64,000 nt of DNA from Chloroflexota bacterium (GCA_021783095.1 JAJXUG010000001.1:119570-183569); one strand, 5' to 3'. Counted from the stretch's first letter, positions 1 to 64,000 are shown. The notes: generated from the sequence alone by a model not told the origin. A program made the numbers and translations.

Positions 1-437
1 AGCCCGACCAGTACGTCCTGATCGACCGCATCTCGCACCTCTGGAGCCCTTACCAGCGCGGCCAGGTCATCGTGTTCCGCCCGCCCAAGAGCGCAAGCGA
101 GCAGGGCGACCCGTTCATCAAGCGCGTCATCGGCGTGGGCGGCGACACGGTCGACATCCACGACGGGCAGGTGTTCGTGAACGGCAAGGCCCTCGACGAG
201 CCCTACCTGTACCGCAACGACACCGGCGAGACGGAGCCGACCGAGGCCAATGGCGGACTGTCGCACTGGGTCGTCCCCGACGGCCACCTGTTCGTGATGG
301 GCGACCACCGGCAGGTCTCCGTCGACAGCCGGATGTTCGGCTTCGTCCCCGTCTCGTCGGTCATCGGCCGCGCCATCCTCCGCTATTGGCCGCTGTCGGC
401 CTTCGAGGTCGTGCAGACCCCGACGTACGCTCAGTAG
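1..437 (+). CDS. lepB: Signal peptidase I (LepB), 5'-truncated by the window edge (C-terminal about 145 aa present)
   Basis: Frame 3 is open from nt 3 with no upstream stop. The translation reads PDQYVLIDRISHLWSPYQRGQVIVFRPPK...IKRVIGVGGDTVDIHDGQVFVNG...VPDGHLFVMGDHRQVSVDSRMFGFVP. These are the typical S26 boxes D and E (GDHR...DSR). Confidence 0.8.
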   Translation, partial: PDQYVLIDRISHLWSPYQRGQVIVFRPPKSASEQGDPFIKRVIGVGGDTVDIHDGQVFVNGKALDEPYLYRNDTGETEPTEANGGLSHWVVPDGHLFVMGDHRQVSVDSRMFGFVPVSSVIGRAILRYWPLSAFEVVQTPTYAQ

Positions 438-722
438 ACGGCGCGCGCGCGGCCGCCCTGCGGTCCGCGAGTCACCTCGGAGGCGACGAATTCGGCCCTC
501 CACAGTCGAATCGTCGCCGCGCGGGCGACGACGCGACCCTGAATGGCGTCTGGAGCCGCGGACTCACGTCGGTTCGTCGCCAAGCAGGCCACGGAACGAT
601 CGCCGAGGCGAGATTCCGTCGCCTCAGAGGCGATCCGGGCGCAGCCATGGCCGGCCACCCCCTTGACGCCCCGCCTCCGTGGTGAGATAGTTGCACGTGC
701 AACAATATTCAGGAGCGCCCCC

Positions 723-1724
723 ATGCCGGCCGTCAGCGTTGACGACATCACCATCCTCCCCCGCATCCCCGCCCCGGACCCGATCGCCGCGAAGCACCGG
801 GCGGTCGTCGACCTCACCACGGCCCCGTCGGGCTTCGAGGGCGACGGCTTCCCCGTCCGCCGCGCGTTCGCGGGCGCCCACCTCGAGGACCTCGACCCGT
901 TCATCCACCTCGACCAGATGGGCGAGGTCGAGTACGCGCCCGGCGAGGCGAAGGGCACGCCGTGGCACCCGCACCGCGGCTTCGAGACCGTGACCTACAT
1001 GCTCGACGGCGTGTTCGAGCACGCCGATTCCAACGGCGGCGGCGGCGTGATCACCAACGGCGACACGCAGTGGATGACCGCCGGCGCCGGGATCCTGCAC
1101 ATCGAGCGCCCGCCCGATTGGCTGGTTGCCCAGGGCGGCCTGTTCCACGGCTTCCAGTTGTGGGTCAACCTGCCGCGCGACCAGAAGCTCGCCACGCCGC
1201 GCTACCAGGACATCCGGGCCGGCGAGGTCGCCCTCGCGTCATCGCCCGACGGCGGCGCGCTCGTGCGCGTCATCGCCGGCGAGGTGGCGGGCCACAAGGG
1301 CCCGGGCTCGACCTGCACGCCCATCACCCTCGTCCACGCGACGCTCTCGCCCGGTGCCGAGCTGGTGCTGCCGTGGCGCGCCGACTTCAACGCGCTCGGC
1401 TACGTGCTCGCCGGGCAGGGCACGGCGGGAACCGAACGACGGCCGGCCGGGATGGGCCAGCTCGCGGTCTTCGGCCCCGGCAACACGCTCACCTTCGCGG
1501 CCGACGGGATCCAGGAGTCGCGCGCGCCGACGTTCGACGTCCTCATCCTGGGCGGGCGGCCGATCCGGGAGCCGATCGCATGGATGGGCCCGTTCGTGAT
1601 GAACACGCGCGAGGAGGTCCTCACGGCCTTCCGCGACTACCAGGCCGGGCGCATCGGGACGATCCCCGCGGTCCACGGCGCGCCGACGACGATCCAGACG
1701 TCGAGTCCGTCCGACCGAGCGTAG
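723..1724 (+). CDS. Pirin family protein (bicupin, quercetin 2,3-dioxygenase-like)
   Basis: ATG at 723 is preceded by caggagcg. The protein contains HPHRGFETVTYMLDG...HADSNGGGG...QWMTAGAGILHIE and a C-terminal cupin. The longer ORF from 543 is an N-terminal over-extension. Confidence 0.85.
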   Translation: MPAVSVDDITILPRIPAPDPIAAKHRAVVDLTTAPSGFEGDGFPVRRAFAGAHLEDLDPFIHLDQMGEVEYAPGEAKGTPWHPHRGFETVTYMLDGVFEHADSNGGGGVITNGDTQWMTAGAGILHIERPPDWLVAQGGLFHGFQLWVNLPRDQKLATPRYQDIRAGEVALASSPDGGALVRVIAGEVAGHKGPGSTCTPITLVHATLSPGAELVLPWRADFNALGYVLAGQGTAGTERRPAGMGQLAVFGPGNTLTFAADGIQESRAPTFDVLILGGRPIREPIAWMGPFVMNTREEVLTAFRDYQAGRIGTIPAVHGAPTTIQTSSPSDRA

Positions 1725-1771
1725 GGGCGAGGGGATCAGGGGCGCACGTGCGGCCCGGCGCGCCCGATACG

Positions 1772-3841
1772 ATGGAGGGCATGCCCACCTCGTACCCCGT
1801 GCCGCCCACCTCCGACCAGGCCGACGACTACCACGGCACCCTGATCGCGGACCCGTACCGCCCGCTCGAGGATGCCGACGCGCCGGCAACCCGGGCCTGG
1901 ATCGAGGCCGAGAACGAGCTGACCGAATCGCTGCTGGCGGCGGTCGCCGGCCGCGGGGCGATCAGGTCCCGGCTCGCGCAGCTGTGGGACGTCGCGCGCA
2001 GCGGGGTGCCCTGGCGGCGCGGCGACCGCTGGTTCCAGCTGCGCAACACGGGCCTCCAGAACCAGGACGTGCTGTGGACGTCCGACCGGCCCGGGGCCGA
2101 GGGCCGCGTCCTGCTCGACCCGAACGTGCTCAACGATGCCGGGACGACCACGCTGAGCTCGATCTCGGTCTCGGAGAGCGGACGCCTGGTCGCGATCGCG
2201 ACCTCCGAGGCGGGCTCCGACTGGCAGACCTGGCGGGTCCTCCGGGCCGACGACGGCACCGAGCTCCCCGATCGGATCCCGTGGAGCAAGTTCGCGGGGG
2301 CCGCGTGGACGCACGACGAGGCCGGGTTCGTCTACGGGCGCTTCCCGGAGCCCGCGCCGGGGGACGCCTTCGACGCGCCGAACCTCGGCATGCAGCTCCG
2401 CTACCACCGGCTCGGGTCGGACCCCGCCGATGACCCCATCGTCTACGAGCGGCCCGACCACGACGACTGGGGCTTCGAGCCCGAGGTCTCCGAGGACGGC
2501 GACCTGATGGTGATCACGGTCTGGCGCGGGACCGACCCCGAGACGCGGATCCACGTGGTCGACCTCCGAGGGTACGCGGGCGACGGTCCGCTCGAGGTGC
2601 GCCCGCTCCTCGACGCCGCGGACGCCGAGTACGAGCTCGTGGCGACCGTCGGCCGAACCCTCTACCTGCGGACGAACCTCGACGCCCCCAACCGCCGCCT
2701 CGTCGGGGTCGACGCCGACGATCCCGCCGCGGCGCTGCGCGAGGTCATCGCCGAGGGCCCGGACGCGCTCGAGCGCGTCACGCTCGTGGGCGGTCGGTTC
2801 GCCGCCGTCACCCTCCACGACGCCCACAGTCGCCTCGCCCTGTTCGAGCTCGACGGCACCCCCGTCGGCCCGGTCGAGATCCCGGGCACCGGCACGATCG
2901 ACGCAACGGCCGGCCGGCGCGGGGACGAGACGCTCTACCTCGGCCTGGACCAGTTCACCGCGCCCAAGCGGGTGCTGGCGGTGCGGATCGCCGACGGCCG
3001 CGTCGCGGTCCTCCCCGACGAGGGCCTGCCGTGGGACCCCGACGCGTTCGTCACCGAGGAGGTGTTCCCGGTGTCGGCCGACGGGACGCGCTTCCCGCTG
3101 TTCCTCGTGCGTCGCCGGGACGTCGAGCCCAACGGCGACGTGCCGACGATCCTCTACGGCTACGGCGGGTTCAGCATCGCGGTCGGGCCCCGGTTCAAGC
3201 CCGAGTGGCTCGCCTGGATGGAGCGCGGCGGGCTGCTTGCGGTCGCCTCGCTGCGCGGCGGCTCGGAGTACGGCACGGCCTGGCACGACGCCGGCCGCCT
3301 CGCCAACAAGCAGAACGTGTTCGACGACTTCGCCGCCGCCCTCCGCTGGCTCGCCGGCAGCGGCTGGACCCGGCCCGCTCGGATCGGGATCACGGGGCGC
3401 TCCAACGGCGGGCTGCTCGTGGGCGCGACGCTCACCCAGCACCCCGAGCTGCTGGGCGCGGCGGTCCCCGAGGTGGGCGTGATGGACATGCTCCGCTTCC
3501 ACCGGTTCACGATCGGCTGGGGCTGGACGAGCGACTACGGCAACCCCGACGACCCCGAGCAGTTCGCATGGGTGCTCGGGTACTCGCCGCTGCACCGCAT
3601 TCGGCCCGGCACCGCCTACCCGCCGACGCTGGTGACCACCGCCGACCACGACGACCGCGTGGTGCCCGGCCACTCGTTCAAGTTCGCCGCCGCGCTCCAG
3701 GCGGCCCAGGCGGGCGAGGCCCCGGTCCTGATCCGGGTCGACACCGACGCGGGCCACGGCGCCGGCAAGCCGGTCAGCAAGCTCATCGCGGAGCGCGCCG
3801 ACGTGCTCGCGTTCCTGGAGTCGGCGCTGGGCGAGACGTAG
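1772..3841 (+). CDS. Prolyl oligopeptidase (peptidase S9A family)
   Basis: N-terminus reads DDYHGTLIADPYRPLEDADAPATRAWIEAENELT, the hallmark of the S9A beta-propeller domain. The catalytic serine box is GITGRSNGGLLVGA, followed by C-terminal Asp and His regions. The 959-aa ORF from 962 is a frame over-extension; an alternative start is 1781 (MPTSYP). Confidence 0.85.
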   Translation: MEGMPTSYPVPPTSDQADDYHGTLIADPYRPLEDADAPATRAWIEAENELTESLLAAVAGRGAIRSRLAQLWDVARSGVPWRRGDRWFQLRNTGLQNQDVLWTSDRPGAEGRVLLDPNVLNDAGTTTLSSISVSESGRLVAIATSEAGSDWQTWRVLRADDGTELPDRIPWSKFAGAAWTHDEAGFVYGRFPEPAPGDAFDAPNLGMQLRYHRLGSDPADDPIVYERPDHDDWGFEPEVSEDGDLMVITVWRGTDPETRIHVVDLRGYAGDGPLEVRPLLDAADAEYELVATVGRTLYLRTNLDAPNRRLVGVDADDPAAALREVIAEGPDALERVTLVGGRFAAVTLHDAHSRLALFELDGTPVGPVEIPGTGTIDATAGRRGDETLYLGLDQFTAPKRVLAVRIADGRVAVLPDEGLPWDPDAFVTEEVFPVSADGTRFPLFLVRRRDVEPNGDVPTILYGYGGFSIAVGPRFKPEWLAWMERGGLLAVASLRGGSEYGTAWHDAGRLANKQNVFDDFAAALRWLAGSGWTRPARIGITGRSNGGLLVGATLTQHPELLGAAVPEVGVMDMLRFHRFTIGWGWTSDYGNPDDPEQFAWVLGYSPLHRIRPGTAYPPTLVTTADHDDRVVPGHSFKFAAALQAAQAGEAPVLIRVDTDAGHGAGKPVSKLIAERADVLAFLESALGET

Positions 3842-3973
3842 CGCCGCACGGCGTCGACACCAGCGGACCCAGCTCGCTCTTCGGGCGCTGGGCCCATCGC
3901 CGTCCGTTGGATAGCCGTCGCACGGAGGCGACAGAGCGAAGCGCCCGCGGTCGGCCAAGATCCGGCGAAGGTA

Positions 3974-3989
3974 CGCAATATATATTGCG
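3974..3989. promoter_or_regulatory. 16-bp perfect AT-rich palindrome CGCAATATATATTGCG, candidate ArsR/SmtB-type operator overlapping the -10 region
   Basis: The sequence is exactly self-complementary and sits 31 bp upstream of the ATG at 4020 of the ArsR-family gene. It is an extreme AT islet in a roughly 70% GC genome. Confidence 0.5.
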
Positions 3990-4019
3990 CACTACTCGTT
4001 GCGGATCTACCATGACCGC

Positions 4020-4610
4020 ATGAGCGAACCACGCGTCAAGCAGGTCACCGATCTGGCCGGGCTCCGGGCCCTCGGCCACCCACTCCGGCTCCGGCTCCTC
4101 GGCCTGCTTCGGGCAGGCGGCCCCGCAACGGCAACCGCGCTCGGGGACAAGGTGGGCGCCGCACCCAACGCGGTCAGCTACCACCTTCGACAACTCGCCA
4201 GGGCGGGGTTCATCGAGCCGGCCGAGACCTCCGGCGGCGACCGGCGTGAGCACGCCTGGAAGGCGAGCCACGAGACGACCTCGTGGGAGCCGTCGGGCTT
4301 CAAGGATTCGCCGGCGTCAAGCGCCGCAGCGGAACTCGTCCGTCGCCGGATCTTCGACGCCTACGACCAGGCCCTCGAGGCCTACCTCCTCGGCGAGCAC
4401 GGGGAGCCGGCATCGTGGCGGGCGGCTGCCGGGTTCGGCGACCTCGCATTCCGCGCCAGCCCGGGCGATCTCAAGGCCGTGCTGGCGGAGGTGAACGCTG
4501 TCGTCGCCCGCTCCCAGCAGCGCGCAATCGGGACCCTGGGCGATCCCGACCCCGACGCACGGACCGTCATGGTCATCTGGCACGGCTTCCCGCTGCCGGT
4601 GGACCGATGA
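4020..4610 (+). CDS. ArsR/SmtB-family winged-HTH transcriptional regulator
   Basis: MSEPRVKQVTDLAGLRALGHPLRLRLLGLLRAGGPATATALGDKVGAAPNAVSYHLRQLARAGFIE is a typical ArsR HTH. An alternative upstream ATG at 3999 would leave only 10 bp after the palindrome. The stop overlaps the next gene's ATG (ATGA). Confidence 0.7.
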   Translation: MSEPRVKQVTDLAGLRALGHPLRLRLLGLLRAGGPATATALGDKVGAAPNAVSYHLRQLARAGFIEPAETSGGDRREHAWKASHETTSWEPSGFKDSPASSAAAELVRRRIFDAYDQALEAYLLGEHGEPASWRAAAGFGDLAFRASPGDLKAVLAEVNAVVARSQQRAIGTLGDPDPDARTVMVIWHGFPLPVDR

Positions 4611-5932
4611 GCGGCCAGCCCCGTCCGGCCCTCGCCCGCCGCGTCGCGGGGCGCCTCGTCTCCCCCCTGCTCCACGAGCGGGACTTCCGGCGCTTCTGGC
4701 TCGGCCAGACCATTTCGGTGTTCGGCGACCAGGTCACCCAGCTCGGGGTCCCGCTGGTCGCGGTGCTCGTGCTGGGCGCGGACGCGACCCAGATGGGGAC
4801 CCTGCTCGCGGTGGGGCTGCTGCCGCACCTGCTGTTCTCGCTGCCGGCCGGCGTCTGGCTGGACCGGGTTCGCCATCGCCGCCGCCTGATGATCGCCGCC
4901 GACCTCGCTCGCGCGGCCTTGATCGCCAGCATCCCGGCCGCGTACGTGGCGGGCGTCCTGTCGATGGCCCAGCTCTACGTCGTCGGGTTCCTGACCGGCT
5001 CGATGGCGGTCGTGTTCGACATCTCGTGGAACACGCTGCTGGTGGCGGTGGTCCGGCGGGAGGCCTTCGTCCAGGCCAACGCGCTCTTCTCCGGCGGCCG
5101 CGCGCTCGCCTTCGTGGGCGGCCCCCCGCTGGCCGGTGTCCTGGTCCAGGTGCTCACGGCGCCGATCGCGCTGGTCGCGGACGCCCTGTCGTTCCTCGGG
5201 TCGGCGTTCTACCTCGCGCGCATCCGCGCAGCCGAGCCGCCCATCGAGATCGTGGAGGAGTCCATGCGCTCGCGGCTGTCGACCGGGCTGGTGTTCATCC
5301 TCCGCGACTCGATCATGCGCCCGATCCTGCTCTCGGTCGCGACGATCAACCTGTTCAACTTCTGCTTCCAGGCGCTCTTCATCCTGTACGTCACGGCCGG
5401 CCTCGGGGTGAGCCCGGGCGTGCTCGGCGCGGCCCTCGGCGCGGGTGCGGTCGGCGGCGTCCTCGGCGCGGTGATCGCCACCCGGGTCGGCGGCCGCCTC
5501 GGGCTGGGCGGGGCCTTCACGCTCGGCTGCGTGCTCTTCCCGGCCCCGATCATCCTCGTGCCGCTGGTCTCGGGCCCATCCGAGGCCGTCATCGCCATGC
5601 TGTTCGCGGTCGAGTTCCTGGCCGGGCTCGGCGTGCAGATCCTCGACATCAACGTGGGGGCGGTCATCGCGGCGCGGACCCCCGACGCAATCCGCTCCCG
5701 GTCCGGCGGCGCCTTCCGGTTCATCAACTACGGGATGCGGCCGGTCGGGGCGTTCCTGGGCGGGCTGCTCGGCGGGGTCATCGGAGTCCGCGAGACGCTG
5801 CTCGTCGTGACGATCGCGGCGTCCCTGGGCGTTGTGTGGCTGGTCGGGTCGCCGATCCCCGGCCTGCGCAACCTGCCCGAGGCGGCCCGGCAGGGGCCTG
5901 AGCCGGCTACCGACGCCCCGGGCTATGGCTAG
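4607..5932 (+). CDS. MFS transporter (EntS/enterobactin-exporter-like, 12 TM)
   Basis: Hydrophobic 12-helix pattern with an FRRFWLGQTISVFGDQVTQLGVPL start. It is translationally coupled to the ArsR gene through an ATGA overlap at 4607-4610. Confidence 0.8.
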   Translation: MSGQPRPALARRVAGRLVSPLLHERDFRRFWLGQTISVFGDQVTQLGVPLVAVLVLGADATQMGTLLAVGLLPHLLFSLPAGVWLDRVRHRRRLMIAADLARAALIASIPAAYVAGVLSMAQLYVVGFLTGSMAVVFDISWNTLLVAVVRREAFVQANALFSGGRALAFVGGPPLAGVLVQVLTAPIALVADALSFLGSAFYLARIRAAEPPIEIVEESMRSRLSTGLVFILRDSIMRPILLSVATINLFNFCFQALFILYVTAGLGVSPGVLGAALGAGAVGGVLGAVIATRVGGRLGLGGAFTLGCVLFPAPIILVPLVSGPSEAVIAMLFAVEFLAGLGVQILDINVGAVIAARTPDAIRSRSGGAFRFINYGMRPVGAFLGGLLGGVIGVRETLLVVTIAASLGVVWLVGSPIPGLRNLPEAARQGPEPATDAPGYG

Positions 5933-6175
5933 AGCCGTGCTTCCGGCCTGCTGCGAGTCCACGCCACGTTAGGCGTCCCGTCTCCGCCATCCAGGCAAAG
6001 GACGACTGCGCCGTCGGGTGCCGGCCGTCAGACGAGCGATCTCGAGGCCGAATCGGCTCGAATCCCCGCCAGACAGTCGCCAGCCACGCAGATGACGATT
6101 TCCCCGGTCAGGCGTAGTCGTCCTCTGACTGGCTGGCGGAGGGGCGGGGGCCGGCGGGTTGGCACCCGCGAGCGC

Positions 6176-7834
<1,659 letters not shown>

Positions 7835-8212
7835 CGGGACCTCGGATGGGCGGGCGGGTCGTCGTGCTCACGATAGCGCGGGGCGTGGGTCAGGTTGGCA
7901 ACCTGCCGGAGTTGAGGCCGCCTGCGTCCTCTCCGGCCCAGGCCCGTTGACGCCGCAGCGCTCGGAACGGCCCAAGCGGAACTCGGACGACGGTCGAGGT
8001 CGTCGGAGGCGAGCGTCTCGCGTGCGGGACGCTCGCGTCTGCCGTCAGCCTGGAACTGCTCCCATCGCGCCATTGTGCAGGGCTCCCGCAGAAGCGTAGG
8101 ATGCGCCTGACCCGAACCAGCTCCTCGTACGGGGCTCGTCCGAGACCGCCAGCTTGTTCCGGCGGCCGGATGCATGAGCCCGCGATGCCCTGGGCGGGAT
8201 GGAGGTTCTTGC

Positions 8213-9313
<1,101 letters not shown>

Positions 9314-9387
9314 CCCCGAACTCGCACCCTCGGCAGCGACCGGCCCGGCGCGCGGCGGGCCGGTCGTTCCACGTCCAGGAGGCCCGC

Positions 9388-9999
9388 ATGACCGACCACG
9401 CTCCCGATCCCCTCCCCGCTGACGACCCGCTGGCCGAGCGCGTCGTGGCGTCCGAGGTGGTGCACCGCGGGCGCTACATGGAGTTCCGCGTCGACACGAT
9501 CGAGCGCGCGGACGGCAGCCGCAGCACGCGCGACATCGTGGGCCACCCGGGCGCCGTGGCGATCCTCGCGGTGGACGGGCTGGGCCGGGTGCTGTTCGTG
9601 CGCCAGTGGCGCGTGGCGGCCGGCCAGGGCCTGCTCGAGATCCCGGCCGGAACGCTCGACGTGCACGACGGCGTCACCGAGGACCCCGACGTCGCCGCCC
9701 GTCGCGAACTCGAGGAGGAGACCGGCCACCGAGCCGCCTCGTGGCGCAAGCTGGCATCCTTCTGGACCGCGCCCGGCTTCGCGTCCGAGAAGATGCACCT
9801 CTACCTCGCCGAGGGGCTGGTGCCGGTCGCCGACGACGACGATCGCCTCGCGCCCGACGAGGACGAGGCGCTCGAGCTGCGACACCTGTCCCTGGACGAG
9901 GCAGTCGGACTGGTGGAGACGGGGCGGATCGCCGACGCCAAGACCATCCTGGGCATCCTGTGGCTCGACCGGATGGGCCGGGGCACCGGCGTCGGCTGA
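9388..9999 (+). CDS. NUDIX hydrolase (ADP-ribose pyrophosphatase-like)
   Basis: The Nudix box is spread over GLLEIPAGTLDVHDGVTEDPDVAARRELEEETG. AGGAGG is 6 nt upstream of ATG 9388. Confidence 0.8.
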   Translation: MTDHAPDPLPADDPLAERVVASEVVHRGRYMEFRVDTIERADGSRSTRDIVGHPGAVAILAVDGLGRVLFVRQWRVAAGQGLLEIPAGTLDVHDGVTEDPDVAARRELEEETGHRAASWRKLASFWTAPGFASEKMHLYLAEGLVPVADDDDRLAPDEDEALELRHLSLDEAVGLVETGRIADAKTILGILWLDRMGRGTGVG

Positions 10000-10072
10000 C
10001 GGCGTCGGCTGACGGCGTCGGCCAGGGCGGGCCCAGGCAGGGGCGGACCTGCGGACCCGCCGCCCTCGGCCC

Positions 10073-10489
10073 TCAGGACCTCCCGGGCGCGCCCGGGAGC
10101 CACGCCGACGCACGGCGGAGAGCCCCGCGGTAGAGCGCCGACTCGGGCGCCATCGCACAGGCGAGCCGCAGGTGGGTCACCGCCTCGGGGACGCGATCGA
10201 GCTTGCGCAGGCTCTGTGCCAGGGCGAAGTGCCCGTAGCTCGACGAGGGGTCCACCTCGAGGAGCGCCTCGAACACCTCCCGCGCCCGGTCAGGCTGGCC
10301 GGCGTTGAAGCAGGCTCGTCCGAGGGCCTCGAGGATCGACCCGCGCCCGGGCTCGAGCCGCGCGGCGCGCTCGAGGACGACGGCGGCCTGCGCATTGTGG
10401 CGGCGCAGCATCAGTGACCGGCCCCGCTGGAGCAGCTCGTAGGCCGACTCCTGGGGCTCGTCAGGAGTCGACGTCGCATCGTCCTGCAT
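10073..10489 (-). CDS. Tetratricopeptide (TPR) repeat protein
   Basis: Two to three TPR-like helical repeats (AYELLQRG...LERAARLEP, ALGRACFNAGQPDRAREVFEALLEVDP, HFALAQSLRKLDRVPEAVTHLRLA). Coding-like GC3 bias. Confidence 0.5.
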   Translation of the reverse strand: MQDDATSTPDEPQESAYELLQRGRSLMLRRHNAQAAVVLERAARLEPGRGSILEALGRACFNAGQPDRAREVFEALLEVDPSSSYGHFALAQSLRKLDRVPEAVTHLRLACAMAPESALYRGALRRASAWLPGAPGRS

Positions 10490-10586
10490 GGCGGGATGGT
10501 CGCACGATGGGCTCGGGCGCGCCCGCGCGAGCGCCGGCCGCGGTCGGCCGGTCGGCTGGGATCGCCTCGTCCCGAACCTCGAGACG

Positions 10587-11606
10587 CTAGTCGCGCCAGG
10601 CGGCCAGGTCGAGGGTCTTGAGCCGCGGGCTCACCGTCACGCCGGGGATCCGCCCGCGCTTGGCGATCGGCTGCCCGTCGATCTCCTTGATGTCGCCGGT
10701 GAAGTCGATCGGCGTGGCGCCCGAGATGTAGCTGCCGACGGCGAACGAATCGACCGGGGCGGCCTTCTCCTTGAAGTGCTGGATCCGCTCGGGGGTCAGG
10801 CCGCCGGACACGACGATGCGGACGTGGCCGTGGCCCTCACGGTCGAGCCGCGCCCGGACCTCGGTCACGAGGTCGGCGGTGACACGACCGCGCTCGGACG
10901 GCGTGTCGAGACGGACGCCGTACAGCCGGTCGCCCAGTGCCTTGGCCACGCGGAGCGCCTCCTCCGCCTCGTCCTTGAACGTGTCCACGAGCACGATCCG
11001 AGGCACGTCGGGGGGCATGTCCCGGTCGAATGCCTCGGCGGCGCGCACGGTGTCGCCGAAGATCAGCACGAGCGAGTGGGGCATCGTCCCGGTGGGGTTG
11101 AGCTTCGCGAGACGCGCGCCGGCCGGGGTCGACGCCCCGACGCAGCCGCCGACGATCGCCGCGTAGTCGAGCACGTCGGTGATGTCCGGGTGCACGTGAC
11201 GGGCGCCGAACGAGATCACCGGCTGCGGGGCCGCGGCCTCGACACACCGGCGGGCAGCGGTGGCCCAGCCCGTGGACTGCGAGAGCATGCCCAGCATGGC
11301 GGTCTCGTACAGGGCGAAGGCGCGGTACCGAGCGTGGATGCGGAGGACGACCTCCTTGGGCGTGACGAGGTCGCCGTCCTCCATCGCCTCCACGACGGCG
11401 CCGGGTTCGTCCGCGAGCACGTGGCCGATCAGGTTGGTCGCCTCGCCCATGCCGCACAGGACCGCGTCCTCGCGGCAGAAGACCTCCATCGTCACCACGG
11501 GGTCGACGCCCTCGCGGTCGAGGATGCTGTTGGCGCGCGCGAAGTAGACGTCGGCCGTCGCGCCCGAGAGGATCTCCATGGACGGGCGGGTGCGCTGCAG
11601 ACCCAT
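10587..11606 (-). CDS. pncB: Nicotinate phosphoribosyltransferase (short archaeal/actinobacterial type)
   Basis: NAPRTase family motifs SFGARHV, IVLVDTFKDE and RLDTPSERG. The ORF is over-extended at its N-terminus; plausible starts are MGLQ (11606) or MEIL (11579). Confidence 0.75.
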   Translation of the reverse strand: MGLQRTRPSMEILSGATADVYFARANSILDREGVDPVVTMEVFCREDAVLCGMGEATNLIGHVLADEPGAVVEAMEDGDLVTPKEVVLRIHARYRAFALYETAMLGMLSQSTGWATAARRCVEAAAPQPVISFGARHVHPDITDVLDYAAIVGGCVGASTPAGARLAKLNPTGTMPHSLVLIFGDTVRAAEAFDRDMPPDVPRIVLVDTFKDEAEEALRVAKALGDRLYGVRLDTPSERGRVTADLVTEVRARLDREGHGHVRIVVSGGLTPERIQHFKEKAAPVDSFAVGSYISGATPIDFTGDIKEIDGQPIAKRGRIPGVTVSPRLKTLDLAAWRD

Positions 11607-11643
11607 CAAGCGCTCACCGCCTCCCGGGCGCTGGCCATGACGA

Positions 11644-14259
11644 TCACTGCGCTCCTTCGTCCTGCCGCTCGGCCGGGGACTGGGGCGTGGGCCCGGCCGC
11701 CGCACTGGCCGGGAGTATAGGGTACGGCCCGGGTGGCGCCGGGGGCGCTGACGGCACGGGAGGTGCCCACCAGGGCGGCGGCGCGGGCGGGGCGAGGCTC
11801 GGGTCGATCCAGTCGTCGCCGCCCGGAGCGACGTCACCGCGGCCCGCGGAAATGCCCGGGGCAAGCCAGGTGGCCCCGCCCAGGGGCGCCTCGGCGGGGC
11901 GCCCGGCGACGGGCGCCACCCCTTGGGTCGAGCCGTCGCGCGATGCGCCGACCACCAGCGCCAGGCCCGGGGAGGTGAAAGACGCTCCCGCGGCAGCCGA
12001 CGCTCGCCTCCTCGAGGCCGATCGTCGCCGGACGATCGTGACGGCCAGGATCACCAGTAGCGCGAGGGCGACGATCCCGGCGCCGATCGCGACGAGTCGC
12101 AGCCTGCCTGCGTCGGCGGCCACCAGGAGCGCGGCGTGGGCACTCGCGGCCCCGGACGCGGCCCCGGACGCGTCGCCTGACGTCCACGCGACCCGAGCCG
12201 CGGCGAGTTCGCCTGAGGGGTCCTGCCCGACGAGGCCCAGCGTGACCAGCCAGTCGCGCGGCGCCTGGAGGGCGTCGTCGGCCGCCGCCACCGCGTCCAG
12301 CGACCGGTGCAGCGCCTGCTCGTCCTCGGCGGCCTGCTTGAGCGCCTCGGGGCTCGAGGCCGTCTGGTAGGCGGTCTGGAGTTCGGCCGGGACCGCGAGA
12401 TGCTCGGCTGCAGCCTCGCCCCGGAGCGCATCGCGGAGGGCGAGCACCGCGGTCGCGTCATCGATGGTGCTCGTGGCGCCCGTGAAGTCCCAGGCGTCGA
12501 GGTCCATCCGGACGACGACCGGCGCCGCCCAGTCGCCGCCCTGCGCGACGAGGGCGTGGTAGGCGCTCCTCGCTGCGGCGCGCGGGGCGAGCAGCGCGCG
12601 CTCTGCCGTCGTCAGCACCCACGGGCCGATCATCTCTGCGATCCCGCGCCCGCCGCCAACCTCCTCGGCCAGGTCGACGAAGCGTCGCCAGTCGGCGCGC
12701 AGCGTGCTGCGCTCGGGCGCGCCCCCGGCGGGGTAGGCGGTGGTCCCGGCCTTCGCGGCCGCGAACACGGCCGCCATCTTCGTCTCGCCCAGCTTGGTGA
12801 CGGCCTGCCGCACGACCGTCCAGGACGCGTCGTAGCCCCACTGCTCGCGAGCGTCCTGGGTCCTGGTCTTGATGGGCGCGGGCGTGCCCCACGTGTCCAG
12901 CGGGAAGGCCACCGAGGCGTTGGCGCGAACCTTGGCGGGCCCGTCGACGGCCACGCCGAGGCCCTTCAGCGTCCGGTAGGCGTACTCGTCCGCGAGCCCC
13001 TCGGTGAGCCATCGGTCGGTGAACAGCGATGCGTTGAACCAGGCGTGCGAGGCCTCGTGGACAACCGTGAGCGGGTCGACGGTCTCGCTGATCGTGATCT
13101 GCTGGTTGCTGGGCGAGTAGAAGCCCGCGTACCCCTCGAGCATCGCCCCCGAGACCTCGAGCACCGACAGCTGACCGGTCACCGGCCACGGCAGGCCGAT
13201 CCGCTTCACCAGCGACGGGATGGCCGAGGTGAGCGTGCTCGCGACGTCCTTCTCCCAGGTGGGGTCCTCGGGCCAGGCGCGGACCACCACCTGCTCGCCG
13301 CCGGGGAGCTTGATCGCGCGGCTGGTGAGCGCCGCGTCGTCGCGCGCGTTGATCCAGGCGTACCAGTCGACGGGGTCGTTGACCGTCGCGGCGAGGACCT
13401 GCTGCGCGCCCGCCCCTGCTGTCTGCTCCATGGCGCTGCCCGAGGTGGCCACGGCGAATCGAGCCGGGACGTCGACCTCGACGGTCCCGCGATCGCCGAA
13501 GGCCCACGCGACGAACGTCGTGGACGCGGCGCCCACGCGGACCTGGCTGGTGGAGCGCGGGGCGCCGGCGGGCAGCAGGTACGCGACGTGGAGGTGCGCC
13601 GTCTGGCCGACATAGAGGCGCGATGCGAACTGGACCGTCAGCAGCCGGTAGCCGGTCTTCGCCTGGCTGGTGGTGCGGTCGCGGGCGCCGCCCTCATCGG
13701 CCACGATCTGGCTGGCCTCAGGCTGCACCGCGAGATTGACGCCCGGGTAGTACAACGCGGGGCCGGGGGTCACCGGGAGGCGGTTGACGGCCGTGATGTC
13801 GACGGCGACCCGGACCACCCGCGCGACCGGGTCGACCACGTAGGTCGTGTCCGTCGCCACGTCGAGGTTGTCGGCCGCGGCGAGCATGGGGCCTGGTGCG
13901 ACTCCCCGGGGCGGGGGCGGCGCGTCGAGGACGGGCGTCTGCGGCGTGGTTCGTGGCGGCGGGGCGTCGTGGGCAGGGCCCGTTGGTGTCGGGGTGGCTG
14001 GCGCGGCAATGCCCGCGGCCTGCGCCGCGACCGGGAAGGACGGGCTGGTCGCGGCAGCCGGGAAGGTGATGCTGGCGGCGACCGGGCTCGTCGGGTCGGC
14101 CGCGACCACGCTCGTCTCGGCGGCTGCCCAGGTGCCTGCCGGGGCGGGCCAGGCAAGCGCGGGGCCCTTCGCGCCGCCGGGAACGAGCGTCGCCGTGGCG
14201 ATGGCCGCGGTGCCCAGCACGGCGACCAGCCGGGCCCGCCACCCCCCGATGCTTCTCAC
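11644..14259 (-). CDS. Membrane-anchored M1-like (gluzincin) zinc metallopeptidase homologue, paralogue A
   Basis: N-terminal signal/anchor (RSIGGWRARLVAVLGTAAIATATLVPG) and a Pro-rich linker. A GAMLEGYAGFY motif sits about 25 aa before VHEASHAWFN...WLTEGLADEY, with HEXXH-X14-E spacing rather than the canonical X18. A C-terminal TM helix (LVAIGAGIVALALLVILAVTIV) is followed by an RRR stop-transfer and a Pro-rich cytoplasmic tail. The start is assigned to GTG at 14259 because upstream it would overlap the paralogue. Confidence 0.6.
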   Translation of the reverse strand: MRSIGGWRARLVAVLGTAAIATATLVPGGAKGPALAWPAPAGTWAAAETSVVAADPTSPVAASITFPAAATSPSFPVAAQAAGIAAPATPTPTGPAHDAPPPRTTPQTPVLDAPPPPRGVAPGPMLAAADNLDVATDTTYVVDPVARVVRVAVDITAVNRLPVTPGPALYYPGVNLAVQPEASQIVADEGGARDRTTSQAKTGYRLLTVQFASRLYVGQTAHLHVAYLLPAGAPRSTSQVRVGAASTTFVAWAFGDRGTVEVDVPARFAVATSGSAMEQTAGAGAQQVLAATVNDPVDWYAWINARDDAALTSRAIKLPGGEQVVVRAWPEDPTWEKDVASTLTSAIPSLVKRIGLPWPVTGQLSVLEVSGAMLEGYAGFYSPSNQQITISETVDPLTVVHEASHAWFNASLFTDRWLTEGLADEYAYRTLKGLGVAVDGPAKVRANASVAFPLDTWGTPAPIKTRTQDAREQWGYDASWTVVRQAVTKLGETKMAAVFAAAKAGTTAYPAGGAPERSTLRADWRRFVDLAEEVGGGRGIAEMIGPWVLTTAERALLAPRAAARSAYHALVAQGGDWAAPVVVRMDLDAWDFTGATSTIDDATAVLALRDALRGEAAAEHLAVPAELQTAYQTASSPEALKQAAEDEQALHRSLDAVAAADDALQAPRDWLVTLGLVGQDPSGELAAARVAWTSGDASGAASGAASAHAALLVAADAGRLRLVAIGAGIVALALLVILAVTIVRRRSASRRRASAAAGASFTSPGLALVVGASRDGSTQGVAPVAGRPAEAPLGGATWLAPGISAGRGDVAPGGDDWIDPSLAPPAPPPWWAPPVPSAPPAPPGPYPILPASAAAGPTPQSPAERQDEGAQ

Positions 14260-16370
14260 GGCTCGGGCGCCACGGACCGGGTGCGAGAGGGTCGACGGGA
14301 GCGCAGGGCCCGGCTCGCGAGCGACGCGGCCATGACCCCGAGCGCCACGACCAGCGCGGCCCCCATCAGAGCGCGCCGGCGGCCCTCGCCGCTGGCATCG
14401 CCCCACATCTGCAGGGAGGCCCGGGCAGCGGTCAGCGCCGTGGCGGTGTCGCCAGCCGCGAGGGCGGCCCTCGCGGAGGTCAGGTCGAGCTCCGGGTCCA
14501 GGCCGATCATCCCCACGCTTGTCAGCATGTCATTGCGGCCCTGGGCGCGTCCATCGAGCGCCGCTCCGATCGCCGCGATCGCCGACTCCTCGAGCTGCGC
14601 CTCGGTCACCGCGCCCGCGAGGTCGCCCGCCTCGAACAGCCGCTGCACCGTGGGCGGCAGCGTCAGGCCTGCCGCCGACGCCTGGCCCTCGAGCTTGGTC
14701 CGCTCGGCCAGCGCCGCCCGGGCCTGCGCGATGAGCGAGTCAGCCGTGTCGAACCGCCATGCCCGCAGCGCGTCGCGGATCGACCGCGGCAGGGCCCAGC
14801 CGTCCGCTGCGGCGAGCGCGCCCTGGTAGGCGGTCCTGGCTGCGGCGCGCCGGTCGAGCTGTCCGGCATCGCTGGGCCGCACGACCCACGTGCGCCACAG
14901 CGTGGTGAAGTCACTGCCGGTCTCTGCCTCCAGCAGGTCGAGGAGGCCCCGCCAGTCGGGCGCCCCGTCCACGGTCTCGGGCGTGCTGGACTGTCCGGAC
15001 GGCGGCTGGTACGCGCCGATGTGCGATGCGGCGTCAGCCCAGACCCGGGCGAGGGCGTCGGGGCCCGCCTGCTTGAGGATCTGCGCTGCCAGCGTGTAGG
15101 ACGCGGCATAGCCGAAGGATTCGGCGGCCGCGGTCGGCGCCGGGGTGGCGGGCCAGTCGTTGAGCGGGAAGCCCGCCGCCTGGAGCTTCGTCGTCAGCTC
15201 GGGTGGGGACGACTTGATCTTGAGCGCGGTGAGCGCCCGCTGTGCGTACAGGCTCGCGAAGCCCTCGACCGCCCAGCGGTCCGCCAGGAGGGTGCCGTTG
15301 AACCACGCGTGGGCGGCCTCGTGGACCACGATCGCCGAGCTCGCCCAGTAGGCCACCTGGATCGTCGACGCCATCGGGTCGTACAGCCCGGCGAAGCCGC
15401 CCGTGCTTCGGCTGACGGCCTCCTGGACGACGACCGGACCGTCATGGGGCCAGGCCAGCCCGATGTCCGAGCGCAGGAGCGGCAGTGACCGCGTGAACAG
15501 CGGCCCCACCCGGCCGGCCCAGCTCCGGTCGTCCTTCCAGGCGCGCATCGTGAGCGGGATCGTGCCGTCCGCGACCTTCACGTTGAGCTGGGTTGACAGG
15601 TACGTGGCCGGCTGCTGGGCCGAGACGAAGGCGAAGAACCCGAGCGGGTTGGCGAGGGCGTTGGTGCCGAGGACGACGCCGCCGTCCGACGCGTGCGTCT
15701 GGGTCGCGAAGGAGCCGGTCTCGACGCTGACGTCGTAGCCCTTGGGGAACTGCACGGTCACGCGGCTGCCCGAGGCGCCATCCGAGGCGTAGGCCCAGAC
15801 GGGGAAGGTGACGAGGCTCGCGCCCACGCGGACCAGGCGCTGGACGGCCGTGCCGGTGTCCCGCAGGTCGAAGGAGAACCGGAACGATGTGGTGTGCCCG
15901 CCGAACAGCTGGGCGAAGTCGAGGCGCAGCGTGGTCGCGTCCGCCCCCCGGGACGCGATGCCCACCGAGGCGCCGCTGGGGCCCTTCGTCACCTTGGGGT
16001 TGGCCGCACCGGGCTGCACGTTGAGGAACGCGTGGTCGTAGTAGAAGCGGTTGACCCGCGTGTCGGCCTCGTGATTGGAGATCGAGACGTCGACCACGAC
16101 GCTCACCCTGCCCTGGCTCGGCAGGACCGTGTAGCGGGCGGCGGTCACGATCGTCGGGCCGCTGCTCGCGCCGCGGGCGGTCGGGGCGGCAACGATGCCC
16201 GCGGGGCCGAGCAGGAGGCCGAGCATCCCGAGCACGCCGATGGCGACCACCAGCGACGCCGCCTGCCGAGGGAGGCGGGACAGCGCCGGGTGCCGCGGGG
16301 ACCGTCCGTTGATCGCCTGCGGCAGGTCGTCGCCAACCTGAGCACCGCTCGGCGGCAGCGGGGCCCTCAC
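14256..16370 (-). CDS. Membrane-anchored M1-like (gluzincin) zinc metallopeptidase homologue, paralogue B (lacks a GAMEN-like motif)
   Basis: Same architecture as paralogue A: N-terminal anchor ASLVVAIGVLGMLGLLLGPAGIVAAP, VHEAAHAWFNGTLLADRWAVEGFASLY (HEXXH-X14-E) and a C-terminal TM ALMGAALVVALGVMAASLA. The GAMEN position instead carries GGFAGLYDP. Confidence 0.6.
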   Translation of the reverse strand: MRAPLPPSGAQVGDDLPQAINGRSPRHPALSRLPRQAASLVVAIGVLGMLGLLLGPAGIVAAPTARGASSGPTIVTAARYTVLPSQGRVSVVVDVSISNHEADTRVNRFYYDHAFLNVQPGAANPKVTKGPSGASVGIASRGADATTLRLDFAQLFGGHTTSFRFSFDLRDTGTAVQRLVRVGASLVTFPVWAYASDGASGSRVTVQFPKGYDVSVETGSFATQTHASDGGVVLGTNALANPLGFFAFVSAQQPATYLSTQLNVKVADGTIPLTMRAWKDDRSWAGRVGPLFTRSLPLLRSDIGLAWPHDGPVVVQEAVSRSTGGFAGLYDPMASTIQVAYWASSAIVVHEAAHAWFNGTLLADRWAVEGFASLYAQRALTALKIKSSPPELTTKLQAAGFPLNDWPATPAPTAAAESFGYAASYTLAAQILKQAGPDALARVWADAASHIGAYQPPSGQSSTPETVDGAPDWRGLLDLLEAETGSDFTTLWRTWVVRPSDAGQLDRRAAARTAYQGALAAADGWALPRSIRDALRAWRFDTADSLIAQARAALAERTKLEGQASAAGLTLPPTVQRLFEAGDLAGAVTEAQLEESAIAAIGAALDGRAQGRNDMLTSVGMIGLDPELDLTSARAALAAGDTATALTAARASLQMWGDASGEGRRRALMGAALVVALGVMAASLASRALRSRRPSRTRSVAPEP

Positions 16371-16912
16371 GAGCCGGATCCGCCGAAGTCAGTCAACAGC
16401 TCCGCCAGCTCCGCCGAGTAGCGCGCCATGAGGCGCATGCCGGGCCCGTCGGGGTCGGCCGGGGGCGCGGTGCGCCAGCCGCCCGCCTTGAGCCACTCGA
16501 TCGACTCCGCGTGGAGGCGGTCGGCGACGGCCACCTGCCGGGCGAGGGCCAGCCCGAGGTCGTCGCGTCCGACGGTGGCGGCGGGCATCTCCGCGACCAG
16601 CAGCGGGCGCTCGTCCTCGCCGACGCTGAACTTGACGAACGGCAGCTCGTCGTTCCAGCGCAGCAGCTTGCGGTACGACTTGCGGAAGCTGTCGTTGACC
16701 GGGGGCGCGAAGTGGCACCAGCAGATGAGCGCCAGGCCGGGATCCAGGATCAGCGTGATCCGCAGCGAGGCGCGCCGGCGCCCGTCGAGGACGATGTCCC
16801 ACGAGGTCACGCCCTCGCGGTCGCTGCGCTCGAGCGGGGTGACGCCAAGGTCGGCGAGCCAGGCCTCGACGTCGGCGGGACCGCACGCCTCGGCCCGGGG
16901 AGCGATGGACAT
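16367..16912 (-). CDS. Hypothetical protein, YbjN-like (putative sensory-transduction regulator/T3SS-chaperone-like fold)
   Basis: Start MSIAPRAEACG at 16912; the ORF from 16990 is over-extended. WDIVLDGRRRASLRITLILDP...ALICWCHF fits a YbjN-like pattern. Its stop overlaps the start of paralogue B by 4 nt. Confidence 0.4.
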   Translation of the reverse strand: MSIAPRAEACGPADVEAWLADLGVTPLERSDREGVTSWDIVLDGRRRASLRITLILDPGLALICWCHFAPPVNDSFRKSYRKLLRWNDELPFVKFSVGEDERPLLVAEMPAATVGRDDLGLALARQVAVADRLHAESIEWLKAGGWRTAPPADPDGPGMRLMARYSAELAELLTDFGGSGS

Positions 16913-17035
16913 GGCCCGCAGTCTACCCGAGGGCGCGGAACCGTCGGCCAGGGGACGCGCTTCCGTGGAGCCGTCAGAGGAGCCGCTCACTCGCTGGCGA
17001 CGCGACGAGGAGCCTGCGCCGCCGTCGGCCGAGAG

Positions 17036-18397
17036 CTAGGTGGCCCCGATCACCTGGTCCTCGTCGTCGGGGGCGCGATCGGGCCGCCGCTCCACGGTCC
17101 CCCCGGCGCGGACGATCCGCGTCGAGAAGTCGGACGAGCGGACCTGGCCGCCCACCTTCACGTTCCGGCCGAGGCGCGCGCCGCGCGGGATGATCGACTG
17201 CTTGCCGATCACGGTGATGCCGGTGTTGAGGCGGCTGGGCTCGGCCCTGTTCGGGGTGTCGAAGTCGGGCCCGTCGCCGACGATCGCGCCCTGGCCGACC
17301 GTGACCTCCTTGTCGAGGATCGCCCGGTCCACCACGGCGCCGCTGCGGACGACGGTGTCGAACATCAGGATCGAGTCTCGGACCACGGCGCCCACGTCCA
17401 CCCGGACGCCCGGCGACAGCACGCTGTTGACCACCGTGCCGTTGATGACGCAGCCGTGCGAGATGAGGCTCCGGTGCACCTGCGCCGTCGGGCCCACCTT
17501 GGCCGGCGCGCGCTCCTCGGACCGGGTGTGGATCAGCCACTCGCGGTCGTACAGGTCGAGCTCGGGGTTGTCGTCCAGCAGCGCCATGTTGGCTTCCCAG
17601 AACGTCTGGACCGTCCCCACATCCTGCCAGTAGCCGTCGAAGCGGTAGCCGAACACGCGGGCGCCGGCCTCGAGCATGGCGGGGACGACGTGGCCCCCGA
17701 AGTCGGTCCGCTCCTCGGACAGGAAGCGCCGCAGCGCGCGCTTGGAGAACACGTAGACGCCCATCGACGCGAGGTCGCTCTTGGGCTGCTTGGGCTTCTC
17801 CTGCCACTCGATGACGCGCTCCTGGTCGTCCAGGGCCAGGATGCCCATCCGGCTCGCCTCGGACAGCGGCACGCGCCGAACGGCGATCGTCACGTCCGCG
17901 CGGCGGCGGCGGTGGGCGGCGACGAACGGCGTGTAGTCCATCTTGTAGATGTGGTCGCCGGCCAGGACCAGCACGGTGTCGCCGGCATCGTGCTCGATGA
18001 CGTTGAAGTTCTGGAGCACGGCGTCGGCGGTGCCGCGGTACCACTCGGCCACGCGCCCGCGCTTCACGTACGGCTGGAGCATCTTCACGCCGCCGGTGTT
18101 GCGGTCGAGGTCCCACGGTCGCCCCAGGCCGATGTGGTCGTTGAGCGACCGGGGATTGTACTGGGTCAGCACCATGACGTGCTGGATGCCCGAGTTGACG
18201 CAGTTCGACAGGGTGAAGTCGATGATCCGGTACTTGCCGCCGAATGGCACGGCGGGCTTGGCGCGCACCGAGGACAGGATCGACAGCCGCTCGCCCTCGC
18301 CGCCAGCGAGGATGATCGCCATGACGGGTTTCGCCAACGTCGTTCCTCCGGACCTGCGGGGACCTGCCCCGATCCTAGCACCGCCCGACTTCGCCAT
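17036..18397 (-). CDS. glgC: Glucose-1-phosphate adenylyltransferase
   Basis: AIILAGGEGERL (G-rich NTP-binding loop), KPAVPFGGKYRIIDF and the C-terminal left-handed beta-helix region. Start taken at MAKSGG (18397); an alternative is the ATG about 75 nt downstream giving MAIILAGG. Confidence 0.9.
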   Translation of the reverse strand: MAKSGGARIGAGPRRSGGTTLAKPVMAIILAGGEGERLSILSSVRAKPAVPFGGKYRIIDFTLSNCVNSGIQHVMVLTQYNPRSLNDHIGLGRPWDLDRNTGGVKMLQPYVKRGRVAEWYRGTADAVLQNFNVIEHDAGDTVLVLAGDHIYKMDYTPFVAAHRRRRADVTIAVRRVPLSEASRMGILALDDQERVIEWQEKPKQPKSDLASMGVYVFSKRALRRFLSEERTDFGGHVVPAMLEAGARVFGYRFDGYWQDVGTVQTFWEANMALLDDNPELDLYDREWLIHTRSEERAPAKVGPTAQVHRSLISHGCVINGTVVNSVLSPGVRVDVGAVVRDSILMFDTVVRSGAVVDRAILDKEVTVGQGAIVGDGPDFDTPNRAEPSRLNTGITVIGKQSIIPRGARLGRNVKVGGQVRSSDFSTRIVRAGGTVERRPDRAPDDEDQVIGAT

Positions 18398-18416
18398 GTG
18401 ACCCGCGAAGTCCCTG

Positions 18417-19772
18417 CTAGGTGAACAGCTGCGGGTTAACGAACGTCCCGTTGAACTCCACCATCCAGTGGAGGTGGGCACCGGTCGAGTGGCCGGTGCT
18501 GCCCTCGTAGCCGATGACCTGCCCCCGGCTCACGTGGTCCCCCGCGCGGACCGGGTAGGTGGGCTGCATGTGGGCGTACCAGGTCACGAGCGAGGTGCTG
18601 TGGGCGATGATCACGATCCAGGCCGGGTTGGCGCCGTCGGCGTAGTTCCAGCCCACGTAGACCACGGTGCCGTCGCCGGCCGAGTGGACCGGCGTCCCGT
18701 ACGGCGCCACCAGGTCGATCCCGTTGTGGTAGTGGGCGCAGTTGCCGTAGGGCGGCTCCCAGATGAACCCGGTGCAGCCGAACGGCTGGGTGATGGACCC
18801 GGACATCGGCCATTGGAGGGTGCCGTTGTACTGGCTCGGGATGTTCCCGTGGCTCGCCTGGGCGGCGATGATCGAGTCGATCTTCCTCTGGAGCTGGGCG
18901 CGGGCCGCGCCGGCCTTGGCGAGGGCAGCACGGAGGGCCGCCTTGTTGGCCGAGACGGTCGCGTACTGCGCCTTCTGGGCCGCCAGCGCCGCCTTGGCGG
19001 CCGCCTCGAGCGCCTTGAGGCGCTTGGTGGCGGCGGCCAGGTCGGCGATCTTGCGGTCGAGGGCCTGCTTCTGGACGGCGGCCTGCTGGCCCAAAACCTC
19101 GGTCTGGTCGCGAGTCTCCGAGACCGTCTGGTGGAGCGCGAGCAGCGTCGCCTGGTCGGACGCGACCTGCGCCGCGAGCTGCTGGTCCTGCGACGCGGCG
19201 TCGAGCTGGGTCGACATCGCCGCGAGCATGTCGGTGAACGACGCGCCCGAGAGCAGGGTCTCGAGCAGCGAGGTGCGCTGGTCGTCGTAGGCCACCCGGA
19301 CGCGCTCCGCGAGCTGCGCCTGGTGCTGGCCGAGCTCCACCCGCTTGGCCGCCTCCTGCGCCTCGATCGAGGCCAGCTGTGCGTCGAGGTCCGCGAGGCT
19401 CGACATCAGGTCGTTGTACTGGCCCTGGACGGTGGCGAGGTCCTTCGTCAGGGCGGAGACCTGCTGGCGCGTGGCCGCAAGGTTCTGGGTGATGCCCGCG
19501 AGCTGCGTCGTGGTCTGGCTGATCTGGCCGGCGAGCGAGGCCTGGGACGCGTTGAGCGCCGCGATCTGCGACTTCTCCGCCGCGATCTTGGCCTCGAGCG
19601 CCTTCTTCTGCGCCTGCGCGTCCGAGAGCTGGTCCGCGAAGACGGCCGAGGGCGCGGCGACATGGCCCGCGAAGGCGCCCATCAGCAGCGGCACGATGAG
19701 CAGGGCGGTGATGGTGCGTCGCCCGATGCCACGACGGGCTCGGGGGAAGTGCTGCGCGACGGTGCGGGTCAA
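18417..19772 (-). CDS. Secreted M23 family peptidase with a long N-terminal coiled-coil (EnvC/RipA-like)
   Basis: Signal peptide (ALLIVPLLMGAFAGHVAAPSAVFA), about 280 aa of heptad-rich Ala/Gln coiled coil, then an M23 LytM domain (HNGIDLVAPYGTPVHSAGDGTV...HSTGAHLHWMVEFNG). Confidence 0.85.
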   Translation of the reverse strand: MTRTVAQHFPRARRGIGRRTITALLIVPLLMGAFAGHVAAPSAVFADQLSDAQAQKKALEAKIAAEKSQIAALNASQASLAGQISQTTTQLAGITQNLAATRQQVSALTKDLATVQGQYNDLMSSLADLDAQLASIEAQEAAKRVELGQHQAQLAERVRVAYDDQRTSLLETLLSGASFTDMLAAMSTQLDAASQDQQLAAQVASDQATLLALHQTVSETRDQTEVLGQQAAVQKQALDRKIADLAAATKRLKALEAAAKAALAAQKAQYATVSANKAALRAALAKAGAARAQLQRKIDSIIAAQASHGNIPSQYNGTLQWPMSGSITQPFGCTGFIWEPPYGNCAHYHNGIDLVAPYGTPVHSAGDGTVVYVGWNYADGANPAWIVIIAHSTSLVTWYAHMQPTYPVRAGDHVSRGQVIGYEGSTGHSTGAHLHWMVEFNGTFVNPQLFT

Positions 19773-20014
19773 CGAAGAGGCGTCCTCATCTCGTGCGAGC
19801 TGTCTCCGTCATCGTCGACGCCCCTCGGCGCCGGGGTGCTCGGCTACCACGCTCGCCGGATACGGCGCCGCCTCGGAAGGGCACGCCCGAGACGACAGTG
19901 AACCGGCGCTGCTCGGAGTGTAACAGCGGGATCAACCCGCGGCCGCGGGACGTGTCGCGGCCGCGGGACGATGGTCCCGGCATTGCAGCAGACCCAGGCA
20001 CACCGGACGCGAAG

Positions 20015-20047
20015 CGGCCCCGGGTCCGCGTGGAGCCCGGGGCCGCC
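20015..20047 (-). terminator. GC-rich hairpin (11-bp stem GCGGCCCCGGG / CCCGGGGCCGC, 11-nt loop) 16 nt downstream of the stop of the 20063-20362 gene
   Basis: Perfect inverted repeat read directly from the sequence. There is no U-tract, which is common in high-GC actinobacteria. It marks the probable end of the long minus-strand operon. Confidence 0.35.
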
Positions 20048-20062
20048 GTCGAGGTCAGGGGA

Positions 20063-20362
20063 TCAGCTGCCGGTCCAGCCGGTGCCGGCCATCCAGGCCT
20101 TCCAGACGTCCGGGTGGGCGTCGACCCACTTCTTGGCGGCGTCGTCATCGGACATCTTGTTGGAGATGTCGGTGGCGACCGCGTTCTGGTCGTCGTTGGT
20201 CCACTTGAAGTTCTTGATGAAGGCGACGGCGGGGCTGCCGCTGTTCACGAACGTGGTGGACGCGACCTTGTTGAGGTTGTACGGCGGGTAGTCGCAGGTC
20301 ATCGACTTCGAGTTGCTGTCACAAAGGGGCGTCAGGCTCGTTGTGCAGACTGCGTTTGTCAT
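20063..20362 (-). CDS. 99-aa ORF encoding only an OpuAC-type (glycine betaine-binding SBP) internal helical segment: orphan fragment, possibly a gene remnant
   Basis: ...DYPPYNLNKVASTTFVNSGSPAVAFIKNFKWTNDDQNAVATDISNKMSDDDAAKKWVDAHPDVWKAWMAGTGW matches the OpuAC block ...AAKLLSQFKWTQDEMGEIM...[27 protein letters not shown]. Codon usage is genome-typical, and the ATG overlaps the iclR stop (ATGA). Confidence 0.5.
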   Translation of the reverse strand: MTNAVCTTSLTPLCDSNSKSMTCDYPPYNLNKVASTTFVNSGSPAVAFIKNFKWTNDDQNAVATDISNKMSDDDAAKKWVDAHPDVWKAWMAGTGWTGS

Positions 20363-21168
20363 GCCGTCCCCCTCCGGTCGCGCCAGCCGAGTCGGCGCCC
20401 GATCTCGTCGCCGGCCGCCATCACGGCCGCAGCGACGGCCTCGAACCGGTCCGGGCCCAGCCGATACGTGGGTCCCGAGACGCTCACGGCGGCCACCACG
20501 GCGCCGTCGTGGCCGCGGATGGGTGCGGCGATCGCGTTGAGCCCCACCTCGAGCTCCTCGGTCGTGGAGGCCCAGCCGGACGCCGCCGCGCGGGCCAGCT
20601 CACGCTCGAGGACCGAGCGGTTGGTGATGGTCGCCGGCGTGAAGCGCTCCAGCGGCCGTGCCAGCAGCCGGGCGCGCTCCGCGGGGTCCGCGCTGGCGAG
20701 CAGCACCTTGCCGCTCGAGGTGGCGTGGAGCGGCGTTCGCTGGCCCACCCAGTTCTGCGTGGCGACGGTGGCGCCTCCGAGCACCTGGTCCACGTTGACC
20801 ACAGCGTCGCCCTCAAGCCTGGCCACGTTCACCGTCTCCCCCACCTCGGCGGCGAGGCGCCGCGACACGGACCGGCTCTGTTCCACGAGGTCGAGCCGAC
20901 CCGCGGTGGCGCCAGCGAGCCTGACCAGCCCGAAGCCGAGCCGGTAGCGGCCGCGCTCGCTGACCTGCTCCACGAGGCCGCGAGCCTCGAGGACCGCCAG
21001 CAGCCGGTGCGCGGTGCTCTTGTGGACGCCCAGGGCCGCGGCGAGGTCGGTCACCGCCCCGTCCTCGCGCTCGGCGAGGTACTCGAGCACGTCGATGGCG
21101 CGGTCGACCGACTGGATGACGGCCGGCGACCCGATGACGGCGGCCGCCCCGCTTCGGCCCTCAGCCAT
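20359..21168 (-). CDS. IclR-family transcriptional regulator
   Basis: N-terminal wHTH (SVDRAIDVLEYLAEREDGAVTDLAAALGVHKSTAHRLLAVLEARGLV) and a C-terminal IclR effector domain (GLNAIAAPIRGHDGAVVAAVSVSGP). Confidence 0.85.
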   Translation of the reverse strand: MAEGRSGAAAVIGSPAVIQSVDRAIDVLEYLAEREDGAVTDLAAALGVHKSTAHRLLAVLEARGLVEQVSERGRYRLGFGLVRLAGATAGRLDLVEQSRSVSRRLAAEVGETVNVARLEGDAVVNVDQVLGGATVATQNWVGQRTPLHATSSGKVLLASADPAERARLLARPLERFTPATITNRSVLERELARAAASGWASTTEELEVGLNAIAAPIRGHDGAVVAAVSVSGPTYRLGPDRFEAVAAAVMAAGDEIGRRLGWRDRRGTA

Positions 21169-21550
21169 CGGTGGCTCCCGCTCCCCCGTCGACGCCGGGC
21201 GACATCGCGGCGAACGCCGCCATCAGCGCGGCGCGGGTGCCGCCGAAGGCTTCGGCTGCCTCGTCCGGGCTGGGGTCGGCCCGGCCGGCGAGATCGGGCT
21301 CGGTCCACACCCAGGTCGGGTGGTCGTGCGCCGCCAGCTGGCGGAAGCGCGGCGTCCAGACCTCCGCATCGACCGCGGCCAGGTGGACGACGATCCGGAC
21401 CGGCGTCCACCCGCCATCGTGTCCCGGCGCGGTCGCCGCGTCGCCCAGCCGGTGCACCATGGCGCCCGCCCACTCCGCCGCCTCGCGCAGCGCTGGCAGG
21501 AGGGCGGCGACCTCGGCCCTGGGACCGGGCACCGCGTCGGGCATCGTCAC
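21161..21550 (-). CDS. Small hypothetical protein (about 129 aa), weakly DinB/MDMPI-N-like, translationally wedged between the MttB-family gene and iclR
   Basis: GTG at 21550 overlaps the mttB-family stop (GTGA); an alternative ATG is at 21544. Its 3' end overlaps the iclR start by 8 nt. Coding-like codon bias, no recognisable motif. Confidence 0.4.
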   Translation of the reverse strand: MTMPDAVPGPRAEVAALLPALREAAEWAGAMVHRLGDAATAPGHDGGWTPVRIVVHLAAVDAEVWTPRFRQLAAHDHPTWVWTEPDLAGRADPSPDEAAEAFGGTRAALMAAFAAMSPGVDGGAGATDG

Positions 21551-23088
21551 TCCGCCGCGTCGGGCATCGACGCCTTGCGGCGCGCGACGAAGTCCAGCAG
21601 CGCCTCGTCCACCGCGGGGTCGATGGCCGGCGCCTCGTACTCGGCGAGCATCTTCTTCCAGACCCGGTTGGCCCGCGCCCGGGCGTCAAGCTCGCCGTCC
21701 TCGAGCCACTGCTCGTAGCTGTTGTTGTCGGCGATCTCGGAACGGTAGAACGCGGTCTCGAAGTTCGCCAGGGTGTGCGCCGTGCCCAGGAAGTGCTGCC
21801 CCGGGCCGTTCTCGCGGATGGCGTCGAGCGCCTGCCCGTTCTCGGACAGGTCCACGCCCTTGGCGAACACGCTCATCATCCCGAGCTGGTCCGCGTCCAT
21901 GACGAGCTTCTCGTAGCCGATCGTCAGGCCGCCCTCGAGCCAGCCGGCGGCGTGGAGGACGAAGTTGGTGCCGGCGAGGACCGTGGGCTGGAGCGTGGCC
22001 GCGGACTCGTAGGCCGCCTGCGCGTCCTCGATCTTCGACGCGGTCAGGCTGCCGCCGGAGCGGAACGGGACGCCGAGTCGGCGGGCGAGCGCGGCCATCG
22101 TGTACAGGACGAGCGCGGGCTCCGGGGTGCCGAACGTGGGCGCACCCGACTGCATCGACATCGAGCTCGCGAAGGAGCCGAGGATCACCGGCGCCCCGGG
22201 GCGCACCAGCTGGGCGAGCGTCATGCCTCCCAGCGCCTCGGCCAGCGTCTGCGCCGCCACGCCGGCGGAGGTCACCGGCGCCATCGCGCCGGCCAGGATG
22301 AACGGGGTGACGAGGCAGGCCTGGTTCGCCGCGGCGTAGGTGCGCAGCGAGCCCAGCATCGTGGCGTCCCAGACCAGCGGCGAGTTCGCGTTGATCAGGC
22401 TGGTGACGACCGCGTTCTGGTCGACGAAGTCCGCGCCGAACACGATCTTCGCCATCTCGACGGTGTCGGCGGCGCGCTCGGGCGCCGTGACCGAGCCCAT
22501 GAACGGCTTGTCCGAGTAGCGGATGTGGGCGTAGACCATGTCGAGGTGGCGCTTGTTGACGGCCACGTCGGTGGGCTCGCACACCGTGCCACCCGAGTGG
22601 TGCAGATGCGGCGAGGCGTAGGCGAGCTTGACGAAGTTCTCGAAGTCCTGGAGCGTCGCGTAGCGTCGGCCGCCGTCGAGGTCGCGCACGAACGGCGAGC
22701 CGTAGTTGGGCGCGAAGACCGTGTTCATCCCGCCGATCGTCACGCTGCGCTCAGGGTTCCGAGCGTGCTGCACGTAGGTGCGCGGGGCGCTCGCCTGGAC
22801 GATGGAGCGGCACAGCCCGGCCGGGAACCGGACGCGCTCGCCCTGGACATCTGCGCCGGCGCCGCGCAGCAGGCGCAGCGCCTCCGGGTCGCCGCGGAAC
22901 TCGAGGCCCACCTCCTGGAGGATCACGTCGGCGTTGTGCTCGATGAGCGAGAGGCCCTCCTCGGAGAGCACCTCGAACGGCGCCATGGTCCGGGTGAGGA
23001 ACGGGAGGCGTGCCACGGCGGCATGGGCGCGGGCCGCCTGCCGCCCGGCACGACCGCCGCTGCGGCGGTTGTGGAGATCGTCGGTCAT
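21547..23088 (-). CDS. MttB-superfamily (trimethylamine-methyltransferase-like) quaternary-amine:corrinoid methyltransferase, non-pyrrolysine type (MtgB/MtcB/MtpB-like)
   Basis: 513-aa TIM-barrel MttB family. The frame is continuous with no in-frame amber codon, so it is a non-Pyl member. ATG at 23088 lies 3 nt after a perfect AGGAGG (revcomp of ttcctcctcg at 23091-23100). The 1031-aa ORF is an over-extension. Confidence 0.85.
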   Translation of the reverse strand: MTDDLHNRRSGGRAGRQAARAHAAVARLPFLTRTMAPFEVLSEEGLSLIEHNADVILQEVGLEFRGDPEALRLLRGAGADVQGERVRFPAGLCRSIVQASAPRTYVQHARNPERSVTIGGMNTVFAPNYGSPFVRDLDGGRRYATLQDFENFVKLAYASPHLHHSGGTVCEPTDVAVNKRHLDMVYAHIRYSDKPFMGSVTAPERAADTVEMAKIVFGADFVDQNAVVTSLINANSPLVWDATMLGSLRTYAAANQACLVTPFILAGAMAPVTSAGVAAQTLAEALGGMTLAQLVRPGAPVILGSFASSMSMQSGAPTFGTPEPALVLYTMAALARRLGVPFRSGGSLTASKIEDAQAAYESAATLQPTVLAGTNFVLHAAGWLEGGLTIGYEKLVMDADQLGMMSVFAKGVDLSENGQALDAIRENGPGQHFLGTAHTLANFETAFYRSEIADNNSYEQWLEDGELDARARANRVWKKMLAEYEAPAIDPAVDEALLDFVARRKASMPDAAE

Positions 23089-25124
23089 CGTTCCTCCTCG
23101 TCGGCGGCGACGGGCTGGCGCCGCCGACGTCGTTCCGTTCGCTCGTCCCAGCCCGCGCGGCCCGCCACCGGCCGTGCCGGCAATTCGACGACTCGCGCCA
23201 GGTTCGGGTATTCGGCACTGCGGTGCGGGATCGCCAGCGCGTCGACGAAGTGCTCCTGGAATCGGGGCTCGATCGCGGTCTCGAGCTTGTGGACCTCGCG
23301 CACGACGGTCTCGATCTCGCGGCGGGCGGCGCCCGACAGCAGCGCGATGAGGGCCCCGGCGCCCGCAGCGTTGCCCACCGAGCGGACGCGCGCGAGGTCG
23401 CAGTCGGGCACCAGGCCCAGCACCATGGCATGGGTCGTGTCGATGTGGCTGCCGAAAGCGCCCGCGAGGCGGACCTCGTCCACCGCGTCCACGCCGTAGG
23501 CGTCCATCAGCAGCCGGGCGCCAGCGTAGAGGGCTGCCTTCGCGAGCTGGACGGCCCGCACGTCGCTCTGGGTGACCACGACGCACGGCTCGCCCTCGTG
23601 GAGGACATAGGCGAAGGTGCGCCCGTCGGGGATCACGCGCTGCGTGCGGGCTGCCAGCGCCCCGTCGATGATCCCGTCCGCGGTGATGACGCCCGCGAGG
23701 AACAGCTCGGCGATCACCTCGATGATCCCCGAGCCGCAGATGCCGGTGATCCCGGTGCCGGCCGTGGCCTCGGCGAAGCCGGGCTCGTCGGACCACAGCG
23801 CCGAGCCGATGACGCGGAAGCGCGGCTCGAGGGTGTCGCGGTCGATGCGGACGCGCTCGACGGCGCCGGGCGCGGCGCGCTGGCCGGACGAGATCTGCGC
23901 GCCCTCGAAGGCGGGGCCGGTGGGGCTCGAGGCGGCGAGCAGGCGGTGCCGGTTGCCCAGCACGAGCTCCGCGTTGGTCCCCACGTCCACGATGAGCGTG
24001 ACGGCCTCGGCGAGGTGCGGCTGCTCGGAGAGGATGACGCCGGCCGTGTCGGCGCCGACGTGCCCGGCGATGCAGGGCAGGACGTAGACGCGGGCCCCGG
24101 GGTGGACGCCGAGCTTGAGCTCGGCGGCGGTGGCGTGGACCGCGCGCTCCGTCGCCAGCGTGAACGGCGCCTGGCCGAGCGGCGTCGGGTCGAGGCCCAG
24201 CACGAGGTGGTGCATGATCGGGTTGCCGACCAGCGCGATCTCGAGGATCTCGTCGCGCGCCACGCCGGCCGCGATGGCCAGGCTGCCGATGAGGTCGCGC
24301 AGCGCCGTCCGGACCGCGGCGGTCATCTCGGCCGCGCCCCGCTCGTGGAGCATCGCGTACGAGACGCGGCTCATCAGGTCCTCGCCGAACCTGATCTGCG
24401 GGTTCATCACGCCGGCCGAGGCCAGCACCGACCCGTCGAGCAGGCTGGCCAGGTGGGCGGCAATCGTGGTCGACCCGATGTCCACCGCCACGCCGTACGC
24501 GCGGTCGCGGAAGCCCGGCCACGCGGCGATCAGCGTCCGCCCGTCGTGGACCGCGACCGTCACCTTGCCGCCGCCGCTCTCGACCGCGGCCTGGAGCGCG
24601 CGCGTCGCCGCGAGGTCCGCACCGAGGTCGTGGATCCCCCACTCGCGGGCCAGCGCCTCCTGCACCCGGGCGAGGTCCGAGGCCGGCGAAGCCAGGTCCG
24701 GCAGGGCGGCCTCGACGTAGTGGAGCCGGGTGACCGGGTCGAGGTCGAACGGGCGGACCTCGAGCTCCTTGCGCACCACCTGGCGGTGGACCTGGGAGCT
24801 GGCCGGCACGTCGATGACCGCGTCGCCCAGCAGCTCGGCCGTGCAGGCGAGCCGGCGCCTGGGCGCCAGGCCCTTGCGCGCCGCGTAGTCGGCCTCCACC
24901 GCGTCGGGCGCCGAGATGTGCGCCGGATCCGAGGCGATGCCGTGCTTGGGGAACGCGCCGACGCTCTGCTCCACCTGGCAGCGGCCGCAGATGCCCCGGC
25001 CGCCGCAGACCGAATCGATGTCCACGCCCAGCTTCCGGGCCGCGTCGAGCACGGTCGTGCCCGCGGGGAAGTGCCCCCGGCGGCCCGAGGGCGTGAAGAT
25101 CAGCAGGGGATCGGGCGATCCCAC
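23085..25124 (-). CDS. Corrinoid reductive activase (RACo-type: N-terminal plant-type [2Fe-2S] ferredoxin plus ASKHA ATPase/DUF4445)
   Basis: CGGRGICGRCQV...C ferredoxin cysteine pattern at the N-terminus. Large ASKHA-fold C-terminal domain with VDIGSTTIAAHL and VDVGTNAELVLG phosphate loops. Its stop overlaps the MttB start (ATGA at 23085-23088). Confidence 0.85.
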   Translation of the reverse strand: MGSPDPLLIFTPSGRRGHFPAGTTVLDAARKLGVDIDSVCGGRGICGRCQVEQSVGAFPKHGIASDPAHISAPDAVEADYAARKGLAPRRRLACTAELLGDAVIDVPASSQVHRQVVRKELEVRPFDLDPVTRLHYVEAALPDLASPASDLARVQEALAREWGIHDLGADLAATRALQAAVESGGGKVTVAVHDGRTLIAAWPGFRDRAYGVAVDIGSTTIAAHLASLLDGSVLASAGVMNPQIRFGEDLMSRVSYAMLHERGAAEMTAAVRTALRDLIGSLAIAAGVARDEILEIALVGNPIMHHLVLGLDPTPLGQAPFTLATERAVHATAAELKLGVHPGARVYVLPCIAGHVGADTAGVILSEQPHLAEAVTLIVDVGTNAELVLGNRHRLLAASSPTGPAFEGAQISSGQRAAPGAVERVRIDRDTLEPRFRVIGSALWSDEPGFAEATAGTGITGICGSGIIEVIAELFLAGVITADGIIDGALAARTQRVIPDGRTFAYVLHEGEPCVVVTQSDVRAVQLAKAALYAGARLLMDAYGVDAVDEVRLAGAFGSHIDTTHAMVLGLVPDCDLARVRSVGNAAGAGALIALLSGAARREIETVVREVHKLETAIEPRFQEHFVDALAIPHRSAEYPNLARVVELPARPVAGRAGWDERTERRRRRQPVAADEEER

Positions 25125-25139
25125 GTCGGGGCTCGGGCC

Positions 25140-26057
25140 TCAGCCGGCGGTGACCGCGGCACCCGCCCGGCGCCGGTTGACGCGCCGCTCGCGGCCGTCG
25201 GCCGCCTCGCCGGTGGGATCCCGGTTGGCGCGGATCCAGGCGGCGGCGTCGGCGTCGTTGCCGAGTAGCACGTCGGCGGCCATGATCGATTTGCGCACGT
25301 CGGGCAGCAGCGGGTTGGTGATCGCCGAGGTCAGGCCGTTGCTGATGGCCATGGCCAGGAACGCCGAGTTGACCCCCTCGCGGGCCGGCAGGCCGAAGCT
25401 GACGTTCGAGGCGCCGCAGGTGGTGTTCACCTTGAGCTCGTCGCGCAGCCGGTTGAGCAGGGCGAACACCTGGCGGCCGGCGGTGCGCATGGCGCCGATG
25501 GGCATGACCAGCGGGTCCACGATCACGTCCTCGCGCGGGATGCCGTGGTCGGCGGCGCGCTCGACGATCCGCTTGGCCACCGCGAACCGCACGTCCGGGT
25601 CGGTCGAGATGCCCGTGTCGTCGTTGGAGATGGCGACCACTGCCGCGCCGTACTTGCGGACCAGCGGCAGGACGCGCTCCATGCGCTCCTCCTCGCCGGT
25701 CACCGAGTTGACCAGCGCCTTGCCCTGGTAGACCGAGAGTCCCGCCTCGAGCGCGTCCATGACCGACGAGTCGATCGACAGCGGCAGGTCGGTCAGCGAC
25801 TGGACCAGCTTGACCGTGCGGGCGAGGATCCCGGGCTCGTCCGCGAGCGGGATGCCCGCGTTGACGTCGAGCATGTGGGCGCCGGCCTCGACCTGGGCGA
25901 TGACGTCGCGCTCGACCCGGCTGAAGTCGCCGTTGCGCATCTCCTCGCCCAGGAGCTTGCGCCCGGTGGGGTTGATCCGCTCGCCGATGACCACGAACGG
26001 GAGGTCACCGCTGATGACCACCTCGCGGGTCGCCGAGCTGATGACGGTGCGGGTCAT
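25140..26057 (-). CDS. Pterin-binding (DHPS-like TIM barrel) methyl-corrinoid:tetrahydrofolate methyltransferase (MtgA/MtqA/AcsE-like MT2)
   Basis: FVVIGERINPTG...DVNAG...LSIDS...ALVNSV...ISND pterin-binding domain pattern (PF00809-like), 305 aa. Overlaps the upstream DUF1638 gene by 4 nt. Confidence 0.8.
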   Translation of the reverse strand: MTRTVISSATREVVISGDLPFVVIGERINPTGRKLLGEEMRNGDFSRVERDVIAQVEAGAHMLDVNAGIPLADEPGILARTVKLVQSLTDLPLSIDSSVMDALEAGLSVYQGKALVNSVTGEEERMERVLPLVRKYGAAVVAISNDDTGISTDPDVRFAVAKRIVERAADHGIPREDVIVDPLVMPIGAMRTAGRQVFALLNRLRDELKVNTTCGASNVSFGLPAREGVNSAFLAMAISNGLTSAITNPLLPDVRKSIMAADVLLGNDADAAAWIRANRDPTGEAADGRERRVNRRRAGAAVTAG

Positions 26058-26902
26058 GGGGCCTCCGTGGGGACTGGCGCCGGGGATGCGGTCGGCGTGG
26101 CGGGTGGTGCGGCCGCGAAGCCGCGGCTGGCGGTGAGCGCAGCGAGGCGCGCGCGGGGGAACTCGGCTTCGATCCGCAGGGGCAGCATCGCCTTGGCCGT
26201 GCGGCGGCCCTCCTTGGCCGCCACTCCTGCCTCGGCCTGCTCGCGCCCTTCGCCCGCCTTCCTCGCGGGCCCGCCGGCCAGACGCGCCATCGCGCTGCCG
26301 AGCTCGCCGTAGCCCGTCGGCCGATGCTCGAACGCCAGCCCGAGCCGGACGGCCGCCCGGCGCGCCAACTCGAGGACTTCCGGGTCGTCATGCTGCGATA
26401 GGTAGACCACGCGCTGATAGCCCGCGAAGTACACAGGCAGCAACTCCGGGTGGCGGTCGAGCCCGAGGCCGCGGACCACGAGCGCCTCGAAGCTGCGGGC
26501 CAGGAAGTCGGTCAGGTAGAAGGTCCCGGGCTCCTCGGCCGCCAGCGCGGCGAACTCGGCGAGTCCCGTGAAGGTGGCGTAGCAGTGGGCGCCCGGCAGC
26601 CGATCAGCGCCGTGCCTGGCCAGCACCGTGTCGAGCGCACCGGCCGTGCCGCAGTCGGCGTACGCCACGAACACCCGGTCGTAGCCGTCCGCGAGCTGAG
26701 CGAGCTTCGCGTCGACCGCTGGCGCAATCTGCTCCGGGCGGTTGTGGAGCTGCGCGGGCAGGCAGCGCACGTCGACGGCCCCGGCCAGCCCGTTGCGCTC
26801 GACGAGCTCGAGCAGCTCGCGGGCGAGCGCGCCGCAGCCCACGACGAGCGTCGGGGCGAGGGCTTCGGAGGACGCCGTCGGCCGGAGCCCGCGATCGGTC
26901 AT
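26054..26902 (-). CDS. DUF1638 domain protein (accessory protein recurrently linked to corrinoid methyltransferase systems)
   Basis: Start MTDRGLRP at 26902, overlapping the corrinoid-protein stop (ATGA). C-terminal Ala/Pro-rich tail. The 528-aa ORF from 27640 runs in a different frame over the corrinoid gene and is an artefact. Confidence 0.65.
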   Translation of the reverse strand: MTDRGLRPTASSEALAPTLVVGCGALARELLELVERNGLAGAVDVRCLPAQLHNRPEQIAPAVDAKLAQLADGYDRVFVAYADCGTAGALDTVLARHGADRLPGAHCYATFTGLAEFAALAAEEPGTFYLTDFLARSFEALVVRGLGLDRHPELLPVYFAGYQRVVYLSQHDDPEVLELARRAAVRLGLAFEHRPTGYGELGSAMARLAGGPARKAGEGREQAEAGVAAKEGRRTAKAMLPLRIEAEFPRARLAALTASRGFAAAPPATPTASPAPVPTEAP

Positions 26903-27576
26903 GCGACGAACTTGCGGGCCGTTTCTGCCGCGATCGCGGCGTCGCGGCAGTAGGCGTCGGCACCGACCGCCATCGCGAACTCCTCGTTGAGCGGCGCGCC
27001 GCCCACGAGGACCACGTACTTGTCGCGGATGCCGCGGTCCTTGAGCGCCTGGATCACGACCTTCATGTACGGCATCGTGGTCGTCAGCAGCGCGGACATG
27101 CCGAGGATGTCGGCCTTGTGCTCCTCGAGCGCGGCCAGGAACTTGTCGGCGTCCGTGTTGACGCCGAGGTCGACGACGTCGAAGCCGGCGCCCTCGAGCA
27201 TCATCCCGACCAGGTTCTTGCCGATGTCGTGGATGTCCCCCTTCACGGTGCCGATGACGACCTTGCCGACCGGCTTGGCGCCCGTCTCGGCGAGCAGCGG
27301 GCGGAGCACCGCCATGCCGGCCTTCATCGCGTTGGCGGCGAGCAGCACCTCGGGGACGAACAGGATCCCGTCGCGGAAGTCGACGCCGACGATGCGCATG
27401 CCCTCGACGAGCGCCTCGGCCAGCACCTTGTCCGCGCCCCAGCCTCGCCCGAGGAGGACCTTCGTGCCCTCGACCGTCTCGGGCGCGAGCCCGTCGTAAA
27501 GGTCGTCGTGCATCTGGCTGACCAGTTCCTCGTCGCTCAGCGAGGCGAGGTCGAGTTCCTGCTCGTCGGTTCCCAT
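26899..27576 (-). CDS. Cobalamin-binding corrinoid protein (MtgC/MttC-like; B12-binding cap plus Rossmann domain)
   Basis: DxHxxG motif GDIHDIGKN with downstream SALLTTT and GGA motifs. 225 aa from MGTDEQ (27576); the 323-aa ORF is over-extended. Confidence 0.85.
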   Translation of the reverse strand: MGTDEQELDLASLSDEELVSQMHDDLYDGLAPETVEGTKVLLGRGWGADKVLAEALVEGMRIVGVDFRDGILFVPEVLLAANAMKAGMAVLRPLLAETGAKPVGKVVIGTVKGDIHDIGKNLVGMMLEGAGFDVVDLGVNTDADKFLAALEEHKADILGMSALLTTTMPYMKVVIQALKDRGIRDKYVVLVGGAPLNEEFAMAVGADAYCRDAAIAAETARKFVA

Positions 27577-27946
27577 TGGCTCCTGCCGGTGACGCTGTGT
27601 AGCGGATGGCGCAACGAGTTGCGGATTGCGCAACGGACAATAGACGAGAGCCGCGGCTCTGTCCAGACGGTATCGCGCTGCGGGCGGTCGCTGGGTGCGC
27701 GAGCCGGACGATCCGGGCGTCGGTTCGATCGCGCTGGCGTCGCCGGGATCCTCCGCATCGCGCGCCGCTCCCGATCGGATCCTCCAGATCGCCTCCGGGG
27801 GGCGCTTCGCCCCGTCGGCCAGATTGGCGGGCGCCTGCTCGTGCGTGAGCCGGCCGACGCTGGCGCCCATATCGCCTGCCGGGGGCGATTTGGCGGGATT
27901 CGCTTGGCTAAGCGCCGCCGAGAGGCGAAATGGCGGGGGCGGTGCG

Positions 27947-28010
27947 GCGCGGAGCCCGCACGCGGCGCGGAGCCCGCACGCGGCGCGGAGCCCGCACGCG
28001 GCGCGGAGCC
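27947..28010. repeat. Tandem repeat, 18-bp unit GCGCGGAGCCCGCACGCG x 3.6, inside a 470-bp intergenic region
   Basis: Three perfect head-to-tail copies at 27947-27964, 27965-27982 and 27983-28000, plus a 10-nt partial fourth copy. Read directly from the sequence. Confidence 0.7.
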
Positions 28011-28046
28011 TGGACGCCGAGCTTCGCGCCCAGGTGCGACGGGCCG

Positions 28047-28724
28047 CTAGGCGGCGGGGACGGAGTCGCCGCCTCGGTCGGCCGCCGAGAGGCGCTCCTC
28101 CGTGTACCGGTAGTGGGCGGCGACCGCGTCCGTTGCGCGCTGCGGATCCCGGGCCCCGATGGCGTCGGCGATGTGGCGGTGGACCTCGACGGGCGGAATC
28201 CAGGCGAGCGATGACCGCGTCGCCACCGCGGTCCGCATCAGCAGGACGGTCTGGGACGCCAGCTGCTCGAAGACCGCCAGGAGGCGGCCGTTGCCGGACA
28301 GCCGGCAGTAGCTGCGGTGGAACTCCATGTCGGCGTCCCAGGCTGCGGCGAGGTCGGGGCCCCGGTAGGCGTCCTCGACCACCTCGAGGGCCGCCCTGAG
28401 GTCGGTGAGCTCCTCGTCGGTGGCGTGGGAGATCGCGAGCCGCACCGCGACCTCCTCGATCGCCCGGCGGATGACGTACACCTCGTTGAGATCGGCCTCG
28501 GTCAGGCTGCTGACGAACGTCCCGCGTCGGGGAAGGTCAACTGCGAGACCCGTGCGGGCGAGCTCGGTGAGGGCGTCCCGGATAGGCCCGCGCGAGACGC
28601 CGAATCGGTCCGCGAGCTCGGTCTCGACCAGTCTCGAGCCCGCAGGAAGGCGCCCCTCGAGAATCTCGTCGCGCAGCTGGTCCGCAACTGCCTGCCAGAG
28701 TTGCTTGTGGTCGATCGTGGCCAT
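28047..28724 (-). CDS. GntR-family transcriptional regulator (FadR subfamily with FCD effector domain)
   Basis: wHTH (LVETELADRFGVSRGPIRDALTELARTGL) plus an all-helical C-terminal FCD-like domain. Divergent from the DMGO-like gene. Confidence 0.85.
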   Translation of the reverse strand: MATIDHKQLWQAVADQLRDEILEGRLPAGSRLVETELADRFGVSRGPIRDALTELARTGLAVDLPRRGTFVSSLTEADLNEVYVIRRAIEEVAVRLAISHATDEELTDLRAALEVVEDAYRGPDLAAAWDADMEFHRSYCRLSGNGRLLAVFEQLASQTVLLMRTAVATRSSLAWIPPVEVHRHIADAIGARDPQRATDAVAAHYRYTEERLSAADRGGDSVPAA

Positions 28725-28777
28725 CGGCTCCCAGCTTTCGCAGCGGTCACGAGCCGCGCGTCTCGCTCGCCAGATTG

Positions 28778-28804
28778 ACTGTTGACAGAAAGATTGTCAA
28801 CAGT
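28778..28804. promoter_or_regulatory. Perfect 10-7-10 inverted repeat ACTGTTGACA-gaaagat-TGTCAACAGT in the gntR/dmgO divergent promoter region (candidate GntR operator; contains TTGACA)
   Basis: Exact inverted repeat in an AT-richer stretch between gntR (start 28724) and the DMGO-like gene (start 28996). Flanked by direct repeats GATTGAC/GATTGTC. Confidence 0.5.
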
Positions 28805-28995
28805 TAGCGTCCCAGCATCGCCAGTCGGCGCGACTTGCGTCCCGTCGCCTCGGCGGCGACCCGTGACAAACGGACCTTGGTTTCGATAAGCGGCTCGGAT
28901 CGTCCCCCGGCGCCTTGCCGGAGCCCCGCCGCCTCATCTCGCGCGCGCCCTACGTCGCCGTCGATCGGTGTCCACACCCAAGGAGCAAGCTCCAC

Positions 28996-31524
28996 ATGGC
29001 CACGTTCCCGTCCAGCGCCAAGGTCGTGATCATCGGCGCCGGCATCGTCGGCAACAGCATCGCCTACCACTTGGCGAAGCTGGGCTGGACGGACATCGTC
29101 CAGATCGACAAGGGCCCGCTCCCGAACCCCGGCGGCTCCACCGGCCACGCGTCGAACTTCATCTACCTGGCCGATCACAACAAGGAGATGGCGGAGCTCA
29201 CGCTCGAGTCCGCTCGCCAGTACCGCGAGTGGGACGTCTACACGACGTGCGGCGGCCTCGAGGTCGCCCGGTCGGAGACTCGTCTCGAGGAGCTCCGGCG
29301 CAAGGTGGACTCGGCGAAGAACTGGGGCATCAACGCCTACATGGTGACCCCGGCCGAGATCAAGGAGATGGTCCCGTTCATCAACGAGGAGATCCTCGTC
29401 GGCGGGTTCTTCACGCCCGAGACGGGCGTCTGCGACTCGCTCCAGTTCGGCACCCTCTGCCGCGAGAAGGCCGAGGCGATGGGCGCGCTCCAGAGCTTCG
29501 CCAACACCGAGGTCACCGCGATGGGGGTCGAGGACGGCCGCATCAGGAGCGTGACCACCACCCGCGGCACCATCGAGGCCGAGTACGTCATCATCGCGTG
29601 CGGCGTCTGGGCGCCGCTCCTCGCCGAGATGGCCGGCGCACATATCCCGCTGACCCCGGTCGTCCACCAGATGGCCGACTACGGTCCCGTGCCGCTGTTC
29701 GAGAAGTCGTCCAAGGCGATCGAGTACCCGATCGTCCGCGACATGGACGTGCTCATGTACGAGCGCCAGGACGGCATCGGCTTCGAGGTCGGCTCGTACG
29801 CCCACCGATCGATCCTCCACGACCCGGAGGAGATCCCCTCGATCGAAGAGGCGAAGCTCTCGCCCACCGAGATGCCGTTCACGCAGGAGGACTTCGACCC
29901 CCAGCTCGAGGATGCGCTCGAGCTGTTCCCCGAGATCCTCGGCGACGAGAAGGTGGGCCAGAAGTACGCGATCAACGGCCTCATCTCGCTGACCCCCGAC
30001 GGCATGCCCGTCCTGGGCGAGACGCCCGAGGTCAAGGGCCTCTGGTCCGCCTGCGCCGTGTGGGTCAAGGAGGGCCCGGCAGTCGGCAAGTCGATCGCGG
30101 AGTGGATGACCCACGGCCAGCCCGAGATCGACTGCAACCAGAGCGACATCGCCCGCTTCCATGCGCACCAGAAGACGCGTCAGCACACCAAGGCGCGCGC
30201 CGACGAGGCGTTCCCGAAGACCTACGGCATCGTCCACCCGTCCGAGCAGTACCTCTCGGACCGGCCTGTCCGCAAGACGCCGATGTACGAGTGGCAGAAG
30301 GCGCACGGCGCCGAGTTCTTCGAGGTCGCCGGCTGGGAGCGCGCGCAGTGGTACGGCTCCAACGCGCCGCTGGTCGAGAAGTACGGCATCCAGGCCCGCC
30401 CCAACGAGTGGGACGCTCGCTGGTGGTCGCCCATCATCAACGCCGAGCACCTCGCGATGCGCGAGTCGGCGGGCCTCTTCGACCTCTCGTCGTTCGTGAT
30501 CTTCGACGTCGTCGGCGCGGGTGCGCTGGACACGGTCCAGAAGGTGTGCGTCCGGCAGATGGACGTGGCCGTGGGCCGCGTGGTCTACACGCCGGTCCTC
30601 TCGGTCACGGGCGGCTTCAAGTCCGACCTCACGGTGATGCGCCTCGCCAAGGACCACTTCCGGGTGGTCACCGGCGCCGCCCACGGCATGGCCGACATGA
30701 AGTGGTTCGCCGACAACGCGGCGGACCACACCTCGGTCATCGACCTCACCACGGCGTACACGACCATCGGCCTGTGGGGCCCGAACGCCCGCAAGATCAT
30801 CCAGAAGCTGACCCGCGCGGACATGTCCAACGCGGCCTTCAAGTTCGGCACCTGCAAGACCATCGAGGTCGGCAGCCAGCTTGCCCTCGCCTCGCGCATC
30901 AGCTACGTCGGCGACCTGGGCTGGGAGCTCTACGTCCCGATGGAGCAGGGCCAGCGACTCTGGGACGAGCTCTGGGAGGCCGGGCAGGAGTTCGGCATCA
31001 CCGCCTGCGGGATCGCGGTCTACGTGGGCACGGGCCGCCTCGAGAAGGGCTTCCGCGCCTACGGCACCGAGCTCGACAACGACTACAACCCGGTCGAGGC
31101 GGACATGCTGACGCCCCGGCTCAAGGCCCAGGACTTCATCGGTCGCGCGGCCCTGGAGCAGGCCCTGGGCGAGGAGCGGGCCGCCGTCTGCTGCACGCTC
31201 ACCGTGGACGACCACACGTCGTCGCGGACCGGCGAGAAGCGCTACCCGCTGGGCCGCCAGCCGATCGTGACCCCCGACGGCGCGCCGATCACGGACAGCA
31301 AGGGCCGCCAGTCCTACGCCAACTCGGCGGGCATGGGCCCGTCCCTCGGCAAGTACCTCATCCTGAGCTACCTGCCGCCCGAGCACGCGGTCGAGGGCAC
31401 CAAGCTCGCCGTCCAGTACTTCGGCGACCTCTACCCGGTCACCGTGGCCCGCGTCGGCTCCAAGCCGCTGTTCGACCCCGAGAACGATCGCGTCCGCGGC
31501 ATCGAGCCCGCGGCGGCGGGCTGA
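28996..31524 (+). CDS. Dimethylglycine oxidase/dehydrogenase family protein (FAD-dependent oxidoreductase fused to a GcvT-like tetrahydrofolate-binding domain), paralogue 1
   Basis: N-terminal FAD fingerprint VVIIGAGIVGNSIAYHLAKLG...GGSTGHAS and a C-terminal aminomethyltransferase (GcvT) fold, 842 aa. AAGGAG is 11 nt upstream of ATG 28996. Confidence 0.9.
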   Translation: MATFPSSAKVVIIGAGIVGNSIAYHLAKLGWTDIVQIDKGPLPNPGGSTGHASNFIYLADHNKEMAELTLESARQYREWDVYTTCGGLEVARSETRLEELRRKVDSAKNWGINAYMVTPAEIKEMVPFINEEILVGGFFTPETGVCDSLQFGTLCREKAEAMGALQSFANTEVTAMGVEDGRIRSVTTTRGTIEAEYVIIACGVWAPLLAEMAGAHIPLTPVVHQMADYGPVPLFEKSSKAIEYPIVRDMDVLMYERQDGIGFEVGSYAHRSILHDPEEIPSIEEAKLSPTEMPFTQEDFDPQLEDALELFPEILGDEKVGQKYAINGLISLTPDGMPVLGETPEVKGLWSACAVWVKEGPAVGKSIAEWMTHGQPEIDCNQSDIARFHAHQKTRQHTKARADEAFPKTYGIVHPSEQYLSDRPVRKTPMYEWQKAHGAEFFEVAGWERAQWYGSNAPLVEKYGIQARPNEWDARWWSPIINAEHLAMRESAGLFDLSSFVIFDVVGAGALDTVQKVCVRQMDVAVGRVVYTPVLSVTGGFKSDLTVMRLAKDHFRVVTGAAHGMADMKWFADNAADHTSVIDLTTAYTTIGLWGPNARKIIQKLTRADMSNAAFKFGTCKTIEVGSQLALASRISYVGDLGWELYVPMEQGQRLWDELWEAGQEFGITACGIAVYVGTGRLEKGFRAYGTELDNDYNPVEADMLTPRLKAQDFIGRAALEQALGEERAAVCCTLTVDDHTSSRTGEKRYPLGRQPIVTPDGAPITDSKGRQSYANSAGMGPSLGKYLILSYLPPEHAVEGTKLAVQYFGDLYPVTVARVGSKPLFDPENDRVRGIEPAAAG

Positions 31525-31526
31525 GC

Positions 31527-32291
31527 ATGCGCGTTCTCGTCTGCGTCAAGCGCGTCCCGGCCGTCGCCGGGCGCCTCACCCTCACCGAGGACGAGCGCGC
31601 CCTCGACACCAAGTACGTGGGGTTCCAGGTGGGGCCCCACGAGGAGTGCGCGGTCGAGGAGGCCGTCCGGCTGGTCGAGGCGCACGGCGGTGAGGCCGTC
31701 GTGCTCACCCTGGGTCCGGCCGAGGCCGTCGAGCAGCTGCGCGAGGCCATGGCCATCGGCGCTGCGCGCGCGATCCACCTCGTCACCGACGGCGGCGACT
31801 GGGACGCCGAGTCCACGGCGGGCGCCATCGTCGACGCGATCGGCGAGGATGAGGCCGCGAACGGCCCGTTCGACCTCGTCCTGGTGGGCAACGAGGCCGC
31901 CGACTCCGGCGGCTACCAGGTGGGCGCCCGCATCGGGCGCGCGCTCGGCCGGCCCGTCGTGACCGGGATCAAGGCGCTGTCCGTCGCCGATGGCACCGCC
32001 CGGTGCGAGCAGGAGTCCGGCGGCGGGCGCGACGTCTACGAGGTCCGGACGCCGGCCGTGGTCGCGGTGCTCGAGGGAATCAACCTCCCGCGCTACCCGT
32101 CCGTTCCCGGGCGCATCCGCGCCAAGTCGAAGCCCGTCGCTTCATCCTCGCCCGCCCGCCCGGCGCAGCGCCTCGAGCTGCGGCGCCTGGTCGTGCCGGT
32201 CACGGAGGCCAAGCAGGCGCAGGTGCTGGGCAAGGGCGCCGCGGCGGCGCCGGCCGTGGTCGAGCTCCTGGCCAGCGTGGGGGTGCTCTAG
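31527..32291 (+). CDS. etfB: Electron transfer flavoprotein beta subunit
   Basis: MRVLVCVKRVP...L.DE......N....ALE.A..L family pattern. ATG is 2 nt after the upstream stop. Confidence 0.9.
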   Translation: MRVLVCVKRVPAVAGRLTLTEDERALDTKYVGFQVGPHEECAVEEAVRLVEAHGGEAVVLTLGPAEAVEQLREAMAIGAARAIHLVTDGGDWDAESTAGAIVDAIGEDEAANGPFDLVLVGNEAADSGGYQVGARIGRALGRPVVTGIKALSVADGTARCEQESGGGRDVYEVRTPAVVAVLEGINLPRYPSVPGRIRAKSKPVASSSPARPAQRLELRRLVVPVTEAKQAQVLGKGAAAAPAVVELLASVGVL

Positions 32292-32293
32292 CC

Positions 32294-33256
32294 ATGGCCA
32301 CCGTCCTCGTCCTCATCACCACCGCAGACGGCGCGCCCGACAAGGTGGCGCTCCAGGCCCTCGCCCTGGGCTCCCAGCTCGCGGCGGGCGGGGCCGTCCA
32401 CGCCCTCGTCCTCGGTGACGACGCCGTCGCGGCCGGGCTCGGCGCGTGGGGGGCGACCAACGTCCACCTGGCCAGGCATCCGGCACTCGACGTGCCTGCG
32501 CCCGATGCTGCGGCGCGCATCCTCGACGACCTCGCCGGTTCTCTCGGCGCGCAGTTCGTGGTGGGCCCCGGCACCGAGGAGGGCAACACGATCCTCGCCC
32601 GCAGCGCCGCCCGCGCCGGCCTGCCGTTCGCCGCCAACTGCGTCTCCGTGACAGCCGGCTCGCCGGTCGCCGTCACGCGGAGCCGGTGGGGCGGCAGCCT
32701 CCTCGAGGAGGCGGTGATCAACGCCGACCGGGCCGTCCTCACGGTCGCCGCGCACGTCATCGAGGCCGTCGAGTCCGGCGGCTCCGCGTCCGTGACACCG
32801 TTCACGCCGCAGCTTGACGACGCGGACCTCGCCGTTCGGGTGGTCGGTCGCGTCCCGGCACCGGCCGGCGGCGTGTCGCTCACCGACGCCAAGGTGGTCG
32901 TGGCCGGCGGACGCGGTGCCGGTTCCGCCGAGGGGTTCGCCCCGATCGTGGAGCTCGCCTCGCTGCTCGGGGCGGCCGTCGGCTGCTCCCGCGCGGTGAC
33001 GATCGCCGGCTGGCGCCCGCACACCGAGCAGGTCGGGCAGACCGGCACCAAGATCGCCCCCGACCTGTACATCGCGGCCGGGATCTCAGGCGCCACGCAG
33101 CACCTCGCCGGGACCAAGGGCGCCAAGAGGATCCTCGCGATCAACAAAGACCCCGAGGCGCCGATCATGACGGCGGCCGACTACGCGGTGATCGGGGACC
33201 TGGCCGAGGTCCTGCCCGCGATCAGCGCCGAGATCCGGCGCAGGCGCGGCGCCTGA
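32294..33256 (+). CDS. etfA: Electron transfer flavoprotein alpha subunit
   Basis: C-terminal FAD-binding region VVAGGRGAGS...PDLYIAAGISGATQHLAGTKGAKRILAINKDPEAPI. ATG is 2 nt after the etfB stop. Confidence 0.9.
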   Translation: MATVLVLITTADGAPDKVALQALALGSQLAAGGAVHALVLGDDAVAAGLGAWGATNVHLARHPALDVPAPDAAARILDDLAGSLGAQFVVGPGTEEGNTILARSAARAGLPFAANCVSVTAGSPVAVTRSRWGGSLLEEAVINADRAVLTVAAHVIEAVESGGSASVTPFTPQLDDADLAVRVVGRVPAPAGGVSLTDAKVVVAGGRGAGSAEGFAPIVELASLLGAAVGCSRAVTIAGWRPHTEQVGQTGTKIAPDLYIAAGISGATQHLAGTKGAKRILAINKDPEAPIMTAADYAVIGDLAEVLPAISAEIRRRRGA

Positions 33257-33451
33257 GCGTGTCTGCCGCCATGCCGTCCACCCGGCAACAGCGCCAGCGG
33301 GAGCGTCCCGCCGGGACGGCGCCGAGCCCGACGGTCATGGCAGTCCACACCCCTCACGCCACGAGGAGGGGCACGGCCAAGTAAGGAGGTTCGCCGCCCG
33401 CTCGGTCATCGACGACCTGCGACAAGAGTCGACATTGGAGGAGATGCGATC

Positions 33452-34798
33452 GTGATCCGTTCTGGGACGAAGTACCGGATCGCCAGTCTGGCCGCTGCGA
33501 CGGTGCTCTTGGTGAGCGCCTGCGGCGGGTCCAGTGGCTCGAGCCCCGCCGCCACCACCGCGGCGAGCACCGCGCCGAGCTCCGGCGCCAGCCAGGCGGC
33601 CGGGAGTAGCTCGGGCACAGCCGCCACCCAGACCATCAACATCGGAATCGACGGGCCGTTCACCGGCCCCTCAGCGCTCACGGGCACTGAGATGAAGAAT
33701 GCCGCCCAGATGGCCTTCGACGCCATCAACTGGCAGGTCGGCAACTACAAGATCAACCCGATCTACGTGGACGATCAGGCCGATCCGGCCAAGGGCACCG
33801 CCGCGCTCGAGCAGGCGATCGTGGGCCAGAAGCTGGTCGCCGGAATCCTGGACTGGAACAGCTCGGTCGCCGCGGCCGACATGGAGCTCACGGCCAAGTA
33901 CAAGGTCCCCTGGTTCTTCGGGATGGGGGCCGCCGGCGTCGTGAACCAGAAGTTCCTCTCGGACAAGGCCAAGTACGGCTACTGGACCTCCAAGGGCTGG
34001 CCGGACCCGGTCAAGCTGACGGCCGCGTACGTCGGCGCCATCAACGACGCCATCGCGGCGGGCACGTACACCCCCGCGTCCAAGACCGTGGCCATCTACG
34101 GCGAGGACACCGACTGGGGCCGCTCCTTTGGCAAGGGCCTCAAGGACGGCTTCACCGCCAGCGGCTGGACCATCGCGAGCGAGGACTACTTCGCCACCAC
34201 GCAGACCGACTTCTCGGCGCTGATGTCGCGCTACAAGAGCGCCAACGTGCCGGTGATCGCGGGCACGAGCACGGCCGCGGCCTCCATCACCGCCTTCATC
34301 AAGGCTGAGGATGATGCGGGCATCAAGGCCCTGACGGTCGCCGACGGCCTCGGCTGGTTCGGTGACTGGTACAAGATGACCGGCTCGTCCTCGGACTACG
34401 TCCTCGACTCCGTGCCGGGCTTCGCCACCGACAAGGCAAAGAAGTTCCAAGCCGACTACAAGGCCAAGTACGGCTCCGACCCGAGTGCCGCGGCCGCCGG
34501 CCTCTCGTACGACTGGACCAACTTCTTCATCAAGGTCCTGAACTCGACCATCACCGACCAGGGCTCCATCACCAGTGACACGCTGATGAAGGAGGCCCAG
34601 GACAAGCTTTGGACCGGCCAGCTGACCTACACCGACGGGATCATCATGTCGAGCTACGACTTCAACGCAGACTCGATCCCGGACCCCGTCGTGGGCAAGG
34701 GCCACTACATCTTCCCGGTCACCCAGTACCACACCGGCCAGCAGACCGTGATCTGGCCGGCTGACCAGGCCTCGGGCAAGCTCGAGACCAAGCCCTGA
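33452..34798 (+). CDS. ABC transporter substrate-binding lipoprotein, LivJ/Peripla_BP_6 (HAAT) family
   Basis: GTG start with GGAGGAG 8 nt upstream. Lipobox LLVSAC and a Ser/Ala/Thr-rich linker. Type-I periplasmic binding fold pattern (IGIDGPFTG...). Confidence 0.85.
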   Translation: MIRSGTKYRIASLAAATVLLVSACGGSSGSSPAATTAASTAPSSGASQAAGSSSGTAATQTINIGIDGPFTGPSALTGTEMKNAAQMAFDAINWQVGNYKINPIYVDDQADPAKGTAALEQAIVGQKLVAGILDWNSSVAAADMELTAKYKVPWFFGMGAAGVVNQKFLSDKAKYGYWTSKGWPDPVKLTAAYVGAINDAIAAGTYTPASKTVAIYGEDTDWGRSFGKGLKDGFTASGWTIASEDYFATTQTDFSALMSRYKSANVPVIAGTSTAAASITAFIKAEDDAGIKALTVADGLGWFGDWYKMTGSSSDYVLDSVPGFATDKAKKFQADYKAKYGSDPSAAAAGLSYDWTNFFIKVLNSTITDQGSITSDTLMKEAQDKLWTGQLTYTDGIIMSSYDFNADSIPDPVVGKGHYIFPVTQYHTGQQTVIWPADQASGKLETKP

Positions 34799-34864
34799 CG
34801 CCATCCGAGCAACAAGTGGGGGCCGGCATCGCGCCGGCCCCCACTGCACCTAGAGCGAGGCCCC

Positions 34865-35593
34865 ATGGCGCTCCTTGAGCTCGACGGCGTCACCAAGCGG
34901 TTCGGTGGCCTGACAGCCGTCAACAACGTCACGTTCAGCGTCGAAGAGGGCGAGATCTTCGGGCTGATCGGCCCGAACGGCGCCGGCAAGTCCACGCTGC
35001 TCAACTGCCTGGCCGGCGCGCTTCGCCCGAACGCGGGAACCGTCCGCTTCAACGGCAAGAACACGACTGGCCTTCCGGCCGACAAGATGTGCCGCCTGGG
35101 CATCGGCCGCACGTTCCAGATCCCGCGGCCCTTCCCGCGTTTGTCCGTCCTCGAGAACGTCATCGTGGCGGCGTCGTTCGGCGATCCCAGCGCCGAGCAC
35201 GGCATGGCCGCCGACCGGGCGCTCAAGATGCTCCAGTACGTGGACTTCCCGCGCCCCGTGAGCACCGTCGCCGGGCACCTCAACGCGGTCCAGCTCAAGC
35301 GGCTCGACCTCGCCCGTGCCCTGGCCAGCCGCCCCAAGCTGCTGTTCCTCGACGAATTCGCATCGGGCCTCACGCCATCAGAGCTGACGACCATCGCCGC
35401 CCTGCTGCGCAAGATCCGCGATGACGGGGTGACGATCGTGATGGTCGAGCACGTCATGCGCCTGATCCTCGACCTGTGCGAGAACCTCGCGGTCCTCCAG
35501 TACGGCGAGCTCATCGCGCACGGCAACGCCGCGACGGTGGCCCAGGACGAGAAGGTCCGCGAGGCCTATCTCGGCGCCCAATTCATCCTCTGA
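34865..35593 (+). CDS. ABC transporter ATP-binding protein (LivG-like)
   Basis: Walker A GPNGAGKST, Q-loop, signature region and Walker B LLFLDEFASGL. Confidence 0.9.
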   Translation: MALLELDGVTKRFGGLTAVNNVTFSVEEGEIFGLIGPNGAGKSTLLNCLAGALRPNAGTVRFNGKNTTGLPADKMCRLGIGRTFQIPRPFPRLSVLENVIVAASFGDPSAEHGMAADRALKMLQYVDFPRPVSTVAGHLNAVQLKRLDLARALASRPKLLFLDEFASGLTPSELTTIAALLRKIRDDGVTIVMVEHVMRLILDLCENLAVLQYGELIAHGNAATVAQDEKVREAYLGAQFIL

Positions 35594-35621
35594 GCGGCCA
35601 GGGAGGCTCCAGGGAGACATC

Positions 35622-36326
35622 GTGCTCAAACTGACCGCTGTCGAAGCCGGCTACGACCTCCTGCAGGTCCTGTGGGGCGTGGACCTCCACGTCGAGGAGG
35701 GCGAGTTCGTCGCCATCCTGGGACCCAACGGTGCCGGCAAGACCACCACCCTGCGCTCGATCGCGGGCTTCGTGCCGCCGATCCACGGCTCGGTCACGTT
35801 CCGGGGCAAGGAGCTGCGCGGCACCCTCCCGCATCAGGTCAGCCGGATCGGCATCGGCTACGTGTCCGAGAGCCTGAACCTGTTCCCCTCGATGTCGGTC
35901 TACGAGAACCTGCTCGTGGGCGCCTACACGGTCAAGGACAAGAGCGCTGTCGCCGCCACGATGGACACGGTCTTCGAGCTCTTCCCGCGACTGCTCGAGC
36001 GCAAGGACCAGCTGGCGGGCACCCTCTCGGGCGGCGAGCGCAAGATGCTCGCGATCGGCCGCGGCCTGATGCCCAGGCCTTCGCTGCTGCTCGTGGACGA
36101 GCCGAGCCTGGGCCTGGCCCCGATCCCCACGCTCGCGACGTTCGAGGCGCTCAAGACGCTGCGCGAGCGGGGCATGACGATCCTGCTGGTGGAGCAGAAC
36201 GTGAACACGACGCTCCGGATCGTGGACCGCGCATACGTCCTCGAGCAGGGCCGCGTCGTCCTCGAGGGGACCGGCGATGAGCTGCTCGGCAACACCCATG
36301 TCCAGGAAGCGTACCTGGGGATCTGA
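35622..36326 (+). CDS. ABC transporter ATP-binding protein (LivF-like)
   Basis: Walker A GPNGAGKTT, signature LSGGERKMLAIGRGL and Walker B LLLVDEPSLGL. Confidence 0.9.
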   Translation: MLKLTAVEAGYDLLQVLWGVDLHVEEGEFVAILGPNGAGKTTTLRSIAGFVPPIHGSVTFRGKELRGTLPHQVSRIGIGYVSESLNLFPSMSVYENLLVGAYTVKDKSAVAATMDTVFELFPRLLERKDQLAGTLSGGERKMLAIGRGLMPRPSLLLVDEPSLGLAPIPTLATFEALKTLRERGMTILLVEQNVNTTLRIVDRAYVLEQGRVVLEGTGDELLGNTHVQEAYLGI

Positions 36327-36335
36327 GGCAGACCG

Positions 36336-37391
36336 ATGACGACGACCCCCGCCGCTGCCCCGACCAACCTGCGTCGGGTCCCGCTGGCCAAGCGCTTCCT
36401 GACCTTCACCTGGCTCACCGTCGGCCTCGCCATCGCGATCCTGGTGTTCTACACCTTCGTCCAGCCGTCGATCGTGGTCGACACGCTCGTCACGGGCGGC
36501 ATGTGGGCGCTGCTGGCCGCGGGCCTCGCGCTCGTGTTCGGCGTCATGAACATCCCCAACTTCGCCCACGGCGAGTTCTTCATGATCGGCTCGCTGACCG
36601 CGTTCTTCGTCTTCTCGCCCCTCCAGGACGCGATGTTCAACGACCCTGCCGGGACCGGCCTGCTCAAGATCGTCGCCCCCTTCCCGGGCATGATCGCCGC
36701 CCTGATCGTGGGGTTCGCTGTCGGCGCCGTGCTCGAGGTGATCCTGTTCCGGCCCCTGCGCAAGCGGAGCCGGGACCAGTGGGTGATGAACACCTTCCTG
36801 CTGACAGCGGGCGTCTCGGTGGTGCTGATCAACGGCGATCGCCTGATCTTCGGCAACGACTTCCGGGGCGCCACGCGCTACTGGGACGTCCGCCCGATCA
36901 GCATCCTCGGCACCTCGGTCTCGGTCGACCGGATCGCGGTGTTCGTGATCGCGATGGTCACGATCCTGCTGTTCTCGGCGTTCCTGCTGCGCACCCGGAC
37001 CGGGCGGGCGATGCGGGCTGTGGCCCAAGACGAGGCGGGCGCCCAGATGGCGGGCATCAGCCTCAACCGGATCTTCGTGCTGACGATGGGCCTCTCGTGC
37101 GCCCTGGCGGCGCTCGCGGGCGCCTCGCTGCTCTGGCTCTACCCCTCCTACCCAGACGTCGGCCTGCAGCCGCTGTACCTCGCCTGGTACGTGGTCATCC
37201 TCGCCGGTTTGGGGAATGTCCAAGGCGCCATCGTCGGGGCGTTCATCGTGTCCCTGATCCAGACGCTGACCGTGACCTACGTCGGCCTCGACTGGATCGA
37301 CGTCGTGCCCACCCTGTTCATCATCCTGATCCTGCTGTTCAAGCCGTCGGGCCTGTTCGGCAGCGAAGTGAAAGGCGTCTGGGAGCAGTAG
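36336..37391 (+). CDS. Branched-chain amino acid-type ABC permease (LivH-like)
   Basis: 8-10 TM helices with the HAAT permease pattern (FAHGEFFMIGS...). Confidence 0.85.
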   Translation: MTTTPAAAPTNLRRVPLAKRFLTFTWLTVGLAIAILVFYTFVQPSIVVDTLVTGGMWALLAAGLALVFGVMNIPNFAHGEFFMIGSLTAFFVFSPLQDAMFNDPAGTGLLKIVAPFPGMIAALIVGFAVGAVLEVILFRPLRKRSRDQWVMNTFLLTAGVSVVLINGDRLIFGNDFRGATRYWDVRPISILGTSVSVDRIAVFVIAMVTILLFSAFLLRTRTGRAMRAVAQDEAGAQMAGISLNRIFVLTMGLSCALAALAGASLLWLYPSYPDVGLQPLYLAWYVVILAGLGNVQGAIVGAFIVSLIQTLTVTYVGLDWIDVVPTLFIILILLFKPSGLFGSEVKGVWEQ

Positions 37392-38422
37392 TGGCCACCG
37401 TGATCGAAGAGACCACCCCCTCCCGCGTCGAGGCGAAGTCGGCCGCCCGGCGCCGGATGACCTTCGCCGCCGTCCTGATCGCGATCGCGGTCGCACTGCC
37501 GCTGATCCCGCCGTTCAACGGCCAGGACTACCAGCGGCTGCTGGTGACGGGCGCGCTCATGGCGGCGTACGCGGTGGCGTTCGACTTCACCGCCGGCTAC
37601 ATCGACATCGTCAACTTCGGCTTCGCGGCGTTCGTGGGGATCGGCGCCTACACGTCGGGGCTGCTCGCCGTGGACCTGGGCATCTCGCCCTGGATCGGCA
37701 TGGTGTGCGGCGCGCTCGTCTCGGGCTTCGTCGGCCTGCTCACCGGCATGCTGACCCTGCGCCTCCGGGGCATCTACGCGGCGGTCATGGCGTGGTTCGT
37801 GGGCCTGGCGCTCATGGGCGTGGTCCGGAACCTGCCGGACATCACCCGTGGCTCGCTTGGCCTGAGCGTTCCGCTGCTCCTCAACACCTCGGACAACCTG
37901 CCCTACTACTACCTGGTCCTCGGGATCCTTCTCCTCACCCTGGTCGTGCTGATGGCGGTCATCCGCTCCCGAATCGGCCTCGCCTTCCGGGCCATCGGCC
38001 AGAACCTGGCGGCGGCCAAGGCGTCCGGGATCAACCCCACCCGCTTCCTGGTCATCAACTTCACCCTGTCGTGCGCGTTCGCCGGCCTGCTCGGCGGGTT
38101 CTACGCGCACTACTACGGGATCCTCACGCCCGACCTCCTCGCGACCAGCCACACGGTTGAGGTCCTCGCCGTCGCCTACATCGGCGGGCGCGGCACGCTG
38201 TGGGGTCCAGCCGTGATCGCCTTCCCCCTGATGGTGGTCACGGGCCTGCTGCAGGCCCAGCTCGCCAGCCTCCCCGGCCTGGAGCTGGTCCTCTACGGCC
38301 TGCTCCTGATCCTGGTCATGGTCTTCCGGCCCACCGGCTTTGCCGGCCTGGTGACATCAGCCGCCAATCGAATCTGGAGGCCGCGGACAGACGCGGCTGA
38401 GACGGCGGCCCCGACGGCCTGA
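37391..38422 (+). CDS. Branched-chain amino acid-type ABC permease (LivM-like)
   Basis: GTG at 37391 overlaps the upstream TAG by 1 nt; an alternative ATG is at 37456. Polytopic membrane protein (DIVNFGFAAFVGIGAY...). Confidence 0.8.
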   Translation: MATVIEETTPSRVEAKSAARRRMTFAAVLIAIAVALPLIPPFNGQDYQRLLVTGALMAAYAVAFDFTAGYIDIVNFGFAAFVGIGAYTSGLLAVDLGISPWIGMVCGALVSGFVGLLTGMLTLRLRGIYAAVMAWFVGLALMGVVRNLPDITRGSLGLSVPLLLNTSDNLPYYYLVLGILLLTLVVLMAVIRSRIGLAFRAIGQNLAAAKASGINPTRFLVINFTLSCAFAGLLGGFYAHYYGILTPDLLATSHTVEVLAVAYIGGRGTLWGPAVIAFPLMVVTGLLQAQLASLPGLELVLYGLLLILVMVFRPTGFAGLVTSAANRIWRPRTDAAETAAPTA

Positions 38423-38473
38423 CCACCGGGCCGAGCCGGCCAGCAGGCCGGTGTGAACGGAGGGCACCGCGCC

Positions 38474-39712
38474 ATGCGCATCGCAGTCGTCGGGTCAGGG
38501 CTCGTCGGCCTGGCCACGGCGTATGAGCTCTCGCGCCGGGGCGCCGAGGTTGTGGTCGTCAGCGACCGCGATCCCGGCGCCGGGGCGTCGTCCAACAACG
38601 CAGGCTGGGTGGTGCCGGCCGAGAGCGGGCCGGTCCCGGGACCCGGCGTGGTGCTCCAGACCCTGCGCTGGATGGCCAAGCCCGACAGCCCGGTCTACGT
38701 GCGGCCGTCCCTCAGCCCCTCGTCCATCCGGTTCCTCACGGGGATGCTCCGCGCGTGCAACGCCGCGGCGTACGACCGGTCGTTCACCGCGACGGCAGCC
38801 CTGGCTCGCGGGACGATGGACGCGCTCGACGCCTGGGCCGCGGACGGCATGACGTTCGAGATGCACGCCCGTGGCGAGCTCCGCGCGTACATCGACCAGG
38901 CGGAGTACCGGCGCGCGGCCGCCGACCTGCCGCGGTACGAGCGCGCGGGCCTCGCCCCGGAGGCGCTCACCGGCGACGAGGCGCGGGCGGCGGTGCCGGT
39001 CCTCTCCGACGCGGTGACGGGCGCGATCCGCTTCCCGGGCGAACGCCACGTCCGACCCCAGGGGGTGGTGAACGCGCTGGCCGGCCGCGTGGCGGCACTG
39101 GGGGCGATCCAGGTTCGCGGACGCGTCACCGGCGCCTGGGCGCTGCCCTCGGGCGGGGTCGAGCTGCGCGGCGGGTTTGAGCCCGTGCGGGCGGACGTGC
39201 TGGTGATCGCTGCCGGCGCCTGGTCGGCACAGGTCGCGCGCCTGCTCGGCATCCGCCTGCCCGTCAGGCCGGGCAAGGGCTACAGCGTCGACTACACACC
39301 GGCCCAGCTCGACATGGGCCCGGTCGTGATGCTCTCCGAGGCGCACGTCGCGGTGACCCCGCTCGACGGCGGGACGCGAGTCGCCGGCACGATGGAGTTC
39401 GGGCGGCTCGACGAGACGGTCAGCCCGGTCCGCCTCCGGGCGGTTCAGCAGGCGCCGGGGCGCTACTTCCGCACGTGGGATCCGGACGCGCCGCACTCGG
39501 CCCCGTCCGCGGGCCTCCGCCCGATGATGCCCGACGGCATCGCCTGCATTGGCCGGCTCCGACCCTACCGGAACGTCTTCGTCGCCACCGGGCACGCGAT
39601 GCTGGGGCTCACCCTCGCCCCGCGCACCGCCGCCCTCCTCGCCTCGGCGATCCTCGACGACGCGGACCCCGACGAGCTGCGCCCCTTCAGCCCGGCGCGC
39701 TTCGGCGCCTGA
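38474..39712 (+). CDS. FAD-dependent oxidoreductase of the DAO family (D-amino acid dehydrogenase/glycine-sarcosine oxidase-like)
   Basis: MRIAVVGSGLVGLATAYELSRRGAEVVVV Rossmann dinucleotide fingerprint. 412 aa. GGAGGG is 10 nt upstream. Confidence 0.8.
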   Translation: MRIAVVGSGLVGLATAYELSRRGAEVVVVSDRDPGAGASSNNAGWVVPAESGPVPGPGVVLQTLRWMAKPDSPVYVRPSLSPSSIRFLTGMLRACNAAAYDRSFTATAALARGTMDALDAWAADGMTFEMHARGELRAYIDQAEYRRAAADLPRYERAGLAPEALTGDEARAAVPVLSDAVTGAIRFPGERHVRPQGVVNALAGRVAALGAIQVRGRVTGAWALPSGGVELRGGFEPVRADVLVIAAGAWSAQVARLLGIRLPVRPGKGYSVDYTPAQLDMGPVVMLSEAHVAVTPLDGGTRVAGTMEFGRLDETVSPVRLRAVQQAPGRYFRTWDPDAPHSAPSAGLRPMMPDGIACIGRLRPYRNVFVATGHAMLGLTLAPRTAALLASAILDDADPDELRPFSPARFGA

Positions 39713-39818
39713 CGGCTACAGTGCGGGGTCTGCCCGTCCGGAGGGCTTCGGCGCCCGACGCCCCGGGCCGACTGCCCTGTGCGGTGGGCGCCGAGCGAGC
39801 ATCGGCCCCGCGATCGGG

Positions 39819-40526
39819 CTAGGGGTTCCCCTCGATGGAGACGCGCTCGGGCGGTGCCGCGTCCTGGCCCCGGTCATCGACCGACCACTCGACCCGCGCC
39901 ACGACGCCCACGATCCCTGGCACTGACCGGACCACCCGCTCGACGATCGCCGCCGTGGACCGGCGGATCACCCTGCCGGTGACCGTGGCCACCCCGTCCG
40001 CGACCTCGACCTGGAACGACGACGGGTCGATCCAGAGCGCCTTCCAGAGGGCATCGCGGCGGACGTCCTGTGCCAAGTCGTCGTCGGACCTCGCCAGCGT
40101 CCGCACGACGTCGGCGCGGGCGACGATCCCGACCAGCCGCCCGCCGTCGACAACGGGGAGGCGGTTGACCTTCCGCTCGATCATCACGGCGGCCGCCTCA
40201 TGGATCGAAGCGTCGGCGCCGATCGTGATGGCCGGCGCGCTCATCGCCTGGCCGGCGGTCCTTGCCTCCGCCTTCGCGCGCAGGCTGCGCGTGTCGCGTG
40301 ACTCGCCGAAGATCCGAGCCAGTGGGCGTCGCTGCAGCGAGCCGAGACCGTGGCCCTTCACCAGGAGGTCGCCCTCGGTGACCACCCCGAGGATGGCGCC
40401 ATCCTCCCCGACTACGGGCAGACCGCTGATGCGGTGCTCGACCAGCAGCCGAGCGACCTCCTTGATCGGCATCTCCGGTGCAACCGAGATCACCGACCCG
40501 GTCATGACGTCGCGGACCGTTCTCAT
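39819..40526 (-). CDS. CBS-pair domain protein with a C-terminal BON-like domain
   Basis: Two CBS motifs (VMTGSVISVAPEMPIKEVARLLVEHRISGLPVV and AITIGADASIHEAAAVMIERKVNRLPVV). AAGGAG precedes ATG at 40526; the longer ORF is an over-extension. Confidence 0.75.
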   Translation of the reverse strand: MRTVRDVMTGSVISVAPEMPIKEVARLLVEHRISGLPVVGEDGAILGVVTEGDLLVKGHGLGSLQRRPLARIFGESRDTRSLRAKAEARTAGQAMSAPAITIGADASIHEAAAVMIERKVNRLPVVDGGRLVGIVARADVVRTLARSDDDLAQDVRRDALWKALWIDPSSFQVEVADGVATVTGRVIRRSTAAIVERVVRSVPGIVGVVARVEWSVDDRGQDAAPPERVSIEGNP

Positions 40527-40816
40527 GGCGATCGTGACTCCTTTGCCGGCGCCGCTCGTGTCGGCCGGCTGCCGGATGGCGCCGCGGCCGGACGGCGGGG
40601 ACTGCGCGGCGCGCAGTCGCGTGCGTGCCTCGTGGGCGCTGCCTTGTCCGAGCTGAACCCTGTAGGAGTGAGGATCCGGGGTCGCACCGACGCCTCGCCA
40701 CGGCGGAAGGTCACCGACCCGCGTGACACAATCCACGCCCACCACGGGCTTGGCGCACACGATCCGGCGCCGATCGGCCCGGTCGCGGATCGCCGGCCGC
40801 CAGCACGCGAAGCCGG

Positions 40817-43333
40817 TCAACCGCGCATGCGCAGGTTGTCGGGGTCGAAGACCGGGGTGGCACCCACCGCCGCCACCGAGACCGGATACAGCTCGCCGAT
40901 GTACTCGACGGCCAGCGGCCGCCCCACGACGGCATCATCGACCGGGAGGTATGCCATGAGCAGGTGCCTGCCCACCGATGGCCCCGATGCGGTGGTGGTC
41001 ACGAATGAGCGGCGGCCGCGCCGGTCGACCAGGACCGAGCCGTCGGGTCGGCAGATCGGCTCGCGGCCGAGCATGAACCGCCGTTCCCCGGACGCCGAGG
41101 TGTGGTCCTCCACTGCAAGCGTGCACAGCAGGCTCGCCGGCCCCTCGGCACGTTGCGCGAGGTAAGCCGCCCTGCCGATGAAGTCGGCCGCCTTGACGCG
41201 TGGCCGGGCGAGACCGGCCTCGACGAGGTTCCGGTCCAGCTCGAGATCGCTGCCCATGAGGCGGTAGCCCTTCTCCACCCGCAGGGTCCCGCCGTAGGCG
41301 GCGAGGCCGACTGGCGCGATCCCGTGGGCCCTCCCCGCCGCCATGAGGATGTCCCACAGCCGGGCGCCCTGCTCCGTCGGGACGTGCAGCTCCCAGCCCA
41401 GTTCGCCGACATAGCTGATCCGCGCGGCCAGCACCCGCACCGACTCAACGTCGATCGGCAGGCAGCTGCCGTACGGCAGAGCGGCATCGGACACGTCGTC
41501 GGCCGTCACAGAGGCGACCACGTCGCGGGCGCGCGGTCCCCAGATGGCGATCATCGTGAAGGCTGACGTGAGGTCTGCGAAGGTGACGCCCCCGCCCCCC
41601 GGGAGGTGGTCCGTCAGCCACTTCGCGTCGGCGCGGCCAGCGAAGCCGGCGTCCACGATCCTGAAGTGGTCGTGGCCGAGCCGCATGATCGTCACGTCGG
41701 CCTTGATCCCGCCGGCATCGTTGAGCAGCTGCGTGTAGACGAGGCGCCCCACGGGAACGTCGACCTGGCCGACCACCATGTGCTGCAGCCAGTCGAGCCC
41801 GCCGGGACCAGACACGTCGAACTCGGCGAACGCGGGGTTCTCGATGAGGCCAACGCGCTCGCGGAGCGCGAGGTGCTCAGCGTTGACGATCGGCGACCAC
41901 CACCGCCGGTCCCACTCGTGCGATCGGTCCATCACCCGGTCGCCGAACTCCTCGAGCAGCGGGGCGTTGCTGCGGTACCAGTTGGGCCGCTCCCAGCCTG
42001 AGATCTCCACGAACTCGCCGCCGAGGGCGACGTGCCGGTCGTGGGCGGCGCCGAGCCGCACGTTGCGGTCCGTCGCCCACTGCTCGAAGGGGTGCACGAT
42101 GCCGTAGAACTTGGGGAACAGCTCACCCACCCGGTGCTCGACGTGGTAGCGCGTCTTCTGCGTGTCGGAGAAGCGGGCGATGTTGACCGACGCCGGGTCC
42201 ATCTCGGGCTTGCCGTCGGTCATCCACTCCGCGAGCATCCGGACGATGGACGGAGCCTCCTTGATCCAGACGGCCGCGCACGCCCAGAGCCCCTTGACCT
42301 CCGGCGTCTCGCCGAGCAGGGACATCCCGTCCGGCGTGAACGACATGAGGCCGTTGATGGCGTGCTTGATGCCCACCCTCTCGTCGCCCACGATCGTGGG
42401 GTAGAGCTCGAGCACCGTCTCCACGTACGGGTCGAAGTGCTCCGAGGTGAAGGGCAGCTCGGTCGGGGACATCAGCGCTTGGTCGTTGGACGGGATGTCC
42501 TCCGGCTGCACCACGAGCGCCTCGTGCGCGTACGACCCGATCTCGAGGTCCGCGCCGCTCTGGCGCGCGTACATCTTGGCGTCCATGTCGCGGACCACCG
42601 GGTAGGCCAGCGGGTTGTCCAGCGCCGCGAACTCGGGCACCGGCCCGATGTCCACCATCTGGTGGACGGCCGGCACGAGCGGGATGGTGGCGCCCGCCAT
42701 TGCGGCGACCTTGCGGCTCCAGACGCCGCCGCACACGACGACCACGTCCGCGTGGACCGTGCCTCGGGTTGTCCGGACCGCGGTGATCCGGCCATCCGTG
42801 ACGTCGAGGCCCGTGACCTCCGTGTTGGCGAAGCTCCGCAGCGCCCCGAGCTCCATGGCCTTCTCGCGATACAGCGTGCCGGCGTGGAGCGGGTCAACGA
42901 CGCCGACATCGGGCGTGTGGAAGCCCCCGAGGATCCTGGACTCGTCCATGTACGGGACGAGCGCCTTGACCCGAGCCGGGTCCAGCACCTCAGCGTCGAC
43001 GCCCCAGCTGTGGGCCAGCGCAAGTCGCCGGTAGAGCTCGTGCATGCGCTCGCGCGTCCGGGCGATCTCGATGCCGCCGGTGCGCGTGAACGTGCCGAGG
43101 TCCTCGAACTCGCAAATGCTCTCGATGGACCAGATCGAGGTCTGGCGCGAGTGGTCCACCGCGAACGTGAAGGACGAGGCGTGGCCGGTGGACCCGCCCG
43201 GGTTCGGGAGCGGACCCTTGTCCACCTGGACGATGTCCCGCCAGCCGAGCCGGGCGAGGTGCCACGCCAAGCCGTTGCCGACGATGCCGGCCCCAATGAC
43301 CACCACCCGTGCCCGAACCGGAAGCTCGCTCAT
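40817..43333 (-). CDS. Dimethylglycine/sarcosine dehydrogenase family protein (FAD plus GcvT-like domain), paralogue 2
   Basis: MSELPVRARVVVIGAGIVGNGLAWHLARLGW...GGSTGHASSF, 838 aa. Start at 43333 with GGAG upstream; the 946-aa ORF is over-extended. Confidence 0.85.
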   Translation of the reverse strand: MSELPVRARVVVIGAGIVGNGLAWHLARLGWRDIVQVDKGPLPNPGGSTGHASSFTFAVDHSRQTSIWSIESICEFEDLGTFTRTGGIEIARTRERMHELYRRLALAHSWGVDAEVLDPARVKALVPYMDESRILGGFHTPDVGVVDPLHAGTLYREKAMELGALRSFANTEVTGLDVTDGRITAVRTTRGTVHADVVVVCGGVWSRKVAAMAGATIPLVPAVHQMVDIGPVPEFAALDNPLAYPVVRDMDAKMYARQSGADLEIGSYAHEALVVQPEDIPSNDQALMSPTELPFTSEHFDPYVETVLELYPTIVGDERVGIKHAINGLMSFTPDGMSLLGETPEVKGLWACAAVWIKEAPSIVRMLAEWMTDGKPEMDPASVNIARFSDTQKTRYHVEHRVGELFPKFYGIVHPFEQWATDRNVRLGAAHDRHVALGGEFVEISGWERPNWYRSNAPLLEEFGDRVMDRSHEWDRRWWSPIVNAEHLALRERVGLIENPAFAEFDVSGPGGLDWLQHMVVGQVDVPVGRLVYTQLLNDAGGIKADVTIMRLGHDHFRIVDAGFAGRADAKWLTDHLPGGGGVTFADLTSAFTMIAIWGPRARDVVASVTADDVSDAALPYGSCLPIDVESVRVLAARISYVGELGWELHVPTEQGARLWDILMAAGRAHGIAPVGLAAYGGTLRVEKGYRLMGSDLELDRNLVEAGLARPRVKAADFIGRAAYLAQRAEGPASLLCTLAVEDHTSASGERRFMLGREPICRPDGSVLVDRRGRRSFVTTTASGPSVGRHLLMAYLPVDDAVVGRPLAVEYIGELYPVSVAAVGATPVFDPDNLRMRG

Positions 43334-43412
43334 CGTGACTCCGTGGCAATTCTGGCGCAAGATCGGCTGCTTCCGCCGAGCGCCTCGCGGGGATTCTGCG
43401 CCGTCGGCCGTG

Positions 43413-45827
43413 TCAAGCCCGCACACGCTCGTTCGCCGCGTCCCAGACCGGCGCCGCCAGGACCGTCGCCCGGCGGCGGTCCCCGAGCAGCGCGATCTCG
43501 AGCGCCGTGCCGGGCGCCTCGTGCCCGCTCGCGACGTACGCGAACGCGAGGCTCCGGCCCGTCGCATGGCCATACCCGCCCGAGGTCGTGACCCCGATCG
43601 GGTCCCCGCCCGCGAACACGGGCTCGCCACCGGCCACGTCGAAGTCGAGCGCGTCAACCTCGAGGTAGACGAGGTGCGTGGTCGCGCCGGCGGCCAGCGC
43701 CGCCTCGAGCGCCGCGCGACCCGTGAAGGCGTGGTCGAGCTTCACGAAGCGCATCGTGTCCGCCTCGACCGGGGTGGCCTCGTTGGTGAGCTCGACGCCC
43801 CAGCCCTTGTAGGCCTTCTCCAGCCTGAGGCTGTTCATGGCGTACAGGCCGAAGTCCGCGATCCCCACCGGCTGGCCCGCGGCCCAGATGGCGTCGTAGA
43901 GCGCCGGGGCGCTGGCCATCGGGACGTGGAGCTCCCAGCCCAGCTCGCCCACGTAGTTCACCCGCAGCGCCTTGACGGGGACGCCGGCGACCTCGATCTC
44001 GCGGCCGGTCAGCCACGGGAATGCCGCGGTGGCGAGGTCGGCGGCCGTGAGCGGCGCGAGCAGATCCCGCGAGCGTGGGCCGGCCACGATGAGCGTGGTG
44101 AAGTCCTCGGTCCGGTCGGTGATCTCGACATCCTCGCCGGCCAGGATGGCCGAGCGCAGCAGGTCGAGGTCGCGCTGGTGCGCCGTGGCGCCCGAGAGCA
44201 GGAAGAACCGGTCCGGGGCGAGGCGGGTGATCGTGGTTTCGGTGGCGAAGCGGCCGTTGGCCGAGAGCGCATGGGCCAGCACGATCCCGCCCAGCTTGGG
44301 CATCCGGTTGGCGTAGACGCGGTTGAGGAGCGCCTCCGCGTCGGCCCCGCGGACGCCGTACGTGGCGAACGACGGCAGCTCCATCACGCCCACGCGCTCG
44401 CGGACCGCGGCGCACTCGACGGCCACGACGTCGAAGACGTTGTTCCGGCGGAAGGTGCCGTCCTCGTCGCGTCCGTCGAGGCTGAACCACTTCGGCCGCT
44501 CCCAGCCGAAGCCCTCGGTGAACACGCAGCCCTTGGCGGCCAGGCGCTCGAACAGCGGACTCCTCTTCGCGGGCCGGCCCTCCGGGCGCTCCTCGCCGGG
44601 TGGGATCAGCCGGTACATGTCCCAGTACTCGCGGTGGGCCTTCGCCTGGACGTAGGCCTTGTCGGCGTATCTGCCGTATCGGCGCGGGTCCATGCCCAGC
44701 ATGTTCACCTCGGCGTCGCCGTGGACCATCTGCTGGGCGAGGAAGCGCCCGCAGCCCGGCCCCTGCGCGATGCCGATGCCGGTCCCGGTGGCGAGCCAGA
44801 AGTTGCGCACGCCGGGCGCCGGCCCGACGAGCGGGTTGCTGTCGGGCGTGTGGCTGATGGCGCCGTTGACCACGCGCTTGATGCCCGCCTCGGCGAGGAT
44901 CGGCATCCGCTCCATGACGCGCTCGAGGTTGGGCAGGATGCGGTCCAGCTGCGGCTCGAACAGCTCGTGGTCGGACTCCCACGGCGGGGTCTGGCCGCCC
45001 CAGCCCTCCTCGGTGTCGTGGTCCTCGTAGATCCCGATGAGCGCCGACTTCTGCTCCTCGCGGTAGTACGAGGAGGCCCACGGGTCGCGCATGACGGGGA
45101 TCTCGCCGGGGCGGTCGAGGAACTCCCTGACGGGGCCGGTGACCACGTACTGGTGCTTGATGTTGGCGAACTGCGTCGAGACGTCCAGCCAGGCCGACAC
45201 CTTGTCGGCGTAGCAGCCCGCGGCATTGACCACGTGCTCTGCCGTGATGTCGCCCAGCTCTGTGCGGACGCGGAACTCGCCGGACGCCAGGCGCTCGATG
45301 CCGAGCGCCCGATTATGACGCGTGATCGTGGCGCCGAGCCCGCGCGACAGCTTCGACATCGCGTTGCAGGCGGAACTCGGGTCCACGTACCCGTCGTCGA
45401 GCGTCCACGCCCCGGCGAGCACGCCCTCGGTGGTGACGAACGGGTTGATCCGGCGAATCTCGTCCGGCCCGACGACCTGCATGCGGAATCCCATGAGGGC
45501 GGCGACGCCCTCGACCCGCTTGAAGTGATCGAGCTCCATCTGGTTCATGGCGAACCGGATGCCGCCGCTCGCGTGCCAGCCGGTGGCCTCGCCGGTCATC
45601 CCCTCGAGCTTGGCGTACAGGTCGTTCGAGTAGGCGTGGACCTTGGCGAGGGTGTAGTTGGCGATGAACGAGGGGCACTGACCCGCCGCGTGCCAAGTCG
45701 AGCCCGACGTGAGCTCGCCCTTCTCGATCAGCACGGTGTCGGTCCAGCCCTCGAGCGCGAGCCCGTACTGGAGACTGATCCCCATGACGCCACCGCCGAC
45801 GATGACGACGCGCGCCCGGTCCTGCAC
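43413..45827 (-). CDS. Dimethylglycine/sarcosine dehydrogenase family protein (FAD plus GcvT-like domain), paralogue 3
   Basis: MQDRARVVIVGGGVMGISLQYGLALEGW...SGSTWHAAG, 804 aa. A very strong SD GGAGGAGGAGG lies immediately upstream of ATG 45827. Confidence 0.85.
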   Translation of the reverse strand: MQDRARVVIVGGGVMGISLQYGLALEGWTDTVLIEKGELTSGSTWHAAGQCPSFIANYTLAKVHAYSNDLYAKLEGMTGEATGWHASGGIRFAMNQMELDHFKRVEGVAALMGFRMQVVGPDEIRRINPFVTTEGVLAGAWTLDDGYVDPSSACNAMSKLSRGLGATITRHNRALGIERLASGEFRVRTELGDITAEHVVNAAGCYADKVSAWLDVSTQFANIKHQYVVTGPVREFLDRPGEIPVMRDPWASSYYREEQKSALIGIYEDHDTEEGWGGQTPPWESDHELFEPQLDRILPNLERVMERMPILAEAGIKRVVNGAISHTPDSNPLVGPAPGVRNFWLATGTGIGIAQGPGCGRFLAQQMVHGDAEVNMLGMDPRRYGRYADKAYVQAKAHREYWDMYRLIPPGEERPEGRPAKRSPLFERLAAKGCVFTEGFGWERPKWFSLDGRDEDGTFRRNNVFDVVAVECAAVRERVGVMELPSFATYGVRGADAEALLNRVYANRMPKLGGIVLAHALSANGRFATETTITRLAPDRFFLLSGATAHQRDLDLLRSAILAGEDVEITDRTEDFTTLIVAGPRSRDLLAPLTAADLATAAFPWLTGREIEVAGVPVKALRVNYVGELGWELHVPMASAPALYDAIWAAGQPVGIADFGLYAMNSLRLEKAYKGWGVELTNEATPVEADTMRFVKLDHAFTGRAALEAALAAGATTHLVYLEVDALDFDVAGGEPVFAGGDPIGVTTSGGYGHATGRSLAFAYVASGHEAPGTALEIALLGDRRRATVLAAPVWDAANERVRA

Positions 45828-45875
45828 GGTGCCTCCTCCTCCCGCGCGCGGGCGGGTTCCTCGTCGCCCCTGTGC

Positions 45876-48365
45876 TCAGGCGCGAATGCGGGCGTTGGTG
45901 GGGTCGTACGGCGCCCGGAGCGATGCCCTGGCGCCGAAGCGCTCCGTCCCGATCTCGAGCTCATAACGGCCGGCCGCGATCCAGTCCGCGGTCACCGGAC
46001 CGTCCTTGCGCCTGACGTAGCCCAGACCGATCGACCGCCCCAGTGTGTGCCCGAACATCGCCGACGTGATCCAGCCGACGAGCTCCCCATCGCGCCAGAT
46101 GGGCTCGTTGTGGTACATGAGCGGCTCCGGGTCGTCGAGGACGAAGACTGTCAGCCGCCGGGTCGCACCTGCCTCGCGCTGGAGCAGGAGGGCCTCACGG
46201 CCGATGAAGCCCCCGGGCTTGTCCCACGCGGCGGTGAAGGCGAGGCCAGCCTCGACGAGGGTGTCCTCGTCGCTCATGTCGTGACCCCAGTGGCGGTACG
46301 CCTTCTCGATGCGCAGGCTGTTGAGCGCGTGGTAGCCAGCGTGCCTGAGCCCAAATGGCGCGCCCGCCTCGACGACGGCGTCGTACACGTGGGTCGCGAA
46401 CTCGCTCGGGACGTACAGCTCCCACCCCAGCTCACCCACATAGGTGGTGCGGGCGGCGCGGGCGAACGCGTAGCCGAGGTCGATCTCGCGGGCGGCACCG
46501 AAGGGGAACGCGGCGTTCGACAGGTCGGCATCGGTCATTGACGCCAGGAGCTCGCGCGAACGCGGCCCCATGACGCCGATGACGGTCTCGCCGGACGTGA
46601 CGTCGGTGACGACCACCCGCGCGTCGGGGTGGATGCTGCGGCGCAGCCAGTCCTGGTCGCGGACGGTCTGCGTGCCCGTCGTCACGACCAGGAACCGGTC
46701 CTCGGCGAGCCTGGTCACGGTCACGTCGGCCTCGACCCCGCCCCGCTCGTTGCACCACTGGGAGTACACGATCCGCCCGGGCTCGACGTCGACGTCGGCG
46801 GTGCAGACGCGGTTGAGCTCGCGCGCGGCGTCGCGGCCGGCCACCAGCACCTTGCCGAAGCTGGTCTGGTCGAACAGCGCCACGCTCTCGCGCGTCGCGC
46901 GGTGCTCCTCGGCCGAGTGCGGGAACCAGTTCTGGCGCCCGTAGCTGTACTCGTAGCGGGGCTCGACGCCGTCGGGCGCATACCAATTGGCGCGCTCCCA
47001 GCCGGCCACCTCGCCGAAGCAGGCGCCCCGGGCTGCGAGCCGGTCGTGGAGCGTCGAGCGGCGGATGCCGCGGGCGGTCTCGACCTGACGGAACGGCCAG
47101 TGCATCTCGTAGAGCAGCCCGAGGGTCTCGGTCGTACGCTCGTACAGGTAGCGGCGGTTGCGCTGGAACGGCATGAACCGCCGGATGTCAACCTCCCACA
47201 GGTCCATCGGCGGGCGGCCGTCCACCACCCAGTCGGCCACGGCCCTCCCCGCGCCGCCGCCCGACGCGAAGCCGACCGAGTTGAACCCGGCCGCGACGAA
47301 GTAGCCCGGGAGCTGCGGCGCCTCGCCGAGGATGTAGCGGTCGTCGGGCGTGAAGCTCTCGGGCCCGTTGAAGAACAGCTGGATGCCGACCTGGCCGAAC
47401 ACGGGCAGCCGCTTGGCGGCCTTGACGATGTACGGCTCGAGGTGGTCCCAGTCCTGGGGCAGGGTCAGGAACTCGGCGTCCTCGGGGATGCCCTCGGTCG
47501 CCCACGGCTTCGCGCCCGGCTCGAAGAAGCCGATCATGAGCTTGCCGGCCTCGTTGCGCGCGTACGCCTGCTCGTCGGGCATCCGCAGGGCGGGAAGGTC
47601 CGGGGTGAGCTGCTCGATGGGCTCGGTGATCAGGTAGAAGTGCTCCGCGGCGTGGAGCGGGACGACGACGTCGTCCTGACCGGCCAGCTGCCGCGCCCAC
47701 ATGCCCGTGCAGTTGACGACGACCTCGCAGTCGATCGTCCCGCGGTCCGTCTCCACCCCCGCCACGCGCCCGTCGCGCTGGATGATCCGCGTCGCCTTGG
47801 TGTTCTCGAAGACGAGTGCGCCGGCCATCTTCGCCGCCTTGGCGAGCGCCATCGTGGTGTCGGTCGGGTTCGCCACGCCATCGCCGGGGATGAACGCGGC
47901 GCCGATGATCCCCTCGGTGTTGAGCAGCGGCCACATCTCGCCTAGGCGCTCGGGGCCGATGAACTCCATGTCCACGTTCTGGAGCCGGGCCATCGACGCG
48001 TTCCGCCGGATCTCGTCCCAGCGCCCTGGCGTGTGCGCCACGAGCACCGATCCCGTCTGGATAAACCCCGTGCTGTCCCCCGTCTGGCGCTCGAGCTCAC
48101 GGAACAGGTCCTTCGCGTAACTCGCGAGGACCGTCATGTTGTAGGTCGCCCGGAGCTGTCCGACGAGGCCGGCTGCGTGCCAGGTCGTTCCGCTCGTCAG
48201 GCGCTTGCGCTCGAGCAGCACGACGTCCTTCCATCCCCGCTGCGTGAGGTGGAAGAGCACGCTCGTCCCGACGATGCCGCCACCGATGACGACGACACGG
48301 GCCTGCTTGGGGAACGCGGGCGCGCCGGCGCCCCCGGCAATGGCGGTGGGCGACCCGTCCGACAT
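45876..48365 (-). CDS. Dimethylglycine/sarcosine dehydrogenase family protein (FAD plus GcvT-like domain), paralogue 4
   Basis: ARVVVIGGGIVGTSVLFHLTQRGW...SGTTWHAAG, 829 aa from MSDGSP (48365) with GAGGAG 9 nt upstream. Confidence 0.85.
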   Translation of the reverse strand: MSDGSPTAIAGGAGAPAFPKQARVVVIGGGIVGTSVLFHLTQRGWKDVVLLERKRLTSGTTWHAAGLVGQLRATYNMTVLASYAKDLFRELERQTGDSTGFIQTGSVLVAHTPGRWDEIRRNASMARLQNVDMEFIGPERLGEMWPLLNTEGIIGAAFIPGDGVANPTDTTMALAKAAKMAGALVFENTKATRIIQRDGRVAGVETDRGTIDCEVVVNCTGMWARQLAGQDDVVVPLHAAEHFYLITEPIEQLTPDLPALRMPDEQAYARNEAGKLMIGFFEPGAKPWATEGIPEDAEFLTLPQDWDHLEPYIVKAAKRLPVFGQVGIQLFFNGPESFTPDDRYILGEAPQLPGYFVAAGFNSVGFASGGGAGRAVADWVVDGRPPMDLWEVDIRRFMPFQRNRRYLYERTTETLGLLYEMHWPFRQVETARGIRRSTLHDRLAARGACFGEVAGWERANWYAPDGVEPRYEYSYGRQNWFPHSAEEHRATRESVALFDQTSFGKVLVAGRDAARELNRVCTADVDVEPGRIVYSQWCNERGGVEADVTVTRLAEDRFLVVTTGTQTVRDQDWLRRSIHPDARVVVTDVTSGETVIGVMGPRSRELLASMTDADLSNAAFPFGAAREIDLGYAFARAARTTYVGELGWELYVPSEFATHVYDAVVEAGAPFGLRHAGYHALNSLRIEKAYRHWGHDMSDEDTLVEAGLAFTAAWDKPGGFIGREALLLQREAGATRRLTVFVLDDPEPLMYHNEPIWRDGELVGWITSAMFGHTLGRSIGLGYVRRKDGPVTADWIAAGRYELEIGTERFGARASLRAPYDPTNARIRA

Positions 48366-48594
48366 CCTGGTCGACTCCTCTGCGTGCGCGTGGGCGTTCG
48401 CCTGTGGGCGGCGGTCCTCGGTGGACCTGGTCAGTGGCGACGCTGGCGGGCGTCCTCGTTGTGGCGCCGCGCGCGAGACCGGGATCATAACATCGCAATA
48501 TTACGAATTCACAGCCGTTGCGCGCGGGGGGCGGCAGGATCGGGACACCAGCTCCCCGCGCTCGTCATGCACCCGAGCTCAAAGCCGTGCGGCG

Positions 48595-49200
48595 CTAGGA
48601 CACGGGCCGGAGGGTGGCCCGCGCGGTCTCCAGCATCAGCCTCCGCAGCTGCTCCGCGTCGACCCCCGGTGCCTGCAGCGCGAGGCCAACCGATGCGCCG
48701 TCCCCGAGCATGATGAACAGGTCCACGATGTCGTCGACCCGCGACACGGGGTCGAACACGCCTGCTTCGATCCCCTCCTCGATCACTTCCCGGAACGGCG
48801 GGCGCCACGCGTCATAGAAGCGGTCCATCTTGGCGCGGAGGTCGTCATCGCGGGCCATGGCGCAGAACTCGATCCAGATGCGGGAACGCGACAGGGCGGG
48901 CTCCGGGAGCGAGGCGTAGAGGAGCGTCACCAGCCTCGACCAGGCGTCGCCATCCCTGGGGAGGGCCTCGGTCCATGAGCGCAGGCGCCGCTCGGCCGAC
49001 CAGTCGAAGAGCTCGGCGATCAACCGGTCGCGCGAGTCGAAGTAGTGCTGGACGGTGCCGATCGAAACGCCTGCGGCCTCGGCCACATCGCGGAGGCGGC
49101 TGCGCTCGACGCCGTGGCTGACGAGCAGTGCTTCGGCGGCGGACAGGATGCGCTCGCGCTGCGCCTCCCGCTGCGCCTCGTTCCGGGGCCGACCGGCCAC
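48595..49200 (-). CDS. TetR-family regulator, BetI-like
   Basis: HTH VSIGTVQHYFDSRDRLIAELF and IWIEFCAMARDDD resemble E. coli BetI (TGIISHYFRDKNGLLEATM; AWLAFWASSMHQP). An AT-rich islet (atttgtaatacgagattatggcataa, 49216-49245) lies just upstream. Confidence 0.8.
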   Translation of the reverse strand: MAGRPRNEAQREAQRERILSAAEALLVSHGVERSRLRDVAEAAGVSIGTVQHYFDSRDRLIAELFDWSAERRLRSWTEALPRDGDAWSRLVTLLYASLPEPALSRSRIWIEFCAMARDDDLRAKMDRFYDAWRPPFREVIEEGIEAGVFDPVSRVDDIVDLFIMLGDGASVGLALQAPGVDAEQLRRLMLETARATLRPVS

Positions 49201-49285
49201 GCGCCACCCTCCCAGCAGATTTGTAATACGAGATTATGGCATAACGGGCGCACAGCATGCCCGAAGGAGGGCGCGGAGCGACGCT

Positions 49286-49540
49286 TCAGCCCCGGCGCCC
49301 GCGGATGGACGGGTGGTGCGGGAGCAGGTTGTGGGCGCCACACTGGGGACAGCCCACCCAGGACAGCCGGGAACCCCACAGCAGCTCCACCAGCCCGCGG
49401 CGGAAGCGCGCCCCGCAGGAGCCGCAGGTGACCTCCCAGCGGCTGATCAGCCCCAGGTTCCCGGGGAGCCAGCCGACCTGGACGGGGTCGATCCCCTCAA
49501 CCTCGACGGGGACGAGGCGGCGGTCCTGACCGGCTGGCAT
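49286..49540 (-). CDS. Small (84 aa) zinc-ribbon protein, hypothetical
   Basis: Two Cys pairs (CGSCG and CPQCG) about 22 aa apart. Strong SD GGAGGAGG in front of ATG 49540. The ORF from 49909 is over-extended. Confidence 0.5.
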   Translation of the reverse strand: MPAGQDRRLVPVEVEGIDPVQVGWLPGNLGLISRWEVTCGSCGARFRRGLVELLWGSRLSWVGCPQCGAHNLLPHHPSIRGRRG

Positions 49541-49554
49541 GAGGAGCCTCCTCC

Positions 49555-50475
49555 TCAGCTCCCCGACGGTGCGGCTGATCCGGACGCCGGGGCGGGCGAT
49601 GCGGAGCCGGAGGCTGCCGCGACGGCGGCCGCGATGTCGGCGAATGTCGCGTTCACGAAGGTGCCGTTCACGAGCACTGAGGGTGTCCCGTGGCCGGCGA
49701 CGGAGGCCGGCAGGCTCTGCTGCTCGGCCGCGATCTCGGCGTTGTGCGTCCCGTTCTGGAGGCAGGACGTGTAGCTCGTCATGTCCAGGCCCGCCGCCTG
49801 GCCGATCTTGAGCAGCCGGTCCATGGTGAACACGGACGCCGCCTCGCTCGTCTGGTTGGCGTACAGGTAGTCGTGCATGACCCAGAACTTGTTCTGGTCG
49901 GCGGCGCACCAGGCGGCGTTCGCGGCGTCACGTGACGCGTGCGACCCGTCGCCGTCGATGACCGTGAAGTCGTGCCAGACGAGCTTCGCCTTGCCGGTCG
50001 CGATGAGCTGGGTTTCGACCTGCCTGGCGGTGCCGCCCTCGGTGAACGAGTAGCAGGCCGAGCAGCGGAAGTCGGCGTACAGGTCGATCGTGACCGGGGC
50101 GTTGGGGTCGCCGAGCGTGCGGCCGCTGGAGGGGATCGAGGCCGGAGTCGAGTTGGCGGCCCCGGGCGCGATCACGGCGGCGCTGTCGACGACGGCCGGG
50201 CTGGAGCCCAGCTGCTGGATCGCGACGTAGGCCACGATCAGCACGCCCACGATGACGGCACCGATGGTGATCATCGCCGTGCGGCTCATTCTCGACGACG
50301 ACCTCGATGCGCTCACGCGGTTCGGCTGCCAGGGCTCGCCCGACTTCCGGCCCGCGGGGCGCTGGCCGGCGGGGCGCTGGCCGGCGGGCCGGTTCGACGG
50401 TGCCGACGACGCAGAGGGCGCCGGGGTCGCGGGACGGTTCGCGGCGCGATTGCTGCCGCGTGACTGCTTGGCCAT
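49555..50475 (-). CDS. DsbA-family thiol:disulfide oxidoreductase, membrane-anchored
   Basis: N-terminal TM (MITIGAVIVGVLIVAYVAI), thioredoxin active site CSACY and a Ser/Ala/Pro-rich tail. GAGGAG precedes ATG 50475. Confidence 0.75.
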   Translation of the reverse strand: MAKQSRGSNRAANRPATPAPSASSAPSNRPAGQRPAGQRPAGRKSGEPWQPNRVSASRSSSRMSRTAMITIGAVIVGVLIVAYVAIQQLGSSPAVVDSAAVIAPGAANSTPASIPSSGRTLGDPNAPVTIDLYADFRCSACYSFTEGGTARQVETQLIATGKAKLVWHDFTVIDGDGSHASRDAANAAWCAADQNKFWVMHDYLYANQTSEAASVFTMDRLLKIGQAAGLDMTSYTSCLQNGTHNAEIAAEQQSLPASVAGHGTPSVLVNGTFVNATFADIAAAVAAASGSASPAPASGSAAPSGS

Positions 50476-50483
50476 GGTCTCCT

Positions 50484-51932
50484 CTAGCCCAGGTTGATGA
50501 CGACGGTCTTGAGCTCGGTCAGCCGCTCCATCGAGAAGCGGCCGCCGACGCGACCCACGCCGCTGTCGGCGCCGGCGCCGCCGCCGAACGGGAGGTGCGA
50601 CTCCCAGTAGTTCGTGCCCTCGTTGATATTGACCCATCCGGTCCGAACCGACTCCGCGAACCGGAGGCCGCGCGCGAGGTCGCGCGTGAAGATACCTGCC
50701 AGCAGCCCGAACGGCGAGTCGTTGACGATTCTGAGCGCGTCGGCTTCGGATTCGATGACAGTGATCGGCGCCACGGGCCCGAACGTCTCGTCGCGGGCGA
50801 TCTCCATCGCGTCGGTGACGCCGTCGAGCACGGTGGGCTCGTAGAACAGCCGCGTCGCGAAGTCGGGCGCGCGCCGCCCGCCGGCAACCACGCGGGCCCC
50901 CTGGCCGATGGCGTCCTGGACGTGGCGGTCGGTCTTCGCTGCCTGCGCCTCGTTGTTGACCGGGCCCATCGTGGTGGCCTCGTCGCACGGGTCGCCGAGG
51001 CGGATGCGGGCGGCCACGGCGGCGGTCAGCTTCTCGACGTAGGCGTCGTGCACCGACGCCTGCACCAGGATCCGCTCCCCGGCCGTGCAGCTCTGCCCGG
51101 CGTTGAGGAAGCAGGCCGTCAGCGTCGCCTCGACGGCCTTGTCGAGGTCGGCGTCGTCGAGCACCACCAGCGGCCCGTTGCCGCCCAGCTCCAGGAGCAC
51201 GTCCTTGCCGACGGCCCGGGTGCCAACCTTCTTGCCCGCCTCGACCGAGCCCACGAAGCCCACCGCGCCCACGTCGCGATGGCCAGCGATCTCGTCGCCC
51301 ACCACGGAGCCCGGCCCGGTGACCAGGTTGAACACGCCTGCCGGCAGTCCCGCGTCGGCGAAGCAGCGCGCCATCTCGACCGAGCAGGCGGACGTGTTCG
51401 ACGCGGGGTTCCACACGACCGCGTTCCCGGCCGCGAGCGCCGGGGCGATGATCTCGCCGGCCATCGTGTAGGGCCAGTTCCAGGGCGTGATCACCGACAC
51501 GACGCCGCGCGGCACGCGGTAGACGAGGACGCGCTTCGCCGCGTCAACCGACGGCAGGATCAGCCCCTCGATCCGGGTCGCGTCCGCCGCGGCCATCTTG
51601 AAGTAGGCCAGCAGCTCCTCAACCTCGCCCCGGGCCTCGGTGATTGGCTTGCCCTGGTCGCGGCGGAGGGCCTGCGCCATCACCTCTCGGCGCTCCACGA
51701 CGAGCGCGCCAACCCGCTCAAGCGCGGCCGCCCGCTCGAAGGCGGACAGCCTGGCCCAGGCGGCCTGGGCGGCCTTCGCGGCGGCGATCGCGCGGCGCGC
51801 GTCCTCGCGCGAGCCCTTCGGGATCGAGGCGAAGGCCTCGCCCGTCGCGGGGTTGACGGCGTCGAACGTCTCGCCGGTCTCGGCGGCGCACCACGCGCCG
51901 TCGATGAACATGGCCAACTGCTCGGCCTCCAT
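50484..51932 (-). CDS. NAD(P)-dependent aldehyde dehydrogenase (betaine-aldehyde dehydrogenase by context)
   Basis: ALDH family: ELGGNGP, catalytic Cys in FLNAGQSCTAGERIL, and the glutamate/NAD-binding regions. GGAGGAGG precedes ATG 51932. Confidence 0.9.
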   Translation of the reverse strand: MEAEQLAMFIDGAWCAAETGETFDAVNPATGEAFASIPKGSREDARRAIAAAKAAQAAWARLSAFERAAALERVGALVVERREVMAQALRRDQGKPITEARGEVEELLAYFKMAAADATRIEGLILPSVDAAKRVLVYRVPRGVVSVITPWNWPYTMAGEIIAPALAAGNAVVWNPASNTSACSVEMARCFADAGLPAGVFNLVTGPGSVVGDEIAGHRDVGAVGFVGSVEAGKKVGTRAVGKDVLLELGGNGPLVVLDDADLDKAVEATLTACFLNAGQSCTAGERILVQASVHDAYVEKLTAAVAARIRLGDPCDEATTMGPVNNEAQAAKTDRHVQDAIGQGARVVAGGRRAPDFATRLFYEPTVLDGVTDAMEIARDETFGPVAPITVIESEADALRIVNDSPFGLLAGIFTRDLARGLRFAESVRTGWVNINEGTNYWESHLPFGGGAGADSGVGRVGGRFSMERLTELKTVVINLG

Positions 51933-51961
51933 TGCGCCCTCCTCCGATTCGCCGTGCCGTC

Positions 51962-53626
51962 TCAGGCAGGCGTGTGCCGGTAGAACTCGGTGCGCTCCGG
52001 AGCCAGCGGGGTGTTGCCCAGGATGAGGTCGGCCGCCTTCTCGGCGAGCATCATCACCGGTGCATAGATGTTGCCGTTGGTCACGTACGGCATCGCGGAC
52101 GCGTCGACGACCTTGAGGCCCTCGACGCCGTGGACGCCCATCGTGACCGGGTCCAGCACGCTCATGTCGTCGGTGCCCATGCGGGCGGTGCACGACGGGT
52201 GCAGTGCCGTCTCGCCGTCCCTGCCGACCCAGTCGAGGATCTCCGCGTCCGTCGACACCTTCGGCCCGGGCGAGGTCTCGCCCTTGTTGAACGGCTCGAA
52301 TGCCTTCTGATTGAGGATGTCGCGCGCCACGTGGATCGCCTCGACCCACTCCCGGCGGTCCTGATCGGTGGAGAGGTAGTTGAACCGCATCGCCGGGTGG
52401 ACGGTGGGGTCGGTGCTCTTGATCTTGATCGTGCCGCGGGCGTCCGAGTACATCGGCCCGACGTGGACCTGGTACCCGTGGCCGCCCTCGGGCTTGCTGC
52501 CGTCGTAGCGGATCGCCAGCGGCAGGAAGTGGAACATCAGGTTCGGGTAGGCCACCTCCTCGTTGGACCGGACGAAGCCGCCGGCCTCGAAGTGGTTGGT
52601 GGCCCCGGGCCCCGTGCGCAGGAACAGCCACTGGAAGCCGATCCACGGGCGGCGCCACGTCTGGAGCGCGGGTTGCATCGACACCGGCAGCTTCGAGCCG
52701 TACTGGACGTAGACCTCGAGGTGGTCCTGGAGGTGCTCGCCCACGCCCTTTACGTCAGCGACGGGGCTGATGCCGAGGGCCTTGAGCTCGTCGGCGTTGC
52801 CCACGCCCGAGAGCTGGAGGAGCTGCGGCGAGTTGATCGACCCGCCGGCCAGGACCACCGTGCCGGCGCGCGCCACGTGGCGCTCGTCGCCGCCCTTGCC
52901 GGTCGTGTACTCGACGCCCACCGCCCGCTTGCCCTCGAACAGGACCTTCGTGACGAAGGCGCGGGTCTTGACGGCGAGGTTCTTCCGGTCCATCACCGGA
53001 TGCAGGTACGCGCGGGATGCGGACAGCCGGCGGGCGTTCTTGATGTTCCGGTCGAACGGCGCGAAGCCCTCCTGACGGAACCCGTTGACGTCCTCGGTCA
53101 GCGGGTAGCCCGCCTGCTGGACGGCCTCGAAGAAGGCGCCGAAGAGCGGGCTGCTGGCTGGGCCGCGCTCGAGGTGGAGCGGGCCGGAGTGGCCGCGCCA
53201 GGGGTCCTTGAGGTCCGCCGCGGTGCACGACTCCATGCGGCGGAAGTACGGCAGGCAGTGGGCGTAGTCCCAGGTGTCCATGCCCTGGTCGCCCGCCCAG
53301 CGCTCGTAGTCCATCGGGTTGCCCCGCTGGAAGATCATCCCGTTGATCGACGAGCTGCCGCCGAGGATCTTGCCGCGGGCGTGGTAGATCCGCCGGTTGT
53401 GCATGAACGGCTCGGGCTCCGACTCGTACTTCCAGTCGTAGTACTTCGAGCCGATCGGGAACGTCAGCGCGGCCGGCATGTGGACGAAGACGTCGAACAG
53501 GTAGTCCGGACGCCCCGCCTCGAGCACCAGTACCTTCGTGCCCGGCTCCGCGCTCAGCCGATTGGCGAGCACCGAGCCCGCGGAGCCGCCCCCGACGATG
53601 ACGAAGTCGTACTGCGTGCTTGCCAT
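51962..53626 (-). CDS. betA: Choline dehydrogenase (GMC oxidoreductase)
   Basis: [23 protein letters not shown] fingerprint and the GMC signatures GGSSSINGM and C-terminal HPSCTARMG. 554 aa from MASTQYDF (53626). Confidence 0.9.
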
Positions 53627-53804
53627 TGACGGATCGTACCGAATCGCAGGGCGGCAAACGGCTGGCACGCGCGCGATGGGACGCGCGCGGGCGCGCGAGG
53701 GACGGCGATGCCACCAGGTCGTCGCGCGGGGCCGACTCGGGCCCCCGGAACCGGGCCACCCGCGCACGGGCCGGAGGGGCCTCGCGGCCGGGGGTGCCCC
53801 CCAC

Positions 53805-53983
53805 GATGCTTCAACGTTGGCGGAAGCATCGCGCCGGGTGCTCGCTGACCGCCACACGTGCGGGTGCCAGTCCGACCCCGCGGGCGAGGGCGCGGACCAC
53901 CCGGCATCGTCGCGACGGCGGCTGCACGAGCGCCGCGCTCATGGGGCATGGCAGCCCGATGCTTCCACGAAGTCGGAAGGATC
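53805..53983 (-). promoter_or_regulatory. Two related hairpin/inverted-repeat motifs (GATGCTTC-N10-GAAGCATC at 53805-53830; GATGCTTCC-N8-GGAAGGATC at 53958-53983) in the 447-bp region upstream of betA
   Basis: Read directly from the sequence. The first is a perfect 8-bp inverted repeat, the second has one mismatch, and both are followed by similar GGGTGCC-containing flanks. The function is unknown. Confidence 0.3.
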
Positions 53984-54073
53984 TCGACCCCCAAGCTGTG
54001 GCGGCGGTGCCACCCGGGTGCCGACCACGAGTGGCCTCGGTCGCGGCGGAAGGCACGACCGGGGAAAAGCGTC

Positions 54074-54721
54074 TCAGCCCGGCCCGAGCAGCCCCCAGAA
54101 CGCCCCGATGATGAGGAACGGCCCGTACGGGATGAAGCTGTGCAGCGTGATCCGGCGCGCGAGCAGCAGCGCCACGATCACGACGCCCGCCAGCAGGCAG
54201 CCGTCGATCACCCCCACGATCAGGCGCCACCCGCCGGCCATGAGCCCGACGGAGACGAGCAGCTTGAGGTCGCCCTGGCCGATCGCCCCCGCCCCGAACG
54301 GGATCGCGATCACGGCCAGCGCCAACGGCACGGCCAGCGCGATCCCAGCGGTCACGAGCAGCGCACCCGGTGGCACCATCGGGTTGAGGCCGGCCAACAC
54401 GAGCACGAGCGCAATGGGGATCGCGGGCAGCGTGATCTCGTTGGGCAGCAGCCGCTGGTCCAGGTCCGTCGCCAGCAGCAGCGTGAGCGCGACGACGTAG
54501 GCGCCGAAGATCGCGATCTGCAGGGGCTCTGCGAAGCGCACGGGCACCGCCGCCAGGCCCGCCGAGCCAACCACGACCGTCACCGCCGTGCGCCAGCCGG
54601 GAGCGCGCCCGCCCGGCAGCTCCGCTTCGTCGTGCTCCGGCCAGCGCACAGCGATCCGATCGGCGACAAGGCCCCAGGCCCCGCCGACGACCGCGAACAG
54701 GATCGCGAGCGGAGTCAGCAC
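54074..54721 (-). CDS. Prepilin peptidase (A24 family, TadV/CpaA-like short form)
   Basis: 215-aa polytopic membrane protein with the conserved aspartates in A24-like context (TDLDQRLLP...GQGDLKLL). Confidence 0.7.
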   Translation of the reverse strand: MLTPLAILFAVVGGAWGLVADRIAVRWPEHDEAELPGGRAPGWRTAVTVVVGSAGLAAVPVRFAEPLQIAIFGAYVVALTLLLATDLDQRLLPNEITLPAIPIALVLVLAGLNPMVPPGALLVTAGIALAVPLALAVIAIPFGAGAIGQGDLKLLVSVGLMAGGWRLIVGVIDGCLLAGVVIVALLLARRITLHSFIPYGPFLIIGAFWGLLGPG

Positions 54722-54812
54722 CGCGCGAGTCTACGTGCGCCGACCGCCCGCGGGCGAGCCGCTTGCGCGACCGGGCCGGCCGGCGCGAGGCTCAAAGAGG
54801 AGGCGGGGCCGC

Positions 54813-56318
54813 TCAGCTCTTGCCGGCCAGCGCCAGCTCCACCAGCGTCGCGTGGGCCGCACCGGAGGCGCCCCGCGGCGCGAAGGGGTAGCGCTTGGTG
54901 TAGTAGGCGGTCCCGGCGATGTCGAGGTGGGCCCATGGCACGGTGTGGAACCGGTCGAGGAACATGCCGCTCCGCACGAGCGAGCCCTCAGCCTCCCCGG
55001 AGTTCACGAGGTCGCCGTAGACCGACTCCATCTCTGGCGCGTAGTCGGGCACGAGCGGGAGGCGCCAGAAGCGCTCGCCGGCGCGCGCGGCCGCCGCGGC
55101 GACGTGGTCCCACCACGGGTCGTGCGAGGCGAAGGCGCCGCTCACCATGGTGCCCAGCGCCCGGGCCACGGCTCCGGTGAGTGTGGCGACGTCCACGAGA
55201 TGCGTCGCGCCGAGCTGCTCGGCGTAGGTCATCGCGTCGCCCAGGATGAGGCGGCCCTCGGCGTCGGTGTTGATGATGTCCACCCACTTGCCGTTGAGCG
55301 CCTTGACCACGTCGCCGGGCCGGGACGAGTGGGGCCCGGGCATGTTCTCGACGGCCGGCGCGACCGTCAGCATCGGCAGGCCTGGCGCGAGGCGCGAGAC
55401 GGTGGCGATGGCCGCGATCACGGTGCACGCACCGGTCTTGTCCATCTTCATCTCTTCCATGCGCGCGGCCGGCTTGATGCTGATGCCGCCCGAGTCGAAG
55501 CAGACCCCCTTGCCGATCAGCGCGAGCCGACGGCCGAGGCTGTCCTGGGCGCCCTCCTCGCCCGAGCGCATCACGATCATCCGCGGCGGGTTGTCGCTGC
55601 CCTTGCCGACGGCGAGGAACATGCCCATGCCCATCTCGGCGGCGCGGTGCTCGTCGATGACGTCAATCGAGAGCCCATGGGTCTCGGCGATCGCGGCCGC
55701 CTCCTCGGCGAGGACGACCGGCGTGACGTCGTTCGCGGAGCGGTTGGCGAGACGGCGGGCGAGGTTGGCGCCCTCGCCGATGATCTGTCCGCGCTCCGCC
55801 GCGGCGACCAGCGGCGCCACGGCGCTGCCCGGTGCCGCGACCAGGATCAGTTCGTCGAGCGCCGGCGGTGCCTCATCGGTGTCCGGGCGGTAGATGGCCT
55901 TCGGCTCGAACCCGCCCTCGACGACTCCGCGCGCCGCCTGCTCCGCGGCCGTCGCCTCGTCGTCCCCCAGCCCCTTGGCGAGGGGCGCCAGCCAGATGGC
56001 CACGGAGCCGACGGACCGACCAGCCAGGCGACGCATCGCGCTCGCCGCGACCCTGCGGGCGGTCTCGCGGTCGAGGGTCTCAGCCTTGCCCGCCCACACC
56101 ATGAGGATCCGTCGAACGGGCAGCTCACCCGGGGCGCCGAGGACGGCGGCGTACGCCGTCCGCACCTCGCCGAGCGCATGGAGCGCGCGGAGCTCGCCGC
56201 CCGACCGGCGGTCGATCTCGCCGAGTTCGTCGGCGAAGACTGGCTCCCCTGCGACCGGGACCACGAGGAGGTCAGCGGGAACCTCCCACGGACGGGCGGA
56301 AACGACACGGATCTGCAC
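54813..56318 (-). CDS. pepA: Leucyl aminopeptidase (M17)
   Basis: NTDAEGRLILGD...LVDVATLTGA M17 active-site region. Start assigned to GTG (MQIRVV) at 56318 with GGAGG 8 nt upstream; the ORF from 56435 is over-extended. Confidence 0.85.
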   Translation of the reverse strand: MQIRVVSARPWEVPADLLVVPVAGEPVFADELGEIDRRSGGELRALHALGEVRTAYAAVLGAPGELPVRRILMVWAGKAETLDRETARRVAASAMRRLAGRSVGSVAIWLAPLAKGLGDDEATAAEQAARGVVEGGFEPKAIYRPDTDEAPPALDELILVAAPGSAVAPLVAAAERGQIIGEGANLARRLANRSANDVTPVVLAEEAAAIAETHGLSIDVIDEHRAAEMGMGMFLAVGKGSDNPPRMIVMRSGEEGAQDSLGRRLALIGKGVCFDSGGISIKPAARMEEMKMDKTGACTVIAAIATVSRLAPGLPMLTVAPAVENMPGPHSSRPGDVVKALNGKWVDIINTDAEGRLILGDAMTYAEQLGATHLVDVATLTGAVARALGTMVSGAFASHDPWWDHVAAAAARAGERFWRLPLVPDYAPEMESVYGDLVNSGEAEGSLVRSGMFLDRFHTVPWAHLDIAGTAYYTKRYPFAPRGASGAAHATLVELALAGKS

Positions 56319-56468
56319 GGACAGGACCTCCGGTCCCGAGTTCGACGGCACGCGGAAACGGTGCCGGCTTGAAGGCTGGATGCGCTGCCGAGTGTACCGC
56401 CGCCCGGTGGCGCTTCCGGGCCCGGTCCGCACCACGCCGCGACGCCGCGACGCCGCCGGCCAGAATCC

Positions 56469-57476
56469 TTACGGCGCAGCCGACGCCGGGGGAGCGGCGG
56501 ACGGCGGGCTGGCACCGCCCGGCGACGTGGCCGGCGAAGCCGATGGCTGCGCCTCGATCGCCGCCGCGAGGGCGCCGCGCGCCACCTCGATGTCGATCAC
56601 GGACTGGTTCAGCCCGCCGCGCGCGATGTCGCCCATGATCACGACCAGGGCCTTGTTGTCAGTCGGCAGCGCCGCCTTCGCCGCCTCCTCCGCGGCGAAC
56701 GCGTTGCGGAGGTCCTTGGTGACTTTGCCCTTGGCCGCGAGCATCGCCGTGTACAGGTTGCGGAGCGCCGTGTCGTACGCGGCGTGGCGGTCGATCCAGG
56801 CCGTGAGCGTGGTGACGTCGGCGTTCTCCGCGAGGCTGTCACGGAGGTTGGCCGCCTGGGCGAGCGTCGCCACGGGCGCGTCGAGCAGCGCGATCGCCTG
56901 CTGGTAGCGGGCGGCCTCGCCCTGCTTCGCGGCGGCCGCGGCCTGCTGGTCGTGCTTGGCGAGCAGCGCGGGCAGCACCGACGCCGCCATGGCCCGGGCG
57001 GAGAGGACGTTCCAGTCGTCCTCGAGGTTCGAGGTCAGCGCGATCGTCGCCGCCAGCTGCTGGTACCGGGCGATGGTGGCGGCCGAGACGTGGAGCCCGC
57101 CGTCGGCCCCCGTGTACGGCACCGCGGCCAGTGCCGCCTTGAGGTCGCCGCTCGCTGTGGCGACCGTGGCCAGCTGAGTCGTCCCCGTCGCGAGCGTCGC
57201 GGTGAGCGCGTCGGTGTTGCCGGCAACGAAGCTGACCAGCGCCTGCTTCGACGAGGTGCCCAACGCGTCGACGGCATCCGAGAGCGCCTGGAGCCTGGCG
57301 GCCGCTGCATCCAGGGCGGACGCAGCCTGCTGGTCGCCGGCCCAGGTGAGCTCCGGGCGGGAGCCCGTGGCGGGCGCATGGTTGAGCGCGCTGGCCATGC
57401 CGGCCCCGCCGAGCGCGACGACGATCGCGATCGCGAACCAGGCCAGCGCGACGACCAGACGGCGGAGCCTTCTCAC
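56469..57476 (-). CDS. Hypothetical Ala-rich secreted/membrane-anchored protein
   Basis: N-terminal TM (LVVALAWFAIAIVVALGGAGMASA) then a low-complexity Ala/Leu-rich helical region. Coding-like codon bias, no motif. Confidence 0.45.
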   Translation of the reverse strand: MRRLRRLVVALAWFAIAIVVALGGAGMASALNHAPATGSRPELTWAGDQQAASALDAAAARLQALSDAVDALGTSSKQALVSFVAGNTDALTATLATGTTQLATVATASGDLKAALAAVPYTGADGGLHVSAATIARYQQLAATIALTSNLEDDWNVLSARAMAASVLPALLAKHDQQAAAAAKQGEAARYQQAIALLDAPVATLAQAANLRDSLAENADVTTLTAWIDRHAAYDTALRNLYTAMLAAKGKVTKDLRNAFAAEEAAKAALPTDNKALVVIMGDIARGGLNQSVIDIEVARGALAAAIEAQPSASPATSPGGASPPSAAPPASAAP

Positions 57477-57551
57477 GCCGGGCAGCGTAGCCGGTCGGTG
57501 GCCGCGGCGCGCTCCGGGGCCGCCCCGAACCGCAGCGTCAGGGCGTGCCGG

Positions 57552-58493
57552 TCAGCCCGGCTCCTGGTCCTTGAGCCGGCGCCGCAGGTGCGTGAGCCCG
57601 CCCTCCATCGGCCGAGGGTCGAAGCCGAAGCCGGCGTGGACGCTGTCAAGGGGGCCGATGTTGTCGTGGCGGAGCTGGCGGAGCTGGTCCGTGGCCACCG
57701 GGAACGGCGCCCTGACCGCCTCGGCGGCGCCCGCGACGGCCCGGATCACGGCCACCGGCATCGGCATGAGCAGGCGCCGGGCGCCCATCCCGCGGAGCAC
57801 CTCCTCGACGATCTCGCGGTAGGTCCAGTAGCGCGGCCCGCCGAGCAGCAGCTCCCGGCCCGCGTACGCGTCGTCGCCCAGCGCGATCACGCACGCCCGG
57901 GCGAGGTCCTCGATCGCGAGGGGCTGGAAGCGCGCCTTCCCGCTGCCGGTGATGGGCACGATCCCGGGCGACATCCGGACGAGGCCCGCGAGCAGGTTGA
58001 AGAACCCGTCGCGCGGCCCGAACAGCAGCGACGGCGCGAGGATCGTCGTGCGCAGCCCGCTCTCGCGCACGATCGCCATCGCCTTGGCCTTGGAGCTCCC
58101 GTAGTGGAGGTCCGGCTCGTCGGTCACGCCCAGCGCACCCAGGTGCACCAGCCGCTCAGCCCCGGCCGCCCGCATGGCGGCGACCACGTTGCGGGTGCCC
58201 TCGGTGTTGACCAGGCGCAGGGTCTCCCCGCCGTCCCAGTCGCGCGCGATCGCGGCCAGGTGCACGGTCGCGTCCACCCCGACGAGCGCTGCGGGCAGCG
58301 TGTCGGGCTTGGTGACGTCGCCCCGGCGCACCTCCACCCGTTCGCGCTGAGAGGCGGGCAGGCGGCGGACCACCAGCGCGCCGGCCTCGTCGTCGCGAAC
58401 CAGCGCGACCACGCTGTGGCCGGCGTCGAGCAGGGCCGGGACGACGTGGCTGCCGACGAAGCCGTTGGCGCCGGTGACGAGGATGGTCTTCAT
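57552..58493 (-). CDS. NAD(P)-dependent epimerase/dehydratase (extended SDR, NmrA/complex-I NDUFA9-like)
   Basis: MKTILVTGANGFVGSHVVPALLDAGHSV Rossmann motif. 313 aa from ATG 58493. Confidence 0.8.
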   Translation of the reverse strand: MKTILVTGANGFVGSHVVPALLDAGHSVVALVRDDEAGALVVRRLPASQRERVEVRRGDVTKPDTLPAALVGVDATVHLAAIARDWDGGETLRLVNTEGTRNVVAAMRAAGAERLVHLGALGVTDEPDLHYGSSKAKAMAIVRESGLRTTILAPSLLFGPRDGFFNLLAGLVRMSPGIVPITGSGKARFQPLAIEDLARACVIALGDDAYAGRELLLGGPRYWTYREIVEEVLRGMGARRLLMPMPVAVIRAVAGAAEAVRAPFPVATDQLRQLRHDNIGPLDSVHAGFGFDPRPMEGGLTHLRRRLKDQEPG

Positions 58494-58578
58494 GGCGCAC
58501 AGCATAAACTGGCTACTCGAAGCGCGCAAGATATCGGAACGCCGCGTGAGCGCCACGCGCGCGGCCTACCATCCCCTC

Positions 58579-59640
58579 ATGAGCGAACTGGACCCCCGGA
58601 CCCTGCGCGCCCTCGCCGGCGCCATGCCCAAGGCGGAGCTCCACCTGCACCTCGACGGCTCGCTGCGCCCCGAGACCGCGCTCGAGATCGCGCGGACGCG
58701 GGGCGTGGAGGCGCCGCGCACCTACGCCGGGATGCGCGGCGTGCTCGTCGGCCCGGAGCAGTCGGAGGACCAGGCGGCACTGCTGCTCGCCTTCGACCTC
58801 CCGATCGCGCTGATACAGGACGCCGCGGCGCTCGAGCGGATCGCCGCCGACCTGGTCGAGGACAAGGCCGCCGATCGCGTCCGGTACGCCGAGATCCGCT
58901 GGGCGCCGCTCCTCCACACGGATCGAGGGCTGACGGGCCCCCAGGTGGTCGAGGCCGTGGCGCGGGGTGCTGCGCGGGCGGCGGCGGGTCGCGACATCGA
59001 GGTCCGCCTGATCGCCACCCTCATGCGCAGCCATGCGCCGGAGCGGAACCTCGCGTTCGTCGCGGACATGGAGGCGCACGGCATCCCCGAGGGCCTGGTC
59101 GCCGTCGACCTCGCCGGGCAGGAGGCGCGGTTCCCCGACCCGGGGCTCCACCGGGCGGCCATCGAGCTCGCCCGCTCGATCGGGCTCCACGTGACGGTTC
59201 ATGCCGGCGAGTGGGGCGGCGCCGCGCAGGTGCGGCGGGCGCTCGCGCTCGAGCCGGAGCGGATCGCGCACGGCCCGCTCTCCATCGACGACCCGACGCT
59301 CGTCGCCGAGCTCATCTCGCGCGGCACCTGGCTCGACCTCTGCCCCACGTCCAACGTGCAGGCCAGCATCGTCCCCACGCTCGACGCGCACCCCCTCCGC
59401 CGGCTCCTCCACGCGGGCGTGCGCGTGACGCTCAGCACCGACGACCTCACGGTCTCCGACGTCACCCTGACCGAGGAGTACGTGCGCGCCGTGGAGCGGA
59501 TCGGGCTGACCGTGCCCGAGCTGTGGGCGATCGACCTCGCGGCGCTGGACGCCGCCTTCTGCGACGCGGCGACGCGGCAGCGGCTCAGGATCGAGTTCCG
59601 CGCGTGGGCGGCGAGCGTGCCGGAGCTGACGGGCGGCTGA
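58579..59640 (+). CDS. add: Adenosine deaminase
   Basis: LPKAELHLHLDGSLRPET metal-binding motif, internal HAGE and the C-terminal SxDD (LSTDD) motif. Start at MSELDP (58579). Confidence 0.85.
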   Translation: MSELDPRTLRALAGAMPKAELHLHLDGSLRPETALEIARTRGVEAPRTYAGMRGVLVGPEQSEDQAALLLAFDLPIALIQDAAALERIAADLVEDKAADRVRYAEIRWAPLLHTDRGLTGPQVVEAVARGAARAAAGRDIEVRLIATLMRSHAPERNLAFVADMEAHGIPEGLVAVDLAGQEARFPDPGLHRAAIELARSIGLHVTVHAGEWGGAAQVRRALALEPERIAHGPLSIDDPTLVAELISRGTWLDLCPTSNVQASIVPTLDAHPLRRLLHAGVRVTLSTDDLTVSDVTLTEEYVRAVERIGLTVPELWAIDLAALDAAFCDAATRQRLRIEFRAWAASVPELTGG

Positions 59641-59720
59641 CGGGCGGCTGACGGGCTGGCGCCTCGCTCCAGCCGGGGGGCGAGCCGGGGCGGGCGCGCC
59701 TGCGCCCGGAAGAGCGGTCG

Positions 59721-60563
59721 TCAGGCCTCGGCCAGCCCGCGGAGCGCCGCCTCGAGCCCGGCGGCGTCGGCGGCCACGCGGGTCGGCCGCTGGTCGGCGG
59801 GGACCTGATCGGCCATCGCGCGGGTCGTGACGCCGGTCAGCATGAGGATCGTGCGCGCGCCCACGGCCCGCCCCGCAGCGACGTCGGTCAGCGCGTCGCC
59901 GATCATCACCGCCTTGCGCACGTCCGCGCCGACGAGGCGGGCACCGGCCTCGAGCAGATACGGCCCCGGCTTGCCGATCACCACCTGCGGCTCTGCTCGG
60001 GCGGCGGTCGCCACCGCCGCCACCACCGACCCCGCGCCGGGCCGCAACCCCTGCGCGGTCGGGTAGACCGGGTCCCGATTCGTGGCCACGAAGGCGGCGC
60101 CCGCGCGGATGCAGTCGGCCGCGGCGGCGACGCGCAGGTACGACATCTGCGGGTCGAGCCCCACCACCACCGCATCGGGGTGGCCCGCGGCCGCCCAGCC
60201 GTCGATCCCCTCCTCGTGCATCCGGGTGGCGGCATGGCCGACCGTGACGACGTCGAAGCCTGCCTCGCGCAGCTCGCGCTCGAGCCCGGACGCGCCCACG
60301 GCGAGCACGCGTCGCACGCTCGGCAGCTGGTCGTGGATCCACACGGCCGCAGCACTTGCGGACGTCACCACGCGGTCGGGGCCGACGGGGGCGCCATGGC
60401 TCGCGAGCCGGGGCAGGTACTTGGCGCTGTACGTCATCGCGTTGTTCGTGACGTACACGATCTCGTCGCCGGCCGCCGCCCGGGCAGCGAGCACCGACGG
60501 CACGCCGGGCACCGTCTCGGTGCTGCGGTAGACGACGCCATCGAGATCAACGAGCAGGAGCAC
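59721..60563 (-). CDS. HAD-superfamily hydrolase, subfamily IIA (NagD-like)
   Basis: N-terminal LVDLDGVVY (motif I), VTNN (motif II) and C-terminal MIGDALTDVAAG (motif IV). Confidence 0.8.
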   Translation of the reverse strand: MLLLVDLDGVVYRSTETVPGVPSVLAARAAAGDEIVYVTNNAMTYSAKYLPRLASHGAPVGPDRVVTSASAAAVWIHDQLPSVRRVLAVGASGLERELREAGFDVVTVGHAATRMHEEGIDGWAAAGHPDAVVVGLDPQMSYLRVAAAADCIRAGAAFVATNRDPVYPTAQGLRPGAGSVVAAVATAARAEPQVVIGKPGPYLLEAGARLVGADVRKAVMIGDALTDVAAGRAVGARTILMLTGVTTRAMADQVPADQRPTRVAADAAGLEAALRGLAEA

Positions 60564-60585
60564 GGACCGATGCTACCGTCTGCCC

Positions 60586-61197
60586 ATGCCCGCAGCCCCT
60601 CGATCCCCGCTCGACGACACCGACCGCCTGATCGTCGACGGCACCAACATGCTCCGCCGGATCGGCCCGACGGCGCCCGCGTCGACGATCGTCGGCCGCA
60701 TCCGCGCCGCGGTCCCGCTGACGATCACGATCGAGCTCGTGTTCGACGGGGTCGGCCACGGGGTGAACGGCCGCCTCGCCCAGGCGATGCGGGTGCGCTA
60801 CTCGGGCCGCCGGACAGCCGACGAGGCGATCCTCGACTTGGTGGGCGACGCCGCCACCGGCGGCCCGGGGCCCCTGGTGGCGGCGCGGACGCTGGTCGTC
60901 ACCGACGACCGCGCCCTCCGGATCGCGCTGACCGCGAGGGGCGCGCGCACGGCGGGCGTGGTCTGGCTGCTGGGGCGGATGCAGGTGCCGGCGCTGGCCA
61001 TCCCCACGGGCCGCCGCTCGACGTCGATCGGGTCGGGCCGCCCGCCGCTGCTCCTCGGGACCACCGGGGTCGGCCCGGGGTCGGGCAAGGACGAGGCCGA
61101 CGCCCGGCCGGGCTGGAAGCCCGGTCGCGGCGCCACGGCCAAGACCGGGACGCCGAAGCGCGTGGCGCGACATCGGCGGCATCCGCGCCAACCCTGA
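60586..61197 (+). CDS. NYN-domain (YacP/Rae1-like) putative ribonuclease
   Basis: LIVDGTNMLRR...ELVFDG...ADEAILDLV...LVVTDDRALR parallels B. subtilis YacP (LLVDGYNMI...VVFDA...ADERIE...VATSD). Arg/Pro-rich C-terminal tail. Confidence 0.6.
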   Translation: MPAAPRSPLDDTDRLIVDGTNMLRRIGPTAPASTIVGRIRAAVPLTITIELVFDGVGHGVNGRLAQAMRVRYSGRRTADEAILDLVGDAATGGPGPLVAARTLVVTDDRALRIALTARGARTAGVVWLLGRMQVPALAIPTGRRSTSIGSGRPPLLLGTTGVGPGSGKDEADARPGWKPGRGATAKTGTPKRVARHRRHPRQP

Positions 61198-61240
61198 CCG
61201 CGCAAGCCCGCGTTCCCGAGCGCGCTGTTAGGATGCGCCC

Positions 61241-61714
61241 GTGATCCTCGATCAGCTCAACCAGTTCTGGACGGGCGTGCTGCAGTTCCTCGCCCAGATC
61301 GTCACGCCCGACTGGGGCAAGCTCATCGTCGTGATCCCGGTGCTCCTCGCGCTGGCGGTGGTCGGCCCGATCCTCACGATCCTGGTGCTCGCGTGGCTCC
61401 GGTACGGTGTCGTCCGCCCGCGCCGGCACGTGCGCTTCGCCGACACCCGGCGTTCGGCCGAACTCGACGCGGACGGCCAGCCGGTCTACCCGCCGGGCGA
61501 GCCGTACTCCCCCGTCGAGCGGATGGTCTACGAGCCGGGGGCGACGCGTTCCCTCTCGGGCGAGACGCTGGTCGTCGCCTGCCCCAAGTGCGGCCTCGTC
61601 CGCAGCGCCGAGCGTGAGACGTGCGGCAACTGCGGCCTGTCGTTCCACCTCAAGCCTGTCGTGCGCTCGAGCGGCGCCGCCAATCGACCCTCCGGCGGGG
61701 CAGCGGCCGCCTGA
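61241..61714 (+). CDS. Hypothetical membrane protein with a C-terminal zinc ribbon
   Basis: One TM (LIVVIPVLLALAVVGPILTILVLAWL) and CPKCG...CGNCG two-pair Cys ribbon. Confidence 0.5.
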   Translation: MILDQLNQFWTGVLQFLAQIVTPDWGKLIVVIPVLLALAVVGPILTILVLAWLRYGVVRPRRHVRFADTRRSAELDADGQPVYPPGEPYSPVERMVYEPGATRSLSGETLVVACPKCGLVRSAERETCGNCGLSFHLKPVVRSSGAANRPSGGAAAA

Positions 61715-61804
61715 CTCCCGCCGTCGGGCCCCTCGCTCGGGCTGAGCGTCCAACCCGCCGTCCCCGCCCCCAGGCGAGGCGGCCCAAGCGTCCCGGGTCA
61801 TGCC

Positions 61805-62752
61805 ATGGCACAAGCGTCCTCGTTGCTGTTCATCCTCGGCACCATCGTCACGGCGGTCGCGCTCGGCCTGCACGTCGGGCACGCCGTCCTGCTCGCCAAC
61901 GGGCGGCGGATCGCCACGGCCTTCGCGCCGTCGCCGTCGCGCCAGCCCACGCTCGCGGCGGCCGGCGTGACCGGTTCATTCGTGATGTCGCGGGCCTCGC
62001 GCGAATCGGGTGGTCCCTCGCTCGCGGCCTCGGCCACGGGTTTGTCGCGCGCCGCGACGCTGACGGCGCTCGTCGCCTTCGCGCTGCTGCTGGCGTCGCT
62101 CCTGGCGCGCGCGATCGTGGTCGGGCGCGGGCCGTACGGCAACCTGTACGAGTTCAGCGAGGCGTTCGGGACCACCATCCTGGGCGGCTACCTGTTCCTC
62201 GCGCAGCGCTACTCCATCCGTCAGATCGGGTTCATCCCGGTGGGCGTGGCGCTGGCTGTGCTCCTGTACGCGTCGTCGCTGCCGGGGGACGTGTCGCCCC
62301 TCGTGCCGGCGCTCCAGAACGCGCCGCTGCTCACCATCCATGTCGGGATGGCGGTGCTCTCGTACGGGATCTTCGCGACCGCGTTCGCGGCGGGTGTCGG
62401 CTACCTGGTCCAGGGCACCGGCGACCGCTTCGCCTGGCTGCCCTCGCACCGGACGCTCGACGAGGTGGCATACCGGTCGGTGATCATCGCCTTCCCGATC
62501 TTCGCGACGATGATCGTGCTGGGCTCCTGGTGGGCGTCGATCGCGTGGTCCGCCTACTGGAGCTGGGACCCCAAGGAGACCTCGGCGCTCGTGACGTGGC
62601 TCACGTACGCGATCTACCTGCACGCGCGCAACCAGCGTCGCTGGGCGGGACGACCGGCCGCGCTGCTGCTGGTGGTGGGCTTCGGGATGGTGCTCGTCAC
62701 CTACTCCGGGTCGCTCTGGTTCACCGGGCTGCACTCGTACAGCGGGCTGTAG
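61805..62752 (+). CDS. ccsA: Cytochrome c-type biogenesis protein CcsA/ResC family (heme handling, WWD domain)
   Basis: WWD motif WSAYWSWDPKETSALVTWL followed by a conserved His (YLHARNQ). 8 predicted TM helices. Confidence 0.75.
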   Translation: MAQASSLLFILGTIVTAVALGLHVGHAVLLANGRRIATAFAPSPSRQPTLAAAGVTGSFVMSRASRESGGPSLAASATGLSRAATLTALVAFALLLASLLARAIVVGRGPYGNLYEFSEAFGTTILGGYLFLAQRYSIRQIGFIPVGVALAVLLYASSLPGDVSPLVPALQNAPLLTIHVGMAVLSYGIFATAFAAGVGYLVQGTGDRFAWLPSHRTLDEVAYRSVIIAFPIFATMIVLGSWWASIAWSAYWSWDPKETSALVTWLTYAIYLHARNQRRWAGRPAALLLVVGFGMVLVTYSGSLWFTGLHSYSGL

Positions 62753-63054
62753 CCCCGTCCCTCCCCACCGACAAGCCGCTGCGGTTCCCAGCCGCCGCGT
62801 CCCGCGCTTTCGAGCCCCAGATACTCGGCAAGCGGGTGTTGGGCGACTCGCATGTCTCATGCACCCGATCGCCGGGTATCTGGGGCTCGTCGCGAGTCAG
62901 GCACTCGCCCCGTGCGTGTGTGGCGATCCGGTCCCGTCCAACACTCGCCGTGCGAGTGTCTGGGGCGGGGCCGCGGGGCAGGGGCGGGGGTCGCGGGGCC
63001 GTGCCGCGTGTCCCGCCAAAGCGCGCGATAAGCCGCTCACGCCACACTCCAGCG

Positions 63055-63783
63055 ATGACCGACAAGGAGATCGGACGGGCGATCCGCGCGGTTCGGCTCA
63101 GGAAGCGTCTGCGCCAGATCGACGTCGCTCGCGCGGCCGAGATCTCCCAGCAGACGGTGTCGCGCATCGAACGCGGGGCGCTCGGAGAGGTGAGCCTGCC
63201 GATCATCCGGCGCGTCGCCGACGCGATCGACGCTCGGCTCGTCCTGGGCCTGAACTGGCAGGCAGCCGACCTCGACCGCCTCCTCGGCGCACGACACTCC
63301 GGCATGCACGAAGCGCTCGCCGGCATCTTCTCCGGCCTGCCCGAGTGGGTGGCGCTTTCCGAAGTCAGCTTCGCGATCTACGGGGAGCGCGGCGTCATCG
63401 ACATCCTGGCCTGGCACGCCCCAACGCGGAGCCTGCTGGTGATCGAGCTCAAGACGGAGCTCGCGGACATCCAAGCGACGCTCGGGACGTTCGACCGCAA
63501 GGTGAGGCTCGCGCGAGCCATTGCGAAGGAGCGTGGCTGGGACGCCAAGACCGTGAGCGCCTGGCTCGTGGTCGCGGACGGATCAACCAATCGGAGGCGC
63601 GTCGCGGCACACAGCGCCACGCTTCGGGCGGCGCTCCCCGACGACGGGCCCGCCGTCCGGGCGTGGCTTCGGCAGCCTGTTGCGCAGGTGCGCGCACTCA
63701 GCTTCCTCTCGGCCTCCGGCGCACGGCATTCGTTCGCCCAGACGGTACGGGTCGCCACCTGCAGGTCGAACGCCGCCGCCTGA
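63055..63783 (+). CDS. XRE-family HTH protein fused to a C-terminal PD-(D/E)xK-like putative nuclease-fold domain
   Basis: N-terminal HTH (LRQIDVARAAEISQQTVSRIERG). C-terminal half has a D...E-x-K arrangement (GVIDILAWH...LLVIELKTE). ATG at 63055; the long 61621 ORF upstream is a frame artefact. Confidence 0.6.
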   Translation: MTDKEIGRAIRAVRLRKRLRQIDVARAAEISQQTVSRIERGALGEVSLPIIRRVADAIDARLVLGLNWQAADLDRLLGARHSGMHEALAGIFSGLPEWVALSEVSFAIYGERGVIDILAWHAPTRSLLVIELKTELADIQATLGTFDRKVRLARAIAKERGWDAKTVSAWLVVADGSTNRRRVAAHSATLRAALPDDGPAVRAWLRQPVAQVRALSFLSASGARHSFAQTVRVATCRSNAAA

Positions 63784-64000
63784 GCCGTCGGCGCGACAGT
63801 TCGTACGCCCGTTCGATCCGCTATCGTGGACGACCGCGTGGACAAGCCCGCCGAACCTGTGGAAACGCGCGGTGCACAACGTGGACGATCCAGGGCCGAC
63901 TGTGGACGAACGGGGGTCGGGCGTGGACGGCCGCGGGATGGCATTACAGCCCGATTTCCCCACATCTTGCGATCGGGGCAACCATCGGACCACAACATCT

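Follow-up and report, generated by a model that had tools for sequence, protein, structure and literature searches.

Why should a single locus encode four enzymes of one N-demethylase family? The window analyzed here, a 64,000-nt stretch, 72% in G+C, of the genome of an uncultured Limnocylindrales (Chloroflexota) bacterium, carries four paralogous genes, D1 to D4, related to dimethylglycine dehydrogenase (DMGDH) and dimethylglycine oxidase (DMGO). An earlier note on this DNA took the four copies to imply additional substrates, or a division of the enzymes between O2 and electron transfer flavoprotein (ETF) as electron acceptor. We read domain content, conserved residues, clade membership and synteny directly, and we infer substrates, ETF coupling and operon structure. 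Our preferred reading, held with slightly better than even confidence, is that the locus is a choline/glycine-betaine catabolic island with parallel demethylase sets, in which D1-D4 play the roles proposed below.

Four intact members of an FAD/folate-dependent family

D1 lies on the plus strand (28996-31524, 842 amino acids), and D2 (40817-43333, 838 amino acids), D3 (43413-45827, 804 amino acids) and D4 (45876-48365, 829 amino acids) are arrayed on the minus strand, where the gaps described earlier are confirmed as 48 nt between D4 and D3 and 79 nt between D3 and D2. All four reading frames are the high-GC3 frames, and an identical metagenome contig, on which genes were called independently, has them at the same lengths. 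A GGAG-type motif stands 6-11 nt before each start (AGAGGAG, GGGAGGAGGAGG and ACGGAG in the array, AAGGAG for D1), in agreement with the earlier claim that every gene has its own Shine-Dalgarno sequence.

Each protein combines in a single chain the domains DAO (PF01266), FAO_M (PF16350), GCV_T (PF01571) and GCV_T_C (PF08669), in that order; we defined the family architecture as those four domains in one chain of about 800-860 amino acids. Pfam E values run from 1e-51 to 1e-69 for DAO and from 1e-63 to 1e-84 for GCV_T. The GCV_T_C match of D2, at 25.4 bits, is marginally under the Pfam cut-off of 25.9 bits, and D4 has an additional SoxG match. Each protein aligns end to end with both Arthrobacter globiformis DMGO (PDB 1pj5) and human DMGDH (5l46). 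With the GxGxxG motif and the DAO and GCV_T domains present throughout, the FAD fingerprint and the folate fold are kept in all four copies, as had been stated.

The residue that binds FAD covalently, to which the earlier note had drawn attention, is His in D1-D4 and in every aligned clade member (H51 of D1 corresponds to His48 of DMGO and His91 of human DMGDH), and covalent flavinylation is predicted from this conserved position. The His/Tyr dyad (His225 and Tyr259 in DMGO) is unchanged throughout D1-D4 and the 188 clade sequences. At the folate-site position of DMGO Asp552, D1, D2 and D4 have Asp and D3 has Glu, as do human DMGDH and all 82 D3-clade sequences. D1 and D2 share the four-domain architecture and each of these residues with DMGO. 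Of 55 family-invariant columns, each protein retains 54-55; the deviations number 0-1 per protein, with none in D2, compared with 2-3 in two characterized references. Degenerate copies, which the earlier note had envisaged, are thus not found among them, and D1-D4 are four intact members of the FAD/folate-dependent N-demethylase family.

A GcvT-like folate domain is also common to SoxA, the alpha subunit of heterotetrameric sarcosine oxidase, and matches to TIGR01372 and to PDB 2gag/1vrq cover the C-terminal halves of D1-D4. However, their TIGR01372 scores are 143-191 bits against a cut-off of 1164, and they differ from SoxA in having an N-terminal DAO type fused in one chain. No soxB, soxD or soxG gene is present in the window.

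Three old orthologue groups

Mutual identities among D1-D4 are 31-54%, with D1 and D2 at 54%. A bootstrapped NJ tree of 73 representatives joins D1, D2 and DMGO in a superclade (bootstrap 100) and groups D1 with D2 (95), with DMGO in a clade separate from either. The D2 clade, the D4 clade, the superclade of D3 with human DMGDH and the superclade of DMGDH with D4 each receive 100, and the exact sister relation between D3 and human DMGDH is weakly supported (29-61). Scores against solved relatives differ between the paralogues: D1 matches DMGO at 502 bits and DMGDH at 306, D2 has DMGO as its best solved relative (513 bits), D3 matches human DMGDH at 583 bits and DMGO at 302, and D4 scores 450 bits with DMGDH and 394 bits with DMGO. 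The clade-fixed motifs are STGHASN in D1, STGHASS in D2, STWHAAG with Glu552 in D3 and human DMGDH, and TTWHAAG with Asp552 in D4. As judged by these sequences, D1-D4 are ancient paralogues in three orthologue groups (D1+D2, D3 and D4), with no recent expansion. That all four might share one characterized specificity, an outcome the earlier note had allowed for, does not agree with three well-supported clades whose best solved relatives differ.

D3 is the closest of the four to mammalian DMGDH (human 5l46, rat 4pab), with which it has STWHAAG and the Glu at the D552 position in common, and it differs from the mammalian enzymes in being bacterial and having no mitochondrial presequence. By score and superclade, D3 is of the dimethylglycine dehydrogenase type (EC 1.5.8.4), with a predicted substrate. 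The mammalian enzyme depends on both ETF and THF (PMC5082570). The deepest branch of the D4 clade is a gene like that for 4-methylaminobutanoate oxidase (MABO) of the pAO1-type nicotine plasmid, and D4 is 43% identical to the FAD oxidoreductase gene between purU and folD in Arthrobacter sp. NtRootA4; we use this plasmid-borne purU-mabO-folD operon gene as the MABO reference, its identity as MABO being taken from the operon. Unlike the MABO gene, D4 stands among betaine-pathway genes with a DMGDH-type partner, and not among nicotine, purU or folD genes.

The JGI cluster name for D3 is 'dimethylglycine dehydrogenase', and the labels that JGI assigns automatically to D4 orthologues give '4-methylaminobutanoate oxidase' and in no case sarcosine dehydrogenase. 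Public labels are inconsistent in general ('FAD-dependent oxidoreductase', 'GcvT family protein', 'sarcosine oxidase gamma subunit', '4-methylaminobutanoate oxidase'). For annotation, the 'dimethylglycine dehydrogenase-like' genes of betaine islands can be treated as at least three old orthologue groups with neighbours of their own.

Gene neighbourhood and a putative betaine pathway

A putative corrinoid-dependent betaine demethylase set occupies 21547-27576 on the minus strand, its five parts recognized by domain: an MttB-family protein (21547-23016; PF06253, 754 bits), a RACo/RamA activase with RACo domains (23085-25124), a pterin methyltransferase (25140-26057; Pterin_bind), a DUF1638 protein (26054-26902) and a corrinoid protein with a B12-binding domain (26899-27576). 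A GntR/FCD regulator (28047-28724, minus strand; GntR and FCD domains) is divergent from D1, and a GntR homologue holds the same position in one relative locus (L105). Directly downstream of D1, on the plus strand, come etfB for the ETF beta subunit (31527-32291; PF01012 ETF, E 8e-26), which starts 3 nt past the D1 stop, and then etfA for the alpha subunit (32294-33256; PF00766 ETF_alpha and PF01012). The plus strand also carries a Liv-type ABC importer (33452-38422; Peripla_BP_6, two ABC_tran and two BPD_transp_2), with its binding protein at 33452-34798, ATPases at 34865-35593 and 35622-36326, and permeases at 36336-37391 and 37391-38422; the same set adjoins D3/D2 in close relatives. A DAO-only flavoprotein of 412 amino acids, without the folate domain (38474-39712, plus strand; PF01266, E 2e-56), is kept beside the array in relatives, and one source labels it D-amino-acid dehydrogenase.

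On the minus strand, a 235-amino-acid protein with CBS (two stretches) and BON domains (39819-40526) is encoded 284 nt downstream of D2 and is probably a separate unit. At the other end of the array, 229 nt upstream of D4, the BetI-like regulator reported earlier is borne out by a gene with TetR_N and 'BetI-type' TetR_C_6 domains (48595-49200, minus strand), and relatives likewise have this regulator upstream of D4/D3. It is accompanied upstream, on the same strand, by a betB-like aldehyde dehydrogenase (50484-51932; Aldedh, E 3e-153) and a betA-like GMC oxidoreductase (51962-53626; GMC_oxred_N and GMC_oxred_C), in an order identical to that of two relative loci (L005 and L006). A promoter and terminator scan of 39700-49400 gave nothing above the shuffled expectation, and operon boundaries consequently follow from gap sizes only.

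In the pathway that we propose, BetA and BetB would form glycine betaine from choline. The corrinoid system, composed of the MttB-family protein, corrinoid protein, pterin methyltransferase, RACo activase and DUF1638 protein, would then transfer the first methyl group to tetrahydrofolate (THF), yielding dimethylglycine, and the last two N-methyl groups would be removed by the DMGDH/DMGO-family FAD/THF enzymes. These would oxidize an N-methyl group at the covalent FAD, with THF receiving the C1 unit in the GcvT-like domain and EtfBA the electrons. D3 would carry out the DMGDH-type conversion of dimethylglycine to sarcosine, and D4, its conserved partner, most likely the step from sarcosine to glycine. 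D1, of the DMGO clade, would be tied to the corrinoid module as an ETF-linked dehydrogenase, probably acting on dimethylglycine and/or sarcosine; D2, its lineage-restricted sister, may have an overlapping or slightly shifted specificity. DMGDH and DMGO both turn over sarcosine too, although poorly (PMC5082570). Separate regulators would serve the two sets, the BetI-type TetR protein for D4-D3-D2 and the GntR/FCD protein for D1-etfBA. To our knowledge, DMGO and MABO, relatives at 40-45%, are the only bacterial members of the four clades to have been assayed, so that substrates are assigned here from context. Should D3 and D4 be enough for the last two steps, D1 and D2 are explained only as a parallel set.

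The proposed first step has a counterpart in Ruegeria pomeroyi: aerobic betaine catabolism in that bacterium requires MtgBCD, RamA and DUF1638, and genes for the dimethylglycine and sarcosine steps are often co-located with these (PMC12478193). Counterparts of all five listed parts (MtgB, RamA, MtgD, DUF1638 and MtgC) are present at 21547-27576, a likeness by part list. The window differs from the R. pomeroyi system in holding all parts in one operon-like cluster, divergent beside D1-etfBA, and neither mtgE nor metF2 was seen in the window. SAR11 also has a predicted pair of paralogous FAD/THF enzymes, dmgdh and sardh, encoded near each other and acting after the first betaine demethylation (PMC3160333), but its first step uses BHMT and not MtgBCD. 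The locus would extend the recently described aerobic, cobalamin-dependent route of betaine demethylation to an uncultured Chloroflexota lineage; we found no relevant paper in the literature on Limnocylindria and betaine.

The D3/D4 pair and the D1-etfBA module

Among the relative loci with enough flank, D3 and D4 are both present in 33 of 47 and lie within 2.5 kb of each other in 26, and this pairing spans Chloroflexota, Alpha- and Gammaproteobacteria and others. A window-type MttB cluster abuts the pair in three loci (L013, L038, L074), and etf genes are near D3/D4 orthologues in two more (L017 and L031). Relatives also have, between D4 and D3, a distant MttB homologue that the window lacks. 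In R. pomeroyi, the predicted dimethylglycine and sarcosine dehydrogenases are likewise encoded by nearby genes, SPO3400 and SPO3396 (PMC4744692), and the D3/D4 pair matches them in arrangement, a likeness of gene layout. Gene context, which is what the assignment draws on, makes sarcosine the most likely substrate of D4, a candidate sarcosine dehydrogenase (EC 1.5.8.3), an enzyme for which no solved structure is known. The neighbours of D4-clade genes vary in Alphaproteobacteria: in Phaeobacter the gene follows hydantoinase A/B, and in S. meliloti it has a taurine cluster on one side and an aminoethylphosphonate (AEP) cluster on the other. The PbfB/C/D N-methyl-AEP oxidoreductases, considered as D4-clade relatives on account of the S. 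meliloti context, were discarded as DAO-only proteins with no folate domain (PMC10590968).

D1 is the only paralogue that adjoins etfBA in the window; no etf genes stand beside D2, D3 or D4. Its orthologues are 50-62% identical, and etfB is the next gene in 35 of 50 loci. The orthologue on Haloarcula pHH400 (51%) has etfBA downstream as well. Mtg-cluster genes are found upstream of D1 orthologues in 16 of 36 loci, often facing, as in the window. This synteny sets D1 apart from DMGO, pointing to a dehydrogenase rather than an oxidase, and D1 is probably ETF-linked.

Acceptors, decay and additional substrates

The proposed difference in electron acceptors would make the DMGO-like D1 and D2 oxygen-reactive oxidases, and D3 and D4 ETF-dependent dehydrogenases; the only characterized oxidase of the family, Arthrobacter DMGO, is indeed the one closest to D1 and D2. 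However, the residues at the flavinylated His read HAP in DMGO, HAS in D1 and D2, and HAA in D3, D4 and human DMGDH. A Pro after this His occurs in DMGO and a DMGO-like metagenome sequence, in contrast to Ser in all D1- and D2-clade members. Pro/Val in the oxidase has been contrasted with Ala/Ile in the dehydrogenase (PMC5082570), where we take the Pro to be DMGO Pro50. D1 and D2 thus lack the oxidase-type Pro of a dimethylglycine oxidase (EC 1.5.3.10), and the recurrence of etfBA behind D1 orthologues, Haloarcula included, argues against the split, which we regard as quite improbable. Decay of some copies into functionless duplicates is barely credible. Nothing was found in its favour beyond the dispensability of D2, which some relatives at 88% identity (L005, L006) lack, and it is opposed by four full-length, high-GC3 genes with near-complete invariant columns and by intact D2 orthologues at 66-98% pairwise identity.

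Do the four copies then imply additional substrates? As a general conclusion from copy number this is not supported, with both the D3/D4 pair and the D1-etfB module conserved; it follows from their conservation that at least three of the four paralogues stand in betaine-pathway contexts. A narrower form would have D3 and D4 cover dimethylglycine and sarcosine, and D1 and/or D2 demethylate other N-methylated amines imported by the adjacent Liv-type ABC system; such amines could include N-methylproline, 4-methylaminobutanoate and compounds resembling N-methyl-taurine or N-methyl-AEP. In support, the betaine pathway would need no more than the D3/D4 pair, MABO provides a non-glycine enzyme within the family, and D2 forms its own narrow clade with 21 clade-fixed differences from D1, including N to S two positions after the flavinylated His, and orthologues in varied contexts. 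Against this, the conserved partners of D1 are the betaine-specific Mtg cluster and etfBA and no other pathway, the median D2-to-D1 identity of 53% lies inside the D1-clade range of 49-100%, and in the window, as in L088/L090, D2 follows D4-D3 genes that are linked to betaine. The substrates that the earlier note had sought in other MttB-family reactions lose their source: the 64,000-nt window holds a single MttB-family gene and no second one, so no other MttB reaction is encoded there. N-methylproline from proline betaine gained no support either. The enolase-superfamily gene beside D2 orthologues (L091, L096), examined as a HpbD-type (hydroxy)proline betaine epimerase, scores 66 bits with 2pmq/4h2h versus 148 with the uncharacterized isomerases 4dye/2oqh, is not specifically HpbD-like and is absent from the window. 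We consider the narrower form doubtful, with a minority chance of being right, mainly as regards D2.

Orthologues at least 70% identical to D2 were found only in close relatives and at varying positions, with no conserved gene context among their loci; one has its own GntR regulator (L004). A still more tentative proposal, which we think unlikely, is that D2 represents a Limnocylindrales-restricted, ETF-linked, DMGO-like and THF-dependent demethylase clade whose substrate might now be an N-methyl amine distinct from dimethylglycine and sarcosine. In its favour, every D2 member found is intact, clade-fixed changes lie beside the flavinylated His and at other positions of the FAD domain, and the neighbourhoods of D2 vary (behind D3, with the GntR regulator or beside the enolase-superfamily enzyme). 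As a weaker corollary, corrinoid-dependent betaine demethylation in haloarchaea and non-marine bacteria may have as its true partner the D1-etfBA module and not a DMGDH-type enzyme.

The arrangement as such is ordinary: its gene groups and their neighbourhoods are found again in many other microbes, and it constitutes no new system or mechanism. Clusters with at least three paralogues make up 8 of 158 loci, and replicons of Haloarcula, Sinorhizobium and Shinella carry 3-5 copies.

Four intact paralogues in two superclades

We found that D1–D4, the four DMGDH/SARDH/DMGO-family genes with FAD and GcvT domains, are real and intact. They are paralogues that diverged long ago within a known family, and their pathway island is of a known type, though one previously undescribed in the window's lineage. 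The names of 90%-identity clusters and the nearest genomes assign the fragment to a 'Candidatus Limnocylindrales' (Chloroflexota) MAG. G+C is about 72% across the window and most long open reading frames are therefore spurious; coding frames were chosen by third-position GC. D1 (28996–31524, plus strand, 842 aa) is followed directly by etfB-etfA, while D4 (45876–48365, 829 aa), D3 (43413–45827, 804 aa) and D2 (40817–43333, 838 aa) form a minus-strand array with gaps of 48 nt (D4–D3) and 79 nt (D3–D2). All four lengths are identical in the gene calls on the matching public metagenome contig, each start is preceded by a GGAG-type motif, and the D4 start lies 229 nt from an upstream BetI-type TetR gene on the minus strand, so that the gene arrangement described in the earlier note is borne out. 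Each protein has the Pfam domain order DAO, FAO_M, GCV_T, GCV_T_C (in D2, GCV_T_C is marginally under the cut-off), and none of the four reached an NCBIfam equivalog cut-off.

All four keep the GxGxxG motif, the flavinylation His (His48 of DMGO, the Arthrobacter dimethylglycine oxidase), the His225/Tyr259 dyad (DMGO numbering) and an acidic residue at the position of Asp552 in DMGO. At the 55 columns that are at least 95% conserved in a 205-sequence alignment, D1, D2, D3 and D4 deviate 1, 0, 1 and 1 times, and two characterised references deviate 2 and 3 times; none of the four is a decaying duplicate.

D1 and D2 are 54% identical, and D1 is 31–33% identical to D3 or D4. Among solved relatives, D1 and D2 score 502 and 513 bits against DMGO and 306 and 287 bits against DMGDH (dimethylglycine dehydrogenase); D3 scores 302 bits against DMGO and 583 bits against human DMGDH, and D4 394 and 450 bits. 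We built a neighbor-joining tree of 73 representatives (100 bootstraps), with references transcribed from alignments and a pAO1-type gene resembling 4-methylaminobutanoate oxidase (MABO) added. One superclade contains DMGO, D1 and D2 (bootstrap 100; D1+D2 95, D2 clade 100), and the other (100) unites a group of D3 and human DMGDH (100) with the D4 clade (100), in which the MABO-like gene is the deepest branch. The clade-fixed motif around the flavinylated His is STSHAPG in DMGO, STGHASN in the D1 clade, STGHASS in the D2 clade, STWHAAG in D3 and human DMGDH and TTWHAAG in the D4 clade; the D552 position holds Glu in D3 and human DMGDH and Asp in the others. The D1 clade itself spans 49–100%, a range that D2-to-D1 divergence (median 53%) overlaps, and 21 differences between D1 and D2 are clade-fixed. 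The earlier note had named tight grouping with one specificity and lost catalytic residues as the ways in which its observation might fail; the four fall into separate, well-supported clades and the flavinylation His, His/Tyr dyad and folate-site acid are present throughout, and consequently the observation stands.

Conserved neighbourhoods of D3 and D4

Scanning genomes with D3 gave 80 loci (54–88% identity), in Chloroflexota, Alpha- and Gammaproteobacteria, Woeseiaceae and other groups. Among the 47 with at least 4 kb on either side, 33 also carry a D4 orthologue (within 2.5 kb in 26), and 22 carry a distant MttB-family gene, 24–28% identical to the window's MttB-family protein and often between D4 and D3. 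The window lacks this gene, and only 48 nt separate its D4 and D3; elsewhere the gene lies between or beside the D4 and D3 orthologues, in L007, L009, L012 and L168 and in many Proteobacterial loci (e.g. L025, L033–L035, L045). A window-type Mtg cluster, the corrinoid betaine demethylase genes, adjoins D3/D4 in L013, L038 and L074. In L167, from another Chloroflexota genome, the D3 orthologue precedes a 700-aa Oxidored_FMN + Pyr_redox_2 protein (12442–14544) with an architecture like that of DgcA/StcD, and a CBS+BON gene lies nearby, as in the window.

D4-clade genes of Alphaproteobacteria occur in mixed contexts, and specificity may differ among members of the clade. Orthologues of 53–54% identity are flanked by taurine and 2-aminoethylphosphonate catabolic clusters in Sinorhizobium meliloti (L169) and follow hydantoinase A/B and Liv-type ABC transporter genes on a Phaeobacter inhibens plasmid (L086). 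JGI automatic names of D4 orthologues are MABO or generic.

Conserved neighbourhoods of D1 and D2

With D2 as the query, a metagenome scan recovered mainly D1-type genes (50–62%). etfB lies within 600 nt downstream of D1-type genes at 35 of 50 loci, and Mtg-cluster genes lie upstream at 16 of 36, in the divergent layout of the window. On Haloarcula hispanica pHH400, a 51% identical D1 orthologue precedes etfBA, near folate-C1 genes, a BCCT transporter and further paralogues. D2-type genes (at least 70% identity) were found in close relatives only, at varying positions: 3′ of D3 (window, L088, L090), behind a GntR gene (L004), adjoining the Mtg cluster (L013, L096) or adjoining an enolase-superfamily gene (L091, L096); relatives L005 and L006 lack one. 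In L004, an 84–88% identical relative, a divergent GntR/FCD regulator (7626–8288, minus strand) separates D3 from D2, which there is outside the D4-D3 unit.

A proposed betaine pathway island

In the window, a corrinoid set on the minus strand (21547–27576: MttB-family, RACo/RamA, pterin methyltransferase, DUF1638 and B12-binding corrinoid proteins) lies behind a GntR/FCD gene and runs divergently to D1. Its MttB-family protein matches PF06253 (754 bits), and the window has no second MttB-family gene. The part list matches the MtgB/MtgC/MtgD/RamA/DUF1638 system, which Ruegeria pomeroyi was recently shown to need for the aerobic catabolism of glycine betaine (PMC12478193); here all MtgBCD-type parts lie in one cluster of a Chloroflexota genome, the system having been described in 2025 for marine Proteobacteria. 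Upstream of the array are minus-strand genes for a betA-like GMC oxidoreductase (51962–53626), a betB-like aldehyde dehydrogenase (50484–51932) and a DsbA-like protein; a plus-strand Liv-type ABC importer lies 3′ of D1-etfBA.

The simplest reading of the window is an island for choline → betaine → dimethylglycine → sarcosine → glycine, for which we infer the substrates, ETF coupling and transcripts. D3 would be a DMGDH-type enzyme and D4 its conserved partner, a candidate for the sarcosine step; their pairing matches the predicted dimethylglycine/sarcosine dehydrogenase pairs of R. pomeroyi (SPO3400/SPO3396, four genes apart; PMC4744692) and SAR11 (PMC3160333). D1 is a DMGO-clade enzyme that its synteny links to ETF and to the corrinoid demethylase, and D2 is a narrow sister lineage of D1. 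The two demethylase sets lie behind different regulators. Because both DMGDH and DMGO accept sarcosine poorly (PMC5082570), functional overlap between the enzymes is plausible.

The earlier note had read the four copies as a sign of additional N-methylated substrates or of distinct electron acceptors. We found no support for this reading, as three of the four copies lie in betaine-pathway synteny; the idea may still hold mainly for D2. The proposed split between O2 and ETF is disfavoured by D1 and D2, which are without the oxidase-type Pro, and by etfBA adjoining D1. The lead to proline betaine failed, since the enolase-superfamily gene beside D2 orthologues is not specifically HpbD-like. This MR_MLE gene lies directly 3′ of D2 orthologues (L091 6307–7257, L096 2068–3249), and its assignment as HpbD was rejected, its best solved relatives being the uncharacterised isomerases 4dye and 2oqh.

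Additional features and multi-copy clusters

Three high-GC3 minus-strand frames of the window (11644–14256, 870 aa; 14256–16250, 664 aa; 56469–57476, 335 aa) are without a Pfam match at E ≤ 1e-5. The TetR-D4 intergenic region (48366–48594) contains a stretch, TGTGAATTCGTAATATTGCGATGTTATGATCC, that is AT-rich although the genome has 72% G+C. This stretch is a possible promoter or operator; a sigma-70 consensus scan yielded nothing. The gene of a 412-aa DAO-only flavoprotein (38474–39712, plus strand) closes the run of ABC transporter genes and is conserved next to the array in all close relatives; the protein may be a monomeric enzyme that oxidises sarcosine or amino acids.

Multi-copy clusters of the DMGDH/DMGO family are common: at least three family genes lie within about 10 kb at 8 of 158 loci, and Haloarcula, Sinorhizobium and Shinella replicons carry 3–5 copies. 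L151 and L165 (about 280–12500) have an independent array of the same family, three tandem DMGO-like paralogues with 33%, 37% and 58–59% identity to D1, one of which keeps the DMGO-type HAP motif; etfBA lies downstream in L165, and L151 ends before that point.
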